Part shown: positions 1 through 64,000 of the stretch, in pieces | Layout of the letters: the number at the start of each line of letters is the position of its first letter | How positions within the stretch are numbered: the stretch's first letter is position 1 | Assembly: GCA_013287965.1 (NCBI GenBank) | Contig: JABDCU010000003.1 | Location: 4,231-68,230, forward strand | DNA length: 64,000 bases | Reading direction: 5' to 3' | Source: Candidatus Omnitrophota bacterium | Lineage (GTDB): Bacteria > Omnitrophota > Gorgyraeia > Zapsychrales > Fredricksoniimonadaceae | Position numbers and translations under genes: made by a program | The notes under the pieces: generated by a model | What the model was told of the DNA's origin: nothing | What the model saw: the letters and a program-made list of their open reading frames with translations, nothing else | Database searches by the model: none

Positions 1-991
<991 letters not shown>

Positions 992-992
992 A

Positions 993-1538
993 ATGAAAAA
1001 ACTCAACGAAAAAACTGTCTACGAAGGCCAATGGCTTTCGGTGCGTGAGACCATTTACCAAACCAAAGAGGGAAAAGAATTAAGTTGGGAATGTGTCCAC
1101 CGCAAACGCTCGACCGTGGGCGTTGTCATTGTCGCGCGGCTGATGCCTTCTGAGCGTTTTATCCTCATCAAACAATACCGTCCGGCCATTGATGGATACA
1201 TTATTGCTTTTCCCGCAGGCCTGGGGTTTAATGATCCTAATCATGCCCTGGTTGAATTAAAAGAAGAGACCGGATATACGGGGAAGATCGTTGACGTAAG
1301 CCCTGTTTTAAAGACCGGAGCTTCGATCATCAATGACAATGCCAGGATCGTTTACATCGAAGCAGATGAAAATTTACCCGCCAACCAAAATCCCGTGCAG
1401 GAACTGGAAGATGCCGAAGATATAGAGGTTTGTTTAGTGGCCAAAGAAGAGGCCAAGAGTTTTTTACTGCAGCAGATAGAAGAGGGTGTCCATGTTGCGT
1501 CTAATTTGTGGTACGTTTTTGGTATCAATAATTTTTAG
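993..1538 (+). CDS. NUDIX hydrolase (ADP-ribose pyrophosphatase-like)
   Basis: Nudix-box-like GLGFNDPNHALVELKEETGY; starts 1 nt after atpC stop. Confidence 0.75.
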   Translation: MKKLNEKTVYEGQWLSVRETIYQTKEGKELSWECVHRKRSTVGVVIVARLMPSERFILIKQYRPAIDGYIIAFPAGLGFNDPNHALVELKEETGYTGKIVDVSPVLKTGASIINDNARIVYIEADENLPANQNPVQELEDAEDIEVCLVAKEEAKSFLLQQIEEGVHVASNLWYVFGINNF

Positions 1539-2199
1539 TGCCGGTCTTTACGCCTATGCTGGCAGCATTACCGGGACGGTAAAATTTGAGGGGACAGCGC
1601 CTCACTCAAGATTGATCCACATGGATGCTGACCCTGTTTGTTACGCGGTCAATAAAGGCAATGTCCACTCTCCAGCTCTTGTCTTAGGCGATAACAATAC
1701 TTTGGGCAATGTGTTTGTTTATATTAAAAGCGGTTTGGCCAAGAGCAATTATCCGATCCCTGCAGAAGCCGCGGTGATAACCCAAGCCGGCTGTAATTAT
1801 GCGCCTCATGTGATCGGGGTCATTGTAGGGCAGAAGGTCAAATTCCTTAATCCCGACGGCACCCTGCACAATGTGCGCGCGATGTGCCAAATAAATCCGG
1901 AGTTTAACGAGGCCATGCCGGATTTCCGGAAAGAAATGGAAGTCTCTTTCAATAAGCCGGAATTCATGTTCCAGGTCCAATGCGATGTCCATCCCTGGAT
2001 GCAGGCATGGATAGCGGTGATGGCGCACCCATTTTTTGCCGTGACAGGCCCTGACGGTAAGTTTGAGATTAAAAATGTGCCTGCCGGGACTTATGAGATC
2101 GAAGCCTGGCATGAAAAACTAGGGACAAAAACAGCGACAGTAACTGTGAAAGACGGTACAGCACAAACATTAGATTTAACTTTTTCCGAACCTAAATGA
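1486..2199 (+). CDS. exported cupredoxin-like (type-1 copper) protein with C-terminal carboxypeptidase-regulatory-like beta-sandwich
   Basis: Signal peptide MLRLICGTFLVSIIFSAGLYAYA; Cu-ligand pattern FLNPDGTLHNV ... QCDVHPWM; C-terminal GKFEIKNVPAGTYEIEAWHEKLG; start uncertain (overlaps NUDIX by 53 nt). Confidence 0.55.
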   Translation: MSMLRLICGTFLVSIIFSAGLYAYAGSITGTVKFEGTAPHSRLIHMDADPVCYAVNKGNVHSPALVLGDNNTLGNVFVYIKSGLAKSNYPIPAEAAVITQAGCNYAPHVIGVIVGQKVKFLNPDGTLHNVRAMCQINPEFNEAMPDFRKEMEVSFNKPEFMFQVQCDVHPWMQAWIAVMAHPFFAVTGPDGKFEIKNVPAGTYEIEAWHEKLGTKTATVTVKDGTAQTLDLTFSEPK

Positions 2200-2214
2200 T
2201 GTTAAAATAAATTT

Positions 2215-2391
2215 ATGGGTATCAAGTATATTCACGTCACTCTTATCGCTGTTTCCATCCTTTTGTGCCTGGGTTTTGGTTTTTGGAATTTAAACCATGA
2301 CAGCGCGCTGTGGGGGTATTGTTCATTTACCGTTGCCATTGCTTTGCTTATCTACTGCATCCAATTCATTAAAAAAATGAAGGCCCTTTAA
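2215..2391 (+). CDS. micro-ORF, 58-aa two-helix membrane peptide upstream of oxidase
   Basis: Below ORF-track cutoff; MGIKYIHVTLIAVSILLCLGFGFWNLNHDSALWGYCSFTVAIALLIYCIQFIKKMKAL; no clear SD. Confidence 0.35.
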   Translation: MGIKYIHVTLIAVSILLCLGFGFWNLNHDSALWGYCSFTVAIALLIYCIQFIKKMKAL

Positions 2392-2392
2392 A

Positions 2393-2554
2393 ATGGTATT
2401 CTGCGCGGTTTGTTTCGGGGACCCTACATCACCTTTGACCCAGGGGTATAATTTAGCTGTCATTGCTTTGTTGGCGGTGATAACCGCTGTTTTAACGGGA
2501 TTCGCGATCCTGTTTTTAAATTTTCGTAAAAGAGAAAAAGCCCTTATAAAATAA
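2393..2554 (+). CDS. micro-ORF, 53-aa single-helix membrane peptide with N-terminal CxxC
   Basis: ATG 1 nt after previous stop (TAAAATG); MVFCAVCFGDPTSPLTQGYNLAVIALLAVITAVLTGFAILFLNFRKREKALIK. Confidence 0.35.
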   Translation: MVFCAVCFGDPTSPLTQGYNLAVIALLAVITAVLTGFAILFLNFRKREKALIK

Positions 2555-2567
2555 ATTAATAATTAGG

Positions 2568-2595
2568 TTCAAATTGTAATATTTCGTGGTATAGT
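2568..2595 (+). promoter_or_regulatory. putative sigma70-type promoter of the oxidase operon
   Basis: TTCAAA (2568-2573), 16-nt spacer, extended -10 TGgTATAGT (TATAGT 2590-2595); GGAGAG SD at 2620-2625 before ctaD ATG 2634. Confidence 0.4.
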
Positions 2596-2633
2596 TTTAA
2601 AGTCTTCATCAATTCATTCGGAGAGCGCTTTTC

Positions 2634-4400
2634 ATGAGCAGTGAACACCATTCGGCCCACCACGACCATTCCCACGATGATACGCATCATCAGCAGTCAT
2701 TTTGGTCGCAATATGTTTTTTCTACCGACCATAAGATCATAGGTATCCAATACCTGTTCATGAGCTTGTTTTTCCTGTTTTTTGGTTTTTGTTTAATGTT
2801 GCTCATGCGCTGGCAAATTGCTTATCCCGGCCATCCTTTGCCGATCATAGGGAAGATGTTTGGGGCAGACAGCATGCCGAATGGAGTCATGCTCCCTGAA
2901 TTTTACAATCAGCTGGGTGCCATGCACGGGACCATCATGGTCTTCTTAGGGGTTGTTCCTTTAGGCTTCGCGGTTTTTGGGAATTATCTTATCCCTTTGC
3001 AGATCGGCGCCAAGGACATGGCTTTTCCAAGATTAAACATGTTTAGCTATTGGTCATTTTTAGCCGGCGGCATGTTGATGCTTTCAAGTTTCTTTCTGCC
3101 CAACGGCCCGGCAAGCAATGGCTGGACATCCTATTCGCCGTTATCAGATATTGCCCATGACGGCCAGACCATTTGGCTGTTTTCCATGGCCATCATCATT
3201 ATTTCTTCACTGCTTTCTTCGTTGAATTTTATTACCACCATCTTTAACTTACGCGCTCCGGGCATGACCTTTGAACGTCTGCCGTTTTTTATCTGGGCGC
3301 AGTTGATCACGGCCTTTTTATTGCTTTTAGCTTTCCCGCCGCTTGAGGGTGCCGCGTTTTTGCAATTGTGCGACCGGTTGCTGGGAACAAGTTTCTTTTT
3401 ACCCACCGGTTTGTTTGTCAACGGCCACATAGCCAATATTAGTGGAGGAGGCAATGCCCTTCTTTGGCAGCATCTATTTTGGTTTTTAGGCCATCCTGAA
3501 GTTTACGTCATCATTCTTCCGGCGCTTGGCATTGTCACTGAGATCATTGCCTGTAATACCAGGAAAAGCATTGCTGGTTTTGGCATGATGCGCTGGTCAA
3601 TTATCTTTTTGGGATTTTTGTCTTTTGTGGTCTGGTCTCATCATACCTATTTGACCGGCATGGGGACTAATATCACTGCTTTCTTTCAAACCACCACCAT
3701 GATCATATCCATCCCATCCGTCATCATTGTTTCTGCTTTATTTATTACCTTGTGGGGAGGGTCGATCCGTTTTAATGTTCCCATGCTTTTTGCTTTGGCA
3801 TTTTTGCCCATGTTTGGTTTTGGCGGATTAACAGGTCTGCCGTTGGGCCTGGCTGCGACAGACATTCCTTTGCACGACACCTATTATGTCATCGGGCATT
3901 TTCATTATGTAGTTGCTCCGGGAGTTGTTTTGGGGCTTTTTGCCGGGATCTATTATTGGTTTCCCAAGGCCACCGGCCGCAAGATGAATGAATTTTTAGG
4001 CCATTTGCATTTTTGGCCTACCTTAATAACAATGAACCTGGTGTTTTTTCCCATGCTGATACAGGGCCTGATGGGCCTCAACCGCCGGATGTATGATGGT
4101 GGAGCAACCTATGCATTCAACCACGATATACTTTATTGGAATGTTGTGATTTCCTCGGCTGCCTGGGTCATGGCCTTGGCCCAGCTTCCGTTTATTTTTA
4201 ATTTCTTTTATAGCATGTTCAACGGCGAGAAAGTCAATTCAGATAATCCATGGCAATCAGCGACACTTGAGTGGGCCACGCCAACACCGCCGGGACACGG
4301 GAACTTTACCCATCCCATCACTGTTTACCGTGATCCCTATAGTTACAGTCTTCCGGGGGCGCCGAAGGATTACAGCCCTCAGGACCAAAAAGAAATTTAA
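2634..4400 (+). CDS. ctaD: cytochrome c oxidase subunit I (haem-copper oxidase, aa3 type)
   Basis: 588 aa polytopic; LFWFLGHPEVYVIILP, VWSHHTYLTG, IGHFHYVVAPG signatures; His-rich N-terminus. Confidence 0.95.
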   Translation: MSSEHHSAHHDHSHDDTHHQQSFWSQYVFSTDHKIIGIQYLFMSLFFLFFGFCLMLLMRWQIAYPGHPLPIIGKMFGADSMPNGVMLPEFYNQLGAMHGTIMVFLGVVPLGFAVFGNYLIPLQIGAKDMAFPRLNMFSYWSFLAGGMLMLSSFFLPNGPASNGWTSYSPLSDIAHDGQTIWLFSMAIIIISSLLSSLNFITTIFNLRAPGMTFERLPFFIWAQLITAFLLLLAFPPLEGAAFLQLCDRLLGTSFFLPTGLFVNGHIANISGGGNALLWQHLFWFLGHPEVYVIILPALGIVTEIIACNTRKSIAGFGMMRWSIIFLGFLSFVVWSHHTYLTGMGTNITAFFQTTTMIISIPSVIIVSALFITLWGGSIRFNVPMLFALAFLPMFGFGGLTGLPLGLAATDIPLHDTYYVIGHFHYVVAPGVVLGLFAGIYYWFPKATGRKMNEFLGHLHFWPTLITMNLVFFPMLIQGLMGLNRRMYDGGATYAFNHDILYWNVVISSAAWVMALAQLPFIFNFFYSMFNGEKVNSDNPWQSATLEWATPTPPGHGNFTHPITVYRDPYSYSLPGAPKDYSPQDQKEI

Positions 4401-4402
4401 AT

Positions 4403-5014
4403 ATGAGCGAAACTGAAGAATTTATACCGTATATCGTCAAACCCCGCGAAGATACCGGCCTTTATAATGCCAAATTCGGCATCTGGCTTTTTTTGGCTTC
4501 AGAAGTCATGCTCTTTGGTTCTTTGTTTTCCGCTTATATCCTGCTTCGTGTCGGGTCATTCACCTGGCCCGTGCAGTCTGAAATACAGAATGTGGCTATC
4601 GGTGCCATCAATAGTGTTGTCCTTCTTTCATCCAGCATATTCTTCATACGCGCCTGGGTGGCCTTGAAGGCGGATGATATAGCTAAATATAAAAGATTCA
4701 TGTATTTGGTCATTTTGTTTGCTTTTATATTCCTGTTCTTAAAAGGGGTTGAGTATTACCAGCATTTCAGCCATCATGAATATCCCAAGACCAGTGTTTT
4801 TTTGGCCATTTATTTTTTAATGACGGGCTTGCATGCCTTGCATATCATCGGCGGTATCCTTGTGAATTCTTATTATGCCGGCCCGGGCTTATATCTTAGA
4901 GATAAACCTAACGGCAAACAATGGTTCATCAATCGCGTGGAAGTGGCAGGCCTTTACTGGCACTTTGTGGATTTGGTTTGGATATTTTTATTTTCGACCT
5001 TATATTTGCTTTAA
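4403..5014 (+). CDS. ctaE: cytochrome c oxidase subunit III
   Basis: 203 aa, 5 TM; LFLASEVMLFGSLFSAY and AGLYWHFVDLVWIFLF signatures; 2 nt after ctaD stop. Confidence 0.9.
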   Translation: MSETEEFIPYIVKPREDTGLYNAKFGIWLFLASEVMLFGSLFSAYILLRVGSFTWPVQSEIQNVAIGAINSVVLLSSSIFFIRAWVALKADDIAKYKRFMYLVILFAFIFLFLKGVEYYQHFSHHEYPKTSVFLAIYFLMTGLHALHIIGGILVNSYYAGPGLYLRDKPNGKQWFINRVEVAGLYWHFVDLVWIFLFSTLYLL

Positions 5015-5042
5015 GATTCTTCGCTGCGCTCAGAATGACACA
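5014..5042 (+). repeat. hairpin (REP-like) repeat, degenerate copy
   Basis: AAGATTCTTCGCTGCGCTCAGAATGACAC; outer stem ATTCT/AGAAT and ...AATGACA end as in other copies. Confidence 0.45.
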
Positions 5043-5053
5043 GGAATAAAAAT

Positions 5054-5365
5054 ATGGAAGAGCATTCACAAAAAGACGAATTTAAACGGGATATTTTGAT
5101 CTATTTCTGTATTATTGCCCTGGTAGGGGTGATCATCTTTATCAGTCACCTGCATCTGGGGACAGGGGGAATATTCCTTATTATACCTATTGCCTGCTTG
5201 GAGGCTGGGATCTTGGGTTATTATTTCATGCACTTGATGACCAAGAAGAGGACCGTTCATTTACTTTTACTATTAACGGTCATTGTTTTTGTGACATTAT
5301 TATTTTGGCCTGCCTGGGATGTGGCGTATTCTCCGAGGACGCCCAGCGAATTTACGACTTACTAA
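5054..5365 (+). CDS. cytochrome c oxidase subunit IV (small bacterial type)
   Basis: 103 aa, 3 TM, YYFMHLM motif typical of prokaryotic subunit IV; sits between ctaE and ctaC. Confidence 0.6.
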   Translation: MEEHSQKDEFKRDILIYFCIIALVGVIIFISHLHLGTGGIFLIIPIACLEAGILGYYFMHLMTKKRTVHLLLLLTVIVFVTLLFWPAWDVAYSPRTPSEFTTY

Positions 5366-5368
5366 CTT

Positions 5369-6118
5369 ATGGATAATATTTTACAAAAACTTCTCCCCAT
5401 GCAGCCGTTAGCTTCAGTGGAAGGCCGCGATAATGATACCTTGATGTATTTGATCCACGGCCTTGTGCTTGTCCTTTTTGTGGGCTGGGCCATCTATTAT
5501 ATTGTTGTCCTGATCAAATTCCGTGAAACTAAAAATTCTAAAGCCGCTGAATCCCACGTGGCGCATACTGTTTCTTCCTACGTTGAATGGTTTGTGGTGG
5601 TCGCTGAGATCGTGCTTCTTTTTGCTTTTTCCATTCCTTTTTGGGCCGTACATCAGGCCTCTGTTCCTGAAGGCAAAAATATCATGGAAGTCAAGGTCGT
5701 GGCCCAGCAATTTGCCTGGAACGTGCATTATGCCGGTCCCGACGGAAGGTTTGGCCGGGCCAGCGCCAGGTTTTTAGAGGACAATCCCCTGGGCCTTGAT
5801 CCCAGTGACCCTGATGGCAAGGATGATATCACGACCATGAACCAGGTCTATCTGCCGGTCAATAAAACCGTTATTTTCCGTTTGACCAGTAAGGATGTAA
5901 TACACAGTTTCGGTGTGCCGGCCATGCGTGTTAAACAAGATATTATTCCAGGCATGACCACTTCAGCCTGGTTTACGCCTAATAAGATCGGCCAATATGA
6001 AATAGCTTGTTCCCAATTATGCGGTGTGGGGCATTACCGCATGCGGGGCATTATCAATGTCGTTGCCCAAGCTGACTTTGACCAATGGATAGCGCAAAAC
6101 AAAGGAATCCATGACTAA
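5369..6118 (+). CDS. ctaC: cytochrome c oxidase subunit II (CuA, no fused cytochrome c)
   Basis: Two N-terminal TM helices; CuA site DVIHSFGVP ... CSQLCGVGHYRM. Confidence 0.9.
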   Translation: MDNILQKLLPMQPLASVEGRDNDTLMYLIHGLVLVLFVGWAIYYIVVLIKFRETKNSKAAESHVAHTVSSYVEWFVVVAEIVLLFAFSIPFWAVHQASVPEGKNIMEVKVVAQQFAWNVHYAGPDGRFGRASARFLEDNPLGLDPSDPDGKDDITTMNQVYLPVNKTVIFRLTSKDVIHSFGVPAMRVKQDIIPGMTTSAWFTPNKIGQYEIACSQLCGVGHYRMRGIINVVAQADFDQWIAQNKGIHD

Positions 6119-6653
6119 TCATACTCCGACACCACGGTCCCAGGACCCTGAGGACATCCAAAAACGTGATTTTATAAAAGGCGTGACAGCAGCGATCTTA
6201 GGTTTCTTAAGCCTTGCCCTGACATGGCCCCTGGTTTCCTTCCTTATTCCTTCTTCCAACGAGGGGGCAGAGGGGAAATTTGTCAAAGTCCCTAATTTTC
6301 CCGGTCTTGGTGTTGATAAGCCAACGAAGATGACCACTGTTGAAGATGTGGATGTGCAAGCTTTTATAACGACCAAGGTGGTTTATGATATTTGGGTGAT
6401 CAAACATGCCGCGGACAAGGCAACTGTCTATTCGTCTTTATGCCCGCATTTAAATTGCCGCTATAATTTTGACAGCACTAAAAATGTCTTTGCCTGTCCT
6501 TGCCATGGCAGTGTTTTTAATGAAGACGGCAAATGCATAGCAGGGCCGGCGCCAAGGCCATTGGACACCCTTCCTTATAAGATCGAAGGCGGGGAGCTGT
6601 ACGTGCAGTATAAATTATTTAAAGCCGGTATTCCTGAAAAGATTGAGGCCTAA
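6111..6653 (+). CDS. Rieske [2Fe-2S] protein
   Basis: CPHLNC ... CPCHGSVF boxes; N-terminal KRDFIKGVTAAILG Tat-like anchor; overlaps ctaC stop by 8 nt. Confidence 0.9.
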   Translation: MTNHTPTPRSQDPEDIQKRDFIKGVTAAILGFLSLALTWPLVSFLIPSSNEGAEGKFVKVPNFPGLGVDKPTKMTTVEDVDVQAFITTKVVYDIWVIKHAADKATVYSSLCPHLNCRYNFDSTKNVFACPCHGSVFNEDGKCIAGPAPRPLDTLPYKIEGGELYVQYKLFKAGIPEKIEA

Positions 6654-8983
6654 TGACCGATTCCTCCAAAAAACCTGTATTACATGTTGTCAAAGACTGG
6701 GTCAATGAACGTACGGGACTCATAACATTTTTTTCCGAATTCTTACACGAAGAGATCCCCGGCGGCACCCGGTTTTCCTATACCTTAGGCTCGGCCTGTA
6801 TGTTCCTGTTGACCATACAGATCGTCACCGGCATCTGGCAGCTTTTTTATTATGTGCCCACCGTTGATTACGCTTATTCCAGTTTGAATTATCTGCGCCT
6901 GCAGGTGCCCTTTGGATGGCTGATCCACGGCATCCATTATTGGGGCGGCACTTTATTTACGATCATCGTCGGTCTTCATTGCCTGCGCGTTTTTATCTGG
7001 GGTTCGTATAAAAAGCCCAGGGAAATGGTATGGCTCATCGGCATTGTCCTGATCATTTTGACAGCTTTGTTCATGTTCACAGGCCCGGTGCTTCCCTGGG
7101 ACAAAGACGGTTATTTTGCAGGGCAAGTGGGCATCGGGATTGCCGGCTCCGTGCCTATTGTTGGTCCTTTAACGCAAGCGATATTGCAAGGTGCTAACAA
7201 AATGGGGCAGATGGCGCTTCTTCGCATGTATGTCCTTCATGTGGCCATTCTTCCCGCTGCCATCGGCGGATTTGTCATGCTGCACCTGATCGCTTTCCGT
7301 ACCTACGGTGAATCTGGCCCGTGGGATGAGAAAAAGCGAAAAGTTGTCGGATACTTTTGGCCGGAACAAATATTTAAAGACGTCGTCGTTACATTTTTGA
7401 TCTTTCTTTTATTGGTTTATCTCTCTGCCTTTTTCCCGGCGCCGTTTTCCGGCCTGGCAGATCCATCGGACACGCTTGTATCTCCCAAACCCGCGTGGAC
7501 CTTCCTGTTCCTTTATCAGATATTGAAAATATTCCCCGGTCCTTTGGAACCATTGGGTACTGCCGGCGTTCCTTTAATGATCGTTTTGCTTTTTGCTTCC
7601 CTGCCTTTTGTTGACAAAAGCCCGGAAAAAAATCCTTTTAAACGGGGGTTTGTGGTATTGAGCGGATTTGCTTTTGTGGGGATAGTTTTGTATTTGACAT
7701 GGCTTGGGTATATTTACAGGAGCGACGCTGAAAAGTCCCAAATGGAAGCCCCGGTAACAATCAGCCAGGATGATAGTGGAAAAATAAAATTGGCTGACCA
7801 ATATACGGCCATGGTCGCGGCCAATGCCGATAAAAAAGCTTCAGGGGAAAAGCTCTTTAAAACTTTAGGATGCACGGAATGCCACACCGTGACTGGTGTT
7901 GCGAGCAATAAACAAGGGCCTGATCTCTTGATGGCCAAAGGTAATAACCGTTCCAGTGAGTGGCTTTATACCCAAATCCTTGCCCCTCAGGCGCATAATC
8001 AAAAGACCATCATGCCGCCTTTCGCGCATTTAAGTGAGGAAAATATCAATCTTTTAGTTACTTATTTACAGGGTTTGACTCCGCCTCCGGGGGCTGCGGC
8101 ACCGCCAGCAGCAGTACCGGCAGCAGCTGCCGGTGCACCGGTGGACGCGGCTACATCTGTAAAGAATGGTGAACAATTATTTAACTCCATGGGTTGTATA
8201 CAGTGCCATACGATACAAGGCACACCGAGTAATAAGCTGGGGCCGGATTTGATCATGTCTATAGCCAAGGATAAGCCCAGCAATGACTGGCTTAAAACCC
8301 AGTTAATGACACCGCAAGCGCATAACCCGACAAGTGTCATGCCTTCGTTTGCCAGCCGTTTAAATGATGCGCAGATGAGTGACATGGTGAATTTCCTAAG
8401 CAGTTTAGCGACGAGAAAACCAACAGCGCCAGCCGCAGGGGCAGCTGTAGCAGCGGCCAGTGAAAGTCAGGAGGCTGCGCCGCCTGCCAGCAGCAGCGGC
8501 AGCGGGGTCCAAGCGCTCGGCATTATCGGTGATAAAGATCATGGGGCCATTTTATTCCATCAATCCTGTATCATGTGCCATGGCCCTCATGGTGATAATA
8601 AGACGCCCGGCTTTACAGCCTACATCACAGGAGGGTCGACACCTCCTAAAGGTGTCCCGGCACTCAATCCTATTGACCGTGCCGTCTATAACATGGATCC
8701 CCAGCTTTTCGTACAGCATATAGACCAATTTATCCAGCATGGTATCCCTAATACTGAAGGCGGGCCCAACATGCCGGCTTTTGGTGATTCGCATGCCTTG
8801 ACCCAGGCGCAGATCGCTGACCTGGAAGCCTATGTCTTGTCTCTTAATGGTGTTGACCGCACCATGATCATGAATCCGGGGATCGAGCCCAGGGAATTTT
8901 TCTACATGCTCGTTGCCATTACATCAGTCATCATCATGCTGGCTGTATTGTATTGGTTCCTGATGAAGCTGCTTAAAATTTAA
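6653..8983 (+). CDS. cytochrome b (b6 + subunit IV-like) fused to three c-type cytochrome domains
   Basis: N-terminal cyt b (IHGIHYWGG, HCLRVF, PAWTFLFLYQILK); three CxxCH (CTECH, CIQCH, CIMCH) separated by Ala/Pro-rich linkers; C-terminal TM helix. Confidence 0.9.
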   Translation: MTDSSKKPVLHVVKDWVNERTGLITFFSEFLHEEIPGGTRFSYTLGSACMFLLTIQIVTGIWQLFYYVPTVDYAYSSLNYLRLQVPFGWLIHGIHYWGGTLFTIIVGLHCLRVFIWGSYKKPREMVWLIGIVLIILTALFMFTGPVLPWDKDGYFAGQVGIGIAGSVPIVGPLTQAILQGANKMGQMALLRMYVLHVAILPAAIGGFVMLHLIAFRTYGESGPWDEKKRKVVGYFWPEQIFKDVVVTFLIFLLLVYLSAFFPAPFSGLADPSDTLVSPKPAWTFLFLYQILKIFPGPLEPLGTAGVPLMIVLLFASLPFVDKSPEKNPFKRGFVVLSGFAFVGIVLYLTWLGYIYRSDAEKSQMEAPVTISQDDSGKIKLADQYTAMVAANADKKASGEKLFKTLGCTECHTVTGVASNKQGPDLLMAKGNNRSSEWLYTQILAPQAHNQKTIMPPFAHLSEENINLLVTYLQGLTPPPGAAAPPAAVPAAAAGAPVDAATSVKNGEQLFNSMGCIQCHTIQGTPSNKLGPDLIMSIAKDKPSNDWLKTQLMTPQAHNPTSVMPSFASRLNDAQMSDMVNFLSSLATRKPTAPAAGAAVAAASESQEAAPPASSSGSGVQALGIIGDKDHGAILFHQSCIMCHGPHGDNKTPGFTAYITGGSTPPKGVPALNPIDRAVYNMDPQLFVQHIDQFIQHGIPNTEGGPNMPAFGDSHALTQAQIADLEAYVLSLNGVDRTMIMNPGIEPREFFYMLVAITSVIIMLAVLYWFLMKLLKI

Positions 8984-8986
8984 AAC

Positions 8987-9997
8987 ATGCCATCCCAATC
9001 CGTAGCCTTAAGGCGCTATTCGAAGTTCCTTTGCGCCGTGACCTTGTTTTTGATCCTTCTTGGAGCTTTAGTTAAAAGCACCGAGTCAGGCCTTTCTGTG
9101 CCTGATTGGCCCACTACCTACGGCAAATTCATGTTTGCCTATCCTCTGAACAAAATGGCAGGGGGGGTCAAATATGAACACACCCACCGCATGCTGGCGT
9201 CCATCGTCGGGCTTCTGACTTTAATTTTAACCATATGGGTGCTTCGCATCCCAACAGTACCTGTATGGATCAAGCGTTTGGGCATATTTGCTTTTTTAAC
9301 AGTGGTGGCGCAGGGTATTTTAGGCGGATTGACGGTCAAATTCTTTTTACCGGTGTGGTTGTCCACTTTTCACGGGGTATTGGCCCAAACTTTTTTTCTG
9401 GTCGTTATCCTTATTGCTTATGCTTTATCACTTGAACGGCGTCAACGCTGGAACATGGAAGAAGAAGGCTATAATCCGCGTTTTTTGCGCTTGAGCATCA
9501 TTCTCATGTTCATGGTGTATATCCAATTGATCATAGGCAATATCATGCGCCATGACCAGGCGGGTTTGGCCATACCTGATTTTCCGACGATGGGATGGAC
9601 TTTTTTCCCGACCTTTGACGCGGCGTGGCTTAACCGGATCAATGCCTGGCGTTTTGAGAATAATCTGGATCCTGTTAACATGGGGCAGGTGATGGTCCAT
9701 CTGACGCACCGTGTCTGGGCTTTGTTGATCCTGCTCAAGATCCTATGGCTTAATAATATCGCTTATAAAGAATGTTTAGACCGTCCTTCGATCCTTAAAA
9801 CTTTGTATTGGCTTAATATGGCCGTGGTCCTGCAGATCATGTTAGGGATTTCGACTGTGCTTTCGCATAAAGAAGTTTTTACTACCACCATGCATGTGAC
9901 CATGGGGGCGATCGTCTTAGGCCTGTCATTTTTAATGGTCTTACGCGCAGCTCCCTTAACCTGGCGACAGTTTAAAACAATATCAACAAAACGATGA
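8987..9997 (+). CDS. ctaA: haem A synthase (COX15/CtaA family)
   Basis: 336 aa, 8 TM, conserved His in EHTHRMLA and HLTHRVWA; context with ctaB. Confidence 0.85.
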   Translation: MPSQSVALRRYSKFLCAVTLFLILLGALVKSTESGLSVPDWPTTYGKFMFAYPLNKMAGGVKYEHTHRMLASIVGLLTLILTIWVLRIPTVPVWIKRLGIFAFLTVVAQGILGGLTVKFFLPVWLSTFHGVLAQTFFLVVILIAYALSLERRQRWNMEEEGYNPRFLRLSIILMFMVYIQLIIGNIMRHDQAGLAIPDFPTMGWTFFPTFDAAWLNRINAWRFENNLDPVNMGQVMVHLTHRVWALLILLKILWLNNIAYKECLDRPSILKTLYWLNMAVVLQIMLGISTVLSHKEVFTTTMHVTMGAIVLGLSFLMVLRAAPLTWRQFKTISTKR

Positions 9998-10860
9998 ATC
10001 AATTCAATTTATATAAGTCTTATTGGCAGATGACTAAACCCGGCATTGTGATGATGGTTTTGGTCACGACCGCCTTGGGTTTTTATTTTGCCGATCATGG
10101 TTTTCACCAGCCATGGGTCTTGTTATGGACGCTCTTGGGCTCCGCATTGACCTGCGGGGGAGCAACGGTGCTCAATCAATACCTTGAGCGTGACGTGGAT
10201 GCCCTGATGCAGCGCACCAAACGTCGGCCAATCCCCATGGGCATTATTTCACCGGCAGAAGCCTTGGGATTTGGCATCAGTTTAATTTTGATGGGACTTT
10301 TGATACTTTGCTGGAAGGTCAATTTATTAACAGCTTTTTTATCTTTATTGACCTGTTTTTTATATACTTTAGTTTATACTCCCATGAAACGCTTGACCTG
10401 GCTTAATACCACCATCGGTGCCATTCCCGGAGCCATTCCGCCGCTGGGAGGATGGGCCGCGGCAACCGGCCATTTAGACCCGGGGGCTTGGATATTATTT
10501 TTGATCCTCTTTACCTGGCAGCATCCGCATTTTTACGCCATTGCCTGGATATATAAGGAAGATTACAAAAAAGCCGGGTTCAAGATGCTTCCTGTTGTCC
10601 ATCCTGACGCTAAATTTACTTTTTCTCAAATTACCGCGTTTAGTTTCTTTTTAGTCGCTTTTTCATTGATGCCGTCCTTGATGGGCATGTCGGGAAAGAT
10701 ATATTTCTGGGGAGCTCTTGCGTTGGGTGCCGGGGTCATGTACGTTGCTTTTTTATTCCAAAAGAGCCACTCTATTTTAGACGCGCGTAAAATATTAGGG
10801 GCATCCATCGCCTATCTTCCGCTTTTGCTGGTCCTGATCATCGTTGATGGTATTTTCTAA
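9994..10860 (+). CDS. ctaB: protohaem IX farnesyltransferase (haem O synthase)
   Basis: UbiA-fold; NQYLERDVDALMQRTKRRP, YTPMKR motifs; ATGA overlap with ctaA. Confidence 0.9.
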   Translation: MNQFNLYKSYWQMTKPGIVMMVLVTTALGFYFADHGFHQPWVLLWTLLGSALTCGGATVLNQYLERDVDALMQRTKRRPIPMGIISPAEALGFGISLILMGLLILCWKVNLLTAFLSLLTCFLYTLVYTPMKRLTWLNTTIGAIPGAIPPLGGWAAATGHLDPGAWILFLILFTWQHPHFYAIAWIYKEDYKKAGFKMLPVVHPDAKFTFSQITAFSFFLVAFSLMPSLMGMSGKIYFWGALALGAGVMYVAFLFQKSHSILDARKILGASIAYLPLLLVLIIVDGIF

Positions 10861-10862
10861 AC

Positions 10863-11288
10863 ATGCACCCGCCGCTTTTACCCACGATCAATGCTTCACT
10901 CAACGCTTCAGCCGGGATTTTCTTGATCTTGGGGGGTATTGCTATCAAAAATAAGGACCGTGTCAGGCACCGTATTCTGATGCTCTGCGCCTTTGCTTCT
11001 TCGACCTTGTTTTTATGCGCGTATCTTTATTATCACATTAGCTCGAGGGGAATTTCACATTATCAGGGTAAGGGGATATTGAGGACGATTTATTTTATAG
11101 TGCTCGGCACGCACACGCCTTTGGCGGTGGTGATCGTGCCTTTTATCATCATGGCCATCCGTCATGCTTTACGGGGGGAATTTGAAAAACACACCCGCAT
11201 TACCCGCTGGCTTTATCCAACGTGGCTTTATGTATCAGTGACAGGCGTCGTTGTTTATCTGATGCTTTATATTCTTCCGCAGGCTTAA
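10863..11288 (+). CDS. DUF420 family membrane protein
   Basis: 141 aa, 4 TM, N-terminal LPTINASLNASAGIFLILG pattern; typical neighbour of haem A/oxidase genes. Confidence 0.65.
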   Translation: MHPPLLPTINASLNASAGIFLILGGIAIKNKDRVRHRILMLCAFASSTLFLCAYLYYHISSRGISHYQGKGILRTIYFIVLGTHTPLAVVIVPFIIMAIRHALRGEFEKHTRITRWLYPTWLYVSVTGVVVYLMLYILPQA

Positions 11289-11593
11289 GCAGTTTTTGGC
11301 TTAATTCCGATCCGAAATCTCTTCTTGGCTTGTGCCCAAACAAAATCAAACTGACCAAAAATAGTCCCGAAGAATATCAAACCGACCTGATAGGCGGGAG
11401 GGATGAGTGGAATGTAAACTAAAACAACGATCCAAAAAGGTGTGTGGGGTGTAATGCCAACCAGATGAAAGATGACCTTTTTAACCGGTAAAATAGTCAT
11501 CCCGGCCAGGGAATAGGTCAACATGATCAACCAAAAATCCCGGTCAGTTTGAATATTCCACTTATTCATTAACCAAGCTTTGGGATTCATCAC
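11285..11593 (-). CDS. small polytopic membrane protein, function unknown (DUF6787-like)
   Basis: 102 aa, 2-3 TM; ATGA overlap with ferredoxin gene upstream. Confidence 0.45.
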   Translation of the reverse strand: MMNPKAWLMNKWNIQTDRDFWLIMLTYSLAGMTILPVKKVIFHLVGITPHTPFWIVVLVYIPLIPPAYQVGLIFFGTIFGQFDFVWAQAKKRFRIGIKPKTA

Positions 11594-11874
11594 TTCTTAG
11601 GTTCAGCTAACGGAGTCTTCTTTTGGGTGATGACGGGCAATTCTTTGGACTTTGTGGCGTTGAGAGCTGTATAGCTCTTGTATTTTTCCGGGATATCGGA
11701 ATCCGCATAAATGGCCTGTACAGGGCATTCCGGGATGCAAGCGCCGCAATCAATGCAGACTTCCGGATCAATGGTCAGCATTTCTTTGTCTTCGTGAAAA
11801 CAATCCACGGGGCAAACAGTGACACAATCGGTGTATTTGCATTTGATACAAGGTTCCGTCACAATATGGGCCAT
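11590..11874 (-). CDS. fdxA: 7Fe ferredoxin ([3Fe-4S][4Fe-4S], FdxA type)
   Basis: MAHIVTEPCIKCKYTDCVTVCPVDCF ... CIDCGACIPECP; start moved to ATG 11874 (AGGAG 7 nt upstream), which clears the upstream gene. Confidence 0.9.
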   Translation of the reverse strand: MAHIVTEPCIKCKYTDCVTVCPVDCFHEDKEMLTIDPEVCIDCGACIPECPVQAIYADSDIPEKYKSYTALNATKSKELPVITQKKTPLAEPKK

Positions 11875-11884
11875 ATCAATCTCC

Positions 11885-13444
11885 TTAATGAACCGGTGCC
11901 AGCACAGGGATATTTTGGGCCTCTGTGCGCACACGGACAGTACGGTTTAAAAATTTAGTTGTTGGTTGGTCATTCATGTTCTTGCCCTGGATGGTCCTCA
12001 GCATTTTTTCGGCAAAATAATGCACAAAGGCTTTGAAGCCATGCAATTTTCTCAGGAAATCCCCGACGGAATTGATGGAAATGAACATGCTCCAGATCTG
12101 CTTGGGCCTTAAATAAAATTCCTTAAGGCCGATATCAATATGCTCATCAATGTCTTTATGGGAAAATTGCGGATAGGAAAGCAGGGTGCGCTGTTCGCCT
12201 GCTTCAGTCAACCAGTCTTTCCAATCCTTGGCTAAAATATAATTATTTTCACGGGCCCATTTATACAGCGATGTGCCTGGATACGAGGCCACACCGGTGA
12301 TCTGGATGGTGTCTAAGGGCATGGACTTGGCGAAATCAATAGTTTTACGGGCAGATTCTTTGGTTTCACCAGGAGCACCGATCATAAAGCAGCCATGAAT
12401 GGTGAATCCAAGGCGATGGGCTTCTTTGGAATATTCATGGGCCATATCCACCGACACGCCGCCTTTGCGGATGACGCGTAAATTTTCATCAGTGCCGAAT
12501 TCAAAACCTGTCATCAGCATGCGGCAGCCGGATTCACGCATTAAAGGCAGAAGACTTAGATCAGTGTTCACGCGCATATTGCACGACCAGCTGATGCGTT
12601 TATTGATCCCTTTAGCAATGATGAGATTGCAGACATCAATGACATGCTGGCGTTCTGCCGCGAAGGTGTCTGTTTCAAACATGATCTCGCGGATCTGCGG
12701 ATGAAGTTTTAAATTGTGTTCCATTTCAGCGACGACCAGATCAGCCCGGCGATTGCGTAATTTATAACCATACATCAATTGAGGATCACGGCAAAAAGTG
12801 CAGGCATTATTACAGCCGCGGCCGGTGATCAGGGTCAAAAAGGGGAATTTTTTGCCGCCGTCAGGATACCATTCCGGCTGGATCAGTTGCCAGGCAGGGA
12901 AAGGAAGCTCGTTGACGTCAATATCAGGGCGGGGCATGTTCTTAATGACTTGTGCCTCTTTAACCCAGCAAAGTCCTAGATTTTTATCGTCGGCAACGCC
13001 ATTAGCCAGATCGCGCAGGGTATAATCGTATTCACGGGGCAGGATATAATCCACGACCCCGCGGCCAATTTCAAAAGTATTATCAATTTCAGCAGTGGCA
13101 TGCTGGCCCACAAAAACGACCTTGCATTTAGCGCGGTTTTTGATGATCTGGGCTTGTTCAATATCGGAATAAATGGAAGGCGTGGTTACATGCATGACCA
13201 AAAGGTCAGGCTTGAGATCCACGGTTGTTTCAATGGACTCTTCGGCAGTGAAATTACGCGCGGCCGCTTCGACAAAATGAGTGTCATGACCGGCGTCAAT
13301 AAGCACCTGGGCCGCGGTCAGCAAATACTCAGGATGGCGTTGGACACGCCCACGAGACTTAGCTGCCCACCGGGCCACACGCACGAAATTGTCGCCAAAG
13401 GAAGGGTTAAGAATTACTACTTTCATGATGTTTCTATAGTACAT
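11885..13444 (-). CDS. B12-binding (class B) radical SAM enzyme
   Basis: N-terminal cobalamin-binding-type domain (MKVVILNPSF...), CNNACTFC = Cx3Cx2C cluster motif; start may be ATG 13426. Confidence 0.85.
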   Translation of the reverse strand: MYYRNIMKVVILNPSFGDNFVRVARWAAKSRGRVQRHPEYLLTAAQVLIDAGHDTHFVEAAARNFTAEESIETTVDLKPDLLVMHVTTPSIYSDIEQAQIIKNRAKCKVVFVGQHATAEIDNTFEIGRGVVDYILPREYDYTLRDLANGVADDKNLGLCWVKEAQVIKNMPRPDIDVNELPFPAWQLIQPEWYPDGGKKFPFLTLITGRGCNNACTFCRDPQLMYGYKLRNRRADLVVAEMEHNLKLHPQIREIMFETDTFAAERQHVIDVCNLIIAKGINKRISWSCNMRVNTDLSLLPLMRESGCRMLMTGFEFGTDENLRVIRKGGVSVDMAHEYSKEAHRLGFTIHGCFMIGAPGETKESARKTIDFAKSMPLDTIQITGVASYPGTSLYKWARENNYILAKDWKDWLTEAGEQRTLLSYPQFSHKDIDEHIDIGLKEFYLRPKQIWSMFISINSVGDFLRKLHGFKAFVHYFAEKMLRTIQGKNMNDQPTTKFLNRTVRVRTEAQNIPVLAPVH

Positions 13445-13505
13445 CGGGGGGTTTTAGGCTGCAATAGTTATTTAAAAATTCTATTTCCGTGCTATATTAC
13501 CTACT

Positions 13506-13940
13506 ATGAAAATGTTGATTAGCTTAGTGCTTTTGATCTTTGTTTTTAGCTCATGCCAGCAGGCTCCCAAGCAGGAATCAAGATCCATTTGGAAGCCGTA
13601 TAGCAAGCAGGCCATTGCGGATTCCATTGCCCATCATAAACCTGTGGTGATTGATTTTTTTGCTGAATGGTGCCCGAATTGCCATGAATTGGACCGGACT
13701 GTTTTTTCTCTGCCTCAAGTCCAGGCCAAACTGGCCCAAGTCACGGCTTTAAGGATGGATGCCACTAATCAGGATGACTCTGAAGTACAAAAAATAATCC
13801 AGGAATACGGGGTTGAAGGGGTGCCTACGGTCATCTTTTTAGACAGCAAGGGTCAGGAAGTCAAAGATTCCAGGGTCATAGGGCTTGTGACGCCGGAAGA
13901 GTTTTTGCAAGCGTTTGCTATGCTAAAAATATTTAAATAG
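13506..13940 (+). CDS. exported thioredoxin-fold lipoprotein (thiol:disulfide oxidoreductase)
   Basis: Lipobox LIFVFSSC; WCPNC active site; upstream of msrB/msrA. Confidence 0.75.
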   Translation: MKMLISLVLLIFVFSSCQQAPKQESRSIWKPYSKQAIADSIAHHKPVVIDFFAEWCPNCHELDRTVFSLPQVQAKLAQVTALRMDATNQDDSEVQKIIQEYGVEGVPTVIFLDSKGQEVKDSRVIGLVTPEEFLQAFAMLKIFK

Positions 13941-13947
13941 AGGGATT

Positions 13948-14490
13948 ATGAAAAGAGATTGCTTCGTCGTCCCGCCCCGGGCGGGACTCCTTGCAATGAC
14001 AGTATTGCTAATTCTTATAGGAGGCTTAGCCATGGCTCAATCAACTCAAAATACGATCGATGTTTATGATGCTTCCTCTAATTCCGTCATACAAACCCAA
14101 AAAGTAGTAAAGACAGAGGAAGAATGGAAGAAAATATTGACCGCGCAGCAATATGAGGTGACTCGAGGGCAAGGGACAGAAGCCCCTTTTACCGGAGAGT
14201 ATGTTAATAATCACCGTAAAGGTATCTATAAATGCGTTGGCTGCGGGCTGGACCTGTTTTCGTCAGAGGATAAATTTGAATCCGGCACCGGCTGGCCCAG
14301 TTTCACCAGGCCTATCAATAAATTAAATGTTGCTTACGTAAAAGATGATAGTCTTTTTATGACCCGTATCGAAGTGCATTGCCCGCGCTGCGGGGCGCAT
14401 TTGGGCCATGTTTTTGATGACGGTCCGGCGCCGACGGGCAAGCGTTTCTGCATGAATTCAGCGGCGCTCAAATTTGTGGAGCAGAAATGA
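13948..14490 (+). CDS. msrB: peptide-methionine (R)-S-oxide reductase, exported
   Basis: CVGCGLDLF ... CPRCGAHLGHVFDDGP ... RFCMNSAAL; SD AGAGGGA before ATG 13948; alternative start ATG 13996 supplied by the repeat. Confidence 0.9.
   Translation: MKRDCFVVPPRAGLLAMTVLLILIGGLAMAQSTQNTIDVYDASSNSVIQTQKVVKTEEEWKKILTAQQYEVTRGQGTEAPFTGEYVNNHRKGIYKCVGCGLDLFSSEDKFESGTGWPSFTRPINKLNVAYVKDDSLFMTRIEVHCPRCGAHLGHVFDDGPAPTGKRFCMNSAALKFVEQK
13954..14001 (+). repeat. hairpin (REP-like) repeat inside the msrB 5' end
   Basis: AGAGATTGCTTCGTC-GTCCCGCC-CCG-GGCGGGAC-TCCTTGCAATGACA; perfect 8-bp inner stem. Confidence 0.8.
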
Positions 14491-15089
14491 AACTATTATC
14501 ACTGATCGCTGCTATTTTTTTAATTTCAAGTACAGCACAAGCACAGGAGGCGGGTATGAAGGATACAAATTTGGAATTAGCGACTTTTGCCGGCGGGTGT
14601 TTTTGGTGCATGCAGCCGTTTTTTGACAATACCAAGGGAGTCAAAAAAACAACAGTTGGTTACATCGGCGGGCATGAGGCCAATCCTACTTATGAAGATG
14701 TCTCTTCGGGCAGCACCGGCCATGCGGAAGCCATCCAAGTAGAATTCGATCCCAAGGTGGTTTCTTATGAAAAATTGTTAGACCTTTACTGGCACAACAT
14801 TGACCCGACACAAGTCAATGGCCAATTTGTGGATGAAGGCACGCAATACCGTACGGCCATTTTTTACCACAGCGATGATCAAAAACGCATCGCAGAGCAA
14901 TCCAAGAAAGCCCTGGGGCTTTCCGGCCGTTTTGATAAACCCATTGTGACCCAAATCGTGCCGGCAACCGTCTTTTATCCGGCGGAAGAGTACCATCAAA
15001 AATATTACTTGAAAAGCACTTTTCAATACAATATGTATCATGACAATTCCGGGCGTCATGAATACGAAGAGAAGATTTGGCATAAATAA
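14487..15089 (+). CDS. msrA: peptide-methionine (S)-S-oxide reductase, exported
   Basis: Signal peptide MKLLSLIAAIFLISSTAQA; GGCFWCMQ active site; ATGA overlap with msrB. Confidence 0.9.
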   Translation: MKLLSLIAAIFLISSTAQAQEAGMKDTNLELATFAGGCFWCMQPFFDNTKGVKKTTVGYIGGHEANPTYEDVSSGSTGHAEAIQVEFDPKVVSYEKLLDLYWHNIDPTQVNGQFVDEGTQYRTAIFYHSDDQKRIAEQSKKALGLSGRFDKPIVTQIVPATVFYPAEEYHQKYYLKSTFQYNMYHDNSGRHEYEEKIWHK

Positions 15090-15790
15090 TGCCTAAATTA
15101 TACTTAGTCCCCAACAGCATCAATGAAACCTCGGCAATCTCCGGGATTGACAAGGTCAATTACAGTGAAATCAAAGATGTGCGGGTGTTTTTTGTGGAAG
15201 AGCCCAAATCAGCCCGCCGGCTTCTTAAAAGTTTGAACGCCCAGTTTCCCTTTGGCGAATGCCGCTTTTTTGACCTTAACGAACACAGTAATCCTAAACA
15301 AATTCAAGAATATGCCAAAATCCTCAAAGAAGAGGATTGTGCTATTATTTCAGAAGCCGGATGCCCCTGTGTGGCTGACCCCGGCGCTGATCTGGTATTT
15401 TTAGCCCACCAGGACCAGATTGAGGTCATTCCTTTGGTCGGGCCATCGTCTATCCTGCTGGCATTAATGGCCTCAGGTTTGAATGGACAGAATTTCGCTT
15501 TTTATGGTTATTTGCCCAAAGACCGGCAGGAGAGGTCCCAAAAAATTAAAATGTTGGAAGACCGCTCTCTAAAAGAGAAGCAGGCCCAACTTTTTATGGA
15601 AACACCATACCGCAATCAAAGCCTCCTGGAAGATATTTTAGCTGCAGCCCAGGACAAAACCCTTCTTTGCATTGCCTGTGATATCACAGGGCCGCATCAG
15701 ATCATCAAAACGATGAGCATCAAAGAATGGAAGAAACATCCGCTTAATATTGACAAAAAACCCGCCCTTTTCCTGCTTCAAAAGATATAG
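15089..15790 (+). CDS. tetrapyrrole-methylase-fold SAM-dependent methyltransferase (RsmI/YraL-like)
   Basis: ISEAGCPCVADPGADL and LVGPSSILLALMASG motifs. Confidence 0.7.
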   Translation: MPKLYLVPNSINETSAISGIDKVNYSEIKDVRVFFVEEPKSARRLLKSLNAQFPFGECRFFDLNEHSNPKQIQEYAKILKEEDCAIISEAGCPCVADPGADLVFLAHQDQIEVIPLVGPSSILLALMASGLNGQNFAFYGYLPKDRQERSQKIKMLEDRSLKEKQAQLFMETPYRNQSLLEDILAAAQDKTLLCIACDITGPHQIIKTMSIKEWKKHPLNIDKKPALFLLQKI

Positions 15791-15798
15791 TCTCTTTG

Positions 15799-15826
15799 TT
15801 GACGTCGGTAATATAAGGCCTATAAT
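15799..15826 (+). promoter_or_regulatory. putative promoter of acnA
   Basis: TTGACG (15799-15804), 16-nt spacer, TATAAT (15821-15826). Confidence 0.55.
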
Positions 15827-15867
15827 AAAATGACGCTGTGAACCGTATTATTACAGGGAGTTGTCCT

Positions 15868-18570
15868 ATGGCCTCATTTGATAAAAGATCCGTTGCTAAA
15901 AAGCTGAAAGTCAATTCATCCCCATTTACCATTTATTCCCTGCCCGAATTCGCTAAAAAGCGGGGGCTTGATATTTCCAAACTGCCATTTTCCATCCGCA
16001 TCCTTTTAGAAAGCGCTCTGCGTAATTTTGATAATTATCAGGTCACTGAAAAAGATATCAATACCATCGTCGCCTGGAAGCCCAACGAGAAGAAAGATGA
16101 GATCGCCTTTAAACCCGGCCGCGTCATCCTACAGGATTTTACCGGGGTTCCTTGCGTGGTAGACATGGCTGCCATGCGCGATGCCATGAAGAATTTGAAG
16201 GGGGACATTAAGAAAATAAATCCGCAGGTGCAATGCGACCTGGTCATTGACCATTCCGTGCAGGTAGATTCTTTTGGTACGCCTAAAGCCTTGGGTGAAA
16301 ACGTTACTCTGGAATTTGAACGCAATGAGGAACGCTATGAATTCCTGAAGTGGGGACAAAGCGCCTTGCAGGATTTTAGGGTGGTGCCGCCGGCCACGGG
16401 CATTGTGCATCAGGTCAATCTTGAATATCTGGCCAAAGGTGTTTTAAAGAAAAAGGACGGCAAAGATACGGTGGCTTATCCTGACAGCTGCGTCGGTACC
16501 GATTCGCATACCACCATGATCAATGGCCTTGGCATTGTTGGTTGGGGTGTGGGCGGGATCGAGGCTGAATCCGTTATGTTGGGCGAACCCATTTATATGC
16601 TTATGCCGGAAGTCGTGGGCTTTCGTATTAAAGGAAAATTAAAAGATGGCGTTACTGCGACTGATCTGGTCCTCACCGTCACACAAATTTTGCGTAAAAA
16701 AGGTGTCGTGGAAAAATTTGTGGAATTTTTTGGTGAAGGGCTGCAATATTTGCCGCTGCCGGACCGTGCCACCATTGCCAACATGGCGCCGGAATATGGG
16801 GCAACCATTGGTTTATTCCCTATTGATGATGAAACGCTTGCTTATTTAAAATTATCCGGAAGAACTGCGGCAGAAGTGGCTTTAGTGGAAAAATATTATA
16901 AAGCCCAGGGCATGTTCTATACGGCCAAAACACCTGAATGTATTTATTCCGATATTTTAGAATTAGACCTGTCAACCGTCGAGCCTTGCCTGGCAGGCCC
17001 CAAGCGGCCGCAAGACAGGGTGGCGTTAAAAGACCTGAAAACTAATTTCGCACAATCCTTAACTGCGGACATTGCTTCCCGTGGTTATGGTTTAGCTTCG
17101 GGTGACCTGAATAAAACAGTAGCCGTTGAAAATGGAAAGAGCAACGAATCCCTTGCTCATGGGTCTGTTGTTATCGCGGCCATCACTTCTTGCACCAACA
17201 CCTCAAACCCATCGGTGCTGATCGCTGCCGGGCTTTTGGCTAAAAAAGCCGTTGAAAAGGGCTTGATGCCGCCTCATTATGTTAAAACCTCTTTTGCTCC
17301 GGGCTCACAGGTGGTGGAAGAATATTTAAGGACAGCCGGCTTATTGAAATTTTTGGATAAGATCAGGTTTAATATCGTGGGCTATGGATGCACCACCTGT
17401 ATCGGGAACTCCGGCCCCTTGCCTGAGCCGGTGGCCAATGCTATCAATAAAGGCAACTTGGTTGCAGCGGCAGTACTTTCCGGTAACCGTAATTTTGAAG
17501 GCCGTGTGAATCCGTATACCAAAGCAAATTTCCTGGCTTCACCGCCCTTAGTCGTGGCCTATGCCTTGGCTGGGCGCGTGGACATTGATTTAAACAATGA
17601 ATCTCTGGGCAAAGATAAAAAAGGTAAGGCCGTGTTTCTCAAGGATATTTGGCCGACTCAAAAAGAAACCGCCTTGGCGGTGCGCAAATTTGTCAAAGCT
17701 GCCATTTTCCGCCGCTGCTATAAGAACGTGGACCGTGGCAATAAAAACTGGAATGCCATTAAAACCACTAAGTCTGATCTTTTTAACTGGGATGACAAAA
17801 GCACCTATATTCAAAATCCGCCTTATTTTGTGGGCATGAAATCAAGCGTTGATCCCATTAATGGCATCGCCCAAGCCAGATGTTTGGTCATGGTGGCTGA
17901 TTCTGTTACCACCGACCATATTTCTCCTGCAGGGGCCATTGCCAAGGATTCTCCGGCTGGAAAATATTTGATGGAGCAGGGGGTAACACCTAAAGATTTT
18001 AATAGCTACGGCGCCCGTCGGGGTAATGATCGCATCATGACCCGCGGCACTTTTGCCAATATCCGTTTGCGCAATTTAACAGCGCCTGGCACGGAAGGCC
18101 CGTGGACCACGTATTGGCCTTCCAAAGAAAAAATGTTCATTTATGACGCAGCCATGAAGTACAAAGAAAGCAAAACACCGCTGATCGTCCTGGCTGGCAA
18201 AGAATACGGCACCGGCTCTTCCCGCGATTGGGCGGCTAAAGGTACCACCTTGCTTGGCATCCGGGCCGTCATTGCGGAGAGCTTTGAACGTATTCATCGC
18301 AGTAATTTATGCGGCATGGGTGTTCTGCCTTGTGTCTTTAAGCCGGGTGAGAACTATGCTTCTCTGGGATTAAAAGGGGACGAGACCTTTAATTTTACAA
18401 ATCTGGACAATAACTTAAAACCCCGTCAGGAACTGACCATTGAAGCGGTTTTATCCGATGGCAGCAAAAAGCAATTTAATGTCATTGCCCGTGTCGACAC
18501 GCCGGTGGAAGTGGACTATTTACGTAACGGTGGGATTTTGCAGACTGTTTTGAGGAAATTGGCAAAGTAA
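15868..18570 (+). CDS. acnA: aconitate hydratase A
   Basis: Full-length AcnA/IRP-type ([29 protein letters not shown]); start set to ATG 15868 (GGGAG SD) rather than GTG 15838. Confidence 0.95.
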
Positions 18571-18576
18571 TAATTT

Positions 18577-19320
18577 ATGCGGATTTTGTTAACAAACGAC
18601 GATGGGATCTATGCGGAGGGGCTTTACGCCGCGTATAAAGAACTCAGCAAGATCGCTGACGTGACAGTGGTGGCCCCTGATTCCGAGCAAAGTTCCGTTG
18701 GGCACGGCATTACACTTTTTTATCCGCTTTTTGCCAAACGGATCTCTCCGGAGAACCATTTTAACGGGTACGCTGTCAGCGGCAAGCCCGCGGATTGTGT
18801 TAAATTTGCCATAGGTGTACTTCTTAAAGGAAAAAAGCCTGATCTGGTCATTTCCGGAATTAATTACGGCGGCAATGACGGCCAAAGTGTATTTTATTCC
18901 GGCACTGTGGCAGGGGCGCGGGAAGGTGCTTTGATGGGGATCAACTCATTTGCTGTTTCTTTGGATTGTTTTGATAATGCTGATTTTGCGATTGCCGCAA
19001 AATTCACGGCAAAATTGGCCAAATGGGTCTGTAAGAGTAGTTTGCCTAAAGGCACCTTTCTTAATGTGAATGTTCCGCCCGGCAAACCTAAGGGGACTCT
19101 CTTCACCCGTCAGGGGATAGAGCCCATTCATGGGACATTTGAAAAACGTAAAAGCCCTCATGACAAACATTATTACTGGATGGGGGCAAAAATGCCAGAC
19201 CATAAGAATGATAATGCCATTGATACCTATGCCTTAAAGAACAAGTACATTACGATAACTCCGATCCACTCAGATCTTACAGATGAGATTTTTTTGCATA
19301 AAGCGAAAAAAAGCCTATGA
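18577..19320 (+). CDS. surE: 5'/3'-nucleotidase SurE
   Basis: MRILLTNDDGIYAEGL, SGINYGGN, YSGTVAGAREG. Confidence 0.9.
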   Translation: MRILLTNDDGIYAEGLYAAYKELSKIADVTVVAPDSEQSSVGHGITLFYPLFAKRISPENHFNGYAVSGKPADCVKFAIGVLLKGKKPDLVISGINYGGNDGQSVFYSGTVAGAREGALMGINSFAVSLDCFDNADFAIAAKFTAKLAKWVCKSSLPKGTFLNVNVPPGKPKGTLFTRQGIEPIHGTFEKRKSPHDKHYYWMGAKMPDHKNDNAIDTYALKNKYITITPIHSDLTDEIFLHKAKKSL

Positions 19321-20366
19321 TCTCTGACGAAAATATCTTCGCAGCCCGTATCCTCGCCATTGACGATAATATCCTCAATATCCAAATCCTCAAAAAGATC
19401 CTTACCAACGCCGGCTTTATCAATATCACCACCACGACGGACCCGACCCGGGCCCTTGCCCTTTATAAAGAAATACAGCCTGATCTGGTCCTGCTCGATC
19501 TGAATATGCCCAAGATGGACGGTTTTGCGGTCATGCTCCAGCTGTCTGTCCTTCATCCTGATGATTATCTTCCTTTGTTGATATTGACTGCCGAAGAGGA
19601 ATCCATCCGTTTTAAGGCCCTGCAAAGCGGTGCCAAAGATTTTTTACATAAACCATATGAACATCTCGACGTGCTTTTAAAAAGCCGGAATATCATTGAA
19701 GTGCGCCTCCTGTATAATCAAATTAAAAACCACAATGCTTCTTTAGACCAACAGGTCAATGACCGGATCAAGGAGATCAGGGACACCCGTCTTGATGTCA
19801 TTCAGCGCCTGGCGGTTGCCGCGGAATTAAGGGATGCGGGTACCGGAAAACATATTTACCGCATGAGCCGTTATTGCCAGCTTTTGGCCCTGGCTGTTGG
19901 TTTTTCAAAGGAGCAGGGGGAGTTGCTGTTAACGACCTCGCCGTTGCATGATATCGGTAAGATAGCCATTCCGGATTCCATTTTACTGAAACCTTCAAGT
20001 TTGGAACCTCATGAGTTTGAGATCATCAAAACACATACCACCCTGGGAGCTCAAATGCTTTCCGGCAGTGATTCTGTTTTCCTTAAAATGGCGGAGACCA
20101 TTGCTCTGACCCATCATGAAAAATGGAATGGTGCGGGCTATCCTCACGGGATCAAAGGTGAAGAGATACCCTTGGTAGGCCGTATTTGCGCTATCGCGGA
20201 TGTGTTTGATGCTTTAAGTTCTGCCAGGCCGTATAAGAAAGCCTGGACTTTTGAAGAAACCATGACAGAAATAATGCGTTTGAAAGGGACACATTTTGAC
20301 CCTAAATTAGTTGAGGCTTTTGCAAGTGCCGCGAAGGACATTAAAGCAGTTTATGAACAGAATTAA
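19317..20366 (+). CDS. response regulator with HD-GYP domain (RpfG-like c-di-GMP phosphodiesterase)
   Basis: REC domain (DLVLLDLNMPKMDG), HD (LHDIGK) and HHEKWNGAGYP. Confidence 0.85.
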   Translation: MISDENIFAARILAIDDNILNIQILKKILTNAGFINITTTTDPTRALALYKEIQPDLVLLDLNMPKMDGFAVMLQLSVLHPDDYLPLLILTAEEESIRFKALQSGAKDFLHKPYEHLDVLLKSRNIIEVRLLYNQIKNHNASLDQQVNDRIKEIRDTRLDVIQRLAVAAELRDAGTGKHIYRMSRYCQLLALAVGFSKEQGELLLTTSPLHDIGKIAIPDSILLKPSSLEPHEFEIIKTHTTLGAQMLSGSDSVFLKMAETIALTHHEKWNGAGYPHGIKGEEIPLVGRICAIADVFDALSSARPYKKAWTFEETMTEIMRLKGTHFDPKLVEAFASAAKDIKAVYEQN

Positions 20367-20378
20367 ACGTGTTATAAT
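20350..20378 (+). promoter_or_regulatory. putative promoter of gltA
   Basis: TTTATG, 17-nt spacer, extended -10 TGtTATAAT (TATAAT 20373-20378). Confidence 0.35.
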
Positions 20379-20416
20379 AATTCACTTAATTGGTTTTTCT
20401 TAAAATAGGGGGTCTT

Positions 20417-21709
20417 ATGGCGGACAATGTTCAGATCAATATCGACGGAAAAGCATTGGAATGTCCTATCATTGTCGGCACAGAAGGTGATAAGGCCTTT
20501 GATATCGCTAAATTGCGCAGTACAACGAATTATATCACCATGGACCCGGGTTTCGGCAATACCGGTTCCTGCAAAAGCGCCATTACCTATCTCGACGGAG
20601 AAAAAGGGGTCCTGCGTTACCGCGGCATTCCCATTGAACAGTTGGCCGAGAAATCCACCTTTGTGGAAACATCCTACCTTTTAATTTACGGCAAATTACC
20701 CAATCAAAAAGAATTAGATGCTTTTTCCGAGGCTTTTAATGAGCATTCCATGATCCACGAGGACATGAAAAATCTTTTTGATGCTTATCCGTCCTCAGCA
20801 CACCCCATGGCCAGCCTTTCAGCCATGGTCTGTTCTTTGTCTGCTTATTATCCTGAATTAATTAAAGAAAACCCAACTAAGGAAGAGATCGACCGCATCG
20901 CGGTACAACTTTTATCCAAGATACGCACCATTTGTGCTTTTTCCCATAAAAAATCCGTCGGTGAGGCTTTTGTGTATCCTCGCCATGATTTAAAATATGT
21001 GCCTAATTTCTTAAATATGATGTTTGCTTCGACAGCCAAGCCTTACAAGATCACGGATGAAGTGGTGCGTGCCATGCAGGTACTCTTGATCCTGCATGCT
21101 GATCATGAGCAAAATTGCTCAACATCCACCGTGCGTTTAGTGGGTTCTTCACATGCGAATTTATATGCGTCTATTTCCGCGGGTATCTGTGCCTTGTGGG
21201 GGCCTTTGCATGGCGGAGCTAATCAGGCGGTGATCGAGATGTTAGAAGAGGTCCAAAAAGGCGGAGGAGATGTCCAGAAGTACATCGGCAAAGCCAAGGA
21301 CAAGAATGATACCTTCCGTTTGATGGGCTTTGGCCACCGGGTTTATAAGAATTTTGACCCGCGCGCCAAGATCATCAAGCAATGCGCTGATGACCTGCTT
21401 AACAAATTAGGCATCCATGATCCTTTGCTCGATTTGGCCAAGAAGATGGAAGAAGCTGCTCTTAAGGATGAATATTTTATCGCGCGTAAATTATATCCCA
21501 ACGTTGATTTTTATAGCGGCATCATTTACCGCGCCATTGGTGTGCCTTTGAACATGTTCCCGGTGATGTTTGCCATCGGACGCATGCCCGGCTGGATCGC
21601 CCATTGGAAAGAAATGATCCAGGACCCGACGACAAAGATCGGCAGGCCGTTCCAAATTTATATCGGTGCCCCTAAAACAGATTATGTCCCCATTGAAAAG
21701 AGAACATAG
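20417..21709 (+). CDS. gltA: citrate synthase
   Basis: LILHADHEQNCSTST, GPLHGGAN, MGFGHRVYKNFDPRA; start set to ATG 20417 (GGGGG SD). Confidence 0.95.
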   Translation: MADNVQINIDGKALECPIIVGTEGDKAFDIAKLRSTTNYITMDPGFGNTGSCKSAITYLDGEKGVLRYRGIPIEQLAEKSTFVETSYLLIYGKLPNQKELDAFSEAFNEHSMIHEDMKNLFDAYPSSAHPMASLSAMVCSLSAYYPELIKENPTKEEIDRIAVQLLSKIRTICAFSHKKSVGEAFVYPRHDLKYVPNFLNMMFASTAKPYKITDEVVRAMQVLLILHADHEQNCSTSTVRLVGSSHANLYASISAGICALWGPLHGGANQAVIEMLEEVQKGGGDVQKYIGKAKDKNDTFRLMGFGHRVYKNFDPRAKIIKQCADDLLNKLGIHDPLLDLAKKMEEAALKDEYFIARKLYPNVDFYSGIIYRAIGVPLNMFPVMFAIGRMPGWIAHWKEMIQDPTTKIGRPFQIYIGAPKTDYVPIEKRT

Positions 21710-21717
21710 GAGATCAT

Positions 21718-23109
21718 GTGATTTTATTTCGTCCACAGGCTAAATACGATAAGGATGCGGCAGTGGTTTTTTTAGCCGCCGGCCAAACCCATGCCCGCTT
21801 TAAAAATGAACTGGAAAAAGGAGAGATTTTTCCTCTGCTTGAAGGCGGCAAGACCCTTTTATTTGTCGGTTTAGGGAAAATAGATAAATTGTCTTTAACA
21901 GACCTGCGGGTACAGGTGCGCAAGGCCCTTTCATCCTGTTATCTTAAAAAAGCCAAAACAGTTGAGATCATCCCCCATCGCCGTGATGATGCGGCCATTA
22001 TTGCCGTTATTGAGGGAGTGTTGATCGGCACCTATGTTTGGGACAAATATAAATCAAAGGATAAGAACGATAAAACCGTCAAAGATAAACAAATAACCAT
22101 CGCTGTTGAACCCAAGAAGGTCTTCACTGATGCGGTTGCTGTTTGTCAGGGTGTAAGTTTGACCCGTGACCTGGTCAATGACAATGCGGACACGATCACC
22201 TCAGATTATTTTGAAAAAACAGTCCGCGGCCTTATTAAAGGGCATAAGAATATCCGCCTGGAGATCTTAAACCGTAAAGAATTAAAAGCCAAGGGCCTTA
22301 ATCTTCATCTGGCCGTCAATCAAGCCAGTAATAAAGAACCTAAGCTTATTATTGTCCGTTATAACGGCGGTAAAAAGAATGAAGGCTACACCGCGTTTAT
22401 CGGTAAAGGCATGACCTTTGATACCGGCGGTTTGAATTTAAAGCCCACCGGCGGCATTGAAACGATGAAAATAGACATGTCCGGGGCCGCGGCTGTTTGC
22501 GGAATTTTAAAAAATGCCCTGAGTTTAGGAATTAAGAAAAATTTACTTTTCGTTTTAGGGATCGCTGAAAATTCCATTGGTTCTGCTGCCTATAAACCGG
22601 GTGACGTGATCACCGGCTATGCAGGCAAGTCTGTTGAGATCGGTAATACCGACGCTGAAGGCCGTTTGGTTTTGGCGGATGCTTTTGCGTATGTGGTCAA
22701 AAATTATAAGCCGGCCAAGATGATCGACCTGGCGACCTTGACAGGTGCTTGTGTGGTGGCCTTGGGATTTGACCATTCCGGATTATTTTCCAATTCCGAT
22801 GAGTTGAGCCGCCAATTGCTGGAATCAGCAAGTAAGACCGATGACCGTGCCTGGCGCCTGCCTATTTATCCGGAGCTCAAAGAACATATCAAGTCCCCGA
22901 TCGCGGACTTAAAGAACACCAGCAATATCAAAGGCGGGGGAGCAAGCACCGCGGCGGAATTTTTGCACCAGTTCACAGAAGGCACCACCTGGGCCCATTT
23001 GGATATTGCCGGAAGCGCGTACGCCGAAGGAGCAGGGCGCATGTATTTTGGGTATGGCGCCACCGGCGCCGGTGTACGCCTGTTGACACATTATTTGTTA
23101 AATAATTAG
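21718..23109 (+). CDS. pepA: leucyl aminopeptidase (M17)
   Basis: GKGMTFDTGGLNLKP, NTDAEGRLVLADA; GTG start after AGGAGA. Confidence 0.9.
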   Translation: MILFRPQAKYDKDAAVVFLAAGQTHARFKNELEKGEIFPLLEGGKTLLFVGLGKIDKLSLTDLRVQVRKALSSCYLKKAKTVEIIPHRRDDAAIIAVIEGVLIGTYVWDKYKSKDKNDKTVKDKQITIAVEPKKVFTDAVAVCQGVSLTRDLVNDNADTITSDYFEKTVRGLIKGHKNIRLEILNRKELKAKGLNLHLAVNQASNKEPKLIIVRYNGGKKNEGYTAFIGKGMTFDTGGLNLKPTGGIETMKIDMSGAAAVCGILKNALSLGIKKNLLFVLGIAENSIGSAAYKPGDVITGYAGKSVEIGNTDAEGRLVLADAFAYVVKNYKPAKMIDLATLTGACVVALGFDHSGLFSNSDELSRQLLESASKTDDRAWRLPIYPELKEHIKSPIADLKNTSNIKGGGASTAAEFLHQFTEGTTWAHLDIAGSAYAEGAGRMYFGYGATGAGVRLLTHYLLNN

Positions 23110-23120
23110 GGAGGTTAAGT

Positions 23121-23981
23121 ATGGAAGGCTTTTTCATTCCTGTTTTGTTCATCATTTTCTTTTTTATATCCGGTATCCGCATTATCCGTCCGACCTCAAG
23201 AGGGCTCATTGAACGCCTTGGGAAATACAATCGTTTTGCAAATCTGGGATTTAACTGGGTCATCCCTTTGGTGGAAAATGTGTACATCGTCAATATCACC
23301 GAGCAATTGGTCAATGCTGAAACACAGGAGATCATTACCAATGATAATTTAAACGCTAAAGTTGATGCCCAGGTCTACTTTAAAGTCAGGCCTGATGAAG
23401 AAAGTGTTAAGAACTGCCAATATAATGTCGGTAATTACCAATACCAGATCGTTAATCTGGCGCGCACCACCTTGCGCAATATCATTGGTACCATGACCTT
23501 AAAAAGTGCCAATAGCGAGCGTGGGCGAATTAATACTGATCTGCATTCGATATTAGAGCGTGAGACCGCCAGCTGGGGCTTGGAAATTGTCCGCACGGAA
23601 CTTAAAGAAATTGATCCTCCCAAAGATGTCCAGGAAACCATGAACAAGGTTGTCAAAGCGGAGAATGAGAAAATTGCCGCCATTGACTTTGCCACCGCGA
23701 CGGAAACAGCAGCTGACGGCCAAAAGCGCGCGGAGATCAAAAAAGCCGAAGGCATCAAGCAAGCCAGGATCCTGGCAGCTGAAGGTGAATCTGAAGCCAT
23801 CCGCCTGGTCAATGAGGCCGCGGATAGATATTTTGTGGGTAATGCCCAACTCTTACGCCGTTTGGAAACAGTTGAGAAAGCTTTATCTCAAAATACAAAA
23901 ATTGTTGTTCCTATTAACAGTGAGTTGGTCAATGTCATTGGGGACCTTGCCGGCGGCATTGTCCCTATTAAAAAGGGTTAG
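23121..23981 (+). CDS. SPFH/band-7 (stomatin-like) membrane protein
   Basis: N-terminal [30 protein letters not shown], coiled-coil Ala/Glu-rich C-terminus. Confidence 0.85.
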
Positions 23982-23986
23982 CCATC

Positions 23987-25375
23987 ATGGATTATCGTGT
24001 AGAAACTGACAGCATGGGGGAAGTTAAAGTTGCCAAGGATAAATACTGGGGCGCGCAAACCCAGCGTTCCCTGGAAAATTTTAAGATCGGCGGTCACAAA
24101 TTCCCTAAAGAGATGATCAGGGCCCTTGGCATCCTTAAAAAAGCAGCTGCCATGACCAATCAAGAGCTCGGGAGTTTACCTGCTGACAAAGCCGGTTTAA
24201 TTATCCGCGCGGCTGATGAAGTCATTGAAGGCAAGCTCGATGCTCATTTTCCTTTAGTTGTTTGGCAAACCGGTTCAGGCACTCAGACAAACATGAATGC
24301 CAATGAAGTGATATCCAACCGTGCCATTGAATTGGCAGGCGGCGTCATGGGCAGCAAAAAACCCATTCACCCCAATGATGATGTTAACAAGGCCCAATCT
24401 TCCAATGACACTTTTCCAACAGCCATGAATATTGCCGCGGTTGAAGAGATCCAGCGACGGCTGATACCCATGGTCAAGAAATTACGCGATGCCCTGCAAA
24501 AAAAAGAAATAGAATTCAAAGATGTTATTAAGATCGGACGTACCCATTTAATGGACGCGACACCCTTGACCCTGGGCCAGGAAATTTCCGGGTATGTGCA
24601 GCAGTTGACCAGCGGTCTTGAACGTATTGAAGCGGTCATGCCGCACCTTTATGAATTGGCATTAGGGGGTACCGCCGTCGGTACCGGGCTTAACACGCAT
24701 CCGCAATTTGCCGTTAAATCCGCGGCAAAAATAGCCCAGATCACCGGAAAACCTTTTAAAACAGCGCGTAATAAATTTGAGGCCTTGGCCTGTCATGACA
24801 GCATGGTCAATTTAAGCGGGGTGTTAAATACCTTGGCTGTTTCATTAATGAAGATCGCCAATGATATCCGGTGGCTTGGTTCAGGTCCGCGTTCCGGTAT
24901 CGGAGAACTGCATTTGCCGGAAAATGAACCGGGCTCCTCGATCATGCCCGGCAAGGTAAACCCAACCCAGTGCGAGGCCATGACCATGGTCTGTGTCCAG
25001 GTGTTTGGCAATAACACCGCCGTGACGGTGGCCGGCTCGAACGGGAATTTTGAATTAAACGTTTATAAGCCGGTGATCATCTTTAATATCCTTAATTCCA
25101 TACAGCTTTTGTCAGACGCCTGTGAAAGTTTTACTGACCATTGCATCGTTGGTATTGAAGCCAATCGCCTTAATATCAAGAAAAACCTGGATAATTCATT
25201 GATGCTCGTCACCGCCTTAAATCCGCATATCGGTTATGATAATGCCGCGAAGGTTGCTAAAAAAGCATTCGCGGAAAATATCACCCTCAAAGAAGCGGCG
25301 ATCGCTTTAGGATTGTTGACAGCGGAAAAGTTTGATTCCCTGGTCCGTCCGCAAGACATGATAGGCCCTTCATGA
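23987..25375 (+). CDS. fumC: class II fumarate hydratase
   Basis: [16 protein letters not shown] signature, full length 462 aa. Confidence 0.95.
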
Positions 25376-26475
25376 TCATTGGTGTTCCCAAGGAAATCAA
25401 AAACAATGAATGCCGTGTGAGCATTTTACCGGTAGGCGTGGAAACCCTGGTTCGCGCCGGCCACCAAGTTTTGATAGAGCACACTGCCGGTATCGGCAGC
25501 GGGATCACCGACGTTGATTATGAAACAGTGGGCGGGGAAATAATGGAAACGCCTGACATGATCTACTCCCAGGCAGAGATGATCGTCAAGATCAAGGAAC
25601 CCCAGCCTTCCGAATATAGACTGCTTAAAAAAGACCAAATTGTTTTTACTTATTTTCACTTTGCCGCCAGCCGTGAATTGACTGAAAGCTTGCTGGAGCG
25701 CAAGATCACAGCCCTGGCCTATGAAACTCTTCAGACGGAAGATGGGGAATTGCCATGTTTGACACCCATGTCTGAAGTGGCCGGCCGCATGGCCGTGCAC
25801 GAGGGGGCTAAATATTTGGAAGAACCCATGAAGGGCAGGGGAATTTTGTTGGCTGGTGTCCCAGGCGTTTATCCGGCGGAAGTGACCATTATCGGTGCCG
25901 GTGTCGTCGGCTCCAATGCTTGTAAAATGGCAGCGGGCTTAGGGGCAAATGTGACGGTTTTGGACATTAATTTAAACCGCCTGCGCTATCTGGAAGAGAT
26001 CATGCCTCCCAATGTCCACACCCTCATGAGCAATTCCCATAATATCCGTGAAGCGGTGCTTAGAGCTGACCTTGTCATCAGCTCTGTGTTGATCCGCGGG
26101 GCCAAAGCCCCGTGCCTGATCGACCGCAAATTAGTTTCCCAAATGAAAAAAGGGTCAGTGATCGTTGATGTGGCTATTGACCAGGGTGGCTCTGTTGAAA
26201 CCTCACGGCCCACCACCCATGAAAATCCCATTTATGTGGTTGATGGCGTGGTGCATTATTGCGTGACCAATATGCCCGGGGCTGTGGCCCGCACCAGCAC
26301 CTATGCCTTGACCAACGCCACCTTTCCCTATATCTTGAAGGTTGCCAACGACGGTTTTAAGAAATGGGTGAGGGATTCCCATGAGATACGCACGGCCTTA
26401 AACATGACGGAAGGGCATTTGACGATCAAAGAAGTGGCAGAGACTTTTGACATCCCTTACAAAAAATTTTCATAG
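25372..26475 (+). CDS. ald: alanine dehydrogenase
   Basis: [27 protein letters not shown] Rossmann motif; ATGA overlap with fumC. Confidence 0.95.
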
Positions 26476-28182
26476 AGGCCGCCAGACGCTGATCTCATAT
26501 GGCCTGTGGTCTTGAGGCGCGTAAACTAAAAGATATCCGTCATATTTGTAATATTTTTTAATATCATCGCCGATCCCCAAAGGTAAAAGAGTCGGCGGCA
26601 GCATGATCAGGTCAAATTTCTTATTCTCCACCCTGTTCCTGATGTTCCCAAAAAACATCAGCTGTTGAATATACACCCGAGCATCTTCTTTAAGCCAGCC
26701 TTTCATCCAATAGTTCCGTTCACCGCCTAATTGAAAATATTCCGTCTGGCCGTTATTCAGGACTTCTTTGTTTTGTTCGATCAATAGGGGTGCTATCAAA
26801 GAAGTATCAAGGATGTGTTGATGCTGGTTGACAAGCAAAGAAACCTCCACCCAGCTCAAGGTGTTTTTATTAAAGTATTTATAATTTTGGTCAGAAGTCA
26901 TCGTATATAGGTTATAGATCAAAAAAGGGACGCACAGCAACGGCCAAAAAGAACTACGGCTAAAGATCCAGGCCGCACCTATCAAAAGAAAGGGGGACAG
27001 TAATTGAAAGAAGTACCAAAGAAAGGCCCCGGAGTTGCGGCCCATTGACATATATAGAACCAATGAAGAGCATAATCCGGCGTAGAGGGCTAATCCTATG
27101 TCACTGCGAGCAAAGCGAAGCAGTCTTTTAAAAGAGATTGCTTCGTCGCCCTTCGGGCTTCTCGCAACGACGCTAATATTTTTAAGAATATACCCTAAAA
27201 TAAAAATCCCCATTAATATAAAGACCCATTGATGCAGGTCCCTATACGTAATGATCTGTGTGTGCAGCCTTTCCATGCTCGCCCAGGCAGGGGCCATGTT
27301 GACCTCGGAAAAAAAACAATTATCAAAATAAGCCGGAAAAATCTGGTTGATCACCCCGATGCTGATGATTAACAGCGGCAATAATACAAAAAAGTAGAAA
27401 AGGGATTTCATTTTAGAGACAAAAAGAAATAAATACGATAACATCACGAGGGCCCCTAAAAAGGTGTACATCTTGGTATAAAAAGCTAAGATCCCAAATA
27501 GGACACTTACAATTAACGACTTGTAAGAATATTGGCAAAACCAGGGGATAAACAGGGTCAATAAAAAAAAGAACGTGCCTGTGGCCCCGGGGTCAATGGT
27601 GGCAGTGCTGGTCCCCGGAAATAATAAAGAAGAATAAAGCATTAAAACAGCCCAAATGTTCAACAAAACAGGGACAGCCATTTTTTTAAGGACAAAGAAG
27701 GCCAGCACGCAGCAGCCTAATATAGAAAAAGCGGTAATTACCCTGTGGATGAGCATGGTGGTGCCAAAGATCTTGGCCCAAGGCCAGGCTAACAAGGGAT
27801 AAATGATCCCATACTCATTCATATATTGAGGCTGAAGGGACATGTCGTAAGGATTGAGCCCTTTGACCAAAGCATCGGTGCTTGACATCATTGCACTTTC
27901 CCTAAATGCAATAGGAAAAGGGAAGGTCACGGAAGCAAGGTGATAATGGAGAAGGCGAAGGGCGAAATAGGCCAGGGCAAACGCAAAGATCACCTGGAAA
28001 ATGCGTGAAACGAGGCGTAAAGAGGGGGCCATGAAATATATACTAACAAACAAAATCATTGACGGGAAGAATAAAGAAAATAGAATAGGTATATGCCAAT
28101 CAAGCACAACTCCTTTGAAGAGCGCCGTGACAGTGTGCGCGCCAAGCGCATCATTACTGTCCGCCACCGTTTGGTCAAGCAC
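26470..28182 (-). CDS. large polytopic membrane protein, GT-C/ArnT-PMT-like (putative glycosyltransferase); carries in-frame repeat insertion
   Basis: >12 hydrophobic helices; start uncertain (28182 overlaps the PilZ gene by 90 nt; Met at 28059 avoids it). Confidence 0.5.
   Translation of the reverse strand: MLDQTVADSNDALGAHTVTALFKGVVLDWHIPILFSLFFPSMILFVSIYFMAPSLRLVSRIFQVIFAFALAYFALRLLHYHLASVTFPFPIAFRESAMMSSTDALVKGLNPYDMSLQPQYMNEYGIIYPLLAWPWAKIFGTTMLIHRVITAFSILGCCVLAFFVLKKMAVPVLLNIWAVLMLYSSLLFPGTSTATIDPGATGTFFFLLTLFIPWFCQYSYKSLIVSVLFGILAFYTKMYTFLGALVMLSYLFLFVSKMKSLFYFFVLLPLLIISIGVINQIFPAYFDNCFFSEVNMAPAWASMERLHTQIITYRDLHQWVFILMGIFILGYILKNISVVARSPKGDEAISFKRLLRFARSDIGLALYAGLCSSLVLYMSMGRNSGAFLWYFFQLLSPFLLIGAAWIFSRSSFWPLLCVPFLIYNLYTMTSDQNYKYFNKNTLSWVEVSLLVNQHQHILDTSLIAPLLIEQNKEVLNNGQTEYFQLGGERNYWMKGWLKEDARVYIQQLMFFGNIRNRVENKKFDLIMLPPTLLPLGIGDDIKKYYKYDGYLLVYAPQDHRPYEISVWRPL
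27099..27126 (-). repeat. hairpin (REP-like) repeat, inverted copy, inside CDS
   Basis: Reverse complement AGACTGCTTCGCTTTGCTCGCAGTGACA; read through as RLLRFARSD. Confidence 0.7.
27133..27172 (+). repeat. hairpin (REP-like) repeat inside CDS
   Basis: AGAGATTGCTTCGTC-GCCC-TTC-GGGC-TTCTCGCAACGACG; read through (minus frame) as VVARSPKGDEAIS. Confidence 0.75.
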
Positions 28183-28455
28183 AGGGGCCGCAAGGTGGAT
28201 TCCATGTGGCAGCTGGCCACCACTGAGAATATGTCGCTCAGCGGTCTGCTTTTTGTGAGCGCTTTAGCGTATCATCCTGCGGATATCATTGAACTTCAGG
28301 TTGTAATGTCCGGCGTGCTTGATATTTTTAACGGTTATGGCAAAGTCATCCGTGCCGCCCGTAACAAAGGCGGTAATTATCACGTTGCCGTGAAATACGT
28401 TGACCTGAAAATTAAAACTCGTCCGGCTAAATCTATCTTAGTCTCTCAAAAATAA
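28093..28455 (+). CDS. PilZ domain protein (putative c-di-GMP receptor)
   Basis: EERRDSVRAKR (RxxxR) and ENMSLSGLLF (D/NxSxxG) motifs. Confidence 0.65.
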   Translation: MPIKHNSFEERRDSVRAKRIITVRHRLVKHRGRKVDSMWQLATTENMSLSGLLFVSALAYHPADIIELQVVMSGVLDIFNGYGKVIRAARNKGGNYHVAVKYVDLKIKTRPAKSILVSQK

Positions 28456-28457
28456 TT

Positions 28458-30173
28458 TTGCTGCCAATAATTCCCTTCATTATTCCCGTCATTGTAACGT
28501 TCTTTGTTTTCCTGCTTAAATCAGCAAGCGGTCCTTATTGGCAATTTCCTGATCCTTCTTACGGCTATCTCTCCAGCGGTCTTAGTCTTTTTAAAGGTTT
28601 TTCTCCAACTTTTAATTATCAGCCCGGGACTTCAGTTGAAATGCTCGGGGGGCTCACCATATTTTTGCTTAATATCGGCCATTCCACTTCGGACGCTGTC
28701 CGTCGGGTCCTGCTTGATCCTGATTTTTATTTAAACGCCATCAACACTGTAATGGTTGTATTTGTTTTTTTGACTTCATCTATTTTAGGGGTGTACGTTT
28801 ATCGGCAGACAAATGATAAGCTCGCGGTCCTGTTATCCCAATTGCCGGTTTTAAGTTTTTTGGCGTTAAGATCATATTCTTTTTACGATTATGTCCTGCC
28901 TGTTATTACCAATGTCAGTCCTGAGCCTTTGTTGATCAGCGTTGCCGCTCTTTTTAATCTCTGCTTCCTTAAGCTATTTTTTGCCAAAGAGCATCGGGAA
29001 GAAATGCTAATGACCATTTTACTAGGGGTCATATGCGCATTAGGGATCGCCACCAGGCTGACTTTTTCTCCTTATTTAATGATTCCTTTGATCGTCTGTA
29101 AGGGCAGGATGAAATTCCTCTTTTTGGCAGTGTCCGCCGTGTCTTTGTTCCTGTGGACCATCCCTATTATACCTTCCTATGGATGGGTGGGAGGCTGGAT
29201 CACCCGGCTTTTAACACACACGGGGGAGTATGGTTCAGGCACTCAAGGCTTTATTAACCTCTCTTTGTTTTTATTGAATTGTAATATTATTTTATCTAAG
29301 TGTTGGTATTTGATGTTATTCGGCCTTGGCGCCTTGATTTTAAGTTTGGGCCAGATCATTAAAAATCCCATGAGCAGAGGGACTTCTTTTTTTCTGGCAA
29401 CTGCTTTTTGCGTATTGGTCCAATTGGCCATCATTGCAAAACATTACGATGACCATTATCTGGTCGCTGCCATCAGTTTGTTCAGCCCTCTTTTTGTTTT
29501 GGCCTATGTGAATGTGAAAAATAAAAACATTTTTTTAAAAGCAACGGTTTTTTTATGCATCATTGTATTTATTGTCCAATCCCTGGGAAACGCCTTGGCC
29601 TATAGTAAGCAATTATCCGGGTATACAAAAGCAGCTGTCAGCTTTAACAATATGATCCATGAAAAATATGCTGATTTTATCTTCGTCGGTGTTTTTCCCA
29701 TGCCCATGTCAACCTCCGAGGCTGCTTTTTTTTGGGGCAATGACAGGGACAACAGGCAGCAGGATGAGCTTGCTAATTTATACCCTAAGCGTTTGGCCTA
29801 TTTTCTGACCAACATGAATGATTATGCCCCGTATGTTTCCGGCATTTATTCGATCAAGCAGCGGGTTTGGGCGGATGATCTTATTACGTCTGGCGCGCGC
29901 GTGATGTTTGTCGCTCCTAAGGGGTATGATTTTTCCCAAACTCCTTATACGGTACTGCCTTTGGAACAAGGGAAATACGCAGCCAGTTATCTTCTTGTTG
30001 CATCAACCGAGAAGCAAGCGGAGATGCTTTTTGACGCGGCTATTAAATTATTGGAAGCAGGGGATTACCCGCAGGCCTTTGTTCTTGCCTTAAAAAGCAA
30101 GCAGCTTCATTACCAGCCTGCCGGTAAGGTTGATTATCTGCTTAGTGTCATTTACCCCCGGATCAAACATTGA
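28458..30173 (+). CDS. large polytopic membrane protein, GT-C-like, with soluble C-terminal domain
   Basis: 571 aa, ~11 TM; TTG start 2 nt after PilZ stop; no catalytic motif recognised with confidence. Confidence 0.5.
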   Translation: MLPIIPFIIPVIVTFFVFLLKSASGPYWQFPDPSYGYLSSGLSLFKGFSPTFNYQPGTSVEMLGGLTIFLLNIGHSTSDAVRRVLLDPDFYLNAINTVMVVFVFLTSSILGVYVYRQTNDKLAVLLSQLPVLSFLALRSYSFYDYVLPVITNVSPEPLLISVAALFNLCFLKLFFAKEHREEMLMTILLGVICALGIATRLTFSPYLMIPLIVCKGRMKFLFLAVSAVSLFLWTIPIIPSYGWVGGWITRLLTHTGEYGSGTQGFINLSLFLLNCNIILSKCWYLMLFGLGALILSLGQIIKNPMSRGTSFFLATAFCVLVQLAIIAKHYDDHYLVAAISLFSPLFVLAYVNVKNKNIFLKATVFLCIIVFIVQSLGNALAYSKQLSGYTKAAVSFNNMIHEKYADFIFVGVFPMPMSTSEAAFFWGNDRDNRQQDELANLYPKRLAYFLTNMNDYAPYVSGIYSIKQRVWADDLITSGARVMFVAPKGYDFSQTPYTVLPLEQGKYAASYLLVASTEKQAEMLFDAAIKLLEAGDYPQAFVLALKSKQLHYQPAGKVDYLLSVIYPRIKH

Positions 30174-30174
30174 T

Positions 30175-31824
30175 ATGAAATTTTCCAGATCAACTTTGGG
30201 GTATCTTGTCTTATTGGTCGTCCTGACCGTTCCTTTGTGTTCGAGGATATTTGGCAGTGACCTGATCGATGCCCATGATTCGATGGCGGGATTGATCAGG
30301 GCCCTGTCGATGCAGAAATACATGTGGCATGGTCAATTTTTAGTGCGATGGTCTCCGGAGATCAACTGGGGCTATGGTTATCCCATGTTCAATTTTTACC
30401 CGCCATTTTTTTCTTTTATTTCCGTGCTGCTTTTTCAACTGACACACAACATGGTCCTAGCCATTAATTTGGCCTGCAGTTTATTTTGGATATTGTCCGG
30501 GGCCGGCATGTTTTTTCTGGCCCGTGAGTTCTGGGGGGATGAAGGGGGGATGCTTTCAGCCGTGCTTTACGTTTACGCGCCGTATCATATCGTTGATCTT
30601 TATGTGCGCGGGGCTTTCGCGGAATTCAGTTCTTTTGCTTTTTTCCCGTTCCTTTTGTTTGCTATCCTGAAGGTGGGTCGTAAGGCAGGTCTTGGGTTTT
30701 TTCTTTTAGGGGTGGGAAGCGTTTTTGGCCTTAGCTTGACCCACAATATCATGAGCATGTTGTTTTTTCCTGTTGCTGTTGCCTTTATGTTTTATTTGTA
30801 TTATACGGGCGACCGCGAGGGTCGCGCTTACAGGATCCTTTCTGTGATGGGCATGTTTGTCATTGGCCTGATGATGTCATCCTTTTTTTGGTTACCAGCG
30901 CTTTTGGAAAAGAAGTTTTTGGGCCTTGAGTTTCTGGTTTCCATGCGCTATGACTTTCATAAGAATTTTATTTCACTAGGGGATTTATTCCAGCCCTTTA
31001 ATACAAATACTGCGGACAATGTTTCTTTTCAGGTCGGCATTATCCATTCATTGCTTTGCCTTGGCACCTTGGCGTGTCTTCCTAAAATTCTTAAAATAAA
31101 CAGGCGCTTGGGGCTTGGATACGTTTTCTTTTTGGTCGTTGGGTTAATGGCTGTTTTCTTCACACTGCCTTATTCACGTTTGTTTTGGGAGAATATCGGC
31201 ATTTTGAGTTTTATTCAGTTTCCCTGGCGTTTCTTGGCCATTATTGTTTTTGCCATGTCCCTGCTGTGCGGTTCTGTGGCGGTGTTGATCAAAGATCCAA
31301 TGGTAAGGAAGGTTTTTTTAATTATCGTAGGATTACTGGCTATTTTTGTTTCTTTTAAATCTTCTTCCAAGCCGGTGTTTGTAGCCAGTGAAAGAACTGT
31401 CGAGGATTTTCTTGCGATGGGCGAGGGGGAGTATACGCCCAAGTGGATCAAGATCCCGCCTGCCAAACGCCCTGACAGGAAATTTGAAATCGTCCGCGGG
31501 ACAGGCCAATTGGGCGAAGAAAGGTCTCTGGGCCCTGTTAACTATCAAACCATGTTCCAGGCGTCATCGCCGTGCCTATTGTCTTTTAATACTTTTTATT
31601 TTCCCGGCTGGCATGTTTATATGGATGGCCAGCCGATAAAACCTTATTTGGACAATTCTTTTGGTCTTATTCTTTTTCTTGTTCCGCCAGGGAACCATGA
31701 TATTCAAGTGATTTTTGGCCAAACGCCGGTCCGTGTGGCAGGGATGATTATTTCCTGGTTGGGGTTTGTTTTATTACTCATGTTGAGCTTTAATCCATGG
31801 CTGAGATCAAAATTGATCAATTGA
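30175..31824 (+). CDS. large polytopic membrane protein, GT-C-like
   Basis: Start set to ATG 30175 (1 nt after previous stop); DAHDSMAG ... WGYGYPMFNFYPPFF loop typical of GT-C-fold membrane enzymes. Confidence 0.5.
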   Translation: MKFSRSTLGYLVLLVVLTVPLCSRIFGSDLIDAHDSMAGLIRALSMQKYMWHGQFLVRWSPEINWGYGYPMFNFYPPFFSFISVLLFQLTHNMVLAINLACSLFWILSGAGMFFLAREFWGDEGGMLSAVLYVYAPYHIVDLYVRGAFAEFSSFAFFPFLLFAILKVGRKAGLGFFLLGVGSVFGLSLTHNIMSMLFFPVAVAFMFYLYYTGDREGRAYRILSVMGMFVIGLMMSSFFWLPALLEKKFLGLEFLVSMRYDFHKNFISLGDLFQPFNTNTADNVSFQVGIIHSLLCLGTLACLPKILKINRRLGLGYVFFLVVGLMAVFFTLPYSRLFWENIGILSFIQFPWRFLAIIVFAMSLLCGSVAVLIKDPMVRKVFLIIVGLLAIFVSFKSSSKPVFVASERTVEDFLAMGEGEYTPKWIKIPPAKRPDRKFEIVRGTGQLGEERSLGPVNYQTMFQASSPCLLSFNTFYFPGWHVYMDGQPIKPYLDNSFGLILFLVPPGNHDIQVIFGQTPVRVAGMIISWLGFVLLLMLSFNPWLRSKLIN

Positions 31825-32474
31825 TCCGTTCTCACCGCAGGACCATTGGTTTACAGATAACCAATGATGCGCGCCTGATCGTCCGTGCGCCGCATTCTGC
31901 TTCAGAAGGTTTTATCCGTAAACTCATCAGCCGTAAAGAATCCTGGATCATAGCCAAGCAAGACTTTTTTAAACAACGGCAAAATAAGGCCGTGATCCGG
32001 AAATTTGTCCCTGGCGAGGAATTTTTGTTTTTAGGAGAAAGTTATCAGTTAGTGGCTGTTGAAGATCTTCCTAAAGCTGTAGTTTTGGGTGATTCCTTGA
32101 TGATTTCTTCAGTAGTTTTGGCTAACGCGCGGGACCACATTGAAAATTGGTACAAGGACCAAGCCTTGGCTTATATAAGCCAACGGACTGCGAATTATGC
32201 CATAATGACAGGCCTAAAATTTCAATCTATCCGGATCAATAGCGCGACAACGCGCTGGGGGTCTTGCGGGTACAAAGACACGCTAAACTTCACCTGGCGC
32301 TTGATCATGGCGCCGATCAAGGTAGTGGATTATGTCATTATTCACGAGCTGATGCATTTAAAGCAGAAGAACCATTCAAGGAAGTTTTGGGCTGAGGTAG
32401 CTCAAATGATGCCTGATTACAAACAAGAGGAGCGTTGGCTGAAGCATAATAGCCATTTGTTGGGATGGGCTTAA
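31797..32474 (+). CDS. YgjP-like (DUF45) zinc metallopeptidase-fold protein
   Basis: RSHRRTIGLQI N-terminus, TRWGSC, HELMHLKQKNHS (HExxH). Confidence 0.75.
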   Translation: MAEIKIDQLIRSHRRTIGLQITNDARLIVRAPHSASEGFIRKLISRKESWIIAKQDFFKQRQNKAVIRKFVPGEEFLFLGESYQLVAVEDLPKAVVLGDSLMISSVVLANARDHIENWYKDQALAYISQRTANYAIMTGLKFQSIRINSATTRWGSCGYKDTLNFTWRLIMAPIKVVDYVIIHELMHLKQKNHSRKFWAEVAQMMPDYKQEERWLKHNSHLLGWA

Positions 32475-32547
32475 ATAAGCATTTTCTATGTGTATATACT
32501 TAACATAACATATATTATAGGAAGTTACGAAGGCGGGCTTTGAAGGG

Positions 32548-32570
32548 CCGGATCCTATCCGGTTTTTCAA
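32548..32570 (+). terminator. rho-independent terminator after the YgjP-like gene
   Basis: CCGGAT-CCT-ATCCGG followed by TTTTTCAATTT. Confidence 0.6.
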
Positions 32571-32790
32571 TTTGAGCTGCTAGTCAGCTCCTTCGCCCAT
32601 GGATCTCCTTTACTGTTTGTTGTTCCTGCCGCGGTAATTCCATCTACTATTTCAATTACACAGAGCATCCGAATAAAGCCTTCGAAAGAACAAAAACCGA
32701 AGCAATCGGCACAGCCGCCCGACTTATCCCCCTAAACACCGAAAAGCGTCTAGATGGGCATTTCTTAGAATATTTGGTGGAATCGACCTT

Positions 32791-32819
32791 ACATTAGCGC
32801 TTTTGAGTGATTATGGCAA
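32791..32819 (-). promoter_or_regulatory. conserved promoter module, copy P1 (no ORF downstream)
   Basis: Minus strand TTGCCA (32819-32814), 17 nt incl. AAAAGCGC, TAATGT (32796-32791); A-rich tract upstream. Confidence 0.45.
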
Positions 32820-32898
32820 GGTTTTTAATTTGGTTAGGTTGGGGGCTGAAGTGAAAGTTTTGTAGCAAAGTTTTACGTAAGGAATAATGCTAATGAAA

Positions 32899-32921
32899 CA
32901 GGCGCTGTCCCCTATTTTTAT
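32899..32921 (+). repeat. left arm of inverted repeat flanking the three-gene operon
   Basis: CAGGCGCTGTCCCCTATTTTTAT; equals reverse complement of 37932-37952 except two 1-nt indels. Confidence 0.6.
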
Positions 32922-32956
32922 ATAATCCGCCATAATACCTTTCTAATTGCTTCTTG

Positions 32957-33544
32957 CTAAGAAGCTATACGTAGATACGCATTTACAGTACCATCAGAAT
33001 TTAAATCCCAATATTGGGGATTCTTTGGCCTCAATTTACCGTCAAATATGTTAACAAAGAAGATTTCTTTTTCCATTAGGGATAGACGCTCCATATTACT
33101 TTTAGCCAACTCTAAAAATGGAATTCCTGCTACCGATGGATTCATGTGATGAATATCTGCTCGAAAGCTTCTCATTATCCCTTGCGATACTCTCAAACAA
33201 TCTTCGGATATAAAATTTCCTGTTTTTAATTCCAAAAGCAGCTCTTCTTCTGATTTTGTTTGTCCTTTTAGGTGTCTCTGTATGCTATTTCGTTCAGCAA
33301 TAAATTTAATTATTCCTTCGTTTATTGCATGACTCATCATTACAGTTGCAATAAAATATCCATCTCTATAAAGTCGGATACATTCAGCCGAAGCTTCTGA
33401 AAAATAATGGTTACCAATAATCCATTGTCGATCAATTTCTAGACTACGATTCATCCTATCCTCTAAAGTAGAATCAAACTCATCCTTTAATTCTTGTTTC
33501 AACTGAGCCCTTTTAATAAGATTATTTATTTCTGGAATTGTCAT
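32957..33544 (-). CDS. hypothetical 195-aa helical protein with HEPN-like R-x4-H motif
   Basis: ATGA overlap with upstream gene; C-terminal RSFRADIHH; no other motif recognised. Confidence 0.6.
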   Translation of the reverse strand: MTIPEINNLIKRAQLKQELKDEFDSTLEDRMNRSLEIDRQWIIGNHYFSEASAECIRLYRDGYFIATVMMSHAINEGIIKFIAERNSIQRHLKGQTKSEEELLLELKTGNFISEDCLRVSQGIMRSFRADIHHMNPSVAGIPFLELAKSNMERLSLMEKEIFFVNIFDGKLRPKNPQYWDLNSDGTVNAYLRIAS

Positions 33545-36500
33545 TCTTCCTGTTCTTTCTTACCTTTAGCATCATTCGCTCGCAGGACAACGCCACTATT
33601 CTTATCAAGCGTCTTAAATTCCTGTCTTGTGAAAGCCTTTACAACAACCTTTGTCCGTAAAAACCTATCTTTATCAGCATATTTATTAAGCCACTCTGGA
33701 TTTTTTGTAAGTATGTCATTTCTTAAATGATTGTCTTTATTAAGATCGATTACTTCGATCTTAAATTGTTCGTATAAATTCTTCTCATTTAAATCTAATA
33801 GAGGGTTAAGTTGCGTAAGAGTAGCAAACCTTCTTAAATCAAAGATTCCAATAGACCCTTTCTGAGCCTTATAGGCTTTATAGACTGGAACGGTACCGTG
33901 TTTTAGTTTTAAATATCCTTGAAAGTTAGGAAGACTCCCCTTTTTTTTAATATCTTTATGCCAATAAGGAGTGAACTGTCCATTTTCTGTTAACCCTCTT
34001 AAATCTTCAAATTCTAAGGATGCAATAATTACATTTGGAGAATACCCAAGAGTAATTAATTGCTCTATTGCAGATTCGATTTGAGCTACCACATCTTGCT
34101 TTCCTAACTCAATTGCATTTGCCTCCTTAAACATCTTTCCAAAGATAGAACCATTTTCAGATGTGGCCATGCCATTTCCATATTGTTCACCCCAGCGATG
34201 GTAGCCCACATGCCAATCATCTATAAAAGCTCCTTTTTCATCAATCTGATTATACCCAAGAGCTTCTGGAGGCCTTGTAATGTCCTTAAAATCAGTGTTA
34301 AAAATTCCATATTTTTCAAATATGCGATGAACGGTATTATTATTTTTGTAGCTTTCAATGAAGGTATTAATAAACTCCGTTTTCTTTTTCTGGCTTATTT
34401 CGGCATTAATAAGCGCGTCCTCATCTATGTGTACCTGTTTTTCTTTTACCTTATCAAATAATTTAAATAAGGCATCCTTCTTTGCCACAACATCAGCGCT
34501 AAGAACTTCATTCCACTGACTTATTTCATTAACCATCCCATTAATGATTTTCTTAAGAGAACTCTCATCGTTCTCAATCATAGGCATAAAATCGCGACTC
34601 GCAGGTAAGTCTTGAGTCAAAAGCTTATCAGCATCAATCCGACCTGCCATCTCTAACGACTTCAAGGCATACAGCATTAATGTCTTACTCATAAAATCAA
34701 TAGAATAAACTTTTCCATCCGTGGGAAGCTCCCACCAATCCCATCCCCAAAAATGACTTACATCATAAGAATGAGCATTTAAGAAAACTTGGGTTAATTC
34801 AGGTAGCGTTGAAGGAAGTCTGGCGCTAATCACCTTATAATACCTTAATAAATCTTTATTTGTTTTATCTGCAGCATACTGGCTCAATATTAGACTAGTA
34901 AGACCAAAAAACATTTCCCATTTTTTGTATTTAATCTCATTTTCGATCTTAAGAATAAATTCTCTTTCTTTAATCTCTTTATTTATTCTTTCCTTATCTG
35001 TGTCAGTCAAATTAACATCTTGGAGGTGCCATTTAAGATCACCCGCATCCCAATCATCAGAAGGAGAGAATTCAGAAAATAGATTTTGGCCAATCGTAAC
35101 AAATCTTTCAAAAGACCCAATGTCTTTAGCATCATAGGCAATCTTTAATAAATTCTGAAGTTGAGAATAGATTTCAATGGCAAAATCTTTATATTGCGTA
35201 ATTTTATATTCTCCACCTTCAATTTTATTTAATTCAAACTGAACAGAATAATCAGCCGTCTCTCGTAAGTAGGTGCCCACTCTTTCTTTTATTGAATCAC
35301 TAAGATCCTTATCCCCTTTCTTCTCGATCTCTAAAGCATGTTGATAGAAGAGTGATAAAAATGCGAATGACTTTTGAAACATAAAATGATCCATCGATCT
35401 TATTGAACGATTGGATAAAGCAATTGGCAAATGAGCGACTTTTCTAATTATATTTTTGTCTTTCGACTCAAGGCTAACTTCATAAATATCACGTAAATCA
35501 TCTAACATTCCTTCTAAGTGCGCCCAGCTGTTAATAGAAAACATATTCTCCCGTTCTTTTCTGGCCATTTCCATCGTGTAATTGCTTGAATAGTCTTTCA
35601 TGATATCCAAGAACAGCTCACCTAGAATAAGGTAGATTGATCTCAATTTATTAATCCGTCCAAGCCGTTTATTTCTAATATCGTCTATAAGCTGATCTTT
35701 AAGATTACCTAATTCAATAGTTAGTCCATCTTCTTCAAATTTTCTTAAACGGAATGTCCTTGCAACTAGAGATTCGATTTGTGACTGAACAGATTTATCT
35801 TTAATTAATTTCTTATTAACACTTAGAACGTATTCGCTCTTATGTTCTAAAGATTCCATAAACCTTTTCTTAAGATAACGCTCCTTACATTCAATAAGAG
35901 GTTTTTTTTCGCTCGAAGTATCTGCTTCATTATTATCGGCATTAGGATTGGGAGTGTTTTTATAAAAACTAAACCCATTTCGCAGAGCCGAATTCTCAAT
36001 TATCTTCGCAATCTTCTCAAGGCTTATTAGATTTATATCTGATATGACACTACCTTTTTGTTTAATATTAAATTTTATATACTCCTCCCCTTTCTTTTCA
36101 AGATCAAGAATCGCATAGTCTAGCTCAATTTTATTTTCACCTAAGGACTCCATTAAAATATTGTTACCCAAACGGTTTTCAATAGTATTATTAATAACTC
36201 TTTTCATTTTATCTTTTAGAAGTTCACAACTTTTTTGAAAGATTCTTTCATCACTTAAGATCAATCTAATTACTCGAACCAAAACACAGGCATAAGTAAT
36301 TGCCATTACAATGATCTGCCCCACTACAATTGGTGTCTTTTTTGCCCAAATTAAGTCCACAGAAAAGAAAAGAGCTACTATGGCAACAGGAAATAAACAA
36401 CTTTCTCGCAATAATACCTCTGATAAATTTACTCCGTATGCCGCTTTATTATTGGAAAATCCGATAATAAAAATTATGATCGGAAAGACTAAAGCTACAA

Positions 36501-36861
36501 TTCCAATTTGAAGCGGAACTAAAGTTGAATAGCTAGCACACTGGTTTTGTTGAATCCAAGGGAAACTAATGAGGAATTCAAAAGTTAAAGTTAAAAAAAT
36601 GATTAAAACACTTAATTTAAACCAAGTGGGATAGTAAAGTTGTGAAATTTGATCTAAAAGATTCTCGTAATTATGCTTTTGTAATGTTCTGCCCTGAAGC
36701 TTAGATTCAGCTTCTTTAATCTTAAAAGATAACCAACATTCTTTTCTAAAGAAATATTCTCTCTTTAGAATTAAAAATAATAGAAAGGAACAGAAAGCCG
36801 TCAATAGGATATAAATAAAAGCTGCGGATAAAAAATTTAATAAGAAAATGCCGTTCATCAT
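33541..36861 (-). CDS. hypothetical 1106-aa membrane-anchored protein
   Basis: Long uninterrupted ORF in AT-rich DNA; ~5 N-terminal TM helices then ~880 aa soluble; no Walker A or known catalytic signature found by eye. Confidence 0.7.
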   Translation of the reverse strand: MMNGIFLLNFLSAAFIYILLTAFCSFLLFLILKREYFFRKECWLSFKIKEAESKLQGRTLQKHNYENLLDQISQLYYPTWFKLSVLIIFLTLTFEFLISFPWIQQNQCASYSTLVPLQIGIVALVFPIIIFIIGFSNNKAAYGVNLSEVLLRESCLFPVAIVALFFSVDLIWAKKTPIVVGQIIVMAITYACVLVRVIRLILSDERIFQKSCELLKDKMKRVINNTIENRLGNNILMESLGENKIELDYAILDLEKKGEEYIKFNIKQKGSVISDINLISLEKIAKIIENSALRNGFSFYKNTPNPNADNNEADTSSEKKPLIECKERYLKKRFMESLEHKSEYVLSVNKKLIKDKSVQSQIESLVARTFRLRKFEEDGLTIELGNLKDQLIDDIRNKRLGRINKLRSIYLILGELFLDIMKDYSSNYTMEMARKERENMFSINSWAHLEGMLDDLRDIYEVSLESKDKNIIRKVAHLPIALSNRSIRSMDHFMFQKSFAFLSLFYQHALEIEKKGDKDLSDSIKERVGTYLRETADYSVQFELNKIEGGEYKITQYKDFAIEIYSQLQNLLKIAYDAKDIGSFERFVTIGQNLFSEFSPSDDWDAGDLKWHLQDVNLTDTDKERINKEIKEREFILKIENEIKYKKWEMFFGLTSLILSQYAADKTNKDLLRYYKVISARLPSTLPELTQVFLNAHSYDVSHFWGWDWWELPTDGKVYSIDFMSKTLMLYALKSLEMAGRIDADKLLTQDLPASRDFMPMIENDESSLKKIINGMVNEISQWNEVLSADVVAKKDALFKLFDKVKEKQVHIDEDALINAEISQKKKTEFINTFIESYKNNNTVHRIFEKYGIFNTDFKDITRPPEALGYNQIDEKGAFIDDWHVGYHRWGEQYGNGMATSENGSIFGKMFKEANAIELGKQDVVAQIESAIEQLITLGYSPNVIIASLEFEDLRGLTENGQFTPYWHKDIKKKGSLPNFQGYLKLKHGTVPVYKAYKAQKGSIGIFDLRRFATLTQLNPLLDLNEKNLYEQFKIEVIDLNKDNHLRNDILTKNPEWLNKYADKDRFLRTKVVVKAFTRQEFKTLDKNSGVVLRANDAKGKKEQEE

Positions 36862-36880
36862 TTTTGTGCTTCTCTTTACT

Positions 36881-37675
36881 TTACCAAGAAGTTGAATCCT
36901 GTTTTAGTGAATAAGATTTTAAGGGGCCGACCTTATCTATTGTAAATTCTAACAATGGAGATAATTCATAAATTGTAAAACTAGGACCTACGATTTTGGT
37001 CTGCCTATCCAAAGAGGCACAAATCACTTTATCATTATATGTATTCAGTACAATTTTATTTGGATTATTAGTAAGCACGAGAAACGACTTTTTATTTGAT
37101 GCATAAATCTCTCCACTTACTTCCACAAAGAATAATATAATTATAAGATTAACAATAAGACCTACATTGACATCTCCAAAACGTTCATAGAGCTTAAAAG
37201 AAAGCGCCCCTTGGGATTTCTTTTTCAGTTTTACTTTTTCTTCGTAAGCTTCAAGCTTCTCTTTGTAGCTTTTTTTATTCTTCTCAGTAAAAATAGGGAC
37301 TATTAAGCTCAAAGATAATGCAATTATTGCGCCAACAAAAAGACCTGTGGCAAAAGGAGTCTTATGTATGAAGAAATAAATTCCCAAATAAATATATAAT
37401 GGTGCTACAGTCAATAATCTGTAATACAAAATATTTTTCTTTGCAGTATCAGCAGGTACATGTTCATAAAGTGAGAGTAAAAATAAGAATGATAACATTA
37501 CGCCTATTGTCGTTCTAATCACCTGGGATAAATCAACACTAATAAATTCTATTGGCATTCCAAAGTAGCTTACATAGCCCCATTGGAACGAGTATGTCAT
37601 CAGATACCCTATCAAAGGAGCTGTTGCAATTACCACCCCCTCAGTTAACCATGATTTTTTATTTTGTTCATCCAT
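36881..37675 (-). CDS. hypothetical 264-aa polytopic membrane protein
   Basis: 4-5 TM helices, Lys-rich cytoplasmic loop, C-terminal ~70-aa soluble domain; 19 nt upstream of the 1106-aa ORF. Confidence 0.6.
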   Translation of the reverse strand: MDEQNKKSWLTEGVVIATAPLIGYLMTYSFQWGYVSYFGMPIEFISVDLSQVIRTTIGVMLSFLFLLSLYEHVPADTAKKNILYYRLLTVAPLYIYLGIYFFIHKTPFATGLFVGAIIALSLSLIVPIFTEKNKKSYKEKLEAYEEKVKLKKKSQGALSFKLYERFGDVNVGLIVNLIIILFFVEVSGEIYASNKKSFLVLTNNPNKIVLNTYNDKVICASLDRQTKIVGPSFTIYELSPLLEFTIDKVGPLKSYSLKQDSTSW

Positions 37676-37790
37676 AGTGTTTCTCGTGTGATTCCACTGC
37701 TACTCATAGTAATCTTAATTAATTCATACATAAATTAGGGTGACGCACAACTTAATTCTAACTGGATTCCTACTTTCGCACGAATGACAA

Positions 37791-37847
37791 GCGAATCCCC
37801 TGCCGCACCAGAGAAAAACCACCGTTCGAATTCACCTGCAGGGCTGG
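37791..37847 (+). repeat. 57-nt conserved island element, copy 1
   Basis: GCGAATCCCCTGCCGCACCAGAGAAAAACCACCGTTCGAATTCACCTGCAGGGCTGG. Confidence 0.85.
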
Positions 37848-37855
37848 TGTAAAAA

Positions 37856-37894
37856 AGATTGCTTCGTCGACCTTCGGCCTCCTCGCAATGACAC
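37856..37894 (+). repeat. hairpin (REP-like) repeat; terminator-like on minus strand
   Basis: AGATTGCTTCGTCGACCTTCGGCCTCCTCGCAATGACAC preceded by A6 (T6 on minus strand). Confidence 0.8.
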
Positions 37895-37931
37895 TGGTGT
37901 TCGACGATCAAAAAACAGGGAATATTGACAC

Positions 37932-37966
37932 ATAAAAATAGGGACAGCCCTGCCCTACTTTTTAAT
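37932..37966. terminator. bidirectional terminator-like hairpin; also right arm of the inverted repeat
   Basis: ATAAAAA-TAGGG-ACAGCCCTG-CCCTA-CTTTTTAATT, ~100 nt downstream of the endonuclease gene. Confidence 0.45.
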
Positions 37967-37978
37967 TCGGATTACGCT

Positions 37979-38007
37979 AAGATACTGCTTTTAGGGAATT
38001 ACTTCAA
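37979..38007 (-). promoter_or_regulatory. conserved promoter module, copy P4
   Basis: Minus strand AAAAAGCTTGAAG, 17 nt incl. CTAAAAGCAG, TATCTT. Confidence 0.4.
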
Positions 38008-38062
38008 GCTTTTTGATGCAGGAAGGTTAAAATCAAGCAGGCAGCCAGGAAAGCAGAGAAGT

Positions 38063-38926
38063 TTACATAAATGATTTCAAGAAAATTACAGATTCCTTTT
38101 TATTTTGGAAAATAGCATGAATATTGTCCCCATTACTATACTTAATATCAATTTCATATTTTAATACAGGATTTTCACAAGGTTCCTTATCTTTATATTC
38201 ATTGATATATTCGATAGCATTTTGAATCGTATTTAATTTAACTGCACAGCCATGCAATGCTAAAACAGTTATGCTTGTAACCTTTCGTGCAATCGAACGA
38301 ATTAACTCCTGTCTAAATGTGTTAATTCCCCCTGCTTTAATATTTAAAAGCTTAATTACAATTTTTTGGATATCCTTTGTTCCAAAAGTTTTCCATTTTT
38401 TAATCTTTTTCTTAAATTCATTTTCAGGAGTATCTTCATTAAAAGAAGCAACAATACCAGCAGCATTAAAAGCTTTTATAATAGACGCATAATCGAGATA
38501 TAAAACCGTAAACCCTTTTGATTTTAATTGACTCAAAGATCCAGAGGTGAATTCACCAGCTAAAATTATCCCTAAAAAAGGATGTAGATGATTGTACGTC
38601 TGTGATAAAGGAACTATGGCTCCCTCGATTTCTTGAGCCTTATTCCTTGAATGTTTTGTATAACGGCGCCAAGCGATTTCAATAAATGCAACTGGTAAAC
38701 CTAAAGTATTTTCTGTTCCTCCTCTTTCTATTACATAGTCCAAATCATGGGAGTTGCCATATTTATCTTGCCAAGAAACCTTCTTCCCTGGACGGGCTTT
38801 TCGAGATTTTTTGTAATCTAAGTATAGGTTGTGCTCACTAGCAATTTTTTGTAAGAATTGTCGGATAGCAAATTCAAGCACATCACCGATTATCTGTCCC
38901 CATTTATGTGAATAAGATACTGCCAT
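38063..38926 (-). CDS. putative type II restriction endonuclease
   Basis: 3 nt downstream of the methyltransferase gene; possible PD-(D/E)xK core HDLDYVIE ... VAFIEIAWRRYTK. Confidence 0.55.
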   Translation of the reverse strand: MAVSYSHKWGQIIGDVLEFAIRQFLQKIASEHNLYLDYKKSRKARPGKKVSWQDKYGNSHDLDYVIERGGTENTLGLPVAFIEIAWRRYTKHSRNKAQEIEGAIVPLSQTYNHLHPFLGIILAGEFTSGSLSQLKSKGFTVLYLDYASIIKAFNAAGIVASFNEDTPENEFKKKIKKWKTFGTKDIQKIVIKLLNIKAGGINTFRQELIRSIARKVTSITVLALHGCAVKLNTIQNAIEYINEYKDKEPCENPVLKYEIDIKYSNGDNIHAIFQNKKESVIFLKSFM

Positions 38927-38929
38927 ATG

Positions 38930-40237
38930 TTATCCTTTAACCCATAAGCGACCTTCACAAAGAGGTACGCGATGTTTTCTATTTTTCCATTTAATATTAC
39001 GATCTCTTGTTTTTTCAAAATAAGTAGATTTAAATCCTGCTGCTTTTGCTAATGTTGACATCCACTCAATTACAGGAACATATATACCATAAGGAGCAGA
39101 GTCACCTATGACAAAACATATATTCGAAGGAGTTTTAGCTACTCTACGAAGCGCTATCCATGTTTTGGCAATATCTAAGAAATAACATGCAATCATCAAA
39201 TGATATGTCTTTTTCCCACCTCGCTCCAATCGTATATCACCTAATTGTTCACAAACTTCACGAATTTCTTTAGCTATAGGTTTTAATTGTTCGGAGTTTA
39301 ATATTTCATCTAAATTATGATCTTTTAAAGGAACGTGCTGAGTACAAGATCGGATTAAATATTTACGAACGTTATTTTGTAAGTCTCCCCAACCTGTAAT
39401 CGTTTTCATAAAAGACATCTCAAGTCGTGTAGCGTCTGCATAATCATAATTATTAGCATAAGGTGGAGAAGTAATGATTAAATCAATGGAATTATCAGGA
39501 ACACCTTTGCATGTTCTAGCATCTGTATTAAGTAGAATTGTATTAAAATCTGTTTTGGGTCCCAATATACTCATATCAGTAGAAAAATTTCTAACGATTA
39601 AATCAAATGCAGCATGTGTTTCTATTAAGTTTTTTTTGATTTTTTTGGGTAAGACGTATTGCCAAGGAGCAGTTCCAACATTTGAAGTCATCCTTAAAAG
39701 AGAAACTATTGTTAACCAAACTAATTCTGATTCGGGGGTCCCGTTAGAATGAAGTTCCCAAGCTCTGCGAAGACGATCAAGAGAGGCAAGATTTTCTTTT
39801 GTAAAACATTTATGTATTAATGGGGGATACTCACTTACTTTCCCTTTTATAATTAACGAACTAGATTTAACTTTTTTCGCAAACTCAATATATTTATTCA
39901 GATCTGTTTTATAAAACAACTTTGCTCTTGCAATAGAAATTATGAAAGGATGTGCCTCAATACCATAAGAATTTACCCCAACACTCTCTGCTGCTATCAA
40001 AGTAGTGCCTGACCCAGCAAATGGATCCAAAACGGTAATTCCTGATTTTAATTTAGTTTTATGATTATTGATGACTAATTCAGCCCACTTCGCGGAAAAC
40101 CCAGCACTAAATCTATACCAACGGTGAACGGGTAATTTCATGTTATCTACAAACGTAGAAGTGGTATTAATTCTTGCTTTTTGGGGAAGTGTTTCAGAAA
40201 AAAGATCTAATTGGGATTCAAGAAGTTTTAGTGTCAT
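38930..40237 (-). CDS. DNA methyltransferase (N6-adenine or N4-cytosine)
   Basis: DPFAGSGTT (motif I, about aa 71) and, further on, IITSPPY (motif IV). Confidence 0.9.
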   Translation of the reverse strand: MTLKLLESQLDLFSETLPQKARINTTSTFVDNMKLPVHRWYRFSAGFSAKWAELVINNHKTKLKSGITVLDPFAGSGTTLIAAESVGVNSYGIEAHPFIISIARAKLFYKTDLNKYIEFAKKVKSSSLIIKGKVSEYPPLIHKCFTKENLASLDRLRRAWELHSNGTPESELVWLTIVSLLRMTSNVGTAPWQYVLPKKIKKNLIETHAAFDLIVRNFSTDMSILGPKTDFNTILLNTDARTCKGVPDNSIDLIITSPPYANNYDYADATRLEMSFMKTITGWGDLQNNVRKYLIRSCTQHVPLKDHNLDEILNSEQLKPIAKEIREVCEQLGDIRLERGGKKTYHLMIACYFLDIAKTWIALRRVAKTPSNICFVIGDSAPYGIYVPVIEWMSTLAKAAGFKSTYFEKTRDRNIKWKNRKHRVPLCEGRLWVKG

Positions 40238-40294
40238 CTAGTCCTTTTCAATAATCGATAATTATTATAAACTAAAATTAGCCTTTTATATAAT

Positions 40295-40338
40295 ATAAAA
40301 ACAAAAAACCTTCGCTAAAAACACGCCGGCGAAGGTTC
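40295..40338 (-). terminator. rho-independent terminator downstream of mazG
   Basis: Minus strand AACCTTCGC-CGGCGTGTTTTTA-GCGAAGGTT followed by TTTTTGTTTTTAT. Confidence 0.7.
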
Positions 40339-40421
40339 TGATCCGATTAAATGGCGGATAACTTCTTATGTATTTGCTTTAACTTTACTGCAAAAGATTT
40401 TAAAAGTCAATTGAATTGCTC

Positions 40422-40769
40422 TCAAAGCTTATTGTACTTTGTATGCTTACCTTTGGCCTTGTGTACGGGGTATTTTAGGGCGTTTTTCTTCATTTTATTC
40501 AGCATTGCCTTGGGGAGGTCGATTTTTAGATTGTCGGCTAATTCGAATAGATACATGGCTACGTCGGCTAATTCATCGGCGAGGTCTTCCTTATTGGCTT
40601 TGCCGTGCTCTTCGACTTCTTTTGGGGATTTCCATTGGAAATGTTCTAGGACTTCGCTGGCTTCCAGGACTAGCGAAAGGGCTACATCTTTATGATTGTG
40701 GAATTGTTTCCAGTCGCGGGCGTCGCGAAAGGCTTTGATCTTTGCGGTGAGCTGTTTTATTTCGGACAT
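40422..40769 (-). CDS. mazG: MazG-like nucleoside triphosphate pyrophosphohydrolase
   Basis: LVLEASEVLEHFQWK ... EELADVAMYLFELA; start set to ATG 40769 (matches the paralogous copy); TAGAAT -10 box ends 6 nt upstream (leaderless-like). Confidence 0.85.
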   Translation of the reverse strand: MSEIKQLTAKIKAFRDARDWKQFHNHKDVALSLVLEASEVLEHFQWKSPKEVEEHGKANKEDLADELADVAMYLFELADNLKIDLPKAMLNKMKKNALKYPVHKAKGKHTKYNKL

Positions 40770-40810
40770 TGCCACATTCTACTATTAACTAGATTTGAAA
40801 AAGGTTAAAA

Positions 40811-40836
40811 ATTGCTTCGCTACGTTCGTAATGACA
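40811..40836 (+). repeat. hairpin (REP-like) repeat, short copy
   Basis: ATTGCTTCGCTACGTTCGTAATGACA preceded by AAAAA. Confidence 0.55.
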
Positions 40837-40845
40837 CGCGTGCCA

Positions 40846-40870
40846 GATTTTCGCTTTCGCGAGAATGACA
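40846..40870 (+). repeat. hairpin (REP-like) repeat, short copy
   Basis: GATTTTCGC-TTTC-GCGAGAATGACA (8-bp stem with one G-T pair). Confidence 0.55.
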
Positions 40871-40927
40871 TAATTATCCGAATTTATAGTGCTACCTTCC
40901 AGGATTTTCGATCTTCTAGGTGATAGG

Positions 40928-41299
40928 CTATAGCTTTTTCGCTCTATCGCCAATTTGAGCTTCGTTAAAAGGTTGATCTTCTGGCTCTACACTAGTTTCT
41001 TCTGTATAACCTCCTAGTAAATATCCAATTGATCCTGGATTTGTCTTTTTTACGGTTTTAGGCATCATTTTTCGTTCAGTTGACTCAATAGTACAAATTT
41101 TTTCTTGCAAATGAACAACCCTCCCCTTCCCCCGTACTATTTCTAAACGCTCCAATTCTTCCCCAGTCACAGGGTCTTTAATAGCTTTTCCTAAAGCGTA
41201 AATCAGAAAGATTTGGCCTAAAGCGATGCTATCTTTAGATCCTTTGTTCAAAATTACTTTAAAGGGGCTAATAATGTCTGCAACCATAACATCATTCAT
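40928..41299 (-). CDS. hypothetical 123-aa soluble protein
   Basis: 11 nt downstream of the membrane-protein gene; no recognised motif. Confidence 0.55.
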   Translation of the reverse strand: MNDVMVADIISPFKVILNKGSKDSIALGQIFLIYALGKAIKDPVTGEELERLEIVRGKGRVVHLQEKICTIESTERKMMPKTVKKTNPGSIGYLLGGYTEETSVEPEDQPFNEAQIGDRAKKL

Positions 41300-41310
41300 T
41301 TGTAGACCTC

Positions 41311-41844
41311 CTAGGAAGCGTTAGAAGCTTTAAGAAATTCTTCATGGTTAATTAATGGTACAGCATAAAGTGACGATAACCTTGAATCCTCATTAAAATA
41401 TTTTTGAATGCTGACAGTATTAGCGGCAGGAGCAAACTGTTCAGCAATCAAGTCTTCATTTTTTATAGCTTTAATAATTCTTAGAATACATATTGGTTGA
41501 TTTGCTCCCGAACTTTTGGAGAATAGAGTTAAAAATATTCCATCTCTAAGATGTCCTGGATTATCTAAAACAATCAAAAGTAAACCGCCGTATAGACCGT
41601 CTCCCTTTACTTGTCTTTTTACTTTAATTGGACTTAAGAAATTTAGATAATACTTATATGATTGTCTTATAACTTTTAAAACGAAAATTAAAAAAAGTGC
41701 ACATGCTATTAAAATTAATCTGTACGTAAAGTCATTTGTGAAAGGGAAAAGATAAAGAATTAAGGTAAGTATAAAGAAAATAATTCCATCAACGATATTC
41801 CAGTATTTAAATAAAATTTCTATTATAAAGTTAAACACACTCAT
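41311..41844 (-). CDS. hypothetical 177-aa membrane protein (3 N-terminal TM helices)
   Basis: Hydrophobic N-terminus MSVFNFIIEILFKYWNIVDGIIFFILTLILYLF...; soluble C-terminal ~100 aa. Confidence 0.55.
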   Translation of the reverse strand: MSVFNFIIEILFKYWNIVDGIIFFILTLILYLFPFTNDFTYRLILIACALFLIFVLKVIRQSYKYYLNFLSPIKVKRQVKGDGLYGGLLLIVLDNPGHLRDGIFLTLFSKSSGANQPICILRIIKAIKNEDLIAEQFAPAANTVSIQKYFNEDSRLSSLYAVPLINHEEFLKASNAS

Positions 41845-42013
41845 TGGTAGTTGTCCTTAGTATGCTGGCTTTTGGAACTAATGCTTGCTCTTTAGTTCTT
41901 TTTCATGGATCAAAAGTAGATTTTTGACACTTACGTTGGGCTGCTTTATCTTGTACATTGTACGATAAGTTTTACGAAAATAAAACAGGTTATTTAGAAC
42001 GGCTTTTCGCGAA

Positions 42014-42070
42014 GCGAACCCCCCGCCGCACCAGAGAAAAACCACCGTTGCGTTCATCTACAACGTCTGG
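42014..42070 (+). repeat. 57-nt conserved island element, copy 2
   Basis: GCGAACCCCCCGCCGCACCAGAGAAAAACCACCGTTGCGTTCATCTACAACGTCTGG. Confidence 0.85.
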
Positions 42071-42092
42071 TGTAAAAAACACAATATTCTGG

Positions 42093-42121
42093 ATCCCCGA
42101 CAGAAACATTCGGGGATGACA
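42093..42121 (+). repeat. hairpin repeat variant
   Basis: ATCCCCGA-CAGAAACAT-TCGGGGAT-GACA. Confidence 0.5.
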
Positions 42122-42143
42122 CTATTACGCAATACTACCTCCC

Positions 42144-42760
42144 CTACGGCCGGGACCAGGACCAGTAGCGTGGTTTGAACTTCTTGACCGCTGTCCCCTT
42201 CTTCTTATGTTGAGCTAATTGATCGATGAAAGACCAAAATTCCTTCTCTGTGAGTTTGGATTTCATCACAGACAGTAAGAAGCTTGTAAGTACTACCTTT
42301 TTAGGGTCATTCGGCTTTAAAAGATTCAAAACACAATACCATGGATCATGGCGGTCAAGACAATATTTGGAATGAGTTGAAAAAACCGGGTTCCCGCAGA
42401 TGATGCAACGGGTTGATCGTTTTTTGGGTGTCTTAAGGGGTGAAAAGTTTGATTTATTAGTCTGGAAGTAATAACCACCTTACTATTATCGCAGGGTATC
42501 CAATGGTCAAATTCCAAATACCACGGACTTTCGATTTCTTTCAGCTCTAGAGGTGTTTTGGTGTAGTAACATATATAACCATACTTTTTTATAAAATCCC
42601 AAATGGCGTTACGAGTTTTATTGGGAAAACGTCTTATTTTCATTCGATAATTGATATAGGCACAGGTGGGACAATATTTTGAGCCGTAATTTACCGGTTT
42701 TGTGCAGATGCAGCAGCTTGGGATAGGTTTTTGGAGAGTTAGATCCAAGTTTTTAGGCAT
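42144..42760 (-). pseudogene. decayed paralogue of the tandem zinc-ribbon/HNH-like gene
   Basis: 144-aa ORF = unit 1 truncated after VVITSRLIN. A third frame then reads CIICGNPVFSTHSKYC...HDPWYCVLNLLKPNDPKKVVLTS...LTEKEFW...PRYWS = unit 2 with internal deletion and DH replaced by NL. Confidence 0.7.
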
Positions 42761-42824
42761 AATTGAGGCATTATGTCAGAAAAATGGAAAATCGGCAAGA
42801 AGCTGGTATTGAGGGGCGCGCGAA

Positions 42825-42881
42825 GCGAAATCACTGGCGCGCCAGAGAAAAACCACCGTTGCGTTCATCTAAAAGGGCTGG
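42825..42881 (+). repeat. 57-nt conserved island element, copy 3
   Basis: GCGAAATCACTGGCGCGCCAGAGAAAAACCACCGTTGCGTTCATCTAAAAGGGCTGG. Confidence 0.85.
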
Positions 42882-42971
42882 CAGAAAAAACATATCGGTG
42901 TGAGCCATGGCTCTAAAGGATGGGGCCAGTGGGATATGGAGTTAGTGGGCATGGAAGGCTCCTTTAAGAAC

Positions 42972-42999
42972 TTGACAGGTTAAAGCTAAATGATATAAT
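42972..42999 (+). promoter_or_regulatory. near-consensus sigma70 promoter pointing at the tandem repeats
   Basis: TTGACA (42972-42977), 16-nt spacer, TGaTATAAT (TATAAT 42994-42999). Confidence 0.7.
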
Positions 43000-43006
43000 T
43001 TAAGTG

Positions 43007-43125
43007 AATCACGATGAGAGGACACCCAAAGGCTGGTAGCTTATGCCGCGGCGATGCCTCTCGATTTAAATTAATCACGATGAGAGGGTAACCAAAGGGG
43101 TTGGTCCCGCGGCGATGCCCTCTCG
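43007..43125 (+). ncRNA. candidate small RNA: two tandem ~60-nt structured repeats (66-nt period)
   Basis: AATCACGATGAGAGG...GCGATGCCTCTCG (43007-43066) and AATCACGATGAGAGGG...GCGATGCCCTCTCG (43073-43125); stem grows by a compensating G/C pair; strand inferred from the promoter. Confidence 0.45.
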
Positions 43126-43127
43126 CT

Positions 43128-43607
43128 TCACCTCTCGTATTCAAACTTTTCCCTTAATTCATTTATAAAAGACGTATCGACTCCAAATTTCTTCAAAAGA
43201 GTTGAATATTTATAACGATTGGGAATTAATAATCTTTCCAGCTTACCTTTCTTTTCTAAATATTCAATCAGGCAATAAAAATCCCCATCCCCTGTAATAA
43301 TCACTGCTTTGTCATAATTGTTCCACTCAATCATAGTATGAAGCACAAGTTCTGCGTCAACATTTCCTTTGACCTTCCCTTCTTTAAGATCAAGCGTGGG
43401 CTTAAACACTAAAATATAGCCCTGTTGTTGCAAGATCTTATACATGGTTTGTTGTGTAATTATATATCCTATAAATAGGAATGCTTTTGTGATCCCGTAT
43501 TTATCTTTGAGATATTGACGAAAATTTTTGTAATCAAGTCGCCAACCTTGGTCTCTGATAGATAGATTTAGATTCTGGCTATCGATGAAGGCGTAATTAT
43601 TGGGCAC
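43128..43607 (-). CDS. NYN-domain (LabA/DUF88-like, PIN-related) putative ribonuclease
   Basis: YAFIDSQNLNLS, GNVDAELVLH, VIITGDGDFYCLIEYL; GTG start. Confidence 0.8.
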   Translation of the reverse strand: MPNNYAFIDSQNLNLSIRDQGWRLDYKNFRQYLKDKYGITKAFLFIGYIITQQTMYKILQQQGYILVFKPTLDLKEGKVKGNVDAELVLHTMIEWNNYDKAVIITGDGDFYCLIEYLEKKGKLERLLIPNRYKYSTLLKKFGVDTSFINELREKFEYER

Positions 43608-43608
43608 A

Positions 43609-43639
43609 GTTCCCCCTCTTTGGGTTTGCGCGGGGGAAC
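43609..43639 (-). promoter_or_regulatory. SD-sequestering hairpin in the NYN leader
   Basis: mRNA GUUCCCCC-gcgcaaacccaaaga-GGGGGAAC, 1 nt before GTG; right arm contains the SD. Confidence 0.55.
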
Positions 43640-43726
43640 GCTTGGTTTAGATTAAGATTAGTTGATCCGGTTTGGGAGAAACCGGTTGTTATATTAAAAT
43701 CCTCGGGGAAAGGATTGAACAAAAGG

Positions 43727-43755
43727 ATTATACTTTACTTTGCTCAGTAGGACAA
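43727..43755 (-). promoter_or_regulatory. promoter of the NYN gene
   Basis: Minus strand TTGTCC (43755-43750), 17 nt, TATAAT (43732-43727). Confidence 0.6.
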
Positions 43756-43789
43756 GCGAAACCACCGCTGCGTTCACCCCAAGGGTTGG
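43756..43789 (+). repeat. 57-nt element, copy 4 (internally deleted form)
   Basis: GCGAAACCACCG|CTGCGTTCACCCCAAGGGTTGG: lacks the 22 nt between the two AACCACCG direct repeats. Confidence 0.7.
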
Positions 43790-44709
43790 CCCAAAATGGA
43801 TTTGCGCTTGCGCGGGAAATGGCTGGGCCCGTACGGCCGGGACCAGTAGCGGAGTTTGCATTTGCGTACCGGTGTCCCCTTCCTAAAATGATTGGCGAAC
43901 TGGTGGATGAGATACCAGAATTCTTTTTCTGTCAGGTCTTGCTTCATGGCGTTGACCATCCGTGAGGTGATCACGAGCCTCTTGGGATTAGTCGGCGTCC
44001 AGTGATCGAAAGTCAAATACCAGGGACTGTGTTCATCAAATAAATCCAGCGGCATGCCGGTGTAATAGCAGATATAGCCGTACTTGCGTATATAGTTCCA
44101 AATGGCTTTTCTGGCCTTCAGGGGAAAGCGTTCATTGATCATGCGCTTGGCGATCGTTGAACACTCCGGGCAGTATTTATGCCATCTATTGGGAGTCGGC
44201 TGCCGACAGCAACCAGCACAACACCGTTGCCCTTTTACAGGTTTTATTAATCTGTACCAATGTTTCAGGTGCTTCTTTTTGACCTTCAGATGTTTCCTTC
44301 TGTGATCGTCCAGCGCTATCACATAATACCGGAATTCTTTCTGTGTCATGTCCTGCTTCATGTCGTTGACGATCGCGGCACAGATGACGATCTTGATGGG
44401 ATCTCCCGGGGTCCAATGATCAAAATCAAGATACCAGGGGCTTGTATCATCGTTTAATTCTAGAGCAACTTTTATGTAATAGTCTCTATAGTATTCAGCG
44501 TGGATGTAGTCCCGTACGCCTTGCTGGGCCTTTGCAGGGAATTTCTTTCTATGCATCCGGCGGGTTGTTTTGAGACAGTCACGGCAATAGATGGACCAGT
44601 TAGAAAAAACCTTTTTGCGGCCGCAGAGGCAACAGGTTTTTAAAGGTTTTCTGGATATGTGGTGGCTTTTGTAGGTAGATACGGCCATATTCAGGCTTTT
44701 GATGTTCAT
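43774..44709 (-). CDS. tandem double zinc-ribbon/HNH-like nuclease-domain protein
   Basis: Two ~150-aa units, each Cx2C...Cx2C ribbon + (C)YYT..SPWYL(D/T)FDHWTP...V(N)xMKQD(L/M)T(E/Q)KEF, fitting the HNH DH...N...K core. Confidence 0.55.
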   Translation of the reverse strand: MNIKSLNMAVSTYKSHHISRKPLKTCCLCGRKKVFSNWSIYCRDCLKTTRRMHRKKFPAKAQQGVRDYIHAEYYRDYYIKVALELNDDTSPWYLDFDHWTPGDPIKIVICAAIVNDMKQDMTQKEFRYYVIALDDHRRKHLKVKKKHLKHWYRLIKPVKGQRCCAGCCRQPTPNRWHKYCPECSTIAKRMINERFPLKARKAIWNYIRKYGYICYYTGMPLDLFDEHSPWYLTFDHWTPTNPKRLVITSRMVNAMKQDLTEKEFWYLIHQFANHFRKGTPVRKCKLRYWSRPYGPSHFPRKRKSILGQPLG

Positions 44710-44733
44710 ATTATGTGTGGGATTATTGCAGTA

Positions 44734-44762
44734 AGACTAGCGCTTTTAGAGAGTTAGCGCAA
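44734..44762 (-). promoter_or_regulatory. conserved promoter module, copy P2
   Basis: Minus strand AAAAAAGCTTGCGC, 17 nt incl. CTAAAAGCGC, TAGTCT; 24 nt upstream of ATG 44709. Confidence 0.5.
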
Positions 44763-44838
44763 GCTTTTTTAGGTAGCAGCCAAGAAACCAACCATTGTTT
44801 TTGCAGATCAGACAGGGGTTTTTCACCCTTTTCGCGGA

Positions 44839-44895
44839 GCGAAACCACCGCCGCACCAGAGAAAAACCACCGTTGAATTCATCTAAAAGGGCTGG
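44839..44895 (+). repeat. 57-nt conserved island element, copy 5
   Basis: GCGAAACCACCGCCGCACCAGAGAAAAACCACCGTTGAATTCATCTAAAAGGGCTGG. Confidence 0.85.
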
Positions 44896-44903
44896 TAGCA
44901 AAA

Positions 44904-44937
44904 AGATTGCTTCGGGGCTACGCCCCTCGCAATGACA
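44904..44937 (+). repeat. hairpin (REP-like) repeat
   Basis: AGATTGCTTC-GGGGC-TAC-GCCCC-TCGCAATGACA, abuts the stop codon of the mazG remnant. Confidence 0.8.
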
Positions 44938-45146
44938 CTAGAGCTTGTTATATTTTGTATGTCTGCCTTTGGCTTTATGTACGGGGTATTTTAGGGCGTT
45001 TTTCTTCATTTTATTCAGCATTGCCTTGGAAAGGTAAATAAAAGGACTAGCGAAAGGGCTACATCTTTATGATTGTGGAATTGTTTCCAGTCGCGGGCGT
45101 CGTGAAAGACTTTGATCTTTGCGGTGAGCTGCTTTATTTCGGGCAT
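44938..45146 (-). pseudogene. mazG paralogue with ~145-nt internal deletion
   Basis: Both ends align with 40422-40769 (MPEIKQLTAKIKVFHDARDWKQFHNHKDVALSLV ... / ... KKNALKYPVHKAKGRHTKYNKL); 209 nt, out of frame. Confidence 0.8.
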
Positions 45147-45304
45147 GATTTGGGCATTATGTCAGAAAAGCGAATAAAGATCAATAATAAGTGGGTAATG
45201 GACAGGGGAAAGTAGGTAGTATTACGGGATATTACCATATTTAGGTAGGGAGGCAGGCAATTTTAACCGGTTACATTTTGTAACGGTTTGATTGCTAAAT
45301 AATA

Positions 45305-45334
45305 GATCGTTTTGTTGACGTCAACAAAACGATC
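45305..45334. repeat. perfect 30-bp palindrome downstream of dinD
   Basis: GATCGTTTTGTTGACGTCAACAAAACGATC. Confidence 0.9.
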
Positions 45335-45351
45335 CCCCATCACACTAAATG

Positions 45352-46185
45352 TTACTTCTTTGCACTTCGAGCGATAGTTTTCCCTTCTGAACTTAGCCGG
45401 CGTTGTAATTTCTTGATATCTTCTTCAGCAGGTAACTCTTCCGGTTTAATACCACTTTTGCCTAAAAGGGCTCGAACATCCTTGTTATTTTTGACATGTT
45501 CATCTGTAATGACTGATTCGCCCTTTAAATTGTTCTTTTTGGAATTAAAACTGGTTATTTCAGTTGCCAGATCTTTGGCTTTAATAGTTATCGTTGGTAA
45601 AAAGTCAGCTATAGGACGCTTTTCCGGAATTTTGAGCTTTTTCTTCATTTCAAGGGTTGTATGTCCTCCAAAGAGCGCTTCATCACCTTTACTGCGCAAT
45701 CTGGCAAATCCTTGGCCATCTACTCCCCTCTCATAAAGAACCCCTGATAATTCATGCTCCGTTTGAGATAATTTTTGGCGGGCGTGTACTCTTTCTACAA
45801 GCGCTATGCGCTCCTCCAAGATCTCTTGCTTACGCGTCTGAATGGCAAAATAGCTTTGGGCAAAGGCAATTTGTTCTTTGCGTGGGTCGCCGTTTTGGGC
45901 GATTAGATAGCAGGCGTAACGGGTTAACATTATATCATCGACTTTTCTTTGAGCTCCTTTAGCTAAATCGATCATTTTGTTGACGTCAACAAAATGATCG
46001 GCAATGTTTTGTTTCGACTTAAAACATGCTGTTTTAGCCTTATCAATCACCAAAACAAAATTACGCCATTCGGCGTAATCTAAGAGCGCCTGTAGGTCTC
46101 GCGCCATCCAATATTCAACTCCATTATGAGAATGCGAAGACTCTTCAAACGTTTTGTTTAATTTAACGATGATTTCAGTTTTCAT
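45352..46185 (-). CDS. dinD: DNA damage-inducible protein D family
   Basis: [51 protein letters not shown]. Confidence 0.8.
45970..45999. repeat. perfect 30-bp palindrome inside dinD
   Basis: GATCATTTTGTTGACGTCAACAAAATGATC (codes for [11 protein letters not shown]). Confidence 0.9.
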
Positions 46186-46221
46186 TTAATATCCCCTTTT
46201 GGATAACTATGTTTTGACATT

Positions 46222-46419
46222 TTAGGCATCAATCTGTGGCGTTGAAGCTTTCCCCCTCATCACGCCGGATAATTCGAACCCCACAACATCAAGACTGGAT
46301 TCTCTTAATTTCAAGAATTTCTCCAATTCTTCTTTAATTTCTTCCAGTGAAGGTGGTTTTTTAGATTTGATCTTTCTTTTTTGGGGAGATTTGTTTCTTT
46401 TGACCTTATGCAGTGTCAT
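46222..46419 (-). CDS. hypothetical 65-aa Lys-rich protein
   Basis: AGGAGG SD 6 nt upstream; probably co-transcribed with dinD (36-nt gap with its own SD). Confidence 0.45.
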   Translation of the reverse strand: MTLHKVKRNKSPQKRKIKSKKPPSLEEIKEELEKFLKLRESSLDVVGFELSGVMRGKASTPQIDA

Positions 46420-46534
46420 TGTCGCCTCCTATTTAATAAAGGGAATTAGAAATAAGAAGCGGCAGGATGGTACGGTCAGAGTGCTTCCTTACTTATTTTC
46501 CATCTTTACGTTGTAAAGTCAAATTATTTTTGTA
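46420..46534 (-). promoter_or_regulatory. conserved promoter + structured leader module, copy L1
   Basis: Minus strand TTGACT-TTACAACGTAAAGATG-GAAAAT, then GGAAGC...GCTTCT hairpin, then AGGAGG SD. Confidence 0.5.
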
Positions 46535-46553
46535 CTACTAAGGAGAATGACAA

Positions 46554-46610
46554 GCGAAACCACCGCCGCACCAGAGAAAAACCACCGTTGCGTTCATCTA
46601 CAAGGGCTGG
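46554..46610 (+). repeat. 57-nt conserved island element, copy 6
   Basis: GCGAAACCACCGCCGCACCAGAGAAAAACCACCGTTGCGTTCATCTACAAGGGCTGG. Confidence 0.85.
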
Positions 46611-46620
46611 AATAATTTGT

Positions 46621-46983
46621 TTACATTTTTTTGCTCATCGGATGGACTTCCATTATTTCAATGGATGATTCCGGGATCTGCAAATGTGGGTGTTTTTTAA
46701 AAGGCTCTACAGCAGCTTCATGAGATTCAGCTTCTATGAAGGAATACAGGCAAATTTCATTTTTATGATCAGAAATACCGCTGGATGTGAGTTTTTTTGT
46801 CTTTCCGCCGACTTCGGTGAGTTTGATCATATGATAATGTTTGCTCATCCAATCATCCCATTCTTTACGCATTTTATCTTCGGATGCTTTTCTGGTTTCC
46901 GGATCTGTCTTTGCCCAGTTTGCCATTACTGCCGGTGGAACCTGGTAAATTACGATGAATTTCTTTAAATTTGGATTGCTCAT
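46621..46983 (-). CDS. hypothetical 120-aa protein
   Basis: AAAGGA SD; no recognised motif. Confidence 0.5.
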   Translation of the reverse strand: MSNPNLKKFIVIYQVPPAVMANWAKTDPETRKASEDKMRKEWDDWMSKHYHMIKLTEVGGKTKKLTSSGISDHKNEICLYSFIEAESHEAAVEPFKKHPHLQIPESSIEIMEVHPMSKKM

Positions 46984-47042
46984 TTATATAATCCTTTCAA
47001 TTTTGTTTAATAATGGTAACACACAATTCGATGGATTTAAAA

Positions 47043-47396
47043 TTATGTTAGCCTAACTTTATTCTTGGAAAGGTACATTTGCAGAGCGTTAATAATAACG
47101 TTATTAAGGTTCATTTTCTTTACTTGTGCGTAAATAACGGCCTTCCTGTGAAGTTCAGGGCCAGTTCTGACATTAAATGACCCTTTAAATGGCTTCTCAG
47201 GAACCCAATTTTGGTTCTTACAATCATCTAAGTATTCATCCACAGCCTCATGAAAAGCTTTCCTTATAGAAGCGACATTATGGCCCTCGTAACTGTATAA
47301 GCCTCTAATATACTCAATTTTTCCATAAAGACAATCATCTTCATCGCTGTAATGAACGGACCCGTAGTATTCCTTGTATTTCATCATGTCTATCAT
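47043..47396 (-). CDS. hicB: HicB-family antitoxin
   Basis: YKEYYGSVHYSDEDDCLYGKI...FKGSFNVRTGPELHRKA; ATGA overlap with hicA. Confidence 0.8.
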   Translation of the reverse strand: MIDMMKYKEYYGSVHYSDEDDCLYGKIEYIRGLYSYEGHNVASIRKAFHEAVDEYLDDCKNQNWVPEKPFKGSFNVRTGPELHRKAVIYAQVKKMNLNNVIINALQMYLSKNKVRLT

Positions 47397-47638
47397 ATGA
47401 GTTTCTCCTCTTTCAGTGCTGTATAAATCAGATCAATTTGATATTTTTTTAGAATACTTCTTGGATGCGGTTCATGTAGCCTGATTGTTGTATATTGTGT
47501 ATGCACAAATTTTCTTTTTGAACCACTACCCGTAATTTCTGTATAGCCAAAATGATTTAAAAACCTTGCTAACTCATCCCAAGAAAAATCCTTGGGTTTT
47601 GTTGTAAATCGAGCAATGAGTTTCTCTATAGTGCTCAT
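47393..47638 (-). CDS. hicA: HicA-family mRNA interferase toxin
   Basis: FSWDELARFLNHFGYTEITGSGSKRKFVH; start set to ATG 47638 (GAGAGGTGG SD). Confidence 0.8.
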   Translation of the reverse strand: MSTIEKLIARFTTKPKDFSWDELARFLNHFGYTEITGSGSKRKFVHTQYTTIRLHEPHPRSILKKYQIDLIYTALKEEKLI

Positions 47639-47718
47639 AATAAGTATACCACCTCTCTGGTTTAATGCAACTATATTTAGTTGCATATTGAGATTCCAAA
47701 ATGGAAGATCAAATAAGA

Positions 47719-47757
47719 TCAGGTAATTTCAACCCGTGACAATTTGTCACGACCTGA
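47719..47757. promoter_or_regulatory. nested palindrome upstream of hicAB (operator or terminator)
   Basis: TCAGGT ... CGTGACAA-T-TTGTCACG ... ACCTGA. Confidence 0.4.
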
Positions 47758-47761
47758 CTTA

Positions 47762-47824
47762 TTAACTTTTGAAAACAGCTACTTTGGTTAAAACGCCTTG
47801 GTGGGATTTGCTTTGTGGGTTCAT
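47762..47824 (-). CDS. possible 20-aa micro-ORF behind leader copy L2
   Basis: GAGGAGG SD, ATG 47824: MNPQSKSHQGVLTKVAVFKS; may be non-coding. Confidence 0.2.
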   Translation of the reverse strand: MNPQSKSHQGVLTKVAVFKS

Positions 47825-47937
47825 GACCGCCTCCTCATTTAAAGTGGATTATTAAACAGAAGCGGTAGGACGGTACGATTAGGATGCTTCTTTACTTATT
47901 TTCCATCTTTACGTTATAAAGTCAAATAATTTTTGTA
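47825..47937 (-). promoter_or_regulatory. conserved promoter + structured leader module, copy L2
   Basis: Aligns with 46420-46534 over the whole length; hairpin AGAAGC...GCTTCT. Confidence 0.5.
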
Positions 47938-48060
47938 GCAAAAACAGAGCTTGATCTTTCTGGTCATGAATCCTTCCTGTCCTCGGGCTTTAAGTAGCAG
48001 TAAAGATTCTCGACCTTTTCGCGGGCCCACGGGGTGCGGCGCAGGAATACCAGGCTGGAT

Positions 48061-48210
48061 TTATTTAGATAGGGCCCAGACGTTTTTGGAGGTGGCTTTG
48101 GCGTTTTTCAGAATGCCTTTGGCGCGCAGTTGGGTGGCGGCCCAATAGGAGCCGTTTAATTCTTTGAGTGCTTCAACGATCCAGTCGCATAGGTCTAGGC
48201 GGGTTTTCAT
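48061..48210 (-). CDS. 49-aa ORF, possibly a truncated winged-helix (Mrr-N-like) remnant
   Basis: Below track cutoff; ATGA overlap with DUF1653 gene; MKTRLDLCDWIVEALKELNGSYWAATQLRAKGILKNAKATSKNVWALSK. Confidence 0.35.
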   Translation of the reverse strand: MKTRLDLCDWIVEALKELNGSYWAATQLRAKGILKNAKATSKNVWALSK

Positions 48211-48428
48211 AAGAAACGAAATCGGGGTACGGACTCACCATTTACGGTCACATTTTCCTTAAACATTGCCAATGGCCGGGCCCAAAGCGTGCCCTCGGGG
48301 AAATCGCCTTTGTAGAGCGCTTTATAGATCACCATCGGTTCACGCGTTTCGGTGTGAATGGCGACATCCAGCACTTCGTAGCGCTTGCCTTTGTAGTGTT
48401 CGTAGATGCCTTTTTGGATTTGATCCAT
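48207..48428 (-). CDS. DUF1653 family protein
   Basis: YEHYKGKRYEVLDVAIHTETREPMVIYKALY...WARPLAMF. Confidence 0.7.
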   Translation of the reverse strand: MDQIQKGIYEHYKGKRYEVLDVAIHTETREPMVIYKALYKGDFPEGTLWARPLAMFKENVTVNGESVPRFRFL

Positions 48429-48435
48429 TGTTTAT

Positions 48436-48957
48436 TTATTTTATAGACATGCCGACCAGGCCAATGATCAACCCTATGCTCCCTAAAAAAAGCCCTAATA
48501 TGGGAAATAATTTCTTACGTGAAATAAAATAAAGTGAGCTTAAAATTACCGCGATCTCAAGCAATGCCTCCGCAAGATCAAAATATCCGGCTTTACGATG
48601 AGCAACTTCCCCTTCTCTGGTCTTTTGGTCAGCTTCGGTTTTGATCTCTTCCAACTCTTTACCATATTTGTTTGATTGCTTGTCATAATTTGAAAGGGTT
48701 TTTGATGTTTCTATGCTGCCTGGCGCCAAAAGTTTGATCAAATCAGTGTTCATTTCCACTTGATAGGCCCGTATGCGTTTAGCTTGATAATGGGCCCAGG
48801 CATTGCTGGTTTCATTACTAAACAGAAGCGTATTGGTATGTTCGCGATGGGCAAAAATAGTAAAAATACTCAGCAATACCGCTAGAATAGCCGTTTGAAT
48901 GCCAATTAATTTTCCTAATGAATCATGTGGATTGATCTCAGGAGACTCCATTTCCAT
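48436..48957 (-). CDS. DUF4337 family membrane protein
   Basis: N-terminal TM, NAWAHYQAKRIRAYQ coiled region, C-terminal TM pair. Confidence 0.6.
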   Translation of the reverse strand: MEMESPEINPHDSLGKLIGIQTAILAVLLSIFTIFAHREHTNTLLFSNETSNAWAHYQAKRIRAYQVEMNTDLIKLLAPGSIETSKTLSNYDKQSNKYGKELEEIKTEADQKTREGEVAHRKAGYFDLAEALLEIAVILSSLYFISRKKLFPILGLFLGSIGLIIGLVGMSIK

Positions 48958-48969
48958 CCTATCCTCCTT

Positions 48970-49314
48970 TTAATTTTTATCCTCGACATGGAACGAATGA
49001 AGCATCCTGTGCACAATGGGAGTAAAAATAATCCCCATGACAGCAATGAACATCAATCCGCTAAAAAGAGCATAGATCGAGGCAAAAACTTTTGCACCCG
49101 TCCCGGTCAATTGATCTACCGGGCCCATGCCTCCCAAGATCATTGATGCGTTAAGCAAGGAGTCGATCCAACTGAGCTTGGCGATCCAATGATACCCGGC
49201 GATCCCAATAGCCAAGGCGGCACTGATCAATAGCAGGGCGAATCCAACATAAAGGAACACTCTGCCTAGAAAAACCGGAGTAGGGACTATTTTTTCATGT
49301 TTACGTTCGAGCAT
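48970..49314 (-). CDS. small ion-channel-like membrane protein (degenerate K+-channel pore)
   Basis: TM - SWIDSLLNASMILGGMGPVD (resembles WxDAxYFxxxTxTTVGYGD pore helix/filter) - TM. Confidence 0.4.
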   Translation of the reverse strand: MLERKHEKIVPTPVFLGRVFLYVGFALLLISAALAIGIAGYHWIAKLSWIDSLLNASMILGGMGPVDQLTGTGAKVFASIYALFSGLMFIAVMGIIFTPIVHRMLHSFHVEDKN

Positions 49315-49339
49315 TTTTTACAATTCTACTCTTTAGCAC

Positions 49340-50152
49340 TCATTTGGACAAGTCTAAAGTCTGGATGGCAAGGTAGGTATCTATTCTGCGCAGCCATCCT
49401 TGGAGCCATCGATCTTCATGTTTGTTGTTGGAGGCATTGAATACCCGGTGCATTAATATAGTCTTGGCAGACCTGACGAATTCTTCCAAAGCTTCTTTTG
49501 ACGTCGAGGTGTCATGCATTCCTTGCAATACCTGCAATAATCCCCAACCCTCGCCTTCAAAATCATCGGCCTGTCCAATGCCCGGCCCTTTAAAATTGAT
49601 GTAATCAATAACCGCGTATAAACCTTGCGGATCATTGGTAAGTTGGGAGAGGATCTTAGTTATGCGTAAACGTTGATCTTCAGGCGCCACCGCAATTATT
49701 TTGTCCAATGAACGTTTTGAATTTTCAATGAGATAATTGGTCTGGCAATCCTTTGTCCTGGTCATGAAGTCCAGCATGTCCTTATACTCTTGACTCCCTT
49801 TGCTGTTAAGGAATTGCTCTCTGTTGCTCCAGGGACAGGCGGGAAAAGGGGTTTTATTGAGCCAATCAGGAAGATGCTCCCCTGCCTCTTTAGCGTACTG
49901 AAGATAAGAGTTAAAGGCCTCGTTGGCATTATTAGGGGAATTGGCAGGATACCAGGTGAAATGTTCCAGGCCTAAAGATAAGAATTCCTCGCCCGGGTTC
50001 CACTCGAGCAAACAACCTATTTCTACATCGCACTCATTTTTAAATACACGTTGAGCTACCCCTAAGGTGTCTGCTTTGGAGATTTCAAACGCTTTCGAAT
50101 CATTAATAACGCAAAGTGCCATGAAGAATAGACCCAAGAGCGTTTTGGTCAT
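49340..50152 (-). CDS. exported 270-aa protein of unknown function
   Basis: Signal peptide MTKTLLGLFFMALCVINDSKA; EGEGWGLLQV motif faintly reminiscent of lytic transglycosylases. Confidence 0.5.
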   Translation of the reverse strand: MTKTLLGLFFMALCVINDSKAFEISKADTLGVAQRVFKNECDVEIGCLLEWNPGEEFLSLGLEHFTWYPANSPNNANEAFNSYLQYAKEAGEHLPDWLNKTPFPACPWSNREQFLNSKGSQEYKDMLDFMTRTKDCQTNYLIENSKRSLDKIIAVAPEDQRLRITKILSQLTNDPQGLYAVIDYINFKGPGIGQADDFEGEGWGLLQVLQGMHDTSTSKEALEEFVRSAKTILMHRVFNASNNKHEDRWLQGWLRRIDTYLAIQTLDLSK

Positions 50153-50161
50153 TCTTATTCA

Positions 50162-50551
50162 CTACTTTCTTTTGGGAGTTGGTTTCTTTTTGGTGACTGC
50201 TTTTTTTACTGTAGCTGCCTTCTTTTTGGCTTTAGGCGCTGCTTGCAGAATATTAACTTGAGGCTTCTCATCAACCTTTATCCCTGATAATTTGATGACC
50301 TTGCGGCGGGAAAAGCAGTCCTGGCAATAGACAGGCCGGTCGCCGCTGGGCTTGAAAGGAATAGAACATTCTTTTTTACAATCCGCGCAAATGGCTTTGT
50401 GCATCACCCTTGTGTTGTTATGATCGTTGTGTTTGGCGGGCAATGAAGGCGCTATCAAAGTGTCCACCTTTTTGTCGATCAGAGTAAGAAGGGCCTGTAT
50501 TTTATTGATCGATTCCAACATATCTGTTTCATTCTTCAAAGATTGTCTCAT
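50162..50551 (-). CDS. zinc-ribbon protein with Lys/Ala-rich histone-H1-like tail
   Basis: CADCKKECSIPFKPSGDRPVYCQDCF; C-terminus KAKKKAATVKKAVTKKKPTPKRK. Confidence 0.55.
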   Translation of the reverse strand: MRQSLKNETDMLESINKIQALLTLIDKKVDTLIAPSLPAKHNDHNNTRVMHKAICADCKKECSIPFKPSGDRPVYCQDCFSRRKVIKLSGIKVDEKPQVNILQAAPKAKKKAATVKKAVTKKKPTPKRK

Positions 50552-50669
50552 GCTTATCTCCCGCTAAATTGATTTTTTATAGCCATACCTCGGTACAATT
50601 GATTCATTTTGAGTCTACACTAGAATGTTATTCAAGAATAGATAATTTTTATTATAGACAGGAGAGTTT

Positions 50670-50927
50670 ATGAAAATCAGGATTTTTATGTTTTTGATCT
50701 TAGGGATAGGTGCGGCGGGAATTTGTTTTTCACAATCCAATCCCTCTAATAATTCAGAGACTAATGTGGAGACTAACGCGAATACGGCAATAAACGTATA
50801 CACAAACGAAGACAAGAACGCCGGCGTGACCACCAGCATGAACGGTAATACAAGCACTGCTTCCGGGGGATCTATTTCAAGCACTTCATCAGGTTCAGAG
50901 AGCAGAAAAACATCCGGCAGCAATTAA
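50670..50927 (+). CDS. exported 85-aa Asn/Ser/Thr-rich protein
   Basis: AGGAGAG SD 5 nt upstream; signal peptide MKIRIFMFLILGIGAAGICFS; preferred over the antisense 102-aa ORF. Confidence 0.5.
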   Translation: MKIRIFMFLILGIGAAGICFSQSNPSNNSETNVETNANTAINVYTNEDKNAGVTTSMNGNTSTASGGSISSTSSGSESRKTSGSN

Positions 50928-50934
50928 AAGGTTC

Positions 50935-50958
50935 AATCCCGGTACTTTTTGTCCTTAA
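50935..50958 (+). repeat. 24-nt direct repeat, left copy (copy of the TPR gene 3' end)
   Basis: AATCCCGGTACTTTTTGTCCTTAA identical to 51840-51863. Confidence 0.9.
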
Positions 50959-51002
50959 AAAATCGGAACACATTACCTTTTTCAATAAGTCAATGTGTCC
51001 CG
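50957..51002 (-). terminator. terminator of the transposase gene
   Basis: Minus strand CGGGACACATT-17 nt-AATGTGTTCCG (11 bp, one G-U) + ATTTTTT; left arm overlaps last codons. Confidence 0.7.
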
Positions 51003-51667
51003 GTTTTTTTAGGACGTCCGTTAGGTTTTGGTTTTAAAACTTCTGCCTTGATGCCAAGCTTCCCTGCTAATGATCCAAGAAAACAGTCTTCTCCTAGGGG
51101 CAAACCGTTCAAATTTCGCTTTCTAATTTCCTTTAATATGCCTTCTGCTTCCGGCTTAATCAAATACTCTTTCCAATCCCCCACTAGTGGTACAGCAGGA
51201 CAATAAGAAAGCAGAGAATCTTCCACTGCGTTTACATGGTTTCGAGCGCTTGACCATAAATAATCCCATGCTTTTTCAACCATTCCTGCCCGGACGGGAT
51301 TGTTCTCAACATAACGCAATGTTCTAATAAGATAAGCTTCATCCATGACAAAGCTAATAAACCTTCCTTGCCATAAGTAGCCACGCCAGTCATACCGCGT
51401 ATTGATATGACATGTAAAGCGCCGATTTGTTTCTGCCACTGCTTTAGCCAATCCTTCTTGTGTTTTTGGAACCAAAATTAAATGGACATGATTGTCCATT
51501 AAACAATATGCCCAGACTTCGACATTGTATTTATCGACCTGTTTTTTGAGCAGTTTAAGATAAAGGATCTTGTCACCGGGATAAAAGAAGACCTGCTGAC
51601 GACGGTTTCCACGTTGGATTACATGATGCGGTTGTCCAGGAATTACGATTCGATGCTTTCTTGACAT
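50990..51667 (-). CDS. Y1 (HUH) transposase, REP-associated tyrosine transposase / IS200-like family
   Basis: HHVIQRGN, HUH motif DNHVHLIL, catalytic-Tyr helix LRYVENNPVRAGMV. Confidence 0.8.
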   Translation of the reverse strand: MSRKHRIVIPGQPHHVIQRGNRRQQVFFYPGDKILYLKLLKKQVDKYNVEVWAYCLMDNHVHLILVPKTQEGLAKAVAETNRRFTCHINTRYDWRGYLWQGRFISFVMDEAYLIRTLRYVENNPVRAGMVEKAWDYLWSSARNHVNAVEDSLLSYCPAVPLVGDWKEYLIKPEAEGILKEIRKRNLNGLPLGEDCFLGSLAGKLGIKAEVLKPKPNGRPKKTGTH

Positions 51668-51670
51668 ACT

Positions 51671-51692
51671 CCCCCCTTTTGTTTTTAGGGGG
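51671..51692 (-). promoter_or_regulatory. SD-sequestering hairpin in the transposase leader
   Basis: mRNA CCCCC-uaaaaacaaaa-GGGGGG-AGU-AUG. Confidence 0.5.
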
Positions 51693-51753
51693 ATTAGTGG
51701 TTAATTTTAAAAATTAATTTTATGAAATCCTGGGGGAAGGATTGATTAGAATA

Positions 51754-51782
51754 AGATTAGCGCTTTTAGGGGTTTGGTGCAA
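51754..51782 (-). promoter_or_regulatory. conserved promoter module, copy P3
   Basis: Minus strand AAAAAGCTTGCAC, 17 nt incl. CTAAAAGCGC, TAATCT. Confidence 0.5.
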
Positions 51783-51801
51783 GCTTTTTAATGGGGGAAC
51801 G

Positions 51802-51832
51802 AAAAACTGGGACATAAAAGTCAATGTGTCCC
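51802..51832 (-). terminator. terminator after the TPR gene
   Basis: Minus strand GGGACA-12 nt-TGTCCC then AGTTTTT. Confidence 0.5.
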
Positions 51833-51837
51833 GGTTT

Positions 51838-52383
51838 TTAATCCCGGTACTTTTTGTCCTTAAGCATATTGACGATGCGGGGATTTACGGTGCCTCCTAA
51901 TTTCTGTATTTTAATGATGTCTTTCCAAACTTTATCATAATCATTTAATTTAAAATAAGCGCTCATGCGGCTGATATAGGTCCTGACATTATCAGGGTCT
52001 AATTGAATGGACTTGCTGTAGTCAGCAATGGCTTTGGCATATTTTTTCTTATAAAAATAAGCAATGCCGCGCACGTGATAGGCCGCGGCATATTTAGGGT
52101 CAATTTCGATGGCCTTGTCAAGATCAGCAATGGCCAGTTTATACCTTCTCATTTTGATGTAAATAAAGCCCCTGTTGTAATAGGCGTGTGAATAACCAGG
52201 GTCAGCCTGGATGGCTTTAGTGTAATTAAGAATGGCGTCTTTATATTTTGCCTGCCTGCCGCTGACATTACCCAGATGCAGGTATTGCGCTGCTGTTAAC
52301 GGGTGGGCAGCCGGCGGCGGGGTTTGTCCGTATGCCGCCATCGGGGCGGTCAACAGCATCAGGATAAAATAATATTTTTTCAT
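51838..52383 (-). CDS. exported TPR-repeat protein
   Basis: Start set to ATG 52383 (AAAGGAG SD); signal peptide MKKYYFILMLLTAPMAAYG; 4-5 TPR units (AILNYTKAIQADPGYSHAYYNRG...). Confidence 0.75.
   Translation of the reverse strand: MKKYYFILMLLTAPMAAYGQTPPPAAHPLTAAQYLHLGNVSGRQAKYKDAILNYTKAIQADPGYSHAYYNRGFIYIKMRRYKLAIADLDKAIEIDPKYAAAYHVRGIAYFYKKKYAKAIADYSKSIQLDPDNVRTYISRMSAYFKLNDYDKVWKDIIKIQKLGGTVNPRIVNMLKDKKYRD
51840..51863 (+). repeat. 24-nt direct repeat, right copy (true 3' end of TPR gene)
   Basis: Encodes KDKKYRD-stop on the minus strand. Confidence 0.9.
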
Positions 52384-52407
52384 CGCTTGGCTCCTTTGTT
52401 TCAAAAT

Positions 52408-52430
52408 AAGTCAATGTGTCCCGGTTTTTT
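52408..52430 (+). repeat. terminator half-site element abutting the yoeB stop
   Basis: AAGTCAATGTGTCCCGGTTTTTT, no partner arm. Confidence 0.7.
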
Positions 52431-52692
52431 ACTCGTAATGCGACCACATTCTAAGGATTTTAACAGACCTTGACTCATCAAAAACTTGGTAGACCAACCT
52501 ATGTTGAATATTGATCCGGCGTGAATATGTGCCTTTCAAATCATTCATCAATTTTTCATATTTGGGAGGGTTTTGATAGGGATTGTTACGCATGATCTCC
52601 AAAAGTATTTCAGCTTTGTTTTTTAAACCCGCTCTCGCCAATTTTAAAGCGTCTTTTTGGGCATCTTTGGTAAAAACGATTTGCCAAATCAT
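52429..52692 (-). CDS. yoeB: YoeB/Txe-family toxin
   Basis: FTKDAQKDALKL...LKGTYSRRINIQHRLVYQV...ILRMWSHYE; start set to ATG 52692. Confidence 0.85.
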   Translation of the reverse strand: MIWQIVFTKDAQKDALKLARAGLKNKAEILLEIMRNNPYQNPPKYEKLMNDLKGTYSRRINIQHRLVYQVFDESRSVKILRMWSHYE

Positions 52693-52697
52693 GAGCT

Positions 52698-52940
52698 TTA
52701 CCAATTCAATTTTTTGGCGCACTTATTAAGAGGGGTCTTCATGCCTTTTTTAATGGAAGCGGCCATCCCAGGCACGCTCATTAAGTAAACAGTTTCCTGC
52801 AAAGCAGACCAATCTTCTTCAGAGATCAAAACGGCATTATGACGTTTACCGGTGATCTGGATAGGCTCATGCGACGCGGCAGTCTCATCCATTAAACTAT
52901 ACAATTTAGCCCTGGCTTGACTTGCTGTTAATGTTGTCAT
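52698..52940 (-). CDS. yefM: YefM/Phd-family antitoxin
   Basis: MTTLTASQARAKLYSLMDETAASHEPIQITGKRHNAVLISEEDWSALQETVYL. Confidence 0.85.
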   Translation of the reverse strand: MTTLTASQARAKLYSLMDETAASHEPIQITGKRHNAVLISEEDWSALQETVYLMSVPGMAASIKKGMKTPLNKCAKKLNW

Positions 52941-52959
52941 ATCACCACCTCCTGCTTTA

Positions 52960-52988
52960 AGCGTACCATATTACGTACGTTTTGTCAA
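52960..52988 (-). promoter_or_regulatory. promoter/operator of yefM-yoeB
   Basis: Minus strand TTGACA, 17-nt spacer containing GTACG-N7-GTACG, TACGCT. Confidence 0.5.
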
Positions 52989-53067
52989 CGGCTTGACGAA
53001 AAATGGGCAATGTCCTCATCGCCGGATTCGCCAGCTACTTCTTCAAAGATTTGCATGACGCATTTAC

Positions 53068-53096
53068 TTGACATCTTAATCAACAGGTGTTAAATT
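53068..53096 (+). promoter_or_regulatory. promoter of vapBC (leaderless-type)
   Basis: TTGACA (53068-53073), 17 nt, TAAATT (53091-53096); ATG 53102 lies 5 nt after the -10 box. Confidence 0.55.
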
Positions 53097-53101
53097 TAAT
53101 C

Positions 53102-53272
53102 ATGACTACTAAAGCCGCTAAAGCTCTTAAGCATTTATATAAAGCACGTGAATTGGCCAAAACTCTGCCCAATCCTTTTAAAAATATGACTGAAGAACAG
53201 ATCATTGCCAAACTGCGTAAGACGCGTGAAGAACTCTGGCGGGAAAAATATGCGCCTAGTGCTCGACACTAA
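53102..53272 (+). CDS. vapB: putative antitoxin of the PIN toxin
   Basis: 56 aa, MTTKAAKALKHLYKAR...MTEEQIIAKLRKTREELWREKY; overlaps the PIN gene by 23 nt. Confidence 0.55.
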   Translation: MTTKAAKALKHLYKARELAKTLPNPFKNMTEEQIIAKLRKTREELWREKYAPSARH

Positions 53273-53666
53273 TATCTTTGTTTTTGCTTTTTCAGATATA
53301 CCTAAACCATCCTGTCTTGAGCTGATTGAAGCAATTGCTGCTTTATCTCCCAAAGTATCAATCCATATTCCCCGGACAATATTACGAGAAACACGCAGAC
53401 ACTTAAATCCACCCCAGTTCAAAGAATTTGTTCTATTCATACACGAAATGGCCCAAACAGACGAAGATATTATTGTCCCATTCGACACCGGAATTAAATA
53501 CGAACAAATGGGTCTCAAGCCTGCGGACGCGATGATTGGCGCGTATACCGAATGGATTGGAGCCGATGTTCTTGTTTCTGAAAATCGTCATTTTCTATCC
53601 CGCCAGCCTAATCTGCCCTTCAAAGTCCTGACCGCTGAAAAAACATTGAAGTTGCTCAAGAAATAA
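53250..53666 (+). CDS. vapC: PIN-domain toxin
   Basis: MRLVLDTNIFVFAF (first acidic residue), ADAMIGAYT, VSENRHF; start set to ATG 53250. Confidence 0.75.
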   Translation: MRLVLDTNIFVFAFSDIPKPSCLELIEAIAALSPKVSIHIPRTILRETRRHLNPPQFKEFVLFIHEMAQTDEDIIVPFDTGIKYEQMGLKPADAMIGAYTEWIGADVLVSENRHFLSRQPNLPFKVLTAEKTLKLLKK

Positions 53667-53707
53667 CCGATCATAAATTCTTTTTCCTTTCATCGAACGC
53701 GCTGGGC

Positions 53708-53722
53708 CTGTCCCGGTTTTTT
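53708..53722 (+). repeat. degenerate terminator half-site abutting the giant-gene stop
   Basis: CTGTCCCGGTTTTTT. Confidence 0.45.
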
Positions 53723-56700
53723 AGCTCGTGGCGCCTTTGATGACGGCGAATTTGATCACGATGGCCTCTCCCAAGTTGCCGCCGCTCTGATTCGTGACGG
53801 TAATGACGAAGGAACCTGAGGCTTCGGTGTTCGCGTCAGTCGTGTAAGACCCTATGGACCCGCCTGAATCATGCTGGGTATAAACACAGTCTGCCGATGC
53901 CACCGCGGTATCGTTAACGGTAAAACTGACTGATGCCCCGTGGTTTAGCGTCGCATTATTCATGGTAATGGTGCCGGAAGGCGCATTGATGGTCACGGCT
54001 GTTGATTTGTTGGTCAATTGGGTCACGGTCGCGCCCGCCCCCGTTGTATACCCAATGCCCGTAGTGCCGGATGAAAGGATGCCTCCATTGACCTGAAGCG
54101 CCGCGCCCGGCACTGTTGTGCCGATTCCCACATTACCGCCATTTGGATTGATGACCAGAGGATAATGCGCGGTCTGGTCCGTGCTGTTGGTCATCTGGGC
54201 ATAGCCATAATTGCCGCCGTTGGTGCCAAAAAGCATCATGGCCCCGCTGTTTGGCTGCTCAGTCAGACGCAGTGTGCCACCGCCTGCCGACCCGGAAGTG
54301 GCAATGGCACCCGTGGTGCCGCTGACATTAAGCGGCGCGCTGGGCGTCGTGGTGCCGATGCCCACGTTGCTGCCGTTAAAATAAGAATTATTTGCTGCTG
54401 TTGATGAAAGTTGCAAGCCGACACTTCCGGCGCTATTATCCAGATTTACGGTCGCGTTGCCGGAGGCAAGGGTGCTCACAGTAAAAGCCACATTGCCTGT
54501 TGTATGGGTGATCAAGAAATCAAGGGACCCGTTGCTGGCCCCCGCGACCTGTAATTTTCCGGATGCCGGGTTCGCCCCGACGCCCACATTGCCGCCCATG
54601 ACCGTTAATGCCCCGCCCGGCGCCCAGGTGCCTATGCCCACGTTGCCGTTGGTCACAACGAGGCCGCCTTGCGGAGTGCTGGTGCCGATGCCTACATTGC
54701 CGTTTGGAAAATCGACATTGGTGATAGTGGTCGTACTTCGGTTGACCAACAGCCAGTTGGTGGCAATAGAACCTGCATTGTTGAGTGCCCTCATCGTAAA
54801 TTGACTGCTGCTGTTGCCGCCGGCATCCCAAACCCGATTGTCAGCTGAGGCCCCTTGTGCGTCAAATGTCACGCTCGCATTGCTCGCGGCGAGATAAATG
54901 TTGCCCGAGTTTGCCCCGATTATATCGGGACTTCCGTATCCGCTAAGGATCGCGTTTGCCGTTCCTGCCCTCACCTGTCCGTTGACATCCAATTTATAAG
55001 CTGGCACCCAGGTGCCGATGCCCACGTTGCCGCTTTGGGTGATGACTATCCTGTCCGCGGAATTGGACCTGTCGTAAATTTCAAAATTGTCGGCGGTTGT
55101 GTTGACATTCTGCCCTACCTGCCATGTCCGCGAGGTGTTTGCAAACCACAGGTCAGCACCGTTACCGGTGCCGCCGCTTGATTCAATTTTTATCCGGGAA
55201 TTGCTGCCGGCCCCATAGATATCCAAGGGCGCGGTCGGCCCCACCGAGCCGATGCCCACGTTGCCGGCGACCATCCTCATCCACTCCTGCGCGGCCCCGG
55301 CCGGATAACCGCCAAACGCCAAACTGATATTGTCGTTTGACGGGCGGATGGCCTCTATGTACCCACCGTAGTCTGTCACTGAGAAATTGGACCGTGGCGA
55401 AAACACCAGACGGACGGATTGGTTGCTGCCTGTGTTGGCATTTTGGAGATTTGCGGCAACATAGGTCGAGGCGCTTGAACCCCGCACATCCAGCGTTGCC
55501 AACGGCGCGGCTATCCCGATACCGACGTTGCCGTTGGTCACGGCGAGGCCGCCTTGCGGGGTAGCTGTGCCGATGCCCACGTTGCCATTGCTGTCCACCC
55601 TCACCCTTTCACTGCCATTGGTCCAAATACGCGCGAAGTTGCCTGTATCAACAAAGACACCATTAGTAATAGAACTTCCCGCGGTATCTTTGAAGCCTAA
55701 AGTTGAAGTGTCTGAATATAAATATCCGGGAACGGCAGAGGCATCACTGCCTTGAAAAGAAAGCACGGTCCTGGCCGTGTTGCTCCTGACCGCGAGCGCC
55801 ACTGCCGGCGTCCAGGTCCCTATACCCACGTTGCCGTTGGTCACCACGAACCCCCCTTGCGGGGTGCGTGTGCCGATGCCGACGTTGCCCGAGGGACCAT
55901 CGAAATTAGCTATAGGCAAATTTTTACCATTATCAATCTCAAAACTTCTAAAATGTGTCGTTCCATTATTGTAACCAGTATAGTTAAGATACCCTGTATC
56001 ATCCCCGTTATGCCCATAATTAAAATTCAGGGCGTTGGCATTCGATGTATAAATCCCGTAACCTCCTATCACGATATCATTGACTAAAAGACCTATACCA
56101 TTTGCCACCTGTGGAACAACAGCAAGAGCGCTGCTGCCCGGCGCCCAGGTGCCGATACCAACGTTTCCGCTGGTCACGACAAAGGCTCCTTGCGGGGAGC
56201 TTGTTCCGACGCCGACATTGGTGCCGGGGGTGTTGTAGATATTAAAGCCGCTCCAGTTCCAGCCGCCACCAGCGAGATTGGGTTGCCAAGTGGCATTCCC
56301 GTTATTGTCCGAGGTCAGCACATAGCCGTTGCCCGGTGAGTCGGTCATTGTGAAGTCGGTTGTCCGCGTGGTGCCTTGTACATCAAGCCTCTGGCCCGGC
56401 GCGGTCGAGCTGATACCCACGTTGCCGGATTTTATTGTCAACCTATGCGCCCCACCCGTTGTGTCATAAATGGAAAACGCACCCGCACCCGGACCATTAC
56501 CGCTGCCGGTCGAATTAAGACTATATGACGCGCCGCCTGTATCTGTGTTAATCAACGTAACACTGGCCCCATTATTGGCGCCACTGACGCTGCGTACAAT
56601 AAGACCGGTGTTATAGGCTGCTTGACCTGCGATATCCAGCAATCCGCCCGGCGCCCAGGTGCCGATGCCTACGTTGCCGTTGTCAATGATGAAGCCGCCT

Positions 56701-59700
56701 TGCGGGGTGTACGTACCAATACCAACATTACCGTTTGTGTCAAGATACATTCTTGTTGTACCCGCCGTAATAGGATTGCCCCCTTGTGCGTTTGATTGCT
56801 GGAAAGCGATGTCACCAATGTTATGTTGATCAGTTGCAATGCCCCAATTTCTATAAGTTGACGTAGCTTTTGTAGTGTTAAGAGTCAAAGCGGCGCCAGG
56901 ATTGGCACCTGTATCGGTTATTGCAAGAATAGTATCACTACTTGCATCACCTCCGCTAACAACATCAAGCGGATTACTCGGTGCCCAGGTGCCGATACCC
57001 ACATTGCCGTTGGTCACCACAAATCCGCCGCCTTGCGGGGTGGTGGTGCCAACACCCACGTTGCCGCCAGTCGTCATATACATGGCGGTATTCCCATTAG
57101 GCTGAAAAACCAAATCAGCGCCATTGCTGGTGCGGACAGCAGCGCTGGTCGAGGTCAGACCTTCCAATATAATGTTGGCCTGACCGGCGAAATTGCCGGC
57201 AGAAAGATCCCCCCTGACCTCAAGGGTGTGGGACGGCGCTGTCCATGTACCGATGCCCACGTTACCGTTGGTCACGGTGAAGGCGGCCTGCGGTATGAAG
57301 GTGCCGATGCCAACATTACCGTTGGTGTCAATCAAAATACCCGTGGAAGATACCGAATTATTAGAGGCAAGCCATAAATCATTCCCTGAGCCCGCCCTAA
57401 AAATGGTAGATGTGTTGACCGGCAAAGATCCCCACGTCCACAGGCCTTCGTTGGCCGTGGGACCAATATTAATAGTGTCCCGAAAGAGGGATTGGCCATT
57501 AACGTCCAGGATCTTTCCAGGTGTCCAGGTGCCGATGCCCACGTTGCCGACCCTGTTTATGCTCATGGCAGCGGCAGGCACACCGCTGTTGTATGCCTGG
57601 AACTGAAAGCCGGTGCTTTCCTTGGTCCCTGGAACATACACCAGATCAATAGCATCCCCGGTGACAATGCCGCCTGTAAAATACTCATCAACATAATTCT
57701 CTCCGGGCCTGTCAAGCCGGAACTCACTGACCACATGGAGGTTTTGCTGGGGAGTGATGGTGCCGATGCCTATGTTGCCGTTGTCGAAGATCGCTCCGTT
57801 GCCTATTGTTGTGGCGCTGGTGGCTTTGGGCACATAGCCCGTCGTCAATCCGCTGATGGAACCGCTGAGGCCGGTCAAATGCGAGCCGTCGCCGTAATAG
57901 GAACCGCTGACCCGCGCGTCGCCCGTGATGTCCAGCACCTTGCCCGGCGTCACGGACCCGATGCCTACGTTACCACCGTTGGGATTAAAAACAAGCGGAT
58001 AGACAGCTGACAGATCAATCCAATTGCTATTCTGTAACCAGACACCATAAGGAGAAGCCGTATAAGAACCTATATACAGGCTGTTTCCATTAGGAGTTAC
58101 AAATGATGCTGTTCCATTGGGCACGGTCCCTGATGTAGCCGGAGAATTGGAAGTTCCCTGGACCTCAAATTTTAATCGCGGCGCCCAGGTGCCGATGCCA
58201 ACGTTGCCGTTGGTCACGGTGAGGCCGCCTTGTGGGGTGCTGGTGCCCACACCGACGTTGCCGGTAAAGTAACTGTTACCTGAACCGCTAAATGATCCTG
58301 TCAGCGCTGAGATCGGCGCATCACCGGAATTATCCCCTAACCTTACTTGCAGGGTTGTACCGCTTCGGACCAATCCGGGATAAGCATTCGTCGCGCCGCC
58401 AATATCGATTATCAGTCCGGCATTAAGATACAGCCTATTATTGGTTTGCATAATAACGTCCCCGAAACCAGAATCCCCAAAAGCGATATTGTTGGCACTG
58501 ACTGCAATGATAGATTCGTTGGCATTTTCCGCATAGGTGTGGGCATTGAGCGTAAATGCATTGCTTACACGCAGGTCACCGGCAGTCGCCACGCTCGTGC
58601 CAACGCCGATATTGCCTTGCACCAGCAGACCATTTGTCGGGGCGGCGGTTAATCCTGCATAGGTGGCTCCGATCGCCATGCTGCCATTGACATCCAGCTT
58701 ATTTACCGGCGCCGTGGTGCCGATGCCGACGTTGCCGCTTTGTAATATTTGCATTGCAGCTCCTACAGTTGCAGGCAAAAATTCTATCCCGGAAGTCCAG
58801 CCGCCGGATGAGCCAACTTGTAATAATGACGAGCTAACCCCTGTAATTTCATACCAATTATTGCCGCCTATAAGTCCATTGTTTCCGTCTAATTTTATAT
58901 CTCCGTTCACATCTAATTTTGACGTTGGTCCCACCGAGCCGATGCCTACGTTGCCGCCGTTAAGGATGGTAACTTCAGCACTGGAATGGCCGAATTGAAG
59001 CGGATATGTGCCTGCGGCACCGATTATTGTTGAATAGGGCGAATCGCCATTAATAAAGCTGGCTGGAGTGCTTCCTTCTATTCCAAAAAACGCGGAACCT
59101 CCTGTATTGTCAAGCCTGTAACGCGCCCGGTTTGTACCTGTTGTGGATAAAAGGTCTATTGCCCCTATAGTGCCTACTACATCAAGTTGCGATCCGGTTG
59201 ACACCCATGTGCCGATGCCCACAAGGCCGTTGGTCACGACAAAGGCGGCCTGCGGGGTCGTGGTGCCTATACCCACATTGCCGCCGGTGTCAAACATGGA
59301 GCCGTTGCCTATTGTTGTAGCACCGGTGGCTTTGGGCACATACCCCGATGTCAGTCCACTGACCGATCCGGCGGGCCATGACGAATTGCAAACATGGCCC
59401 AGGCATATGGAGCCGGAGCCGACGTCCAAGGTGCCCCCCGGAGACGTGGATCCGATACCCACAGAACCGGTAGCGAAATTGTACTGGCTTGCACTAAATT
59501 CTACGGGTTCAAAGGTGGTGTTCGCATCGTTGAGAATGAAGACATCCGTTGTCGGCGAGCCAAGCTCAGACCCGCCACCTACCGCAAATTCCTCATTTGT
59601 GCCGCCGCGCACGTTGAATTTGGCGATCGGATTTATCGTCCCGATGCCCACACTGCCGCCGTCTGATGCCAAAAAGATATTCCTGTAAGCGACACCCTGG

Positions 59701-62700
59701 CTGACCGCGTTAATGCTAAAATAATTACCTGTTGTGTTATAGGAAGTGTATGCTCCGCTTCCGCTGGGAGTATGTACCGGACCCCAGTCTATTTCCGGAT
59801 TAGAAGCACCATCCACTTCCAATTTTGCCCCCGGCGCCCATGTGCCGATGCCCACGTTGCCGTTAGTTACGATGAGGCCGCCCTGCGGGGTCGTGGTGCC
59901 GATGCCAATGTTGCCATTGGTTTGTATAGTCAATCTGTTATTACCCGCGGAAGTAGGGTCTGCGTTGCTGGTAATCTTGAATTTCTCGCCATCCTGGTTG
60001 TCAAGTCCTGACGACCAGCTTTGCTGTCCGGGGCTGGTGTATACTGTCGCGGCATAACCCGCGCCGCCGCCCCCTGTTTCGAGCTGTAAGGCGCTATAAG
60101 CTGACGATGTGTTGTTGAGATTATGTAATAATATGATCATTCCTGTTGAATCTGATTTGTCCATTTCAATATCATACCCTGGCGCCCAGGTGCCGATGCC
60201 GACGTTGCCGTTCATCACTATGAAACCGGCTTGCGGGGTGGTGGTGCCGATGCCGATGTTGCCGCCGGTGTCAAAGATGGAGCCGTTGCCTATAGTTGTA
60301 GCACCGGTGGCTTTGGGCACATATCCCGTTGTCAGGCCACTGATGGAACCGCTGATGCCGGTCAAATGCGAGCCGTCGCCGTAATAGGAGCCGCTGACCC
60401 GCTCCGAGCCTTGGATGTCGAGATTTTGACCCGGCGTTAAGGAATTAATGCCGACGTTGCCCGCGGAATCAATCATCATTCTGTAAGCAGATCTGGCCAA
60501 ATCATAAAATGCCAAGCCATGACTGCCTGCAGCCCCATCGGCCTGGATATACCAACTTTCACCGGTGTCTTTCACATTAATCCCGGCACCGGTCGTATTT
60601 GTTGACATGAATCTTCCATAAACATTCCCTGTGCCCGACACATCAAGCAGTTTCCCCGGAACGAAGGTCCCGATGCCCACGTTGCCGGTGCTAAAACTGT
60701 AAACTTTTCCGGATGGAACAGTGAAAGCTATATTATTCGTAAGTGCATTGATATTAAAATCGTTATTGCTTCCAGTAAGAGAACCGATAGAAACTCCGCT
60801 TCTGGTAAAATCTTCAAATGATGCGCCGGTTTGAGTCAGAGACAGCAAAGATGACGGCAATGTAGTGCCTATGCCCACGTTGCCGCTTCCATCGATTGTT
60901 TGTCTTACCGCGCCGGTTGTGAGGAATTGCACAGGCACGTTGTCTTTATCACCAAAATAAATAGCGCTGTTTGCTATCGCCGTACCGGAAAAAGGGTTGG
61001 CTCCGGCAGAGCTGGCAGCTCCCCAATAAGCGTCAGTTGCAGATGTTCCAATATGAAAATAACCGCCATTTGTCGCTGTTGATGAATTACCAAATATTTG
61101 ACCTGAACCAACTGTTGATACTAATCCACCGCTAAGCGTAATCCCTCCAGCCACCTCTAATTTATTAACAGGGCCCACCGTGCCGATGCCCACGTTGCCG
61201 GCGCTGTCAATAGTCATTCGGACGGCATTATTAGTAGCCACCTGTAACGGATATGCACTGGCTTGAGTTCCAATAATACTCGCGTAAGGTGAAGTCCCAG
61301 TGACCAAAACGCCCCCAGCACTGCTTTCTACCCCCAAGACCAATGTTCCACCGGTGTTTGTTTCCTGTATCCCGACACGATTGGTCCCTGTTGTTGATCT
61401 TAAGGCAAAATCTCCTTCCGATGCTCGTATGTCTACAGGATATTGTGTCACCCAGGTGCCGATACCCACATTACCGTTAGTCACGACAAAGGCGGCCTGC
61501 GGGGTCGTCGTCCCAACACCCACGTTGCCTTTAAAATAAGCCCCACCGCTGCTGCCGTCAATGCTCGCCAGTACGGAGTTTTGCGCCCCGTTTTGCACCA
61601 GCAAGCCGTAATTATTGGTGCCGAAGTTTGGCTGGCCAAGAATAAGCAGTGAGGCAGCATTAGTTACCGATCCTCCGCCGCTCTTACTGCCTGAGACGCC
61701 GTTGGCGGCAATGGTCGCGAAGTTGGTAGCCGAGCCGCCGGTCGTATTGATGCTTGGATAAGCGTAGATACCAAAAGAATTGGTCAGGGCCGTGGAAGCG
61801 GTAAGAGTATTGGACACGGTGAGGCCACCGGTATTGTTGTTCGTCGTCCCTTCGATGCTAATCCCAGCGCCGCCGAAGATGGTCAATTGTGAGTCAGGCG
61901 TTGTCGTGCCGATGCCCACGTTGCCGCCGTTGGGATTTAACAATAAAGCATAATTGGTATTCAAAGCACGCATGTCCGTACTTTGCAGCCACGTCGCATT
62001 GGTCCCCGCTGAATCCCCTATGTCTAAAACGACGTCACCAGAGGCCCTGGAATCCCTGAATCTTGCAACACCTCCTGTCTGTGCTGTTCCTGAGTTGGCA
62101 GGTAATCCATAGGCAGCGCCCAAAATTTCCAATTTCATTACCGGCGTCGAGGTGCTGATGCCGACGTTGGTGCCGTCGTCGTATACAATTGAATTGGTCA
62201 GTGTCGTGGCGCTGGCGGCTTTGACGTGGTAATTAGTTGTCAGGCCGCTGACAGTGCCGCTGATGCCGGTCAGGTGTGAGCCGTCGCCGTAGAATGCACC
62301 GCCGTTGCTGGCGCGGATATCCCCATTCACGTCTAAGGCCTTGCCAGGATTGATTGTCGCAATGCCCACATTGCCGCCGCTGCCTAAAATGGTAAGCATA
62401 GTGCTGGTGCTATTGTCTATTGTCAGTTTACCGCCGCCGGCACCGGCATTATTATTCGTGCTGTTGATGTTCCATGGGAGCCCTCCCGTGCCGGAATTGT
62501 TGAGAGTCAGGGAAGAGTTGTTTCCGGTGGTCGTGACGCGAAGATTGGTGGCATTGCCGGTACCATTGATATCGAGCTGATAGGAAGGGATTGTCGAGCC
62601 GATGCCCACGTTACCGGCGGTATCAAAAGTCATCCTGGCCGTGCTGTTCGTGAACAGTTGAAGTGGCGTGCTGTTCCAACTTCCGACGGCAGACGCATAC

Positions 62701-64000
62701 GCCAAGCCGTTGTTGATCAGGGTATTGCCGTTCGCGGAATTGACAACACCAAGGGCCAATTGCCCACCCGTGTTCTGGAGCAATCCATAAAGATAATTAG
62801 TGCCTGCCGAGGACAGTTGATAGTTGAACATCTGGGCGGCCGCGCCTGCCATCTGCACATCTAATTTACTGCCCGGCACCGTCGTGCCGATGCCCACGTT
62901 GCCGGAGACGATCAACCCGTTGGAAGGACCGGTGTTTGCCCCGGCATACGCACCGATGCCCACAGACCCTGCCACATCCAATTTATTAAGAGGTATTGTG
63001 CCTCCATTGCCAATACCCACGTTGCTGTCCCCTCCCCGGATCACAATGGCAGGGCTTGAAAACGTAAGTCCGCCGATGGCTGTTGAAGGGGTGATCTCAA
63101 AAGCGTTATTCAGGCTAATATTATTGCCCACTTGCCACTTATAATGGTTGCTGGTCGTATCGTCATAAACTATTCTTCCGCCGCCGCCGTTGGAAATATG
63201 CAAAGGACCCTGGGGAGTGGTGGTGCCAATGCCCACGTTGCCGCCGTTGATGATCGTCATGTCCGGAGTATTGTTTGTGATATAAAAACCAAGGTTTTGG
63301 TTGCCGCTGGCTGATGAGTTCTTTAAGTAGACCCAGTTGGTGCCGTCGCCGCGGTAGAATTTCAACTGATTATTGCCAAGTATGCCGACGTTTCCGACGA
63401 CATCCAACGGATTTCCCGGTGACGTGGAGCTGATGCCCACATTGCCGGCTGTTGATAAATACATTGTCCCAACAACGTTTGTATCAAATTGTAAACTTGC
63501 GCCAGCGCTTCCATTCGGGTTATAGACTCTAACATGATTATCGCTTGCTGAATTTTCAAATAATAGAGAACTACCGGCTAATAATTGGGTGTTTCCATTT
63601 ACTGACACCTTATTCCCCGGCGCCCAGGTGCCGATGCCCACGTTGCCGTTGGTCACGGTGAGGCCGCCTTGCGGTGTCGTGGTGCCGATGCCGACATTGA
63701 CATTGCCGTTGGTGGCGTAGATGCGCAGGCCGGACCACGTCCATCCGCCGCTGGCGGCATTGGCCATCCAGGTGCCGTTGCCGTTATTGTCCGAGGTGAG
63801 CACATAGCCGTTGACCGGCGAAACAGGAAGCGCAAATCCCGTCATCCGCGCGGTGCCGGCCACGTCCAGCGTCTGGCCCGGCGCCGTGGAGCCGACACCG
63901 AGATTACCATTTGAATCCATTGTTGCCGCTGTCACATAACCTGAGCCGTTATTGGTCACAAAGTTAAAGCCCATTCGGTTATTGAGACCTGTTACCGTAT
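53721..64000 (-). CDS. giant repetitive fibre/surface-like protein, C-terminal >3,420 aa (5' end outside window)
   Basis: Single ORF open to the right edge (no in-frame stop upstream of Met 63974). Built of GNVGIGT(T/W)xP(Q)GG(L/F)xVxNGNVGIGTWAP units plus recurring YYGDGSHLTG(I/L)SGSISGLTTGYVPKATGATTIGNG modules, with a unique ~150-aa C-terminal domain. Confidence 0.85.
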   Translation of the reverse strand, partial: TVTGLNNRMGFNFVTNNGSGYVTAATMDSNGNLGVGSTAPGQTLDVAGTARMTGFALPVSPVNGYVLTSDNNGNGTWMANAASGGWTWSGLRIYATNGNVNVGIGTTTPQGGLTVTNGNVGIGTWAPGNKVSVNGNTQLLAGSSLLFENSASDNHVRVYNPNGSAGASLQFDTNVVGTMYLSTAGNVGISSTSPGNPLDVVGNVGILGNNQLKFYRGDGTNWVYLKNSSASGNQNLGFYITNNTPDMTIINGGNVGIGTTTPQGPLHISNGGGGRIVYDDTTSNHYKWQVGNNISLNNAFEITPSTAIGGLTFSSPAIVIRGGDSNVGIGNGGTIPLNKLDVAGSVGIGAYAGANTGPSNGLIVSGNVGIGTTVPGSKLDVQMAGAAAQMFNYQLSSAGTNYLYGLLQNTGGQLALGVVNSANGNTLINNGLAYASAVGSWNSTPLQLFTNSTARMTFDTAGNVGIGSTIPSYQLDINGTGNATNLRVTTTGNNSSLTLNNSGTGGLPWNINSTNNNAGAGGGKLTIDNSTSTMLTILGSGGNVGIATINPGKALDVNGDIRASNGGAFYGDGSHLTGISGTVSGLTTNYHVKAASATTLTNSIVYDDGTNVGISTSTPVMKLEILGAAYGLPANSGTAQTGGVARFRDSRASGDVVLDIGDSAGTNATWLQSTDMRALNTNYALLLNPNGGNVGIGTTTPDSQLTIFGGAGISIEGTTNNNTGGLTVSNTLTASTALTNSFGIYAYPSINTTGGSATNFATIAANGVSGSKSGGGSVTNAASLLILGQPNFGTNNYGLLVQNGAQNSVLASIDGSSGGAYFKGNVGVGTTTPQAAFVVTNGNVGIGTWVTQYPVDIRASEGDFALRSTTGTNRVGIQETNTGGTLVLGVESSAGGVLVTGTSPYASIIGTQASAYPLQVATNNAVRMTIDSAGNVGIGTVGPVNKLEVAGGITLSGGLVSTVGSGQIFGNSSTATNGGYFHIGTSATDAYWGAASSAGANPFSGTAIANSAIYFGDKDNVPVQFLTTGAVRQTIDGSGNVGIGTTLPSSLLSLTQTGASFEDFTRSGVSIGSLTGSNNDFNINALTNNIAFTVPSGKVYSFSTGNVGIGTFVPGKLLDVSGTGNVYGRFMSTNTTGAGINVKDTGESWYIQADGAAGSHGLAFYDLARSAYRMMIDSAGNVGINSLTPGQNLDIQGSERVSGSYYGDGSHLTGISGSISGLTTGYVPKATGATTIGNGSIFDTGGNIGIGTTTPQAGFIVMNGNVGIGTWAPGYDIEMDKSDSTGMIILLHNLNNTSSAYSALQLETGGGGAGYAATVYTSPGQQSWSSGLDNQDGEKFKITSNADPTSAGNNRLTIQTNGNIGIGTTTPQGGLIVTNGNVGIGTWAPGAKLEVDGASNPEIDWGPVHTPSGSGAYTSYNTTGNYFSINAVSQGVAYRNIFLASDGGSVGIGTINPIAKFNVRGGTNEEFAVGGGSELGSPTTDVFILNDANTTFEPVEFSASQYNFATGSVGIGSTSPGGTLDVGSGSICLGHVCNSSWPAGSVSGLTSGYVPKATGATTIGNGSMFDTGGNVGIGTTTPQAAFVVTNGLVGIGTWVSTGSQLDVVGTIGAIDLLSTTGTNRARYRLDNTGGSAFFGIEGSTPASFINGDSPYSTIIGAAGTYPLQFGHSSAEVTILNGGNVGIGSVGPTSKLDVNGDIKLDGNNGLIGGNNWYEITGVSSSLLQVGSSGGWTSGIEFLPATVGAAMQILQSGNVGIGTTAPVNKLDVNGSMAIGATYAGLTAAPTNGLLVQGNIGVGTSVATAGDLRVSNAFTLNAHTYAENANESIIAVSANNIAFGDSGFGDVIMQTNNRLYLNAGLIIDIGGATNAYPGLVRSGTTLQVRLGDNSGDAPISALTGSFSGSGNSYFTGNVGVGTSTPQGGLTVTNGNVGIGTWAPRLKFEVQGTSNSPATSGTVPNGTASFVTPNGNSLYIGSYTASPYGVWLQNSNWIDLSAVYPLVFNPNGGNVGIGSVTPGKVLDITGDARVSGSYYGDGSHLTGLSGSISGLTTGYVPKATSATTIGNGAIFDNGNIGIGTITPQQNLHVVSEFRLDRPGENYVDEYFTGGIVTGDAIDLVYVPGTKESTGFQFQAYNSGVPAAAMSINRVGNVGIGTWTPGKILDVNGQSLFRDTINIGPTANEGLWTWGSLPVNTSTIFRAGSGNDLWLASNNSVSSTGILIDTNGNVGIGTFIPQAAFTVTNGNVGIGTWTAPSHTLEVRGDLSAGNFAGQANIILEGLTSTSAAVRTSNGADLVFQPNGNTAMYMTTGGNVGVGTTTPQGGGFVVTNGNVGIGTWAPSNPLDVVSGGDASSDTILAITDTGANPGAALTLNTTKATSTYRNWGIATDQHNIGDIAFQQSNAQGGNPITAGTTRMYLDTNGNVGIGTYTPQGGFIIDNGNVGIGTWAPGGLLDIAGQAAYNTGLIVRSVSGANNGASVTLINTDTGGASYSLNSTGSGNGPGAGAFSIYDTTGGAHRLTIKSGNVGISSTAPGQRLDVQGTTRTTDFTMTDSPGNGYVLTSDNNGNATWQPNLAGGGWNWSGFNIYNTPGTNVGVGTSSPQGAFVVTSGNVGIGTWAPGSSALAVVPQVANGIGLLVNDIVIGGYGIYTSNANALNFNYGHNGDDTGYLNYTGYNNGTTHFRSFEIDNGKNLPIANFDGPSGNVGIGTRTPQGGFVVTNGNVGIGTWTPAVALAVRSNTARTVLSFQGSDASAVPGYLYSDTSTLGFKDTAGSSITNGVFVDTGNFARIWTNGSERVRVDSNGNVGIGTATPQGGLAVTNGNVGIGIAAPLATLDVRGSSASTYVAANLQNANTGSNQSVRLVFSPRSNFSVTDYGGYIEAIRPSNDNISLAFGGYPAGAAQEWMRMVAGNVGIGSVGPTAPLDIYGAGSNSRIKIESSGGTGNGADLWFANTSRTWQVGQNVNTTADNFEIYDRSNSADRIVITQSGNVGIGTWVPAYKLDVNGQVRAGTANAILSGYGSPDIIGANSGNIYLAASNASVTFDAQGASADNRVWDAGGNSSSQFTMRALNNAGSIATNWLLVNRSTTTITNVDFPNGNVGIGTSTPQGGLVVTNGNVGIGTWAPGGALTVMGGNVGVGANPASGKLQVAGASNGSLDFLITHTTGNVAFTVSTLASGNATVNLDNSAGSVGLQLSSTAANNSYFNGSNVGIGTTTPSAPLNVSGTTGAIATSGSAGGGTLRLTEQPNSGAMMLFGTNGGNYGYAQMTNSTDQTAHYPLVINPNGGNVGIGTTVPGAALQVNGGILSSGTTGIGYTTGAGATVTQLTNKSTAVTINAPSGTITMNNATLNHGASVSFTVNDTAVASADCVYTQHDSGGSIGSYTTDANTEASGSFVITVTNQSGGNLGEAIVIKFAVIKGATS

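Follow-up and report, generated by a model that had tools for sequence, protein, structure and literature searches.

What kind of element is a short hairpin that recurs nine times in a bacterial contig, and which enzyme, if any, moves it? The question arises from a window of 64,000 nucleotides from a Candidatus Omnitrophota bacterium. An earlier note on this DNA described the hairpins as REP-like repeats that double as intrinsic terminators in a low-GC island, and proposed that they may be mobilized by a Y1 transposase (RAYT) encoded at 50990-51667 or by a relative of it. REPs tagged with CGTC or TGTC constitute one of two large REP superfamilies. We know of no enzyme that mobilizes this superfamily; the working model for GTAG REPs is mobilization as single-stranded DNA by a Y1 enzyme.

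A CGTC/TGTC-tagged repeat family

The nine window sites belong to one repeat superfamily, the CGTC/TGTC-tagged REPs, which are tiny mobile palindromes of many bacterial phyla (Table 1). The sequences described earlier are present at all nine positions, and their reading as a REP-type hairpin family is supported. The family is very large, with matches in genome contigs of many phyla and in IMG/VR. On the tag strand, the window copies share the unit YGTC-AT(stem)…(stem)AT-CY. The tag is TGTC in eight copies and CGTC in one, and the same is true of relatives and other phyla. An A-T pair followed by a T-A pair begins the stem in ATTGC, ATTCT, ATTCTCGC, and ATCCCCGA, the exceptions being 27099 (AC) and 27133 (GT). 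The tail is CCA(G/T) in subtypes C and D, while that of subtypes A and B is CTC/CTT in this lineage and CCAG in Alphaproteobacteria. By structure the window copies fall into four subtypes, of which A is dominant.

The exact pattern ATTGC-N10-40-GCAATGACA has three matches in the window against 0.06 expected, a number reached in none of 100 shuffles. A more demanding structural search, requiring a YGTC tag, a perfect stem of 5 bp or more that begins with AT, and a CY tail, recovers five copies, compared with a mean of 0.38 and a maximum of 2 in 100 dinucleotide shuffles. Fuzzy searches return the same sites and one possible decayed copy (37765-37788), for which matches of equal stringency arise in shuffles too. 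No window copy matched an Rfam covariance model at gathering thresholds, and no match with E up to 5 overlapped any copy. Integron attC sites were also considered and rejected, as the copies contain no R''/R' cores (RYYYAAC ... GTTRRRY) and no integrase is found among the scanned genes.

Table 1. Repeat copies in the window; positions count from its first nucleotide.
Feature	Position	Strand	Remarks
REP, subtype B	5014..5040	-	tag strand TGTC ATTCT GA GCGCAGC GA AGAAT CT; adjoins COX3 stop codon, within cox operon
REP, subtype A, 48 nt	13954..14001	-	8-bp inner stem GTCCCGCC-CGG-GGCGGGAC
REP, subtype A	27099..27126	+	left half of tag-outward (HH) dimer; outer stem ACTGC/GCAGT, compensatory
REP, subtype A, CGTC tag	27133..27172	-	right half of same HH dimer
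Possible decayed CGTC-1-like copy, uncertain	37765..37788	-	GTCATTCGTGCGAAAGTAGGAATC; 4 mismatches to consensus
REP, subtype A	37856..37893	-	low-GC island; CTTTTTT next on minus strand
REP, subtype A, short, degenerate	40811..40836	-	ATTAC/GCAAT
REP, CGTC-1 architecture	40846..40870	-	TGTC ATTCTCGC GAAA GCGAAAAT C; 7/8 stem pairs
REP, subtype D	42093..42121	-	TGTC ATCCCCGA atgtttctg TCGGGGAT CC; DNA fold z = -3.76
REP, subtype A	44904..44937	-	inner hairpin GGGGC-GTA-GCCCC; CTTTTTGC next on minus strand

Two of the insertions lie in frame within genes. The copy at 13954 follows ATGAAA in the signal-peptide coding region of MsrB, where its GCAATGACA supplies an alternative ATG. The dimer at 27099-27172 lies within the gene for a 529-aa membrane protein (26470-28059, minus strand) and encodes VVARSPKGDEAISFKRLLRFARSD in a variable loop. 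By giving rise to alternative start codons and to spurious or extended ORFs, as in MsrB, the copies affect annotation. Rickettsia palindromic elements (RPEs), cited in PMC3733652, likewise occur in frame in protein genes, which accept them in loops and N-termini; both window cases, one in the MsrB signal peptide and one in a loop of the 529-aa protein, fit this pattern. RPE-1 is far longer, however, and the sequences of RPE-4 and RPE-6 are unlike subtype A.

Hairpin architecture and known systems

Subtype A has the form TGTC-ATTGC-GA-[G…variable stem, GNA triloop…C]-GAA-GCAAT-CT. Its outer stem, ATTGC/GCAAT, spans 5 bp and is followed by a conserved purine internal loop, GA opposite GAA, and by an inner hairpin with a constant closing G-C pair, free stem sequence and length, and usually a GNA triloop (e.g., GCGAAGC). 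The outer stem had been called constant, which is accurate for 13954, 37856, 44904, and, with a G.T first pair, 27133, but not for the other copies: 27099 and 5014 (ATTCT/AGAAT) both carry compensatory changes, 40811 has one mismatch, and 40846 and 42093 belong to other subtypes, whose stems measure about 8 bp.

The variable yet self-complementary inner hairpin was confirmed by stem lengths and by covariation compared with shuffles. The 349 copies compared, taken from other genomes and from viral contigs, contain 181 different inner segments, and those of 15-20 nt have a mean best stem of 4.47 bp, compared with 2.46 in shuffles. In 28 distinct 31-nt copies, changes on both sides occur at all four variable pairs, a covariation reached in none of 500 shuffles. 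Together, the covariation and the longer stems indicate that the structure is under selection. Stability is modest, as nearest-neighbor DNA folding of single copies is better than that of shuffles in just three of nine (z <= -2.6). The copy at 13954 folds as DNA with -11.9 kcal/mol (z = -2.65) and as RNA with -20.7 kcal/mol, the copy at 44904 has a DNA z of -2.70, and the dimer (27097-27174) reaches -17.5 kcal/mol as DNA (z = -2.97); 40811 is no more stable than its shuffles. On the tag strand, the inner unit seen most often is precisely GCGAAGC, GCGCAGC, or GCGTAGC. By sequence, this is the unit of the extraordinarily stable DNA mini-hairpin d(GCGAAGC)/GCGNAGC (PMC13037366), embedded here within a larger tagged element.

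The CGTC-tagged REP superfamily has been divided into families CGTC-1 to CGTC-4, with Neisseria dRS3 and Rickettsia RPE-6 assigned to CGTC-1 (Di Nocera, De Gregorio, Rocco 2013, PMC3733652). The elements of that survey share with those of the window the unpaired CGTC/TGTC tag, the AT-start stem, and the short tail. Also shared are the predominance of HH dimers, dispersed copies mostly at gene ends, in-frame intragenic copies, several families per genome, and the absence of a flanked transposase gene. The published CGTC-1 form, ATTCCCGC-GAAA-GCGGGAAT, is represented among window copies 40846 and 42093 and among copies in relatives; 40846 and many copies in relatives show it. In the published families, stems are 8-9 bp and loops 4-5 nt, dimensions found in 40846 alone; subtype D has an 8-bp stem and a 9-nt loop, whereas in subtypes A and B a 5-bp outer stem leads through a conserved GA/GA(A) internal loop to an inner hairpin that varies. 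The CTC/CTT tail of subtypes A and B in this lineage also differs from the CCA consensus given there, and the peptides characteristic of subtype A are absent from the survey's intragenic tables (PMC3733652). The phyla found here extend well beyond the five reported there. Set against the published stem and loop description, to the extent available, subtype A is a new structural variant of the known CGTC-REP kind.

GTAG REP and REPIN-RAYT systems, reportedly described in E. coli and Pseudomonas (by Nunvar in 2010, Bertels and Rainey in 2011, and Ton-Hoang and Messing in 2012), share short tagged hairpins and inverted dimers with the window REPs; hundreds of copies per genome are a trait listed for the GTAG systems. 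GTAG-3 and GTAG-14 are described with two-tier loops whose inner parts are self-complementary, like those of the window REPs. In contrast to GTAG REPs, the tag is YGTC, and no cognate RAYT gene is flanked by the window repeats.

Gain, loss, and spread

Within the genus, elements are gained and lost at gene junctions. Across some 80 syntenic relatives (Omnitrophota), filled and empty states are seen at shared junctions. The COX3 junction lacks an element in 6 relatives and has one in 7, of subtype B, C, or D and in one orientation throughout; these states are patchy on a neighbor-joining tree built from the flanking genes. At the Trx/MsrB junction, 14 relatives have no element, and the window, L261, and L267 have one each, at three positions that differ slightly. 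Junctions 8983, 9997, 14490, and 15089 are empty in the window and filled in some relatives, while the TCA-gene junctions are filled in L130. Subtype D is also present in four relatives (L130, L278, L302, and L252). It is the filled and empty states, and the different subtypes at one junction in one orientation, that establish gain and loss. Neither a target-site duplication nor a clean target motif is definable in the filled/empty junction comparisons, where nucleotide identity is about 75-80%. The window and its relatives offer a natural series of filled and empty sites with several subtypes at shared junctions; together with the clean in-frame insertions, it could be used to define insertion rules and to seek the enzyme by co-occurrence.

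Single copies in the window lie on one strand in 8 of 8 cases, despite flips in gene direction. Isolated singles in 9 multi-copy loci show a similar bias (28 of 31 on the local majority strand, P about 0.001). At two junctions relatives carry opposite-strand copies, so the strand bias is local and not absolute. Relative to co-directional flanking genes, orientation is near random across the family (20 versus 11 in genome loci, 32 versus 35 in viral loci).

This randomness bears on the idea that the hairpins are kept mainly as RNA elements, either intrinsic terminators or 3' stabilizers of upstream genes, especially in the island. The copies at 44904 (-15.1 kcal/mol), the best terminator-like one, and perhaps 37856 (-11.5 kcal/mol) form reasonable RNA hairpins followed by U-runs downstream of minus-strand genes, and no others do so. 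REPs of other bacteria are reported to be found mainly downstream of ORFs, with a possible action as RNA (PMC3733652). However, a terminator scan calls none of the copies, and the T-run said to follow the island copies is present at just three of five. In the window, two copies have an antisense orientation to their operons and two are situated within coding sequence, and copies in relatives have CTCTTAA or CCAG tails instead of U-runs. An RNA role also leaves identical ends across phyla and the filled and empty sites unexplained. The terminator claim of the earlier note is accordingly weak, and RNA function as the main reason for the hairpins is very improbable.

Far from being confined to a few loci, the same fixed ends, the 19-20 fixed bases of subtype A, recur widely: at least 120 genome stretches, belonging to many phyla, carry them, as do at least 120 viral contigs (IMG/VR). 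Among the 120 genome stretches listed, 56 of 70 adjacent pairs are tag-outward dimers, of which the window has one. In a tailed-phage structural module, a REP copy occupies nearly every gap, and many viral matches resemble prophage or GTA clusters of host chromosomes. No gene family is enriched beside the copies in the 120 genome loci or the 120 viral loci listed. REPINs are lineage-specific, and purely vertical inheritance is the picture drawn for them. The near-identical ends of the present elements across phyla, and their presence in phage-like contigs, argue against such inheritance.

Might the copies instead be immobile, either binding or structural sites of a conserved host protein or the product of convergent local sequence evolution? 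Their orientation is constant per junction across relatives, the fixed internal loop and tag resemble, in their sequence, a possible protein recognition surface, and no transposase was found beside copies in the 120 genome and 120 viral loci listed. Nevertheless, sites vary between relatives, three unrelated subtypes occupy one junction, insertions interrupt coding sequence, and copies sit in phage structural modules. Identity over 19-20 nt across phyla is also unexpected from convergence. Immobility is thus extremely improbable.

The RAYT gene and the proposed mode of movement

The Y1 gene was confirmed (Pfam Y1_Tnp, E = 7.8e-15), with an HUH motif (residue 60) and YVENNP (residue 119); no PDB relative was found by sequence. 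The gene lies between 18-nt ends of its own. The upstream end is AAAACCGGGACACATTGA, and in four of five relatives its inverted counterpart, TNAATGTGTCCCGGTTTT, spans the stop codon. Further copies of the ends, solo or paired, lie nearby. In these features the gene, unlike the REPs, resembles a "TIRYT", a name used in PMC3733652 for RAYT genes with long terminal inverted repeats: it lies between repeats of about 18 nt with a few extra copies nearby. It departs from a simple inverted repeat in that, in the window, the 3' copy is direct and an inverted partner lies nearby. A further comparison is with RAYT groups 1, 4, and 5, which are less associated with REPs (Bertels 2017, PMC5581495).

Mobilization of the REPs by this RAYT or a close paralog, through a shared GTGTC foot, is unlikely. 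The gene encodes an intact Y1 enzyme that retains the HUH motif and the catalytic Tyr, homologs with 65-85% identity in many related metagenome contigs indicate that the lineage keeps the gene, and REPs are demonstrably mobile in that lineage. Four window copies read GTGTC, which the RAYT ends also contain, and the loop of subtype E, a long form, has CCGGACAC, similar to the RAYT end CCGGGACAC. However, REPs do not flank the gene, the classical criterion, in the window or in seven homolog loci (five distinct homologous genes), and the 18-nt ends would be its natural substrate. Within those ends, TGTC is part of a paired stem instead of an unpaired tag. Three of the homolog loci have no REP within 20 kb, and none of about 240 REP-bearing loci examined encodes a homolog. 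Among the best 120 matches, the named homologs come from Omnitrophota and Aminicenantes, whereas the REP occurs in many other phyla. The homologs also stand in a different gene neighborhood in each relative, in contrast to the single-copy RAYT at a conserved locus in vertically inherited REPIN-RAYT systems. The neighboring transposase is therefore probably not the mover of these REPs; most likely it is an IS-like unit in its own right, with terminal repeats that belong to it, not a dedicated mobilizer. This is consistent with the only systematic survey of CGTC REPs, which found no dedicated transposase and no REP flanking a tyrosine transposase gene (PMC3733652).

The reading that we consider likely is that each site carries a small palindromic, non-autonomous element with an unpaired YGTC tag, an AT-start stem, and a short CY(N) tail, the RAYT being separate. 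Such elements would move in the form of single-stranded DNA hairpins that a sequence-specific enzyme cuts and joins in trans; most plausibly, this would be an HUH/Y1-type transposase reading the tag and the stem foot. This step is proposed by analogy with GTAG REPs and IS200/IS605. Insertion would be strand-specific, with a putative preference for A/T-rich (TAA-proximal) positions at gene ends or for sites where a REP already exists. Terminator or translational effects of individual copies would be a by-product.

A more speculative and quite unlikely extension is that TIR-type RAYTs, like that of the window, mobilize CGTC/TGTC REPs in trans via (G)TGTC, and that incoming REPs preferentially insert at, or replace, REPs already present at gene junctions. 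If true, it would resolve the 2013 conclusion that CGTC REPs are without a transposase, and it would explain three subtypes at one site in one orientation in sister genomes.

REP copies and the CGTC superfamily

The window sequence matches Logan assemblies of run SRR8431262, and named homologues belong to Candidatus Omnitrophota. An earlier note, made without database searches, had read nine hairpin repeats in it as a REP family. This reading is right: the described sequences are present at 9/9 sites and stand above chance. The exact pattern ATTGC-N10-40-GCAATGACA has three matches in the window against 0.06 expected, and a structural rule (YGTC tag, a perfect stem that is 5 bp or longer and starts with AT, CY tail) finds five copies against 0.38 in shuffles, with a shuffle maximum of 2. 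Fuzzy searches recovered all nine sites plus one doubtful extra copy. Copies are named here by their start, and the tag is the unpaired TGTC or CGTC at one end. Copies 27099 and 27133 are joined in a dimer whose tags face outward; tails are CTC/CTT in subtypes A and B and CCA in C and D. A tRNA/tmRNA scan of the window found none, and Rfam gave no match at the REP copies at gathering or lax thresholds (E up to 5). Two other readings were rejected on the sequence itself: integron attC sites, since core sites are absent, and CRISPR, since the window has no regular spacers.

Features of the window; REP copies are listed by start position, with subtype sequences written on the tag strand
Feature	Position	Strand	Description
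Housekeeping operons	1-32 kb		cox genes, MsrB/MsrA, aconitase, TCA-cycle genes
REP 5014	5014	-	subtype B, TGTC-ATTCT-GA-GCGCAGC-GA-AGAAT-CT
Radical-SAM protein gene	11885-13444		query for relatives
MsrB REP region	13948-14042		RNA hairpin
REP 13954	13954	-	subtype A, TGTC-ATTGC-GA-G[variable stem-loop]C-GAA-GCAAT-CT
529-aa membrane-protein gene	26470-28059	-	multi-pass, conserved in Omnitrophota
REP 27099 and 27133	27099-27172	+ and -	subtype A, dimer
Low-G+C island	32500-53700		33-43% G+C, next to core genes; DNA methylase, NYN, Bro-N, toxin-antitoxin pair, Y1/RAYT gene
Doubtful REP copy	37765-37788		
REP 37856	37856	-	subtype A
REP 40811	40811	-	subtype A
REP 40846	40846	-	subtype C-like, TGTC-ATTCTCGC-GAAA-GCGAAAAT-C
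REP 42093	42093	-	subtype D, TGTC-ATCCCCGA-9 nt-TCGGGGAT-CC
REP 44904	44904	-	subtype A
22-nt direct repeat	50935-50956, 51840-51861		AAGGACAAAAAGTACCGGGATT
Partner of RAYT end	50964-50974		AATGTGTTCCG
RAYT gene	50990-51667	-	Y1-type transposase
RAYT end	50990-51007, 51821-51838, 52411-52428		AAAACCGGGACACATTGA, direct copies
3417-aa ORF	53721-63974	-	52-56% G+C, follows the island

REPs have been sorted into GTAG-tagged and CGTC-tagged superfamilies (Di Nocera, De Gregorio, Rocco 2013; PMC3733652). As described in the available text of that paper, CGTC REPs often carry the tag TGTC, their stem nearly always starts with AT and their short tail is CCA; dimers with tags outside ("HH") predominate, several families occur per genome, and intragenic copies are frequent. 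The same text reports no tyrosine transposase genes flanked by CGTC REPs, which "apparently lack a dedicated transposase". These published features are also seen in the repeats studied here, the CCA tail in subtypes C and D, and copy 40846 and many copies in relatives share the CGTC-1 form. However, the four CGTC families in that text have stems of 8-9 bp and loops of 4-5 nt, whereas in subtypes A and B the outer stem is 5 bp long and a fixed internal loop separates it from a variable inner hairpin. Peptides encoded by subtype A are absent from the intragenic tables of the available text. Some subtype A copies may have been assigned to a published family with "loops of different length" (PMC3733652). 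Literature searches by sequence strings in both orientations gave primers and unrelated matches only. The repeats belong to the known CGTC/TGTC superfamily and are a structural variant for which no description was found.

A pattern search of one genome per species with GATTGCTTCG-N4-34-CGCAATGAC matched at least 120 stretches in many phyla. Among the matches listed are Alpha-, Gamma- and Deltaproteobacteria (many Bradyrhizobium), Chloroflexota, Bacteroidota (Pedobacter, Mucilaginibacter, Flavobacterium), Cyanobacteria (Nostoc, Microcoleus), Patescibacteria, Planctomycetota, Zixibacteria, Omnitrophota, Latescibacterota, one Sporomusa and Helicobacter rodentium; adjacent pairs among these listed matches have tags outside in 56 of 70 cases, with spacers of 9-60 nt. 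The inner hairpin is variable yet self-complementary, as the earlier note had described. Between the fixed ends, 349 copies hold 181 distinct segments whose self-complementarity exceeds that of shuffles, with loops mostly GAA, GCA or GTA. The commonest inner unit, GCGAAGC, is a known, very stable DNA mini-hairpin (PMC13037366). Across 28 distinct copies of 31 nt, both-side changes occur at 4/4 variable pairs, a covariation reached by 0/500 shuffles and far lower in slid controls. The two outer variable positions are G.A/A.G, not Watson-Crick, in about two-thirds of these 28 copies. The element thus switches between a stem that is paired and one with tandem purine mismatches.

The same pattern matched at least 120 viral contigs in IMG/VR. 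One of them, L146, has a tailed-phage structural module with genes for portal, major head, adaptor and tail-fibre proteins. Nearly all intergenic gaps there (3339-12744) contain a subtype A REP, and these copies all point the same way; L167, with portal and major head genes, also has several copies. Many other matches resemble alphaproteobacterial prophage or gene-transfer-agent (GTA) clusters, so 'viral' is to be taken broadly. This shows that REP elements enter phage-type DNA, a possible route between hosts. Head-to-tail subtype A arrays were seen in a viral contig (L177 2695-2818, four copies, 33-nt period) and in a Chloroflexus locus (L009 1372-1868, spacers 13-18 nt).

Gain and loss at junctions and within genes

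REP elements are gained and lost among relatives of the window. A metagenome scan with the radical-SAM protein gave 80 loci, most of them syntenic with the window at 2-24 kb; the closest share 74-80% nucleotide identity and the rest down to about 66%. The COX3 junction, site of copy 5014, is empty in six relatives, with just 2-15 nt from stop to start. In the window and seven relatives it is filled by a REP straight after the stop codon, in one orientation throughout, of subtype B (window, L304), C in its published CGTC-1 form (L261, L282, L255) or D (L278, L302, L253). The junction states are interleaved on a neighbour-joining tree of the flanking genes, which is star-like and indicative only. 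The Trx/MsrB junction is empty in 14 relatives and filled in the window, L261 and L267, at three nearby positions and in a single orientation. Four more junctions lack a REP in the window and are filled in some relatives, and the TCA-gene junctions, 0-10 nt long in the window, are occupied by single or dimeric REPs in L130. Sequence beyond the tail is A/T-rich and is often the stop codon. Comparison of filled and empty junctions revealed no clear target motif or target-site duplication, only an A/T-rich, TAA-proximal tendency.

Relatives also carry a long subtype E, found at sites matching window ~2139 in L258, ~9997 in L304 and ~14490 in L282 and L306, and at L130 15093-15146. A perfect 9-bp stem, ATTGCGAGC/GCTCGCAAT or its B-type equivalent, encloses a three-tier loop of about 30 nt, GGTCCTCATACCGGACACTCGCAG. 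The loop includes CCGGACAC, which is similar to the RAYT end CCGGGACAC, perhaps by chance. Palindromes unrelated to REPs occupy the same gene junctions in L261 and L252 (window junction 8983), L265 (junction 14490) and L304 (junction 15089), in the form of CAACACCGGGTGTTG pairs, GGGACACAATACTTAATTC pairs and GGGGACAG/CTGTCCCC hairpins. Junctions 8983, 14490 and 15089 appear to serve small palindromic elements in general as landing sites.

Two insertions lie inside coding sequence. In MsrB, a 48-nt REP copy follows ATGAAA, within a region that is a lipoprotein-type signal peptide in relatives (MNKI.LIL...NGGLC), and the window protein begins MK-RDCFVVPPRAGLLAMT-VLLILIGGLA. The RNA hairpin of this REP (-20.7 kcal/mol) begins 8 nt after the first ATG, and a second ATG lies in frame within the REP; both the true start of MsrB and its expression level may thus be affected. 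The dimer lies within the 529-aa membrane-protein gene, where it encodes 24 residues of a hypervariable loop. In homologue P0138 this loop contains the REP-type peptide SLRGSEATEAIS; several other homologues are without most of the loop, and most others have unrelated sequence there. The 529-aa protein has no Pfam match, its invariant motifs include YFDNCFF and LWYFFQLLSP, and its gene neighbours encode PTPS_related and other membrane proteins. It is possibly a member of a glycosyl- or lipid-transferase family.

Orientation and folding

The earlier note had also proposed that the island copies double as terminators, a role that now appears at most incidental. A simple terminator scan called no REP copy. 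Orientation relative to co-directional flanking genes is near random (20 vs 11 at genome loci, 32 vs 35 at viral loci), which speaks against the copies acting in general as RNA elements or terminators. In RNA form, copy 44904 folds at -15.1 kcal/mol and is followed by CUUUUUGC; this copy, and perhaps 37856, could act as terminators according to such folding. For 13954, 27099, 37856 and 44904, the DNA structure of lowest energy is the two-tier fold. Stability is clearly above shuffles only for 13954, 42093 and 44904.

Locally, strand is uniform. The single copies of the window are on one strand in 8/8 cases, though gene direction flips at ~32.5 kb, and 28/31 isolated copies follow the local majority strand at the nine loci with at least three isolated copies (P about 0.001). 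Opposite-strand copies occur at two junctions in relatives. HUH/Y1 elements that use single-stranded DNA at the replication fork insert strand-specifically, and the local uniformity would fit insertion of this kind.

The RAYT gene and the search for a mobiliser

A Y1 transposase gene is present in the island, as the earlier note had held: the ORF matches Pfam Y1_Tnp (E = 7.8e-15) and contains HUH and Tyr motifs. Its score against NCBIfam REP_Tyr_transpos, 62.9 bits, is short of the cutoff of 80, and a PDB sequence search gave no match. The proposed link between this RAYT and the REPs is not supported, since the window RAYT and its homologues have ends of their own and none of these genes is flanked by REPs; three of the loci have no REP within 20 kb. 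The GTGTC shared by REPs and RAYT ends is real, but in the latter it lies inside a paired region. Matches to the window RAYT in a tblastn search of all fetched loci were confined to loci fetched with RAYT itself or its homologues. A search for gene families enriched beside copies turned up only common ones, such as ABC transporters, at genome loci and only phage structural proteins at viral loci. Later papers citing the 2013 classification identify no mobiliser or transposase.

The copy of the RAYT end at 50990-51007 makes up the last part of the ORF; together with AATGTGTTCCG it gives an 11-bp hairpin, followed by T6. In five RAYT homologues (L123, L124, L332, L333, L334), the end motif recurs as AAAACYGGGACACATTGA some 70 nt upstream of the start, and 4/5 (all but L332) have an inverted end copy that overlaps the stop codon. 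Further solo or paired end copies occur near homologues, e.g., at L333 17999/18027 and L334 13951-14025, and the gene neighbourhood differs for each. The ends and nearby copies resemble a small family of palindromes associated with this RAYT clade. The arrangement fits the "RAYT flanked by TIRs" class of PMC3733652, and the less REP-associated RAYT groups (Bertels et al. 2017). The 22-nt direct repeat brackets the RAYT cassette, which suggests either that the cassette inserted into the 3' end of the TPR gene or that this end was duplicated.

Follow-up and report, generated by a model that had tools for sequence, protein, structure and literature searches.

The window, by which is meant the whole 64-kb stretch of DNA analysed, contains a compact module made up of a minus-strand gene for an NYN-domain nuclease and, converging on its 3′ end from the plus strand, two units of a small structured RNA behind a promoter of their own (Table 1). 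The module belongs to an island of small cassettes, among which are MazG-like and HicB genes, a DNA methylase and a Bro-N protein matching the PADLOC candidate PDC-S13. It is bounded on its low-coordinate side by a 77-nt intergenic repeat and on the other side by a partial copy at 43746-43785, which overlaps the NYN promoter; full copies of this repeat family lie at 37780, 42003, 42814, 44828 and 46543. The 77-nt repeat also occurs at a second locus (L269), beside an orphan RNA copy and an NYN remnant. An identity of the repeats as integron attC sites was rejected because, by inspection, they carry tandem direct motifs of the form AACCACCG(Y)(Y)GC and not the inverted R''/R' pattern. No integrase match was obtained among the part of the window's ORFs that was scanned against Pfam.

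Table 1. Features of the NYN/RNA module and its low-coordinate boundary (positions are those of the window).
Feature	Position	Strand	Evidence
77-nt intergenic repeat, low-coordinate module boundary	42814-42890	.	Repeat family D1/D4
Small-RNA promoter, sigma-70 type	42972-42999	+	-35 TTGACA 42972-42977; 16-nt spacer; TGaTATAAT with -10 TATAAT 42994-42999 and TG ahead of it; 12/12
Small-RNA unit 1, diverged copy	43007-43067	+	R1 51.9 bits, E 1.2e-9; 5-nt loop insertion
Small-RNA unit 2, canonical copy	43073-43128 (R1 match)	+	R1 60 bits, E 2e-11
NYN-domain nuclease gene, 159 aa, GTG start	43128-43607	-	Pfam PF01936, E 7e-14
NYN mRNA leader, three hairpins, ~113 nt	43608-43726	-	Fold z -2.5
NYN promoter	43727-43755	-	TTGTCC, 17 nt, TATAAT; 10/12

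The NYN identity of the protein, originally proposed from its sequence, is confirmed by a match to Pfam PF01936 of 53 bits (cutoff 24.2; E 6.9e-14) that spans residues 7-122. The acidic active-site set (D9, N12, D84, D107 and D109) is intact in the window, and each of these residues is either invariant or conserved at a level of 90% or more. As modelled by AlphaFold2 (pLDDT 84.7), the product has a PIN-like NYN fold, which matches 2qip (TM 0.73) and the NYN domain of MARF1 (TM 0.64). The former is the closest solved structure and has no assigned function. With PADLOC 2.0, the only hit is to PDLC01154, a generic NYN model that is longer than the protein; it is weak (E 8e-6) and covers just part of the profile (positions 151-292 of 310).

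For the NYN mRNA, a preliminary description of this DNA had proposed a promoter of its own and a leader whose last hairpin buries the Shine-Dalgarno sequence, and both are found again. The hairpin (43639-43609; GUUCCCCC...GGGGGAAC) covers a GAGGGGG Shine-Dalgarno sequence located 1 nt ahead of the GTG start. At L002, L001, L269, L271, L272 and L274, a C-rich stretch that pairs with the NYN translation start has been kept in one of two structural forms; it was not found outside the window's own clade. The buried ribosome-binding site therefore holds for the window and its clade, and conservation of the leader across the whole family was rejected. It is proposed that in this clade the leader hairpin may further restrain NYN translation.

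On the plus strand, the near-perfect promoter that had been described is the top promoter-like site within 42600-44000 by promoter scoring, and it is almost identical to the corresponding promoters of L272, L001, L269 and L002. Transcription is predicted to start at ~43005-43007, and the first RNA unit begins 7 bases past the -10 box. The two stem-closed repeats with a 66-nt period are both recognized by the covariance model R1, which was built from 64 aligned RNA copies, mostly from other genomes, with the two window units among the 64 seeds; only these two units score above noise in the whole window. Their starts are spaced 66 nt apart, both open with AAUCACGAUGA, and they share 86% identity across the first 35 nt. 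Unit 1 has the 5′ tail AAUCACGAU and the closing stem GAGAGG/CCUCUC; its apical loop has grown to 11 nt and lacks the family UUNNGU loop. Unit 2 has the same tail and the stem GAGAGGG/CCCUCUC; CC/GG pairs lie further in, and its apical hairpin is GGG-GUUGGU-CCC. As claimed, it ends (at 43125) 2 nt short of the NYN stop codon, which reads TCA on the plus strand (43128-43130).

Neither unit is followed by a U-tract, and a terminator scan of 43007-43130 found no G+C-rich hairpin with a U-tract. The minus strand of the window folds slightly more stably than the plus strand, owing to mutual pairing of units 1 and 2. A small-peptide gene within the repeats was considered and rejected. In agreement with the earlier statement that no ORF here is preceded by a Shine-Dalgarno sequence, the sole plus-strand frame comprises 25 codons from an AUG at 43014 and has none, and this AUG is missing from 21 of 90 distinct members of the RNA family. 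Comparison with the Rfam 15 covariance models, which took in abiF, ToxI, PtaRNA1, ribozymes and riboswitches, gave no match at gathering score in the 64 kb and none at E up to 10 in 42600-44000.

A covariance-model search for the repeat beside NYN genes elsewhere, which the preliminary description had suggested, reveals that the arrangement is widespread. Eighty loci encoding NYN relatives were taken, with one genome per species, and the DNA downstream of each stop codon was read; an R1 scan finds the RNA at 66 of them. This recurrence of the same RNA beside NYN genes indicates that the arrangement in the window is more than chance. At all 66 loci, the matches lie on the strand opposite NYN, directly past the NYN stop codon, which the 3′ end of the RNA abuts (gap mode -1) or crosses to overlap the coding region by up to 55 nt (gaps -55 to +24). 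By its position, the RNA is complementary over its full length to the predicted 3′ UTR of NYN or to the 3′ end of its coding region. This geometry, always convergent and 3′-abutting or overlapping, hints that the cis arrangement matters, a counterpoint to a binder acting in trans. Read on the strand opposite NYN, nearly every locus has a TTGACA/TATAAT promoter, followed after 5-8 nt by the tail AUCACGAUGA, then by a stem that covaries, an interior that is conserved and finally a U-tract, which enters the complement of the NYN stop codon.

The hosts carry at least seven phylum-level labels and include Omnitrophota, Planctomycetota (Pirellulales, Scalindua and Sedimentisphaerales), Spirochaetota, many Patescibacteria lineages, Gammaproteobacteria, Binatia and Ignavibacteriae. 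The pair is frequent in reduced Patescibacteria genomes, which makes a housekeeping RNA-processing role conceivable. NYN relatives form 143 clusters at 50% identity (E up to 1e-30); at 90% identity the number of clusters exceeds 8000. They span Patescibacteria, Omnitrophota, Planctomycetota and others. Between phyla, the proteins are 55-84% identical; this is unusually conserved for a toxin, and recent horizontal transfer would explain it. No close NYN homologue was found in PLSDB plasmids or in isolated-phage databases, an absence that is probably why the module has been overlooked.

The NYN loci that have no R1 match belong to three groups. At some, the contig stops at the NYN gene; at others (L050, L054, L069 and L077) the RNA is present in a visibly divergent version; and the rest belong to a distant, longer NYN subfamily (43-50% identity) in which a co-directional gene follows directly. 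An intact NYN gene of the subfamily proper (at least about 52% identity) without any RNA occurs at one or two loci at most. The conserved small RNA is almost certainly a specific partner of the NYN gene.

The RNA is ~55-60 nt long. A conserved single-stranded 5′ tail leads into one long irregular hairpin, whose basal stem covaries and is topped by a purine-rich internal loop and, at the apex, the hairpin GGG-UUNNGU-CCC. Across the alignment, 91% of cells pair, compared with 79% after shuffling and 51-68% after sliding, and 77 cells are changed on both sides where 18 are expected. Compensatory changes occur in all six basal-stem pairs, and none of 500 shuffles matched the observed values; an R1-based alignment leaves this picture unchanged. 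In several lineages the inner helices fuse into a continuous Watson-Crick helix (for example, CAUAAGG/CCUUAUG in L010), which indicates that the RNA is a single long irregular hairpin. In the 64-copy alignment, which crosses phyla, tail positions either do not vary or are conserved in at least 90% of copies.

Three further possibilities were considered for this RNA. A pseudoknot between ACGA of the tail and UCGU of the loop is compatible with 84% of cells and was rejected, as it shows essentially no covariation and its 1-nt linker makes it sterically implausible within one molecule; the same pairing might still take place between separate RNA molecules. Pairing in trans with the NYN ribosome-binding region was rejected for want of any signal: complementarity of the RNA to the region where NYN translation starts does not exceed expectation (mean z +0.1 to +0.3). 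A likeness of GAGAGGAC to the sarcin-ricin loop was dismissed because this segment is a covarying stem.

The element is oriented by its promoter, its 3′ end and its base pairs. A promoter of at least 9/12 lies upstream of 55 of the 64 family copies, compared with 4% of random positions, and one of at least 10/12 upstream of 46, compared with 0.5%; its -10 box ends 5-8 nt ahead of the conserved AUCACGA. Most family members are followed by a U-tract on the RNA strand, and on that strand G-U pairs outnumber A-C pairs by 45 to 20. Together, the promoter, the U-tract and the excess of G-U over A-C place the functional strand opposite NYN and rule out a 3′ UTR element of the NYN strand. These comparisons support the view that the plus-strand element is an independently transcribed structured RNA. 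Because a U-tract follows the hairpin in most genomes, the hairpin doubles as the RNA's own terminator.

The window departs from its family in several respects. Two full tandem units occur only in the window and at L001; one unit is present at about 60 of the 66 loci and in the closest organism (L272), whose neighbouring 305-aa protein is 92% identical to the 311-aa protein of the window. The tandem pair is therefore not a family trait, and the likeness to ToxIN that had been drawn from the tandem repeats does not hold. Unit 1 is degenerate, with its larger loop and lower score, NYN translation initiation is sequestered in this clade, and the window units lack the terminator found elsewhere in the family. 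Without a U-tract, antisense read-through is likely, and transcription in the window probably runs on into the NYN gene.

RNA copies were also sought independently of NYN. Metagenomes scanned with an RNA-only pattern, followed by confirmation with R1, yielded 43 copies; in 35 of them the sequence extends for 500 nt or more on the expected NYN side. Among these 35, the neighbour is an NYN gene in 25 cases, an NYN remnant in 3 and uncertain in 1; the remaining 6 are orphans. RNA copies adjoining NYN remnants are those of L218 and L239 and the second copy in L269. About 80% of the copies hence adjoin NYN or a remnant of it. Five orphans (L173, L227, L170, L181 and L230) keep both promoter and terminator. 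Since the RNA-first patterns used on viral and metagenomic sequences demanded the tail and apical motifs, the conservation of these motifs in orphans is partly built in.

Viral contigs carry the RNA as well. The scan gave six R1-confirmed copies on five distinct contigs, none of which has an NYN gene. These RNA-only contigs encode phage proteins, namely terminase, portal and major head proteins (L084), a portal protein (L103), and RecT with an exonuclease (L081). In at least one phage (L112/L135), the RNA motif is part of a 5′ leader, in which the tail of the motif pairs with the ribosome-binding site of the gene that follows. A single-sequence NYN protein search of the viral contigs returned no match; an alignment-based protein search found the complete NYN/RNA module on two further viral contigs. 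From these surveys, NYN appears to be lost more often than the RNA, as the RNA without NYN is fairly common and an intact NYN of the subfamily without the RNA is nearly absent. Such asymmetric decay, in which the RNA is kept and NYN is lost, is as expected of a toxin and its antidote.

The reading that we hold, with moderate confidence, is that the pair is a two-part toxin/neutralizer or defence module in which the RNA serves as antitoxin, probably via protein binding. The RNA-controlled toxin of the preliminary description remains the best fit to the comparative data. Such a module would comprise two genes, one for a predicted metal-dependent NYN-fold nuclease and one for the ~55-60-nt structured RNA, which would have a strong promoter of its own on the other strand and be transcribed toward the NYN 3′ end. 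Made in excess, the RNA would hold the nuclease harmless, mainly through direct binding of the protein by the conserved tail and apical hairpin, as in type III systems. Its complementarity to the NYN 3′ end could add an antisense effect or transcriptional interference of the type I kind. Should the RNA run out, for instance because phage infection or loss of the element has stopped transcription, the nuclease would be set free. NYN toxicity, neutralization by the RNA, direct RNA-protein binding and a role in defence are what we infer from comparative sequence data. Direct binding is favoured because unpaired nucleotides have been preserved between phyla, a constraint that antisense action in cis does not impose, and because stand-alone RNA copies persist far from NYN genes.

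Among known systems, the pair would by analogy work most like type III toxin-antitoxin systems or AbiF/RCd22. As in ToxIN, CptIN and TenpIN (PMC5086642; PMC8860590), an endonuclease protein has a small structured non-coding RNA as its sole partner, in a mobile module with links to defence islands. The RNA-only phage copies recall the pseudo-ToxI carried by phage PhiTE (PMC3475682). The protein, however, has an NYN/PIN-like fold in place of the ToxN/AbiQ fold, and the RNA is one unit with its own promoter and (usually) terminator, located downstream and convergent with NYN, whereas ToxI-type antitoxins form an upstream, co-directional array of 36-nt-type repeats that is processed by the toxin. 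None of the three ToxIN features tested (toxin fold, repeat array, and position and orientation) is present. In Clostridioides difficile, the abiF RNA motif beside Abi_2 genes (RCd22) is a protein-binding antitoxin that acts in cis and in trans (PMC12373285). Here, too, a conserved structured RNA lies beside a nuclease-type gene; the logic of discovery is the same and, by analogy, the function is probably the same. AbiF/RCd22 differs in that the Abi_2 protein is HEPN-like and its RNA occupies the upstream leader and does not converge on the 3′ end, and the RNA described here has no Rfam match.

Two other systems are instructive in their differences. VapC toxins of type II have a PIN domain, and their antitoxin is a protein, VapB, encoded upstream in the operon (review PMC7180214). 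Like the NYN protein, VapC has the PIN-like fold of metal-dependent ribonucleases and belongs to a small, mobile module of two genes; the NYN partner is an RNA, and there is no conserved partner protein. AvcID illustrates that an RNA antitoxin can act on a protein without the ToxN fold and provide phage defence when host transcription stops (PMC10511110), yet its toxin is a deoxycytidylate deaminase, and its RNA and gene layout are unrelated.

A different possibility is that the two genes form a non-toxic ribonucleoprotein or processing pair, in which the RNA would be a substrate, cofactor or guide of NYN in RNA metabolism or regulation. The NYN protein might, for instance, trim the 5′ tail at the tail/stem junction, like NYN-domain RNase P acting on pre-tRNA minihelices. 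RNase P substrates include a minihelix with a single-stranded leader, and the RNA family, with its single-stranded leader, stacked helix of ~12-14 bp and small loop, resembles one. This account would suit a protein that is highly conserved and frequent in small Patescibacteria genomes, and the characterized bacterial NYN enzymes are RNA processors (PMC11346440). A housekeeping function is harder to reconcile with the patchy distribution of the pair, which is found in variable neighbourhoods, islands and cassette arrays, and with the presence of the module on viral contigs, and no further conserved neighbour gene was seen at the loci compared. Decay of NYN with retention of the RNA, together with the RNA-only phages, is also hard to accommodate. 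The two-part composition, variable neighbourhoods, toxin-antitoxin and defence islands, asymmetric decay and RNA-only phage copies thus argue for a toxin/antidote or defence module, and we consider a processing pair unlikely, though by no means far-fetched.

Convergent antitoxin RNAs that overlap the 3′ end of their target are known from type I systems such as txpA/RatA and bsrG/SR4 of Bacillus subtilis. The preliminary description had pointed to this likeness in the convergent arrangement, and the RNA is convergent at all R1 matches, its 3′ end abutting or overlapping the NYN 3′ end. As in those systems, the small RNA is, by its position, complementary to the predicted 3′ end of the candidate toxin transcript and, in the window's clade, the ribosome-binding site is hidden by mRNA structure. 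In its pure form, this explanation holds that the RNA pairs with the NYN 3′ end or interferes convergently and so lowers NYN expression, with no protein binding. Read-through into NYN from the terminatorless units of the window would serve such a mechanism, and at several loci a co-directional downstream gene implies that NYN-strand transcription passes through the RNA gene. Pairing between strands of the same DNA would, however, leave the primary sequence free to vary, whereas different phyla share the sequence of the tail and apical hairpin as well as the structure, neither of which antisense action needs. Intact orphans with their own promoter exist far from NYN, where they could act only in trans, and some are on phages; moreover, no surplus complementarity to the NYN translation start is seen. 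The candidate toxin, a 159-aa predicted soluble enzyme, is also unlike the small (under about 60 aa) hydrophobic membrane peptides of type I systems. Antisense action as the whole explanation is therefore distinctly unlikely.

That the hairpins merely terminate transcription intrinsically, or insulate, where a mobile gene ends, without RNA function, a case that had been named as refuting the toxin reading if the tandem units lacked conservation elsewhere, is hardly credible: the basal stem and U-tract of most loci do have the form of an intrinsic terminator, but there is a dedicated promoter at a fixed upstream distance, termination has no need of the conserved 5′ tail and apical loop, the hairpin on the NYN strand is followed by AUCGUGAU and not by a U-tract, the window units have no U-tract, and stand-alone copies occur on phages.

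A search of Rfam and of the full-text literature found no description of an NYN nuclease with an RNA partner, and the NYN/RNA gene pair, which is real and strongly conserved, appears to be undescribed. If the RNA neutralizes NYN, as the toxin/antitoxin reading would have it, this would be, as far as we could find, the first RNA-antitoxin system with an NYN/PIN-like toxin. Its layout, a single hairpin RNA with its own promoter and terminator that converges on the protein gene, lies between type I and type III. The pair adds a well-supported structured RNA family to the catalogue and gives a candidate function for many proteins annotated as "NYN domain-containing". The phage-borne RNA copies are natural examples of what could be anti-defence decoys.

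A bolder version of the antitoxin reading, to which we give an outside chance, would make the pair a widespread abortive-infection system of uncultured phyla whose RNA antitoxin is a decoy mimicking the cellular target of the nuclease. The apical GGG-UUNNGU-CCC-G matches helix 37 of 16S rRNA (GGGUUAAGUCCCG) at 11 of 13 positions, including family-invariant ones. Phages might counter such a system by carrying the decoy RNA alone. The L112/L135 leader may, on the same view, be a nuclease-sensing switch.

Small minus-strand genes in the window are set apart, in the manner of cassette boundaries, by copies of a 77-nt intergenic repeat that bounds the NYN module (the NYN-domain nuclease gene and its convergent structured RNA) on both sides. 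The window copies include the stretches ...GCGAAGCGAAACCACCGCCGCACCAGAGAAAAACCACCGTTGCGTTCATCTA...GGGCTGGT... and carry tandem, direct AACCACCGYYGC motifs, in contrast to the inverted repeats of integron attC sites, and no integrase match was found among the window ORFs scanned. The repeat is also present in two of the other loci compared, L002 and L269. In L269, it stands immediately next to a NYN remnant and an additional RNA copy, an orphan (one without an intact NYN gene) that lies 1 kb from an intact module. Downstream of the orphan, about 30 nt from the 3' end of NYN precede the repeat; the NYN gene at this site appears to have been lost by recombination at the 77-nt repeat. These observations suggest that the repeat is a recombination site.

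Coordinates of the repeats, genes and RNA features discussed in the text
Feature	Location	Strand	Remarks
77-nt intergenic repeat	window 37780-37856, 42003-42079, 42814-42890, 44828-44904, 46543-46619		partial copy 43746-43785
MazG-like gene	window 40422-40775		Pfam PF12643
MazG-like gene, broken second copy	window 44942-45146		
Paralogous Cys-rich protein genes	window 42144-42329, 42326-42760, 43774-44709	-	three genes
Apical hairpin of the RNA	window 43097-43109; A1 (alignment of family copies) columns 30-47		GGG-UUNNGU-CCC-G, family consensus
Bro-N domain protein	window 45352-46185	-	PADLOC PDC-S13, full length, E 6e-115
IS200-like Y1 transposase gene and TPR gene	window 50984-52430		transposase gene 50990-51667
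26-nt repeat	window 50984, 51815, 52405		
Single open reading frame	window 53721-63974	-	3417 aa
Orphan RNA copy	L269 3950-4006	-	full promoter present
Second RNA tail, AAUCACGA(C/U)GG	L051 3490-3555; L053 3490-3556	-	
RNA motif embedded in leader	L135 405-545 (same as L112)		viral contig IMGVR_UViG_3300033150_002791

Cassettes within the island also seem to duplicate and decay, as a broken second MazG-like copy points to: the two copies lie 4.5 kb apart and share two segments of 89% and 96% identity, and the frame of the second is interrupted. Paralogous Cys-rich protein genes occur on both sides of the NYN module, and all three share the motif ...SPWYL(E/D)FDHW(I/T)P...; the 311-aa protein is an internal duplication. 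These paralogues have no match in Pfam, NCBIfam or PADLOC, and an orthologue in L272 is 92% identical and likewise lies directly upstream of NYN. In L051 and L053, a second tail without a recognisable hairpin stands 3' of a complete RNA unit. This tail is possibly the remnant of a tandem copy that has decayed; if so, it would hint at recurrent duplication of the RNA unit.

The Bro-N protein of the window matches a PADLOC candidate defence family, and in L269, L271 and L272 the NYN module likewise has Bro-N, KilA-N and ORF6N genes as neighbours. Farther along, the 26-nt repeat AATAAGTCAATGTGTCCCGGTTTTTT brackets the Y1 transposase gene and the TPR gene each, a layout similar to that of REP/RAYT elements. 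A single open reading frame takes up the final 10 kb of the window.

The phage contig L135 carries the RNA motif inside a leader, where the upstream CUCCUCCUUAUCACGA pairs with the downstream UCGUGAUAAGGAGGAG, directly 5' of an AUG. The resulting 19-bp helix sequesters both the 5' tail of the motif and the ribosome-binding site (-60.6 kcal/mol, z -6.6), and the leader could be a switch responding to the NYN nuclease. The apical hairpin of the RNA family resembles helix 37 of 16S rRNA (GGGUUAAGUCCCG; 16S sequence confirmed). Its commonest form, GGGUUUCGUCCCG, is identical to helix 37 at 11 of 13 positions, including those that are invariant in the family; by rough estimate, a match this good would arise by chance somewhere in rRNA with a probability of about 0.05. 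Target mimicry might underlie this likeness, which we take as a lead only and not as evidence.

Follow-up and report, generated by a model that had tools for sequence, protein, structure and literature searches.

A probable REP/REPIN-RAYT system in Omnitrophota, with a transposase unit lying between exact 24-nt direct repeats

A 225-aa gene at 50990..51667 on the minus strand of the window (the whole 64-kb stretch of DNA from an Omnitrophota bacterium that was analysed here) is, judging from its sequence, a RAYT-type Y1 transposase with REP-type ends and not an IS200-like insertion sequence. We consider it probable that the locus combines a RAYT-type gene with its cognate repeats and belongs to the REP/REPIN-RAYT system of a clade within the Omnitrophota, and that the long duplications bordering the unit here and repeats in two related loci are a side product of replication-coupled insertion.

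The predicted protein carries the HxH (HVHLI) and YxxNPV tyrosine motifs of the Y1 (HUH) transposases and matches the Pfam family Y1_Tnp with an E-value of 7.8e-15. Its top NCBIfam model is REP_Tyr_transpos, at 62.9 bits, which is below the curated cutoff of 80, and its top sequence match in the PDB is 4ER8, TnpA_REP of Escherichia coli, with both motifs aligned (HVHLI, RYVENNPV). An AlphaFold model (pLDDT 89) again retrieved 4ER8 as the best fold match (E 2.5e-8, TM(target) 0.72), with ISDra2 and IS608 at approximately 3e-5. The Y1/HUH architecture, the YxxNPV motif and a fold nearest to 4ER8 are thus shared with the known REP/REPIN-RAYT systems (YafM/TnpA_REP with REP/BIME in E. coli, REPINs in Pseudomonas), whereas the score below the cutoff and a C-terminal extension of about 85 residues set the Omnitrophota protein apart, as does the host phylum itself; the literature searched contained no link between Omnitrophota and RAYTs. 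A scan of viral contigs with the transposase gave no matches. The original prediction of a Y1 (RAYT/IS200-like) transposase between exact 24-nt repeats stands as regards the enzyme class, the RAYT affinity and the repeats, but the REP-type ends and the dispersed repeats do not fit a classical IS200/IS605 element.

The unit occupies the 881 nt between the two 24-nt repeats (50959-51839), which touch both of its ends, and lies between the end of a TPR-repeat gene and a small convergent ORF. Read along the minus strand, from 51839 to 50959, it begins with a forward repeat and finishes with an inverted one. The left end is a REP (51839->51816, AAAAACCGGGACACATTGACTTTT) followed by a degenerate inverted partner (51815->51799), the whole (51799..51839, minus strand) forming a hairpin and then a T-run. 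The right end (50959..50982, minus strand AAAAGGTAATGTGTTCCGATTTTT) is a REP in inverse orientation, two substitutions away from the family consensus, which abuts the ancestral stop codon of the transposase gene (TAA, 50975->50973). A further forward REP (50984..51009, minus strand, AAAAAACCGGGACACATTGACTTATT) has come to lie within the 3' end of the gene as a 26-nt insertion that is absent in eight relatives; it provides the present stop (TGA, 50992->50990) and the protein tail ..KKTGTH*, and makes the right end of the unit (50959-51009) a REPIN-type inverted doublet. The same 26 nt recur identically as a solo forward REP at 52405..52430 (minus strand), between the stop of the YoeB gene (52431->52429) and the start of the TPR gene and with no hairpin partner, and a partial REP (53707..53720, minus strand, AAAAACCGGGACAG) follows directly upon the stop (53723->53721) of a 3417-aa ORF. 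The 22-nt "element near both ends" of the original prediction, AAGTCAATGTGTCCCGGTTTTT, is the REP of this system. Its copy at 51818-51839 was correctly placed, but the other one ends at 51008 (50987-51008) and not at 51010, and instead of two copies the window holds at least four, including a third exact one (52408-52429) and a partial fourth (53707-53720). All four to six REP copies in the window fall within 3 kb of the transposase gene, so it is the related genomes alone that show a genome-wide dispersal.

Two of the window copies have an inverted partner directly adjoining them (50958-50981 and 51799-51815) and can form hairpins; at the right end the hairpin is lengthened by pairing of the AGGAC of the 50935-50958 repeat with a GTCCT in the transposase 3' end. 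These hairpins lie near both unit ends in the same orientation, which, together with the Y1 HUH fold, is a likeness to the IS200/IS605 family (IS608, ISDra2, IS200), and local hairpins at both ends are seen in the window unit only. A simple terminator scan did not flag them because their loops are too long, and Rfam assigned the leader and the repeats to no family, returning only spurious miRNA-hairpin matches on the right-end hairpin. Another likeness concerns the leader. The IS200 leader has a stem-loop over its ribosome-binding site, and here, too, a stem-loop (CCCCCT..AGGGGG(G), 51672..51692, minus strand) overlaps the ribosome-binding site. Each of the nine related units (9/9) conserves this motif; its folding energy alone is not significant (z -0.9). 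Upstream lies a promoter-like module read from the sequence (P3 of the original prediction; TTGCAC, 17 nt, TAATCT; 51754..51792, minus strand). This 37-nt module is present four times in the window, and the copy here falls within about 95 nt that are missing from the leaders of the relatives.

The family consensus is an asymmetric 27-nt unit, A5-7CCGGGACACATTGACTTTTT, and a pattern search recovered 75 copies in 44 loci, nearly all of them in about eight Omnitrophota MAGs and spread over many contigs, with local densities as high as 10 (L138) and 13 (L140) copies in approximately 7 kb each. The copies occur either as solos sitting directly on the stop codons of co-directional genes or as REPIN-like inverted doublets (29 distinct ones, 49-124 nt) that form hairpins of 22-25 bp. 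It is the doublet that folds (-26.8 kcal/mol, z -7.4), not the solo repeat (-1 kcal/mol, z +0.9). The stop codon of a long ORF was found at fixed offsets in 34 of 124 repeat copies, against 1.2 expected (about 28-fold), and the repeats sometimes supply the stop themselves, giving rise to ..KTGTH* tails. As in RAYT systems, the same repeat is dispersed in the related genomes as solos and inverted doublets, in numbers far above that of the gene, and the gene lies between two inverted repeats, one of which immediately follows its stop codon, an arrangement known from RAYTs (PMC2817692). This layout (with the forward repeat at 51839->51816 and the inverted one at 50982->50959 in the window) recurs in five related loci (L003, L004, L138, L140 and L141), and the relatives keep the order forward repeat, leader, gene, stop, inverted repeat. 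REPs are short palindromes headed by GT(A/G)G; the 27-nt repeat has neither such a head nor an internal palindrome, folding only as a doublet, and its seat on stop codons, even to the point of supplying them, is a further difference from the RAYT systems.

Classical RAYTs are single-copy genes that are inherited vertically (PMC5581495) and keep a stable locus, whereas the Omnitrophota gene has moved between sites. Homologous transposases that are 73-83% identical sit in different gene neighbourhoods, which shows that the unit moves; for example, a NadA-hydrolase-MetW block is shared by L135, where it is filled, and L004, where it is empty, the two loci carrying the gene at different places. 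One locus (L051) has two complete transposase copies, and two others (L054 and L003) have one complete copy and a gene fragment each. The window contains a single copy, and nearly all clusters of homologues were seen on one contig; no multi-copy identical elements were encountered in the window or in the homologue clusters, which include no complete genomes. This may be a difference from the IS200/IS605 family, in which several near-identical full copies per genome would be expected. The repeats, by spreading on their own, do differ from that family, as do the ends, since IS200/IS605 elements have subterminal hairpins at both ends but are devoid of terminal inverted repeats, and the Omnitrophota units end in inverted copies of one repeat of 16-27 nt.

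The direct repeat bordering the window unit, AATCCCGGTACTTTTTGTCCTTAA, occurs exactly twice in the 64-kb window (50935-50958 and 51840-51863, plus strand). The copy at 51840..51863 (minus strand) is the native one and consists of the final codons of the TPR gene (51838..52383, minus strand; 181 aa, start codon ATG at 52383), the product of which ends with ..LKDKKYRD (KDKKYRD within the repeat) before the stop TAA (51840->51838). This C-terminus is conserved as LKxKKYRD* in 20 orthologues, in agreement with the earlier assignment of the copy as the true 3' end of the gene, and the unit was also rightly placed exactly at the TPR stop codon, which it abuts. The copy at 50935..50958 (minus strand reading TTAAGGACAAAAAGTACCGGGATT) is secondary and non-coding, as had been stated, and starts 7 nt past the stop (50925-50927) of the convergent plus-strand ORF 50670..50927. 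The possibility that the TPR gene end is a "pseudo-REP" target or has been converted by the repeat, raised by the resemblance of AAAAAGTACCGGGATTGA to AAAAAACCGGGACACATTGA, is conceivable but not supported, the residues being conserved in orthologues free of the repeat; the CGG codon is ordinary here (13% of Arg codons). That the 24-nt identity is due to chance or to misassembly is hardly credible. Short repeats can mislead assemblers and the sequence comes from a metagenome assembly, but 100 shuffles produced no match (0/100; none even with three mismatches allowed, and none expected), an independent Logan assembly of 6.9 kb (L001) is 100% identical through the region, and the same architecture exists in another genome (L002).

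Exact scanning of metagenome contigs with the 24-mer for empty or filled alleles gave no matches, and none of the orthologous TPR sites examined in relatives has the repeat. Among these loci the synteny of the TPR gene with zf_Tbcl_2 is kept in L008 and L056 only. With synteny so poorly conserved and the orthologous sites repeat-free, they provide only distant "empty" sites, and neither the 24-mer scan nor the TPR orthologue loci yielded a true empty site in a close relative; at the window locus the predicted empty site would read ..CTTAAGGACAAAAAGTACCGGGATTGAACCTTTTAA... The proposed ancestral state, two convergent genes back to back, is compatible with the window sequence and is exactly what is seen in L002.

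Two independent REP-bounded insertions in other genomes, L002 and L033, likewise have a long duplication of the 3' end of the upstream gene, so the window case is not a one-off accident. In L002, a 56-nt duplication (48 nt of it exact) abuts both ends of the transposase unit; two convergent genes have their overlapping stops within it, so that both gene ends are preserved. In L033, a solo repeat is surrounded by an exact 91-nt duplication, of which 75 nt come from the gene end and 16 nt from the repeat, although a simple tandem duplication of 104 nt could also account for this case. With the window, these are the only three cases of long duplication (24, 56 and 75-91 nt). Flanking duplication is absent at nine other RAYT loci (L003, L004, L031, L054, L135, L138, L140, L141 and L142), inspection of the 29 doublets revealed neither flanking nor short target duplications, and the filled L135 compared with the empty L004 shows no duplication either. 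Two further candidates were rejected: a 13-nt repeat around the L043 doublet is not adjacent to the doublet ends and is compatible with chance, and a 29-nt repeat at the transposase end in L135 represents two copies of the right-end repeat type.

The IS200/IS605 family does not duplicate its target on insertion (PMC2817692), so a long duplication was rightly called atypical for it; most Omnitrophota insertions, being without target duplication, are like that family, and those that depart from it are the units of the window and of L002, with their flanking duplications of 24 and 56 nt, as the occasional long flanking duplications also depart from RAYT systems. The original prediction had hinted at a different insertion mechanism. 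In its strong form, in which long target duplications are the regular outcome of insertion by this Y1 family, through a mechanism unlike that of IS200/IS605, the idea could draw on two transposase units from different genomes with long duplications touching their terminal repeats, but it is largely refuted by the nine RAYT loci, the 29 doublets and the L135-L004 comparison, and we find it highly doubtful. Long duplication is thus not the rule and gives no regular signature of another insertion chemistry. A unit with terminal inverted repeats that are in turn immediately bordered by direct repeats also bears the classical signature of DDE transposases, and insertions of IS1549 and IS1634 are flanked by direct repeats of long and variable length (8-514 bp) for which there is no accepted mechanism (PMC2266710). 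One might therefore imagine a DDE transposase acting in trans and mobilizing the inverted-repeat-bounded unit like a MITE, with a target-site duplication. Such an event seems very improbable to us, as the duplications differ in length, the 29 doublets have the same ends and no duplication, and no DDE transposase gene was present among the genes examined beside the unit. The likeness to IS1549/IS1634 is confined to the long variable direct repeats flanking insertions, for these are unrelated DDE enzymes in which long duplications are usual, whereas here they are rare and occur beside a Y1 system.

The nine units and 29 doublets devoid of duplication also mean that the duplication may have had nothing to do with insertion itself. 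A multi-step history would consist of a duplication-free insertion after the TPR stop, a tandem duplication of the 24-mer together with the unit, and the precise excision or deletion of one unit. Y1 transposases do excise precisely and without target duplication (PMC2817692), and repeat-bounded partial duplications of other kinds, 181 nt in L003 and 106 nt in L054, show that these regions are prone to rearrangement; still, three events with end points exactly at the unit ends are needed, the same outcome has to be reached independently in L002, and the tandem intermediate was seen in no locus, which makes this course of events unlikely. Alternatively, DNA from another cell or from a sister chromosome, with the unit already after the TPR gene, may have entered an empty allele by homologous recombination within the TPR gene and an illegitimate join on the other side, at a microhomology of the AAGGA type located 24 nt upstream of the stop codon of that gene, thereby re-using the gene end of the recipient. 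The right-end repeat is indeed followed by AAAGGAG in the duplication-free relatives L004 and L138, and the second copy of the duplication begins with AAGGAC in the window and AAGGAAA in L002. The microhomology is short, however, and was identified post hoc, no donor allele was seen, and an earlier duplication-free insertion at the same site is still required, so we regard an import of this kind as quite improbable.

We return to replication-coupled insertion as the preferred origin of the duplications. Normally, the Y1 enzyme would move DNA by cutting and rejoining single strands at the repeats, with nothing duplicated, and the long variable duplications would be an occasional by-product of insertion during replication. 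They might arise when a single-stranded element is joined to the growing end of the lagging strand and the displaced flap is retained, or by a switch of template into the unit with return to a point upstream of that of departure. The return junctions read T-run + AAG in all three long-duplication cases (3/3), a pattern spotted post hoc. Such duplications may persist at places where gene ends adjoin closely or overlap and would be damaged by an insertion alone. A more specific reading, which we put forward only tentatively, is that an as yet undescribed Omnitrophota REP/REPIN-RAYT system targets its repeats and gene to exact gene ends (a stop codon plus an A-run), and that insertion coupled to the lagging strand sometimes leaves 24-91-nt duplications of the upstream gene end.

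RAYTs are regarded as domesticated, immobile and single-copy, and have been studied almost only in Proteobacteria. Against this background, the Omnitrophota system stands out by its occurrence in a candidate phylum, its non-palindromic repeat, the precise placement on stop codons and a transposase gene that has clearly relocated, and the occasional long duplications in contact with the repeat ends leave a footprint not foreseen by canonical Y1 chemistry. If insertion itself gave rise to the duplications, the replication intermediate used by the enzyme could be revealed by how long they are and how they are oriented, and they would show how insertion between overlapping convergent genes is tolerated. 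Should the reading of gene-end targeting and lagging-strand coupling prove true, they would represent a first sequence footprint of how a RAYT-type Y1 transposase inserts DNA in vivo, and would speak for a RAYT gene that is still capable of moving on its own.

The 225-aa ORF of the 881-nt unit (50959-51839, minus-strand gene) carries a Pfam Y1_Tnp domain (E 7.8e-15). Its best NCBIfam model is REP_Tyr_transpos (62.9 bits, under the 80-bit cutoff), and its best sequence match in the PDB is E. coli TnpA_REP (4ER8), with the HxH and YxxNPV motifs aligned. An AlphaFold model of the protein (pLDDT 89) likewise retrieves 4ER8 as the top fold match (E 2.5e-8, TM 0.72 on the target), followed by the transposases of ISDra2, IS608 and IS200 at ~3e-5 to 1e-4.

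The 22-mer AAGTCAATGTGTCCCGGTTTTT, which reads AAAAAACCGGGACACATTGACTT(A/T)TT on the minus (gene) strand, occurs at 50987-51008 (50987-51010 in the original prediction) and 51818-51839, the supposed two copies being in fact three, with another exact one at 52408-52429. The latter is a solo repeat after the stop codon of YoeB; the YefM/YoeB toxin-antitoxin pair (52429-52940, minus strand) and a PIN-type pair (53087-53666, plus strand) adjoin the TPR gene and the transposase on their upstream side. A partial repeat (53707-53720) directly follows the stop of a 3417-aa ORF (53721-63974, minus strand), which itself contains dozens of GNVGIGT-type repeats. When one genome of each species was scanned for the repeat pattern, 75 copies turned up at 44 loci; nearly all of the copies come from roughly eight Omnitrophota MAGs, where they are spread over many contigs. 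Dispersed copies are most often paired as inverted doublets, whose arms measure 22-25 nt (fold -26.8 kcal/mol, z -7.4); solo copies are present too, and the consensus of 120 copies is A5-7CCGGGACACATTGACTTTTT. An ORF of at least 70 codons has its stop where the A-run begins or at the TGA inside the repeat in 34 of 124 copies (1.2 expected), and several genes, as well as the window transposase, end in a repeat-encoded ..KTGTH-stop tail. L138 (10 copies in 6.4 kb) and L140 (13 copies in 7.5 kb), which come from the JGI sample series that also supplied the TPR-orthologue loci L006 and L008, are particularly rich in repeats; roughly one repeat follows the stop of nearly each gene there, the genes looking like cassettes with repeats between them.

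Other repeats of the window include a 77-nt sequence (core ..CCGCACCAGAGAAAAACCACCGTTGCGTTCATCTA..) in five copies of the same orientation and 70-86% identity (37780-37856, 42003-42079, 42814-42890, 44828-44904 and 46543-46619), for which an Rfam search returned no family. Two near-identical 30-nt palindromes, GATCGTTTTGTTGACGTCAACAAAACGATC, occur at 45305-45334 and 45970-45999 (spacing 635 nt), and segments of ~100 nt with 85-96% identity are duplicated 1.4-4.5 kb apart (40426-40769 vs 44942-45146; 46437-46534 vs 47840-47937).

The architecture of the unit, which begins with AAAAACCGGGACACATT, ends with AATGTGTTCCGATTTTT and is touched by direct repeats at both ends, can be read directly along the minus strand. 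The native 24-mer at the TPR end (51863-51840, assigned from the sequence and orthologue C-termini) is followed by a forward repeat (51839-51816) with a degenerate inverted partner (51815-51799; hairpin -9.6 kcal/mol, z -3.8). Comparison of leaders places within 51798-51693 ~95 nt not found in relatives, which contain a promoter-like module (TTGCAC, 17 nt, TAATCT; 51792-51754), the 'P3' of the original prediction, in the transposase leader. Four copies of this 37-nt module exist in the window (32793-32829, 37981-38017, 44736-44772 and 51756-51792). Next come a conserved leader stem (51692-51672) and the transposase gene (51667-50990), whose own 3' end bears an inserted 26-nt forward repeat (51009-50984) absent from eight relatives and equal to the solo copy at 52405-52430. 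An inverted repeat (50982-50959) follows the ancestral GGTAA stop, the whole right end folding at -18 kcal/mol (z -6.0), and the second, exact 24-mer (50958-50935) closes the series.

Eight units from other assemblies (L002, L003, L004, L135, L138, L140, L141 and L142; transposases 73-83% identical) all share one plan: forward repeat, leader, gene, stop codon, inverted repeat. The leader measures 40-90 nt, and at its end a CCCCC..GGGGG stem covers the ribosome-binding site; immediately past the stop stands TGTGTCCCGGTTTTTT, i.e. the repeat, inverted. Passenger ORFs lie between the gene and the terminal repeat(s) in L002 (6687-7100, 137 aa, membrane-like) and L135 (5034-5270, 78 aa). In L003, a fragment (5003-5183 vs 5920-6100) that runs from the left repeat through the leader to codon 33 of the gene is ended by another repeat, and at the related locus L054 a transposase 3' fragment (3468-3573 vs 5431-5536) sits beside a repeat; these fragments show that repeats have inserted repeatedly into transposase copies. 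The transposase unit has changed sites: its neighbourhood differs in every genome compared, and in the conserved NadA-hydrolase-MetW block it stands between hydrolase and MetW in L135, whereas in L004 20 nt separate these two genes, the unit lying 3.7 kb off.

Around the unit, which is placed at a stop codon, 24 nt of a native gene end are duplicated, and this duplication is real and recent. The 24-mer AATCCCGGTACTTTTTGTCCTTAA has exactly two copies in the window, one forming the 3' end of the minus-strand TPR gene (51838-52383, 181 aa; ..NMLKDKKYRD, stop TAA at 51840-51838) and the other (50935-50958) starting 7 nt past the stop of a plus-strand 85-aa ORF (50670-50927). As to artefact or chance as the explanation, an independent 6.9-kb assembly (SRR8431262) matches the region throughout at 100% identity, and 100 shuffles gave 0 matches with up to 3 mismatches permitted. 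Since the C-terminus LKxKKYRD/E is common to 20 TPR orthologues (51-74% identity) and the repeat was found at none of the orthologous loci searched, the copy at 51840-51863 is native and that at 50935-50958 the duplicate. Among orthologues whose contig is usable, the nearest (L055, 78%) has CTTAAGGACAAAAAATACAGGGATTAAAAC, which leads directly into the gene that follows. In one relative (L008/L056) a zf_Tbcl_2 gene follows TPR after 20 nt, as against 1.3 kb downstream in the window, so the small convergent ORF might likewise have arrived later. TPR synteny, otherwise too poor, gave no exact empty site, and an exact search of a metagenome contig collection for the 24-mer gave no match. The right-end hairpin (within 50951-51015) gains 5 bp from pairing between AGGAC, at the beginning of the duplicated 24-mer, and GTCCT of the last transposase codons, which may be a coincidence or a clue to the origin of the duplication.

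Most insertions carry no duplication, none having been found flanking nine other transposase units and 29 doublets. The original prediction, in which the duplication possibly pointed to a different mode of insertion or capture, itself named duplication-free copies as grounds for refutation, and a regular duplication-making mechanism is largely refuted by them. A DDE transposase acting in trans is a further rival, as IS1549/IS1634 make 8-514-bp duplications (PMC2266710), but doublets without any duplication speak against it. A direct-repeat scan next to REPs revealed two further independent long duplications. In L002 (GCA_021731625.1), whose transposase is 82% identical, a repeat (5851-5906 and 7124-7179) is exact over 48 nt and reaches 56 nt when one mismatch is allowed; it adjoins the forward repeat at the left end of the unit and a terminal doublet at the right end. 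It spans the stops of convergent glycosyltransferase and formyltransferase genes overlapping in ..AGTTAAAT.., so that after insertion each gene has a complete end, in different copies of the duplication. In L033 (CAZACW010000039.1), a 91-nt stretch, in which the final 75 nt of a 281-aa gene are joined to 16 nt of REP, is repeated exactly around a solo repeat; this case could be a plain tandem duplication. The varied lengths (24, 56 and 75-91 nt), the origin of each duplication from the upstream gene's 3' end and its contact with repeat ends argue, few as three cases are, for a recurrent process and not three unrelated accidents. As a by-product, long duplication is occasional yet recurrent; it is not the rule.

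The best-supported reading, and in our judgement a fairly probable one, is that insertion itself produced the long duplications, as a side product coupled to replication. By analogy with IS608, ISDra2 and TnpA_REP, whose chemistry is established, the enzyme would cleave and rejoin single-stranded DNA at the repeats, a step that alone would duplicate nothing. The single-stranded element might be joined to the growing lagging-strand 3' end, while the 5' flap displaced from the following fragment is kept; in yeast rad27 mutants, flap retention leads to 5-108-bp duplications. Alternatively, replication could switch template into the unit and come back at a position upstream of where it left. All three return junctions combine a T-run with AAG (TTTTTT|AAGGAC in the window, TTTTTAA|AAGGAAAC in L002 and TTTTTTAAG|AAAATCC in L033), and duplication-free relatives have AAAGGAG after the right-end repeat, which hints at microhomology, the pattern having been seen post hoc. 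Rival accounts of the duplication invoke three steps (insertion, tandem duplication and excision of one copy) or the import of a filled allele by recombination, with an illegitimate second junction. Under replication-coupled insertion, selection would retain duplicated products where gene ends abut or overlap, and they overlap clearly in L002.

IS200/IS605 elements are without terminal inverted repeats and larger target duplications, and RAYTs are by the definition of Nunvar et al. Y1 transposases always accompanied by two inverted REPs, often right at a stop codon (PMC2817692). Our literature search for Omnitrophota and RAYTs found no paper connecting the two. The system described here works like a REP/REPIN-RAYT system and differs from the family as described in six respects: the repeat is no palindrome by itself and lacks a GT(A/G)G head, the host belongs to a different phylum, Omnitrophota, the protein has an extra ~85 C-terminal residues and scores under the curated family cutoff, and the gene has moved. 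The original prediction is partly right: the Y1 transposase unit at a stop codon holds, its RAYT/IS200-like label narrows to a RAYT with REP-type ends, and the unit should be re-filed as such, as a member of an undescribed REP/REPIN system of Omnitrophota.
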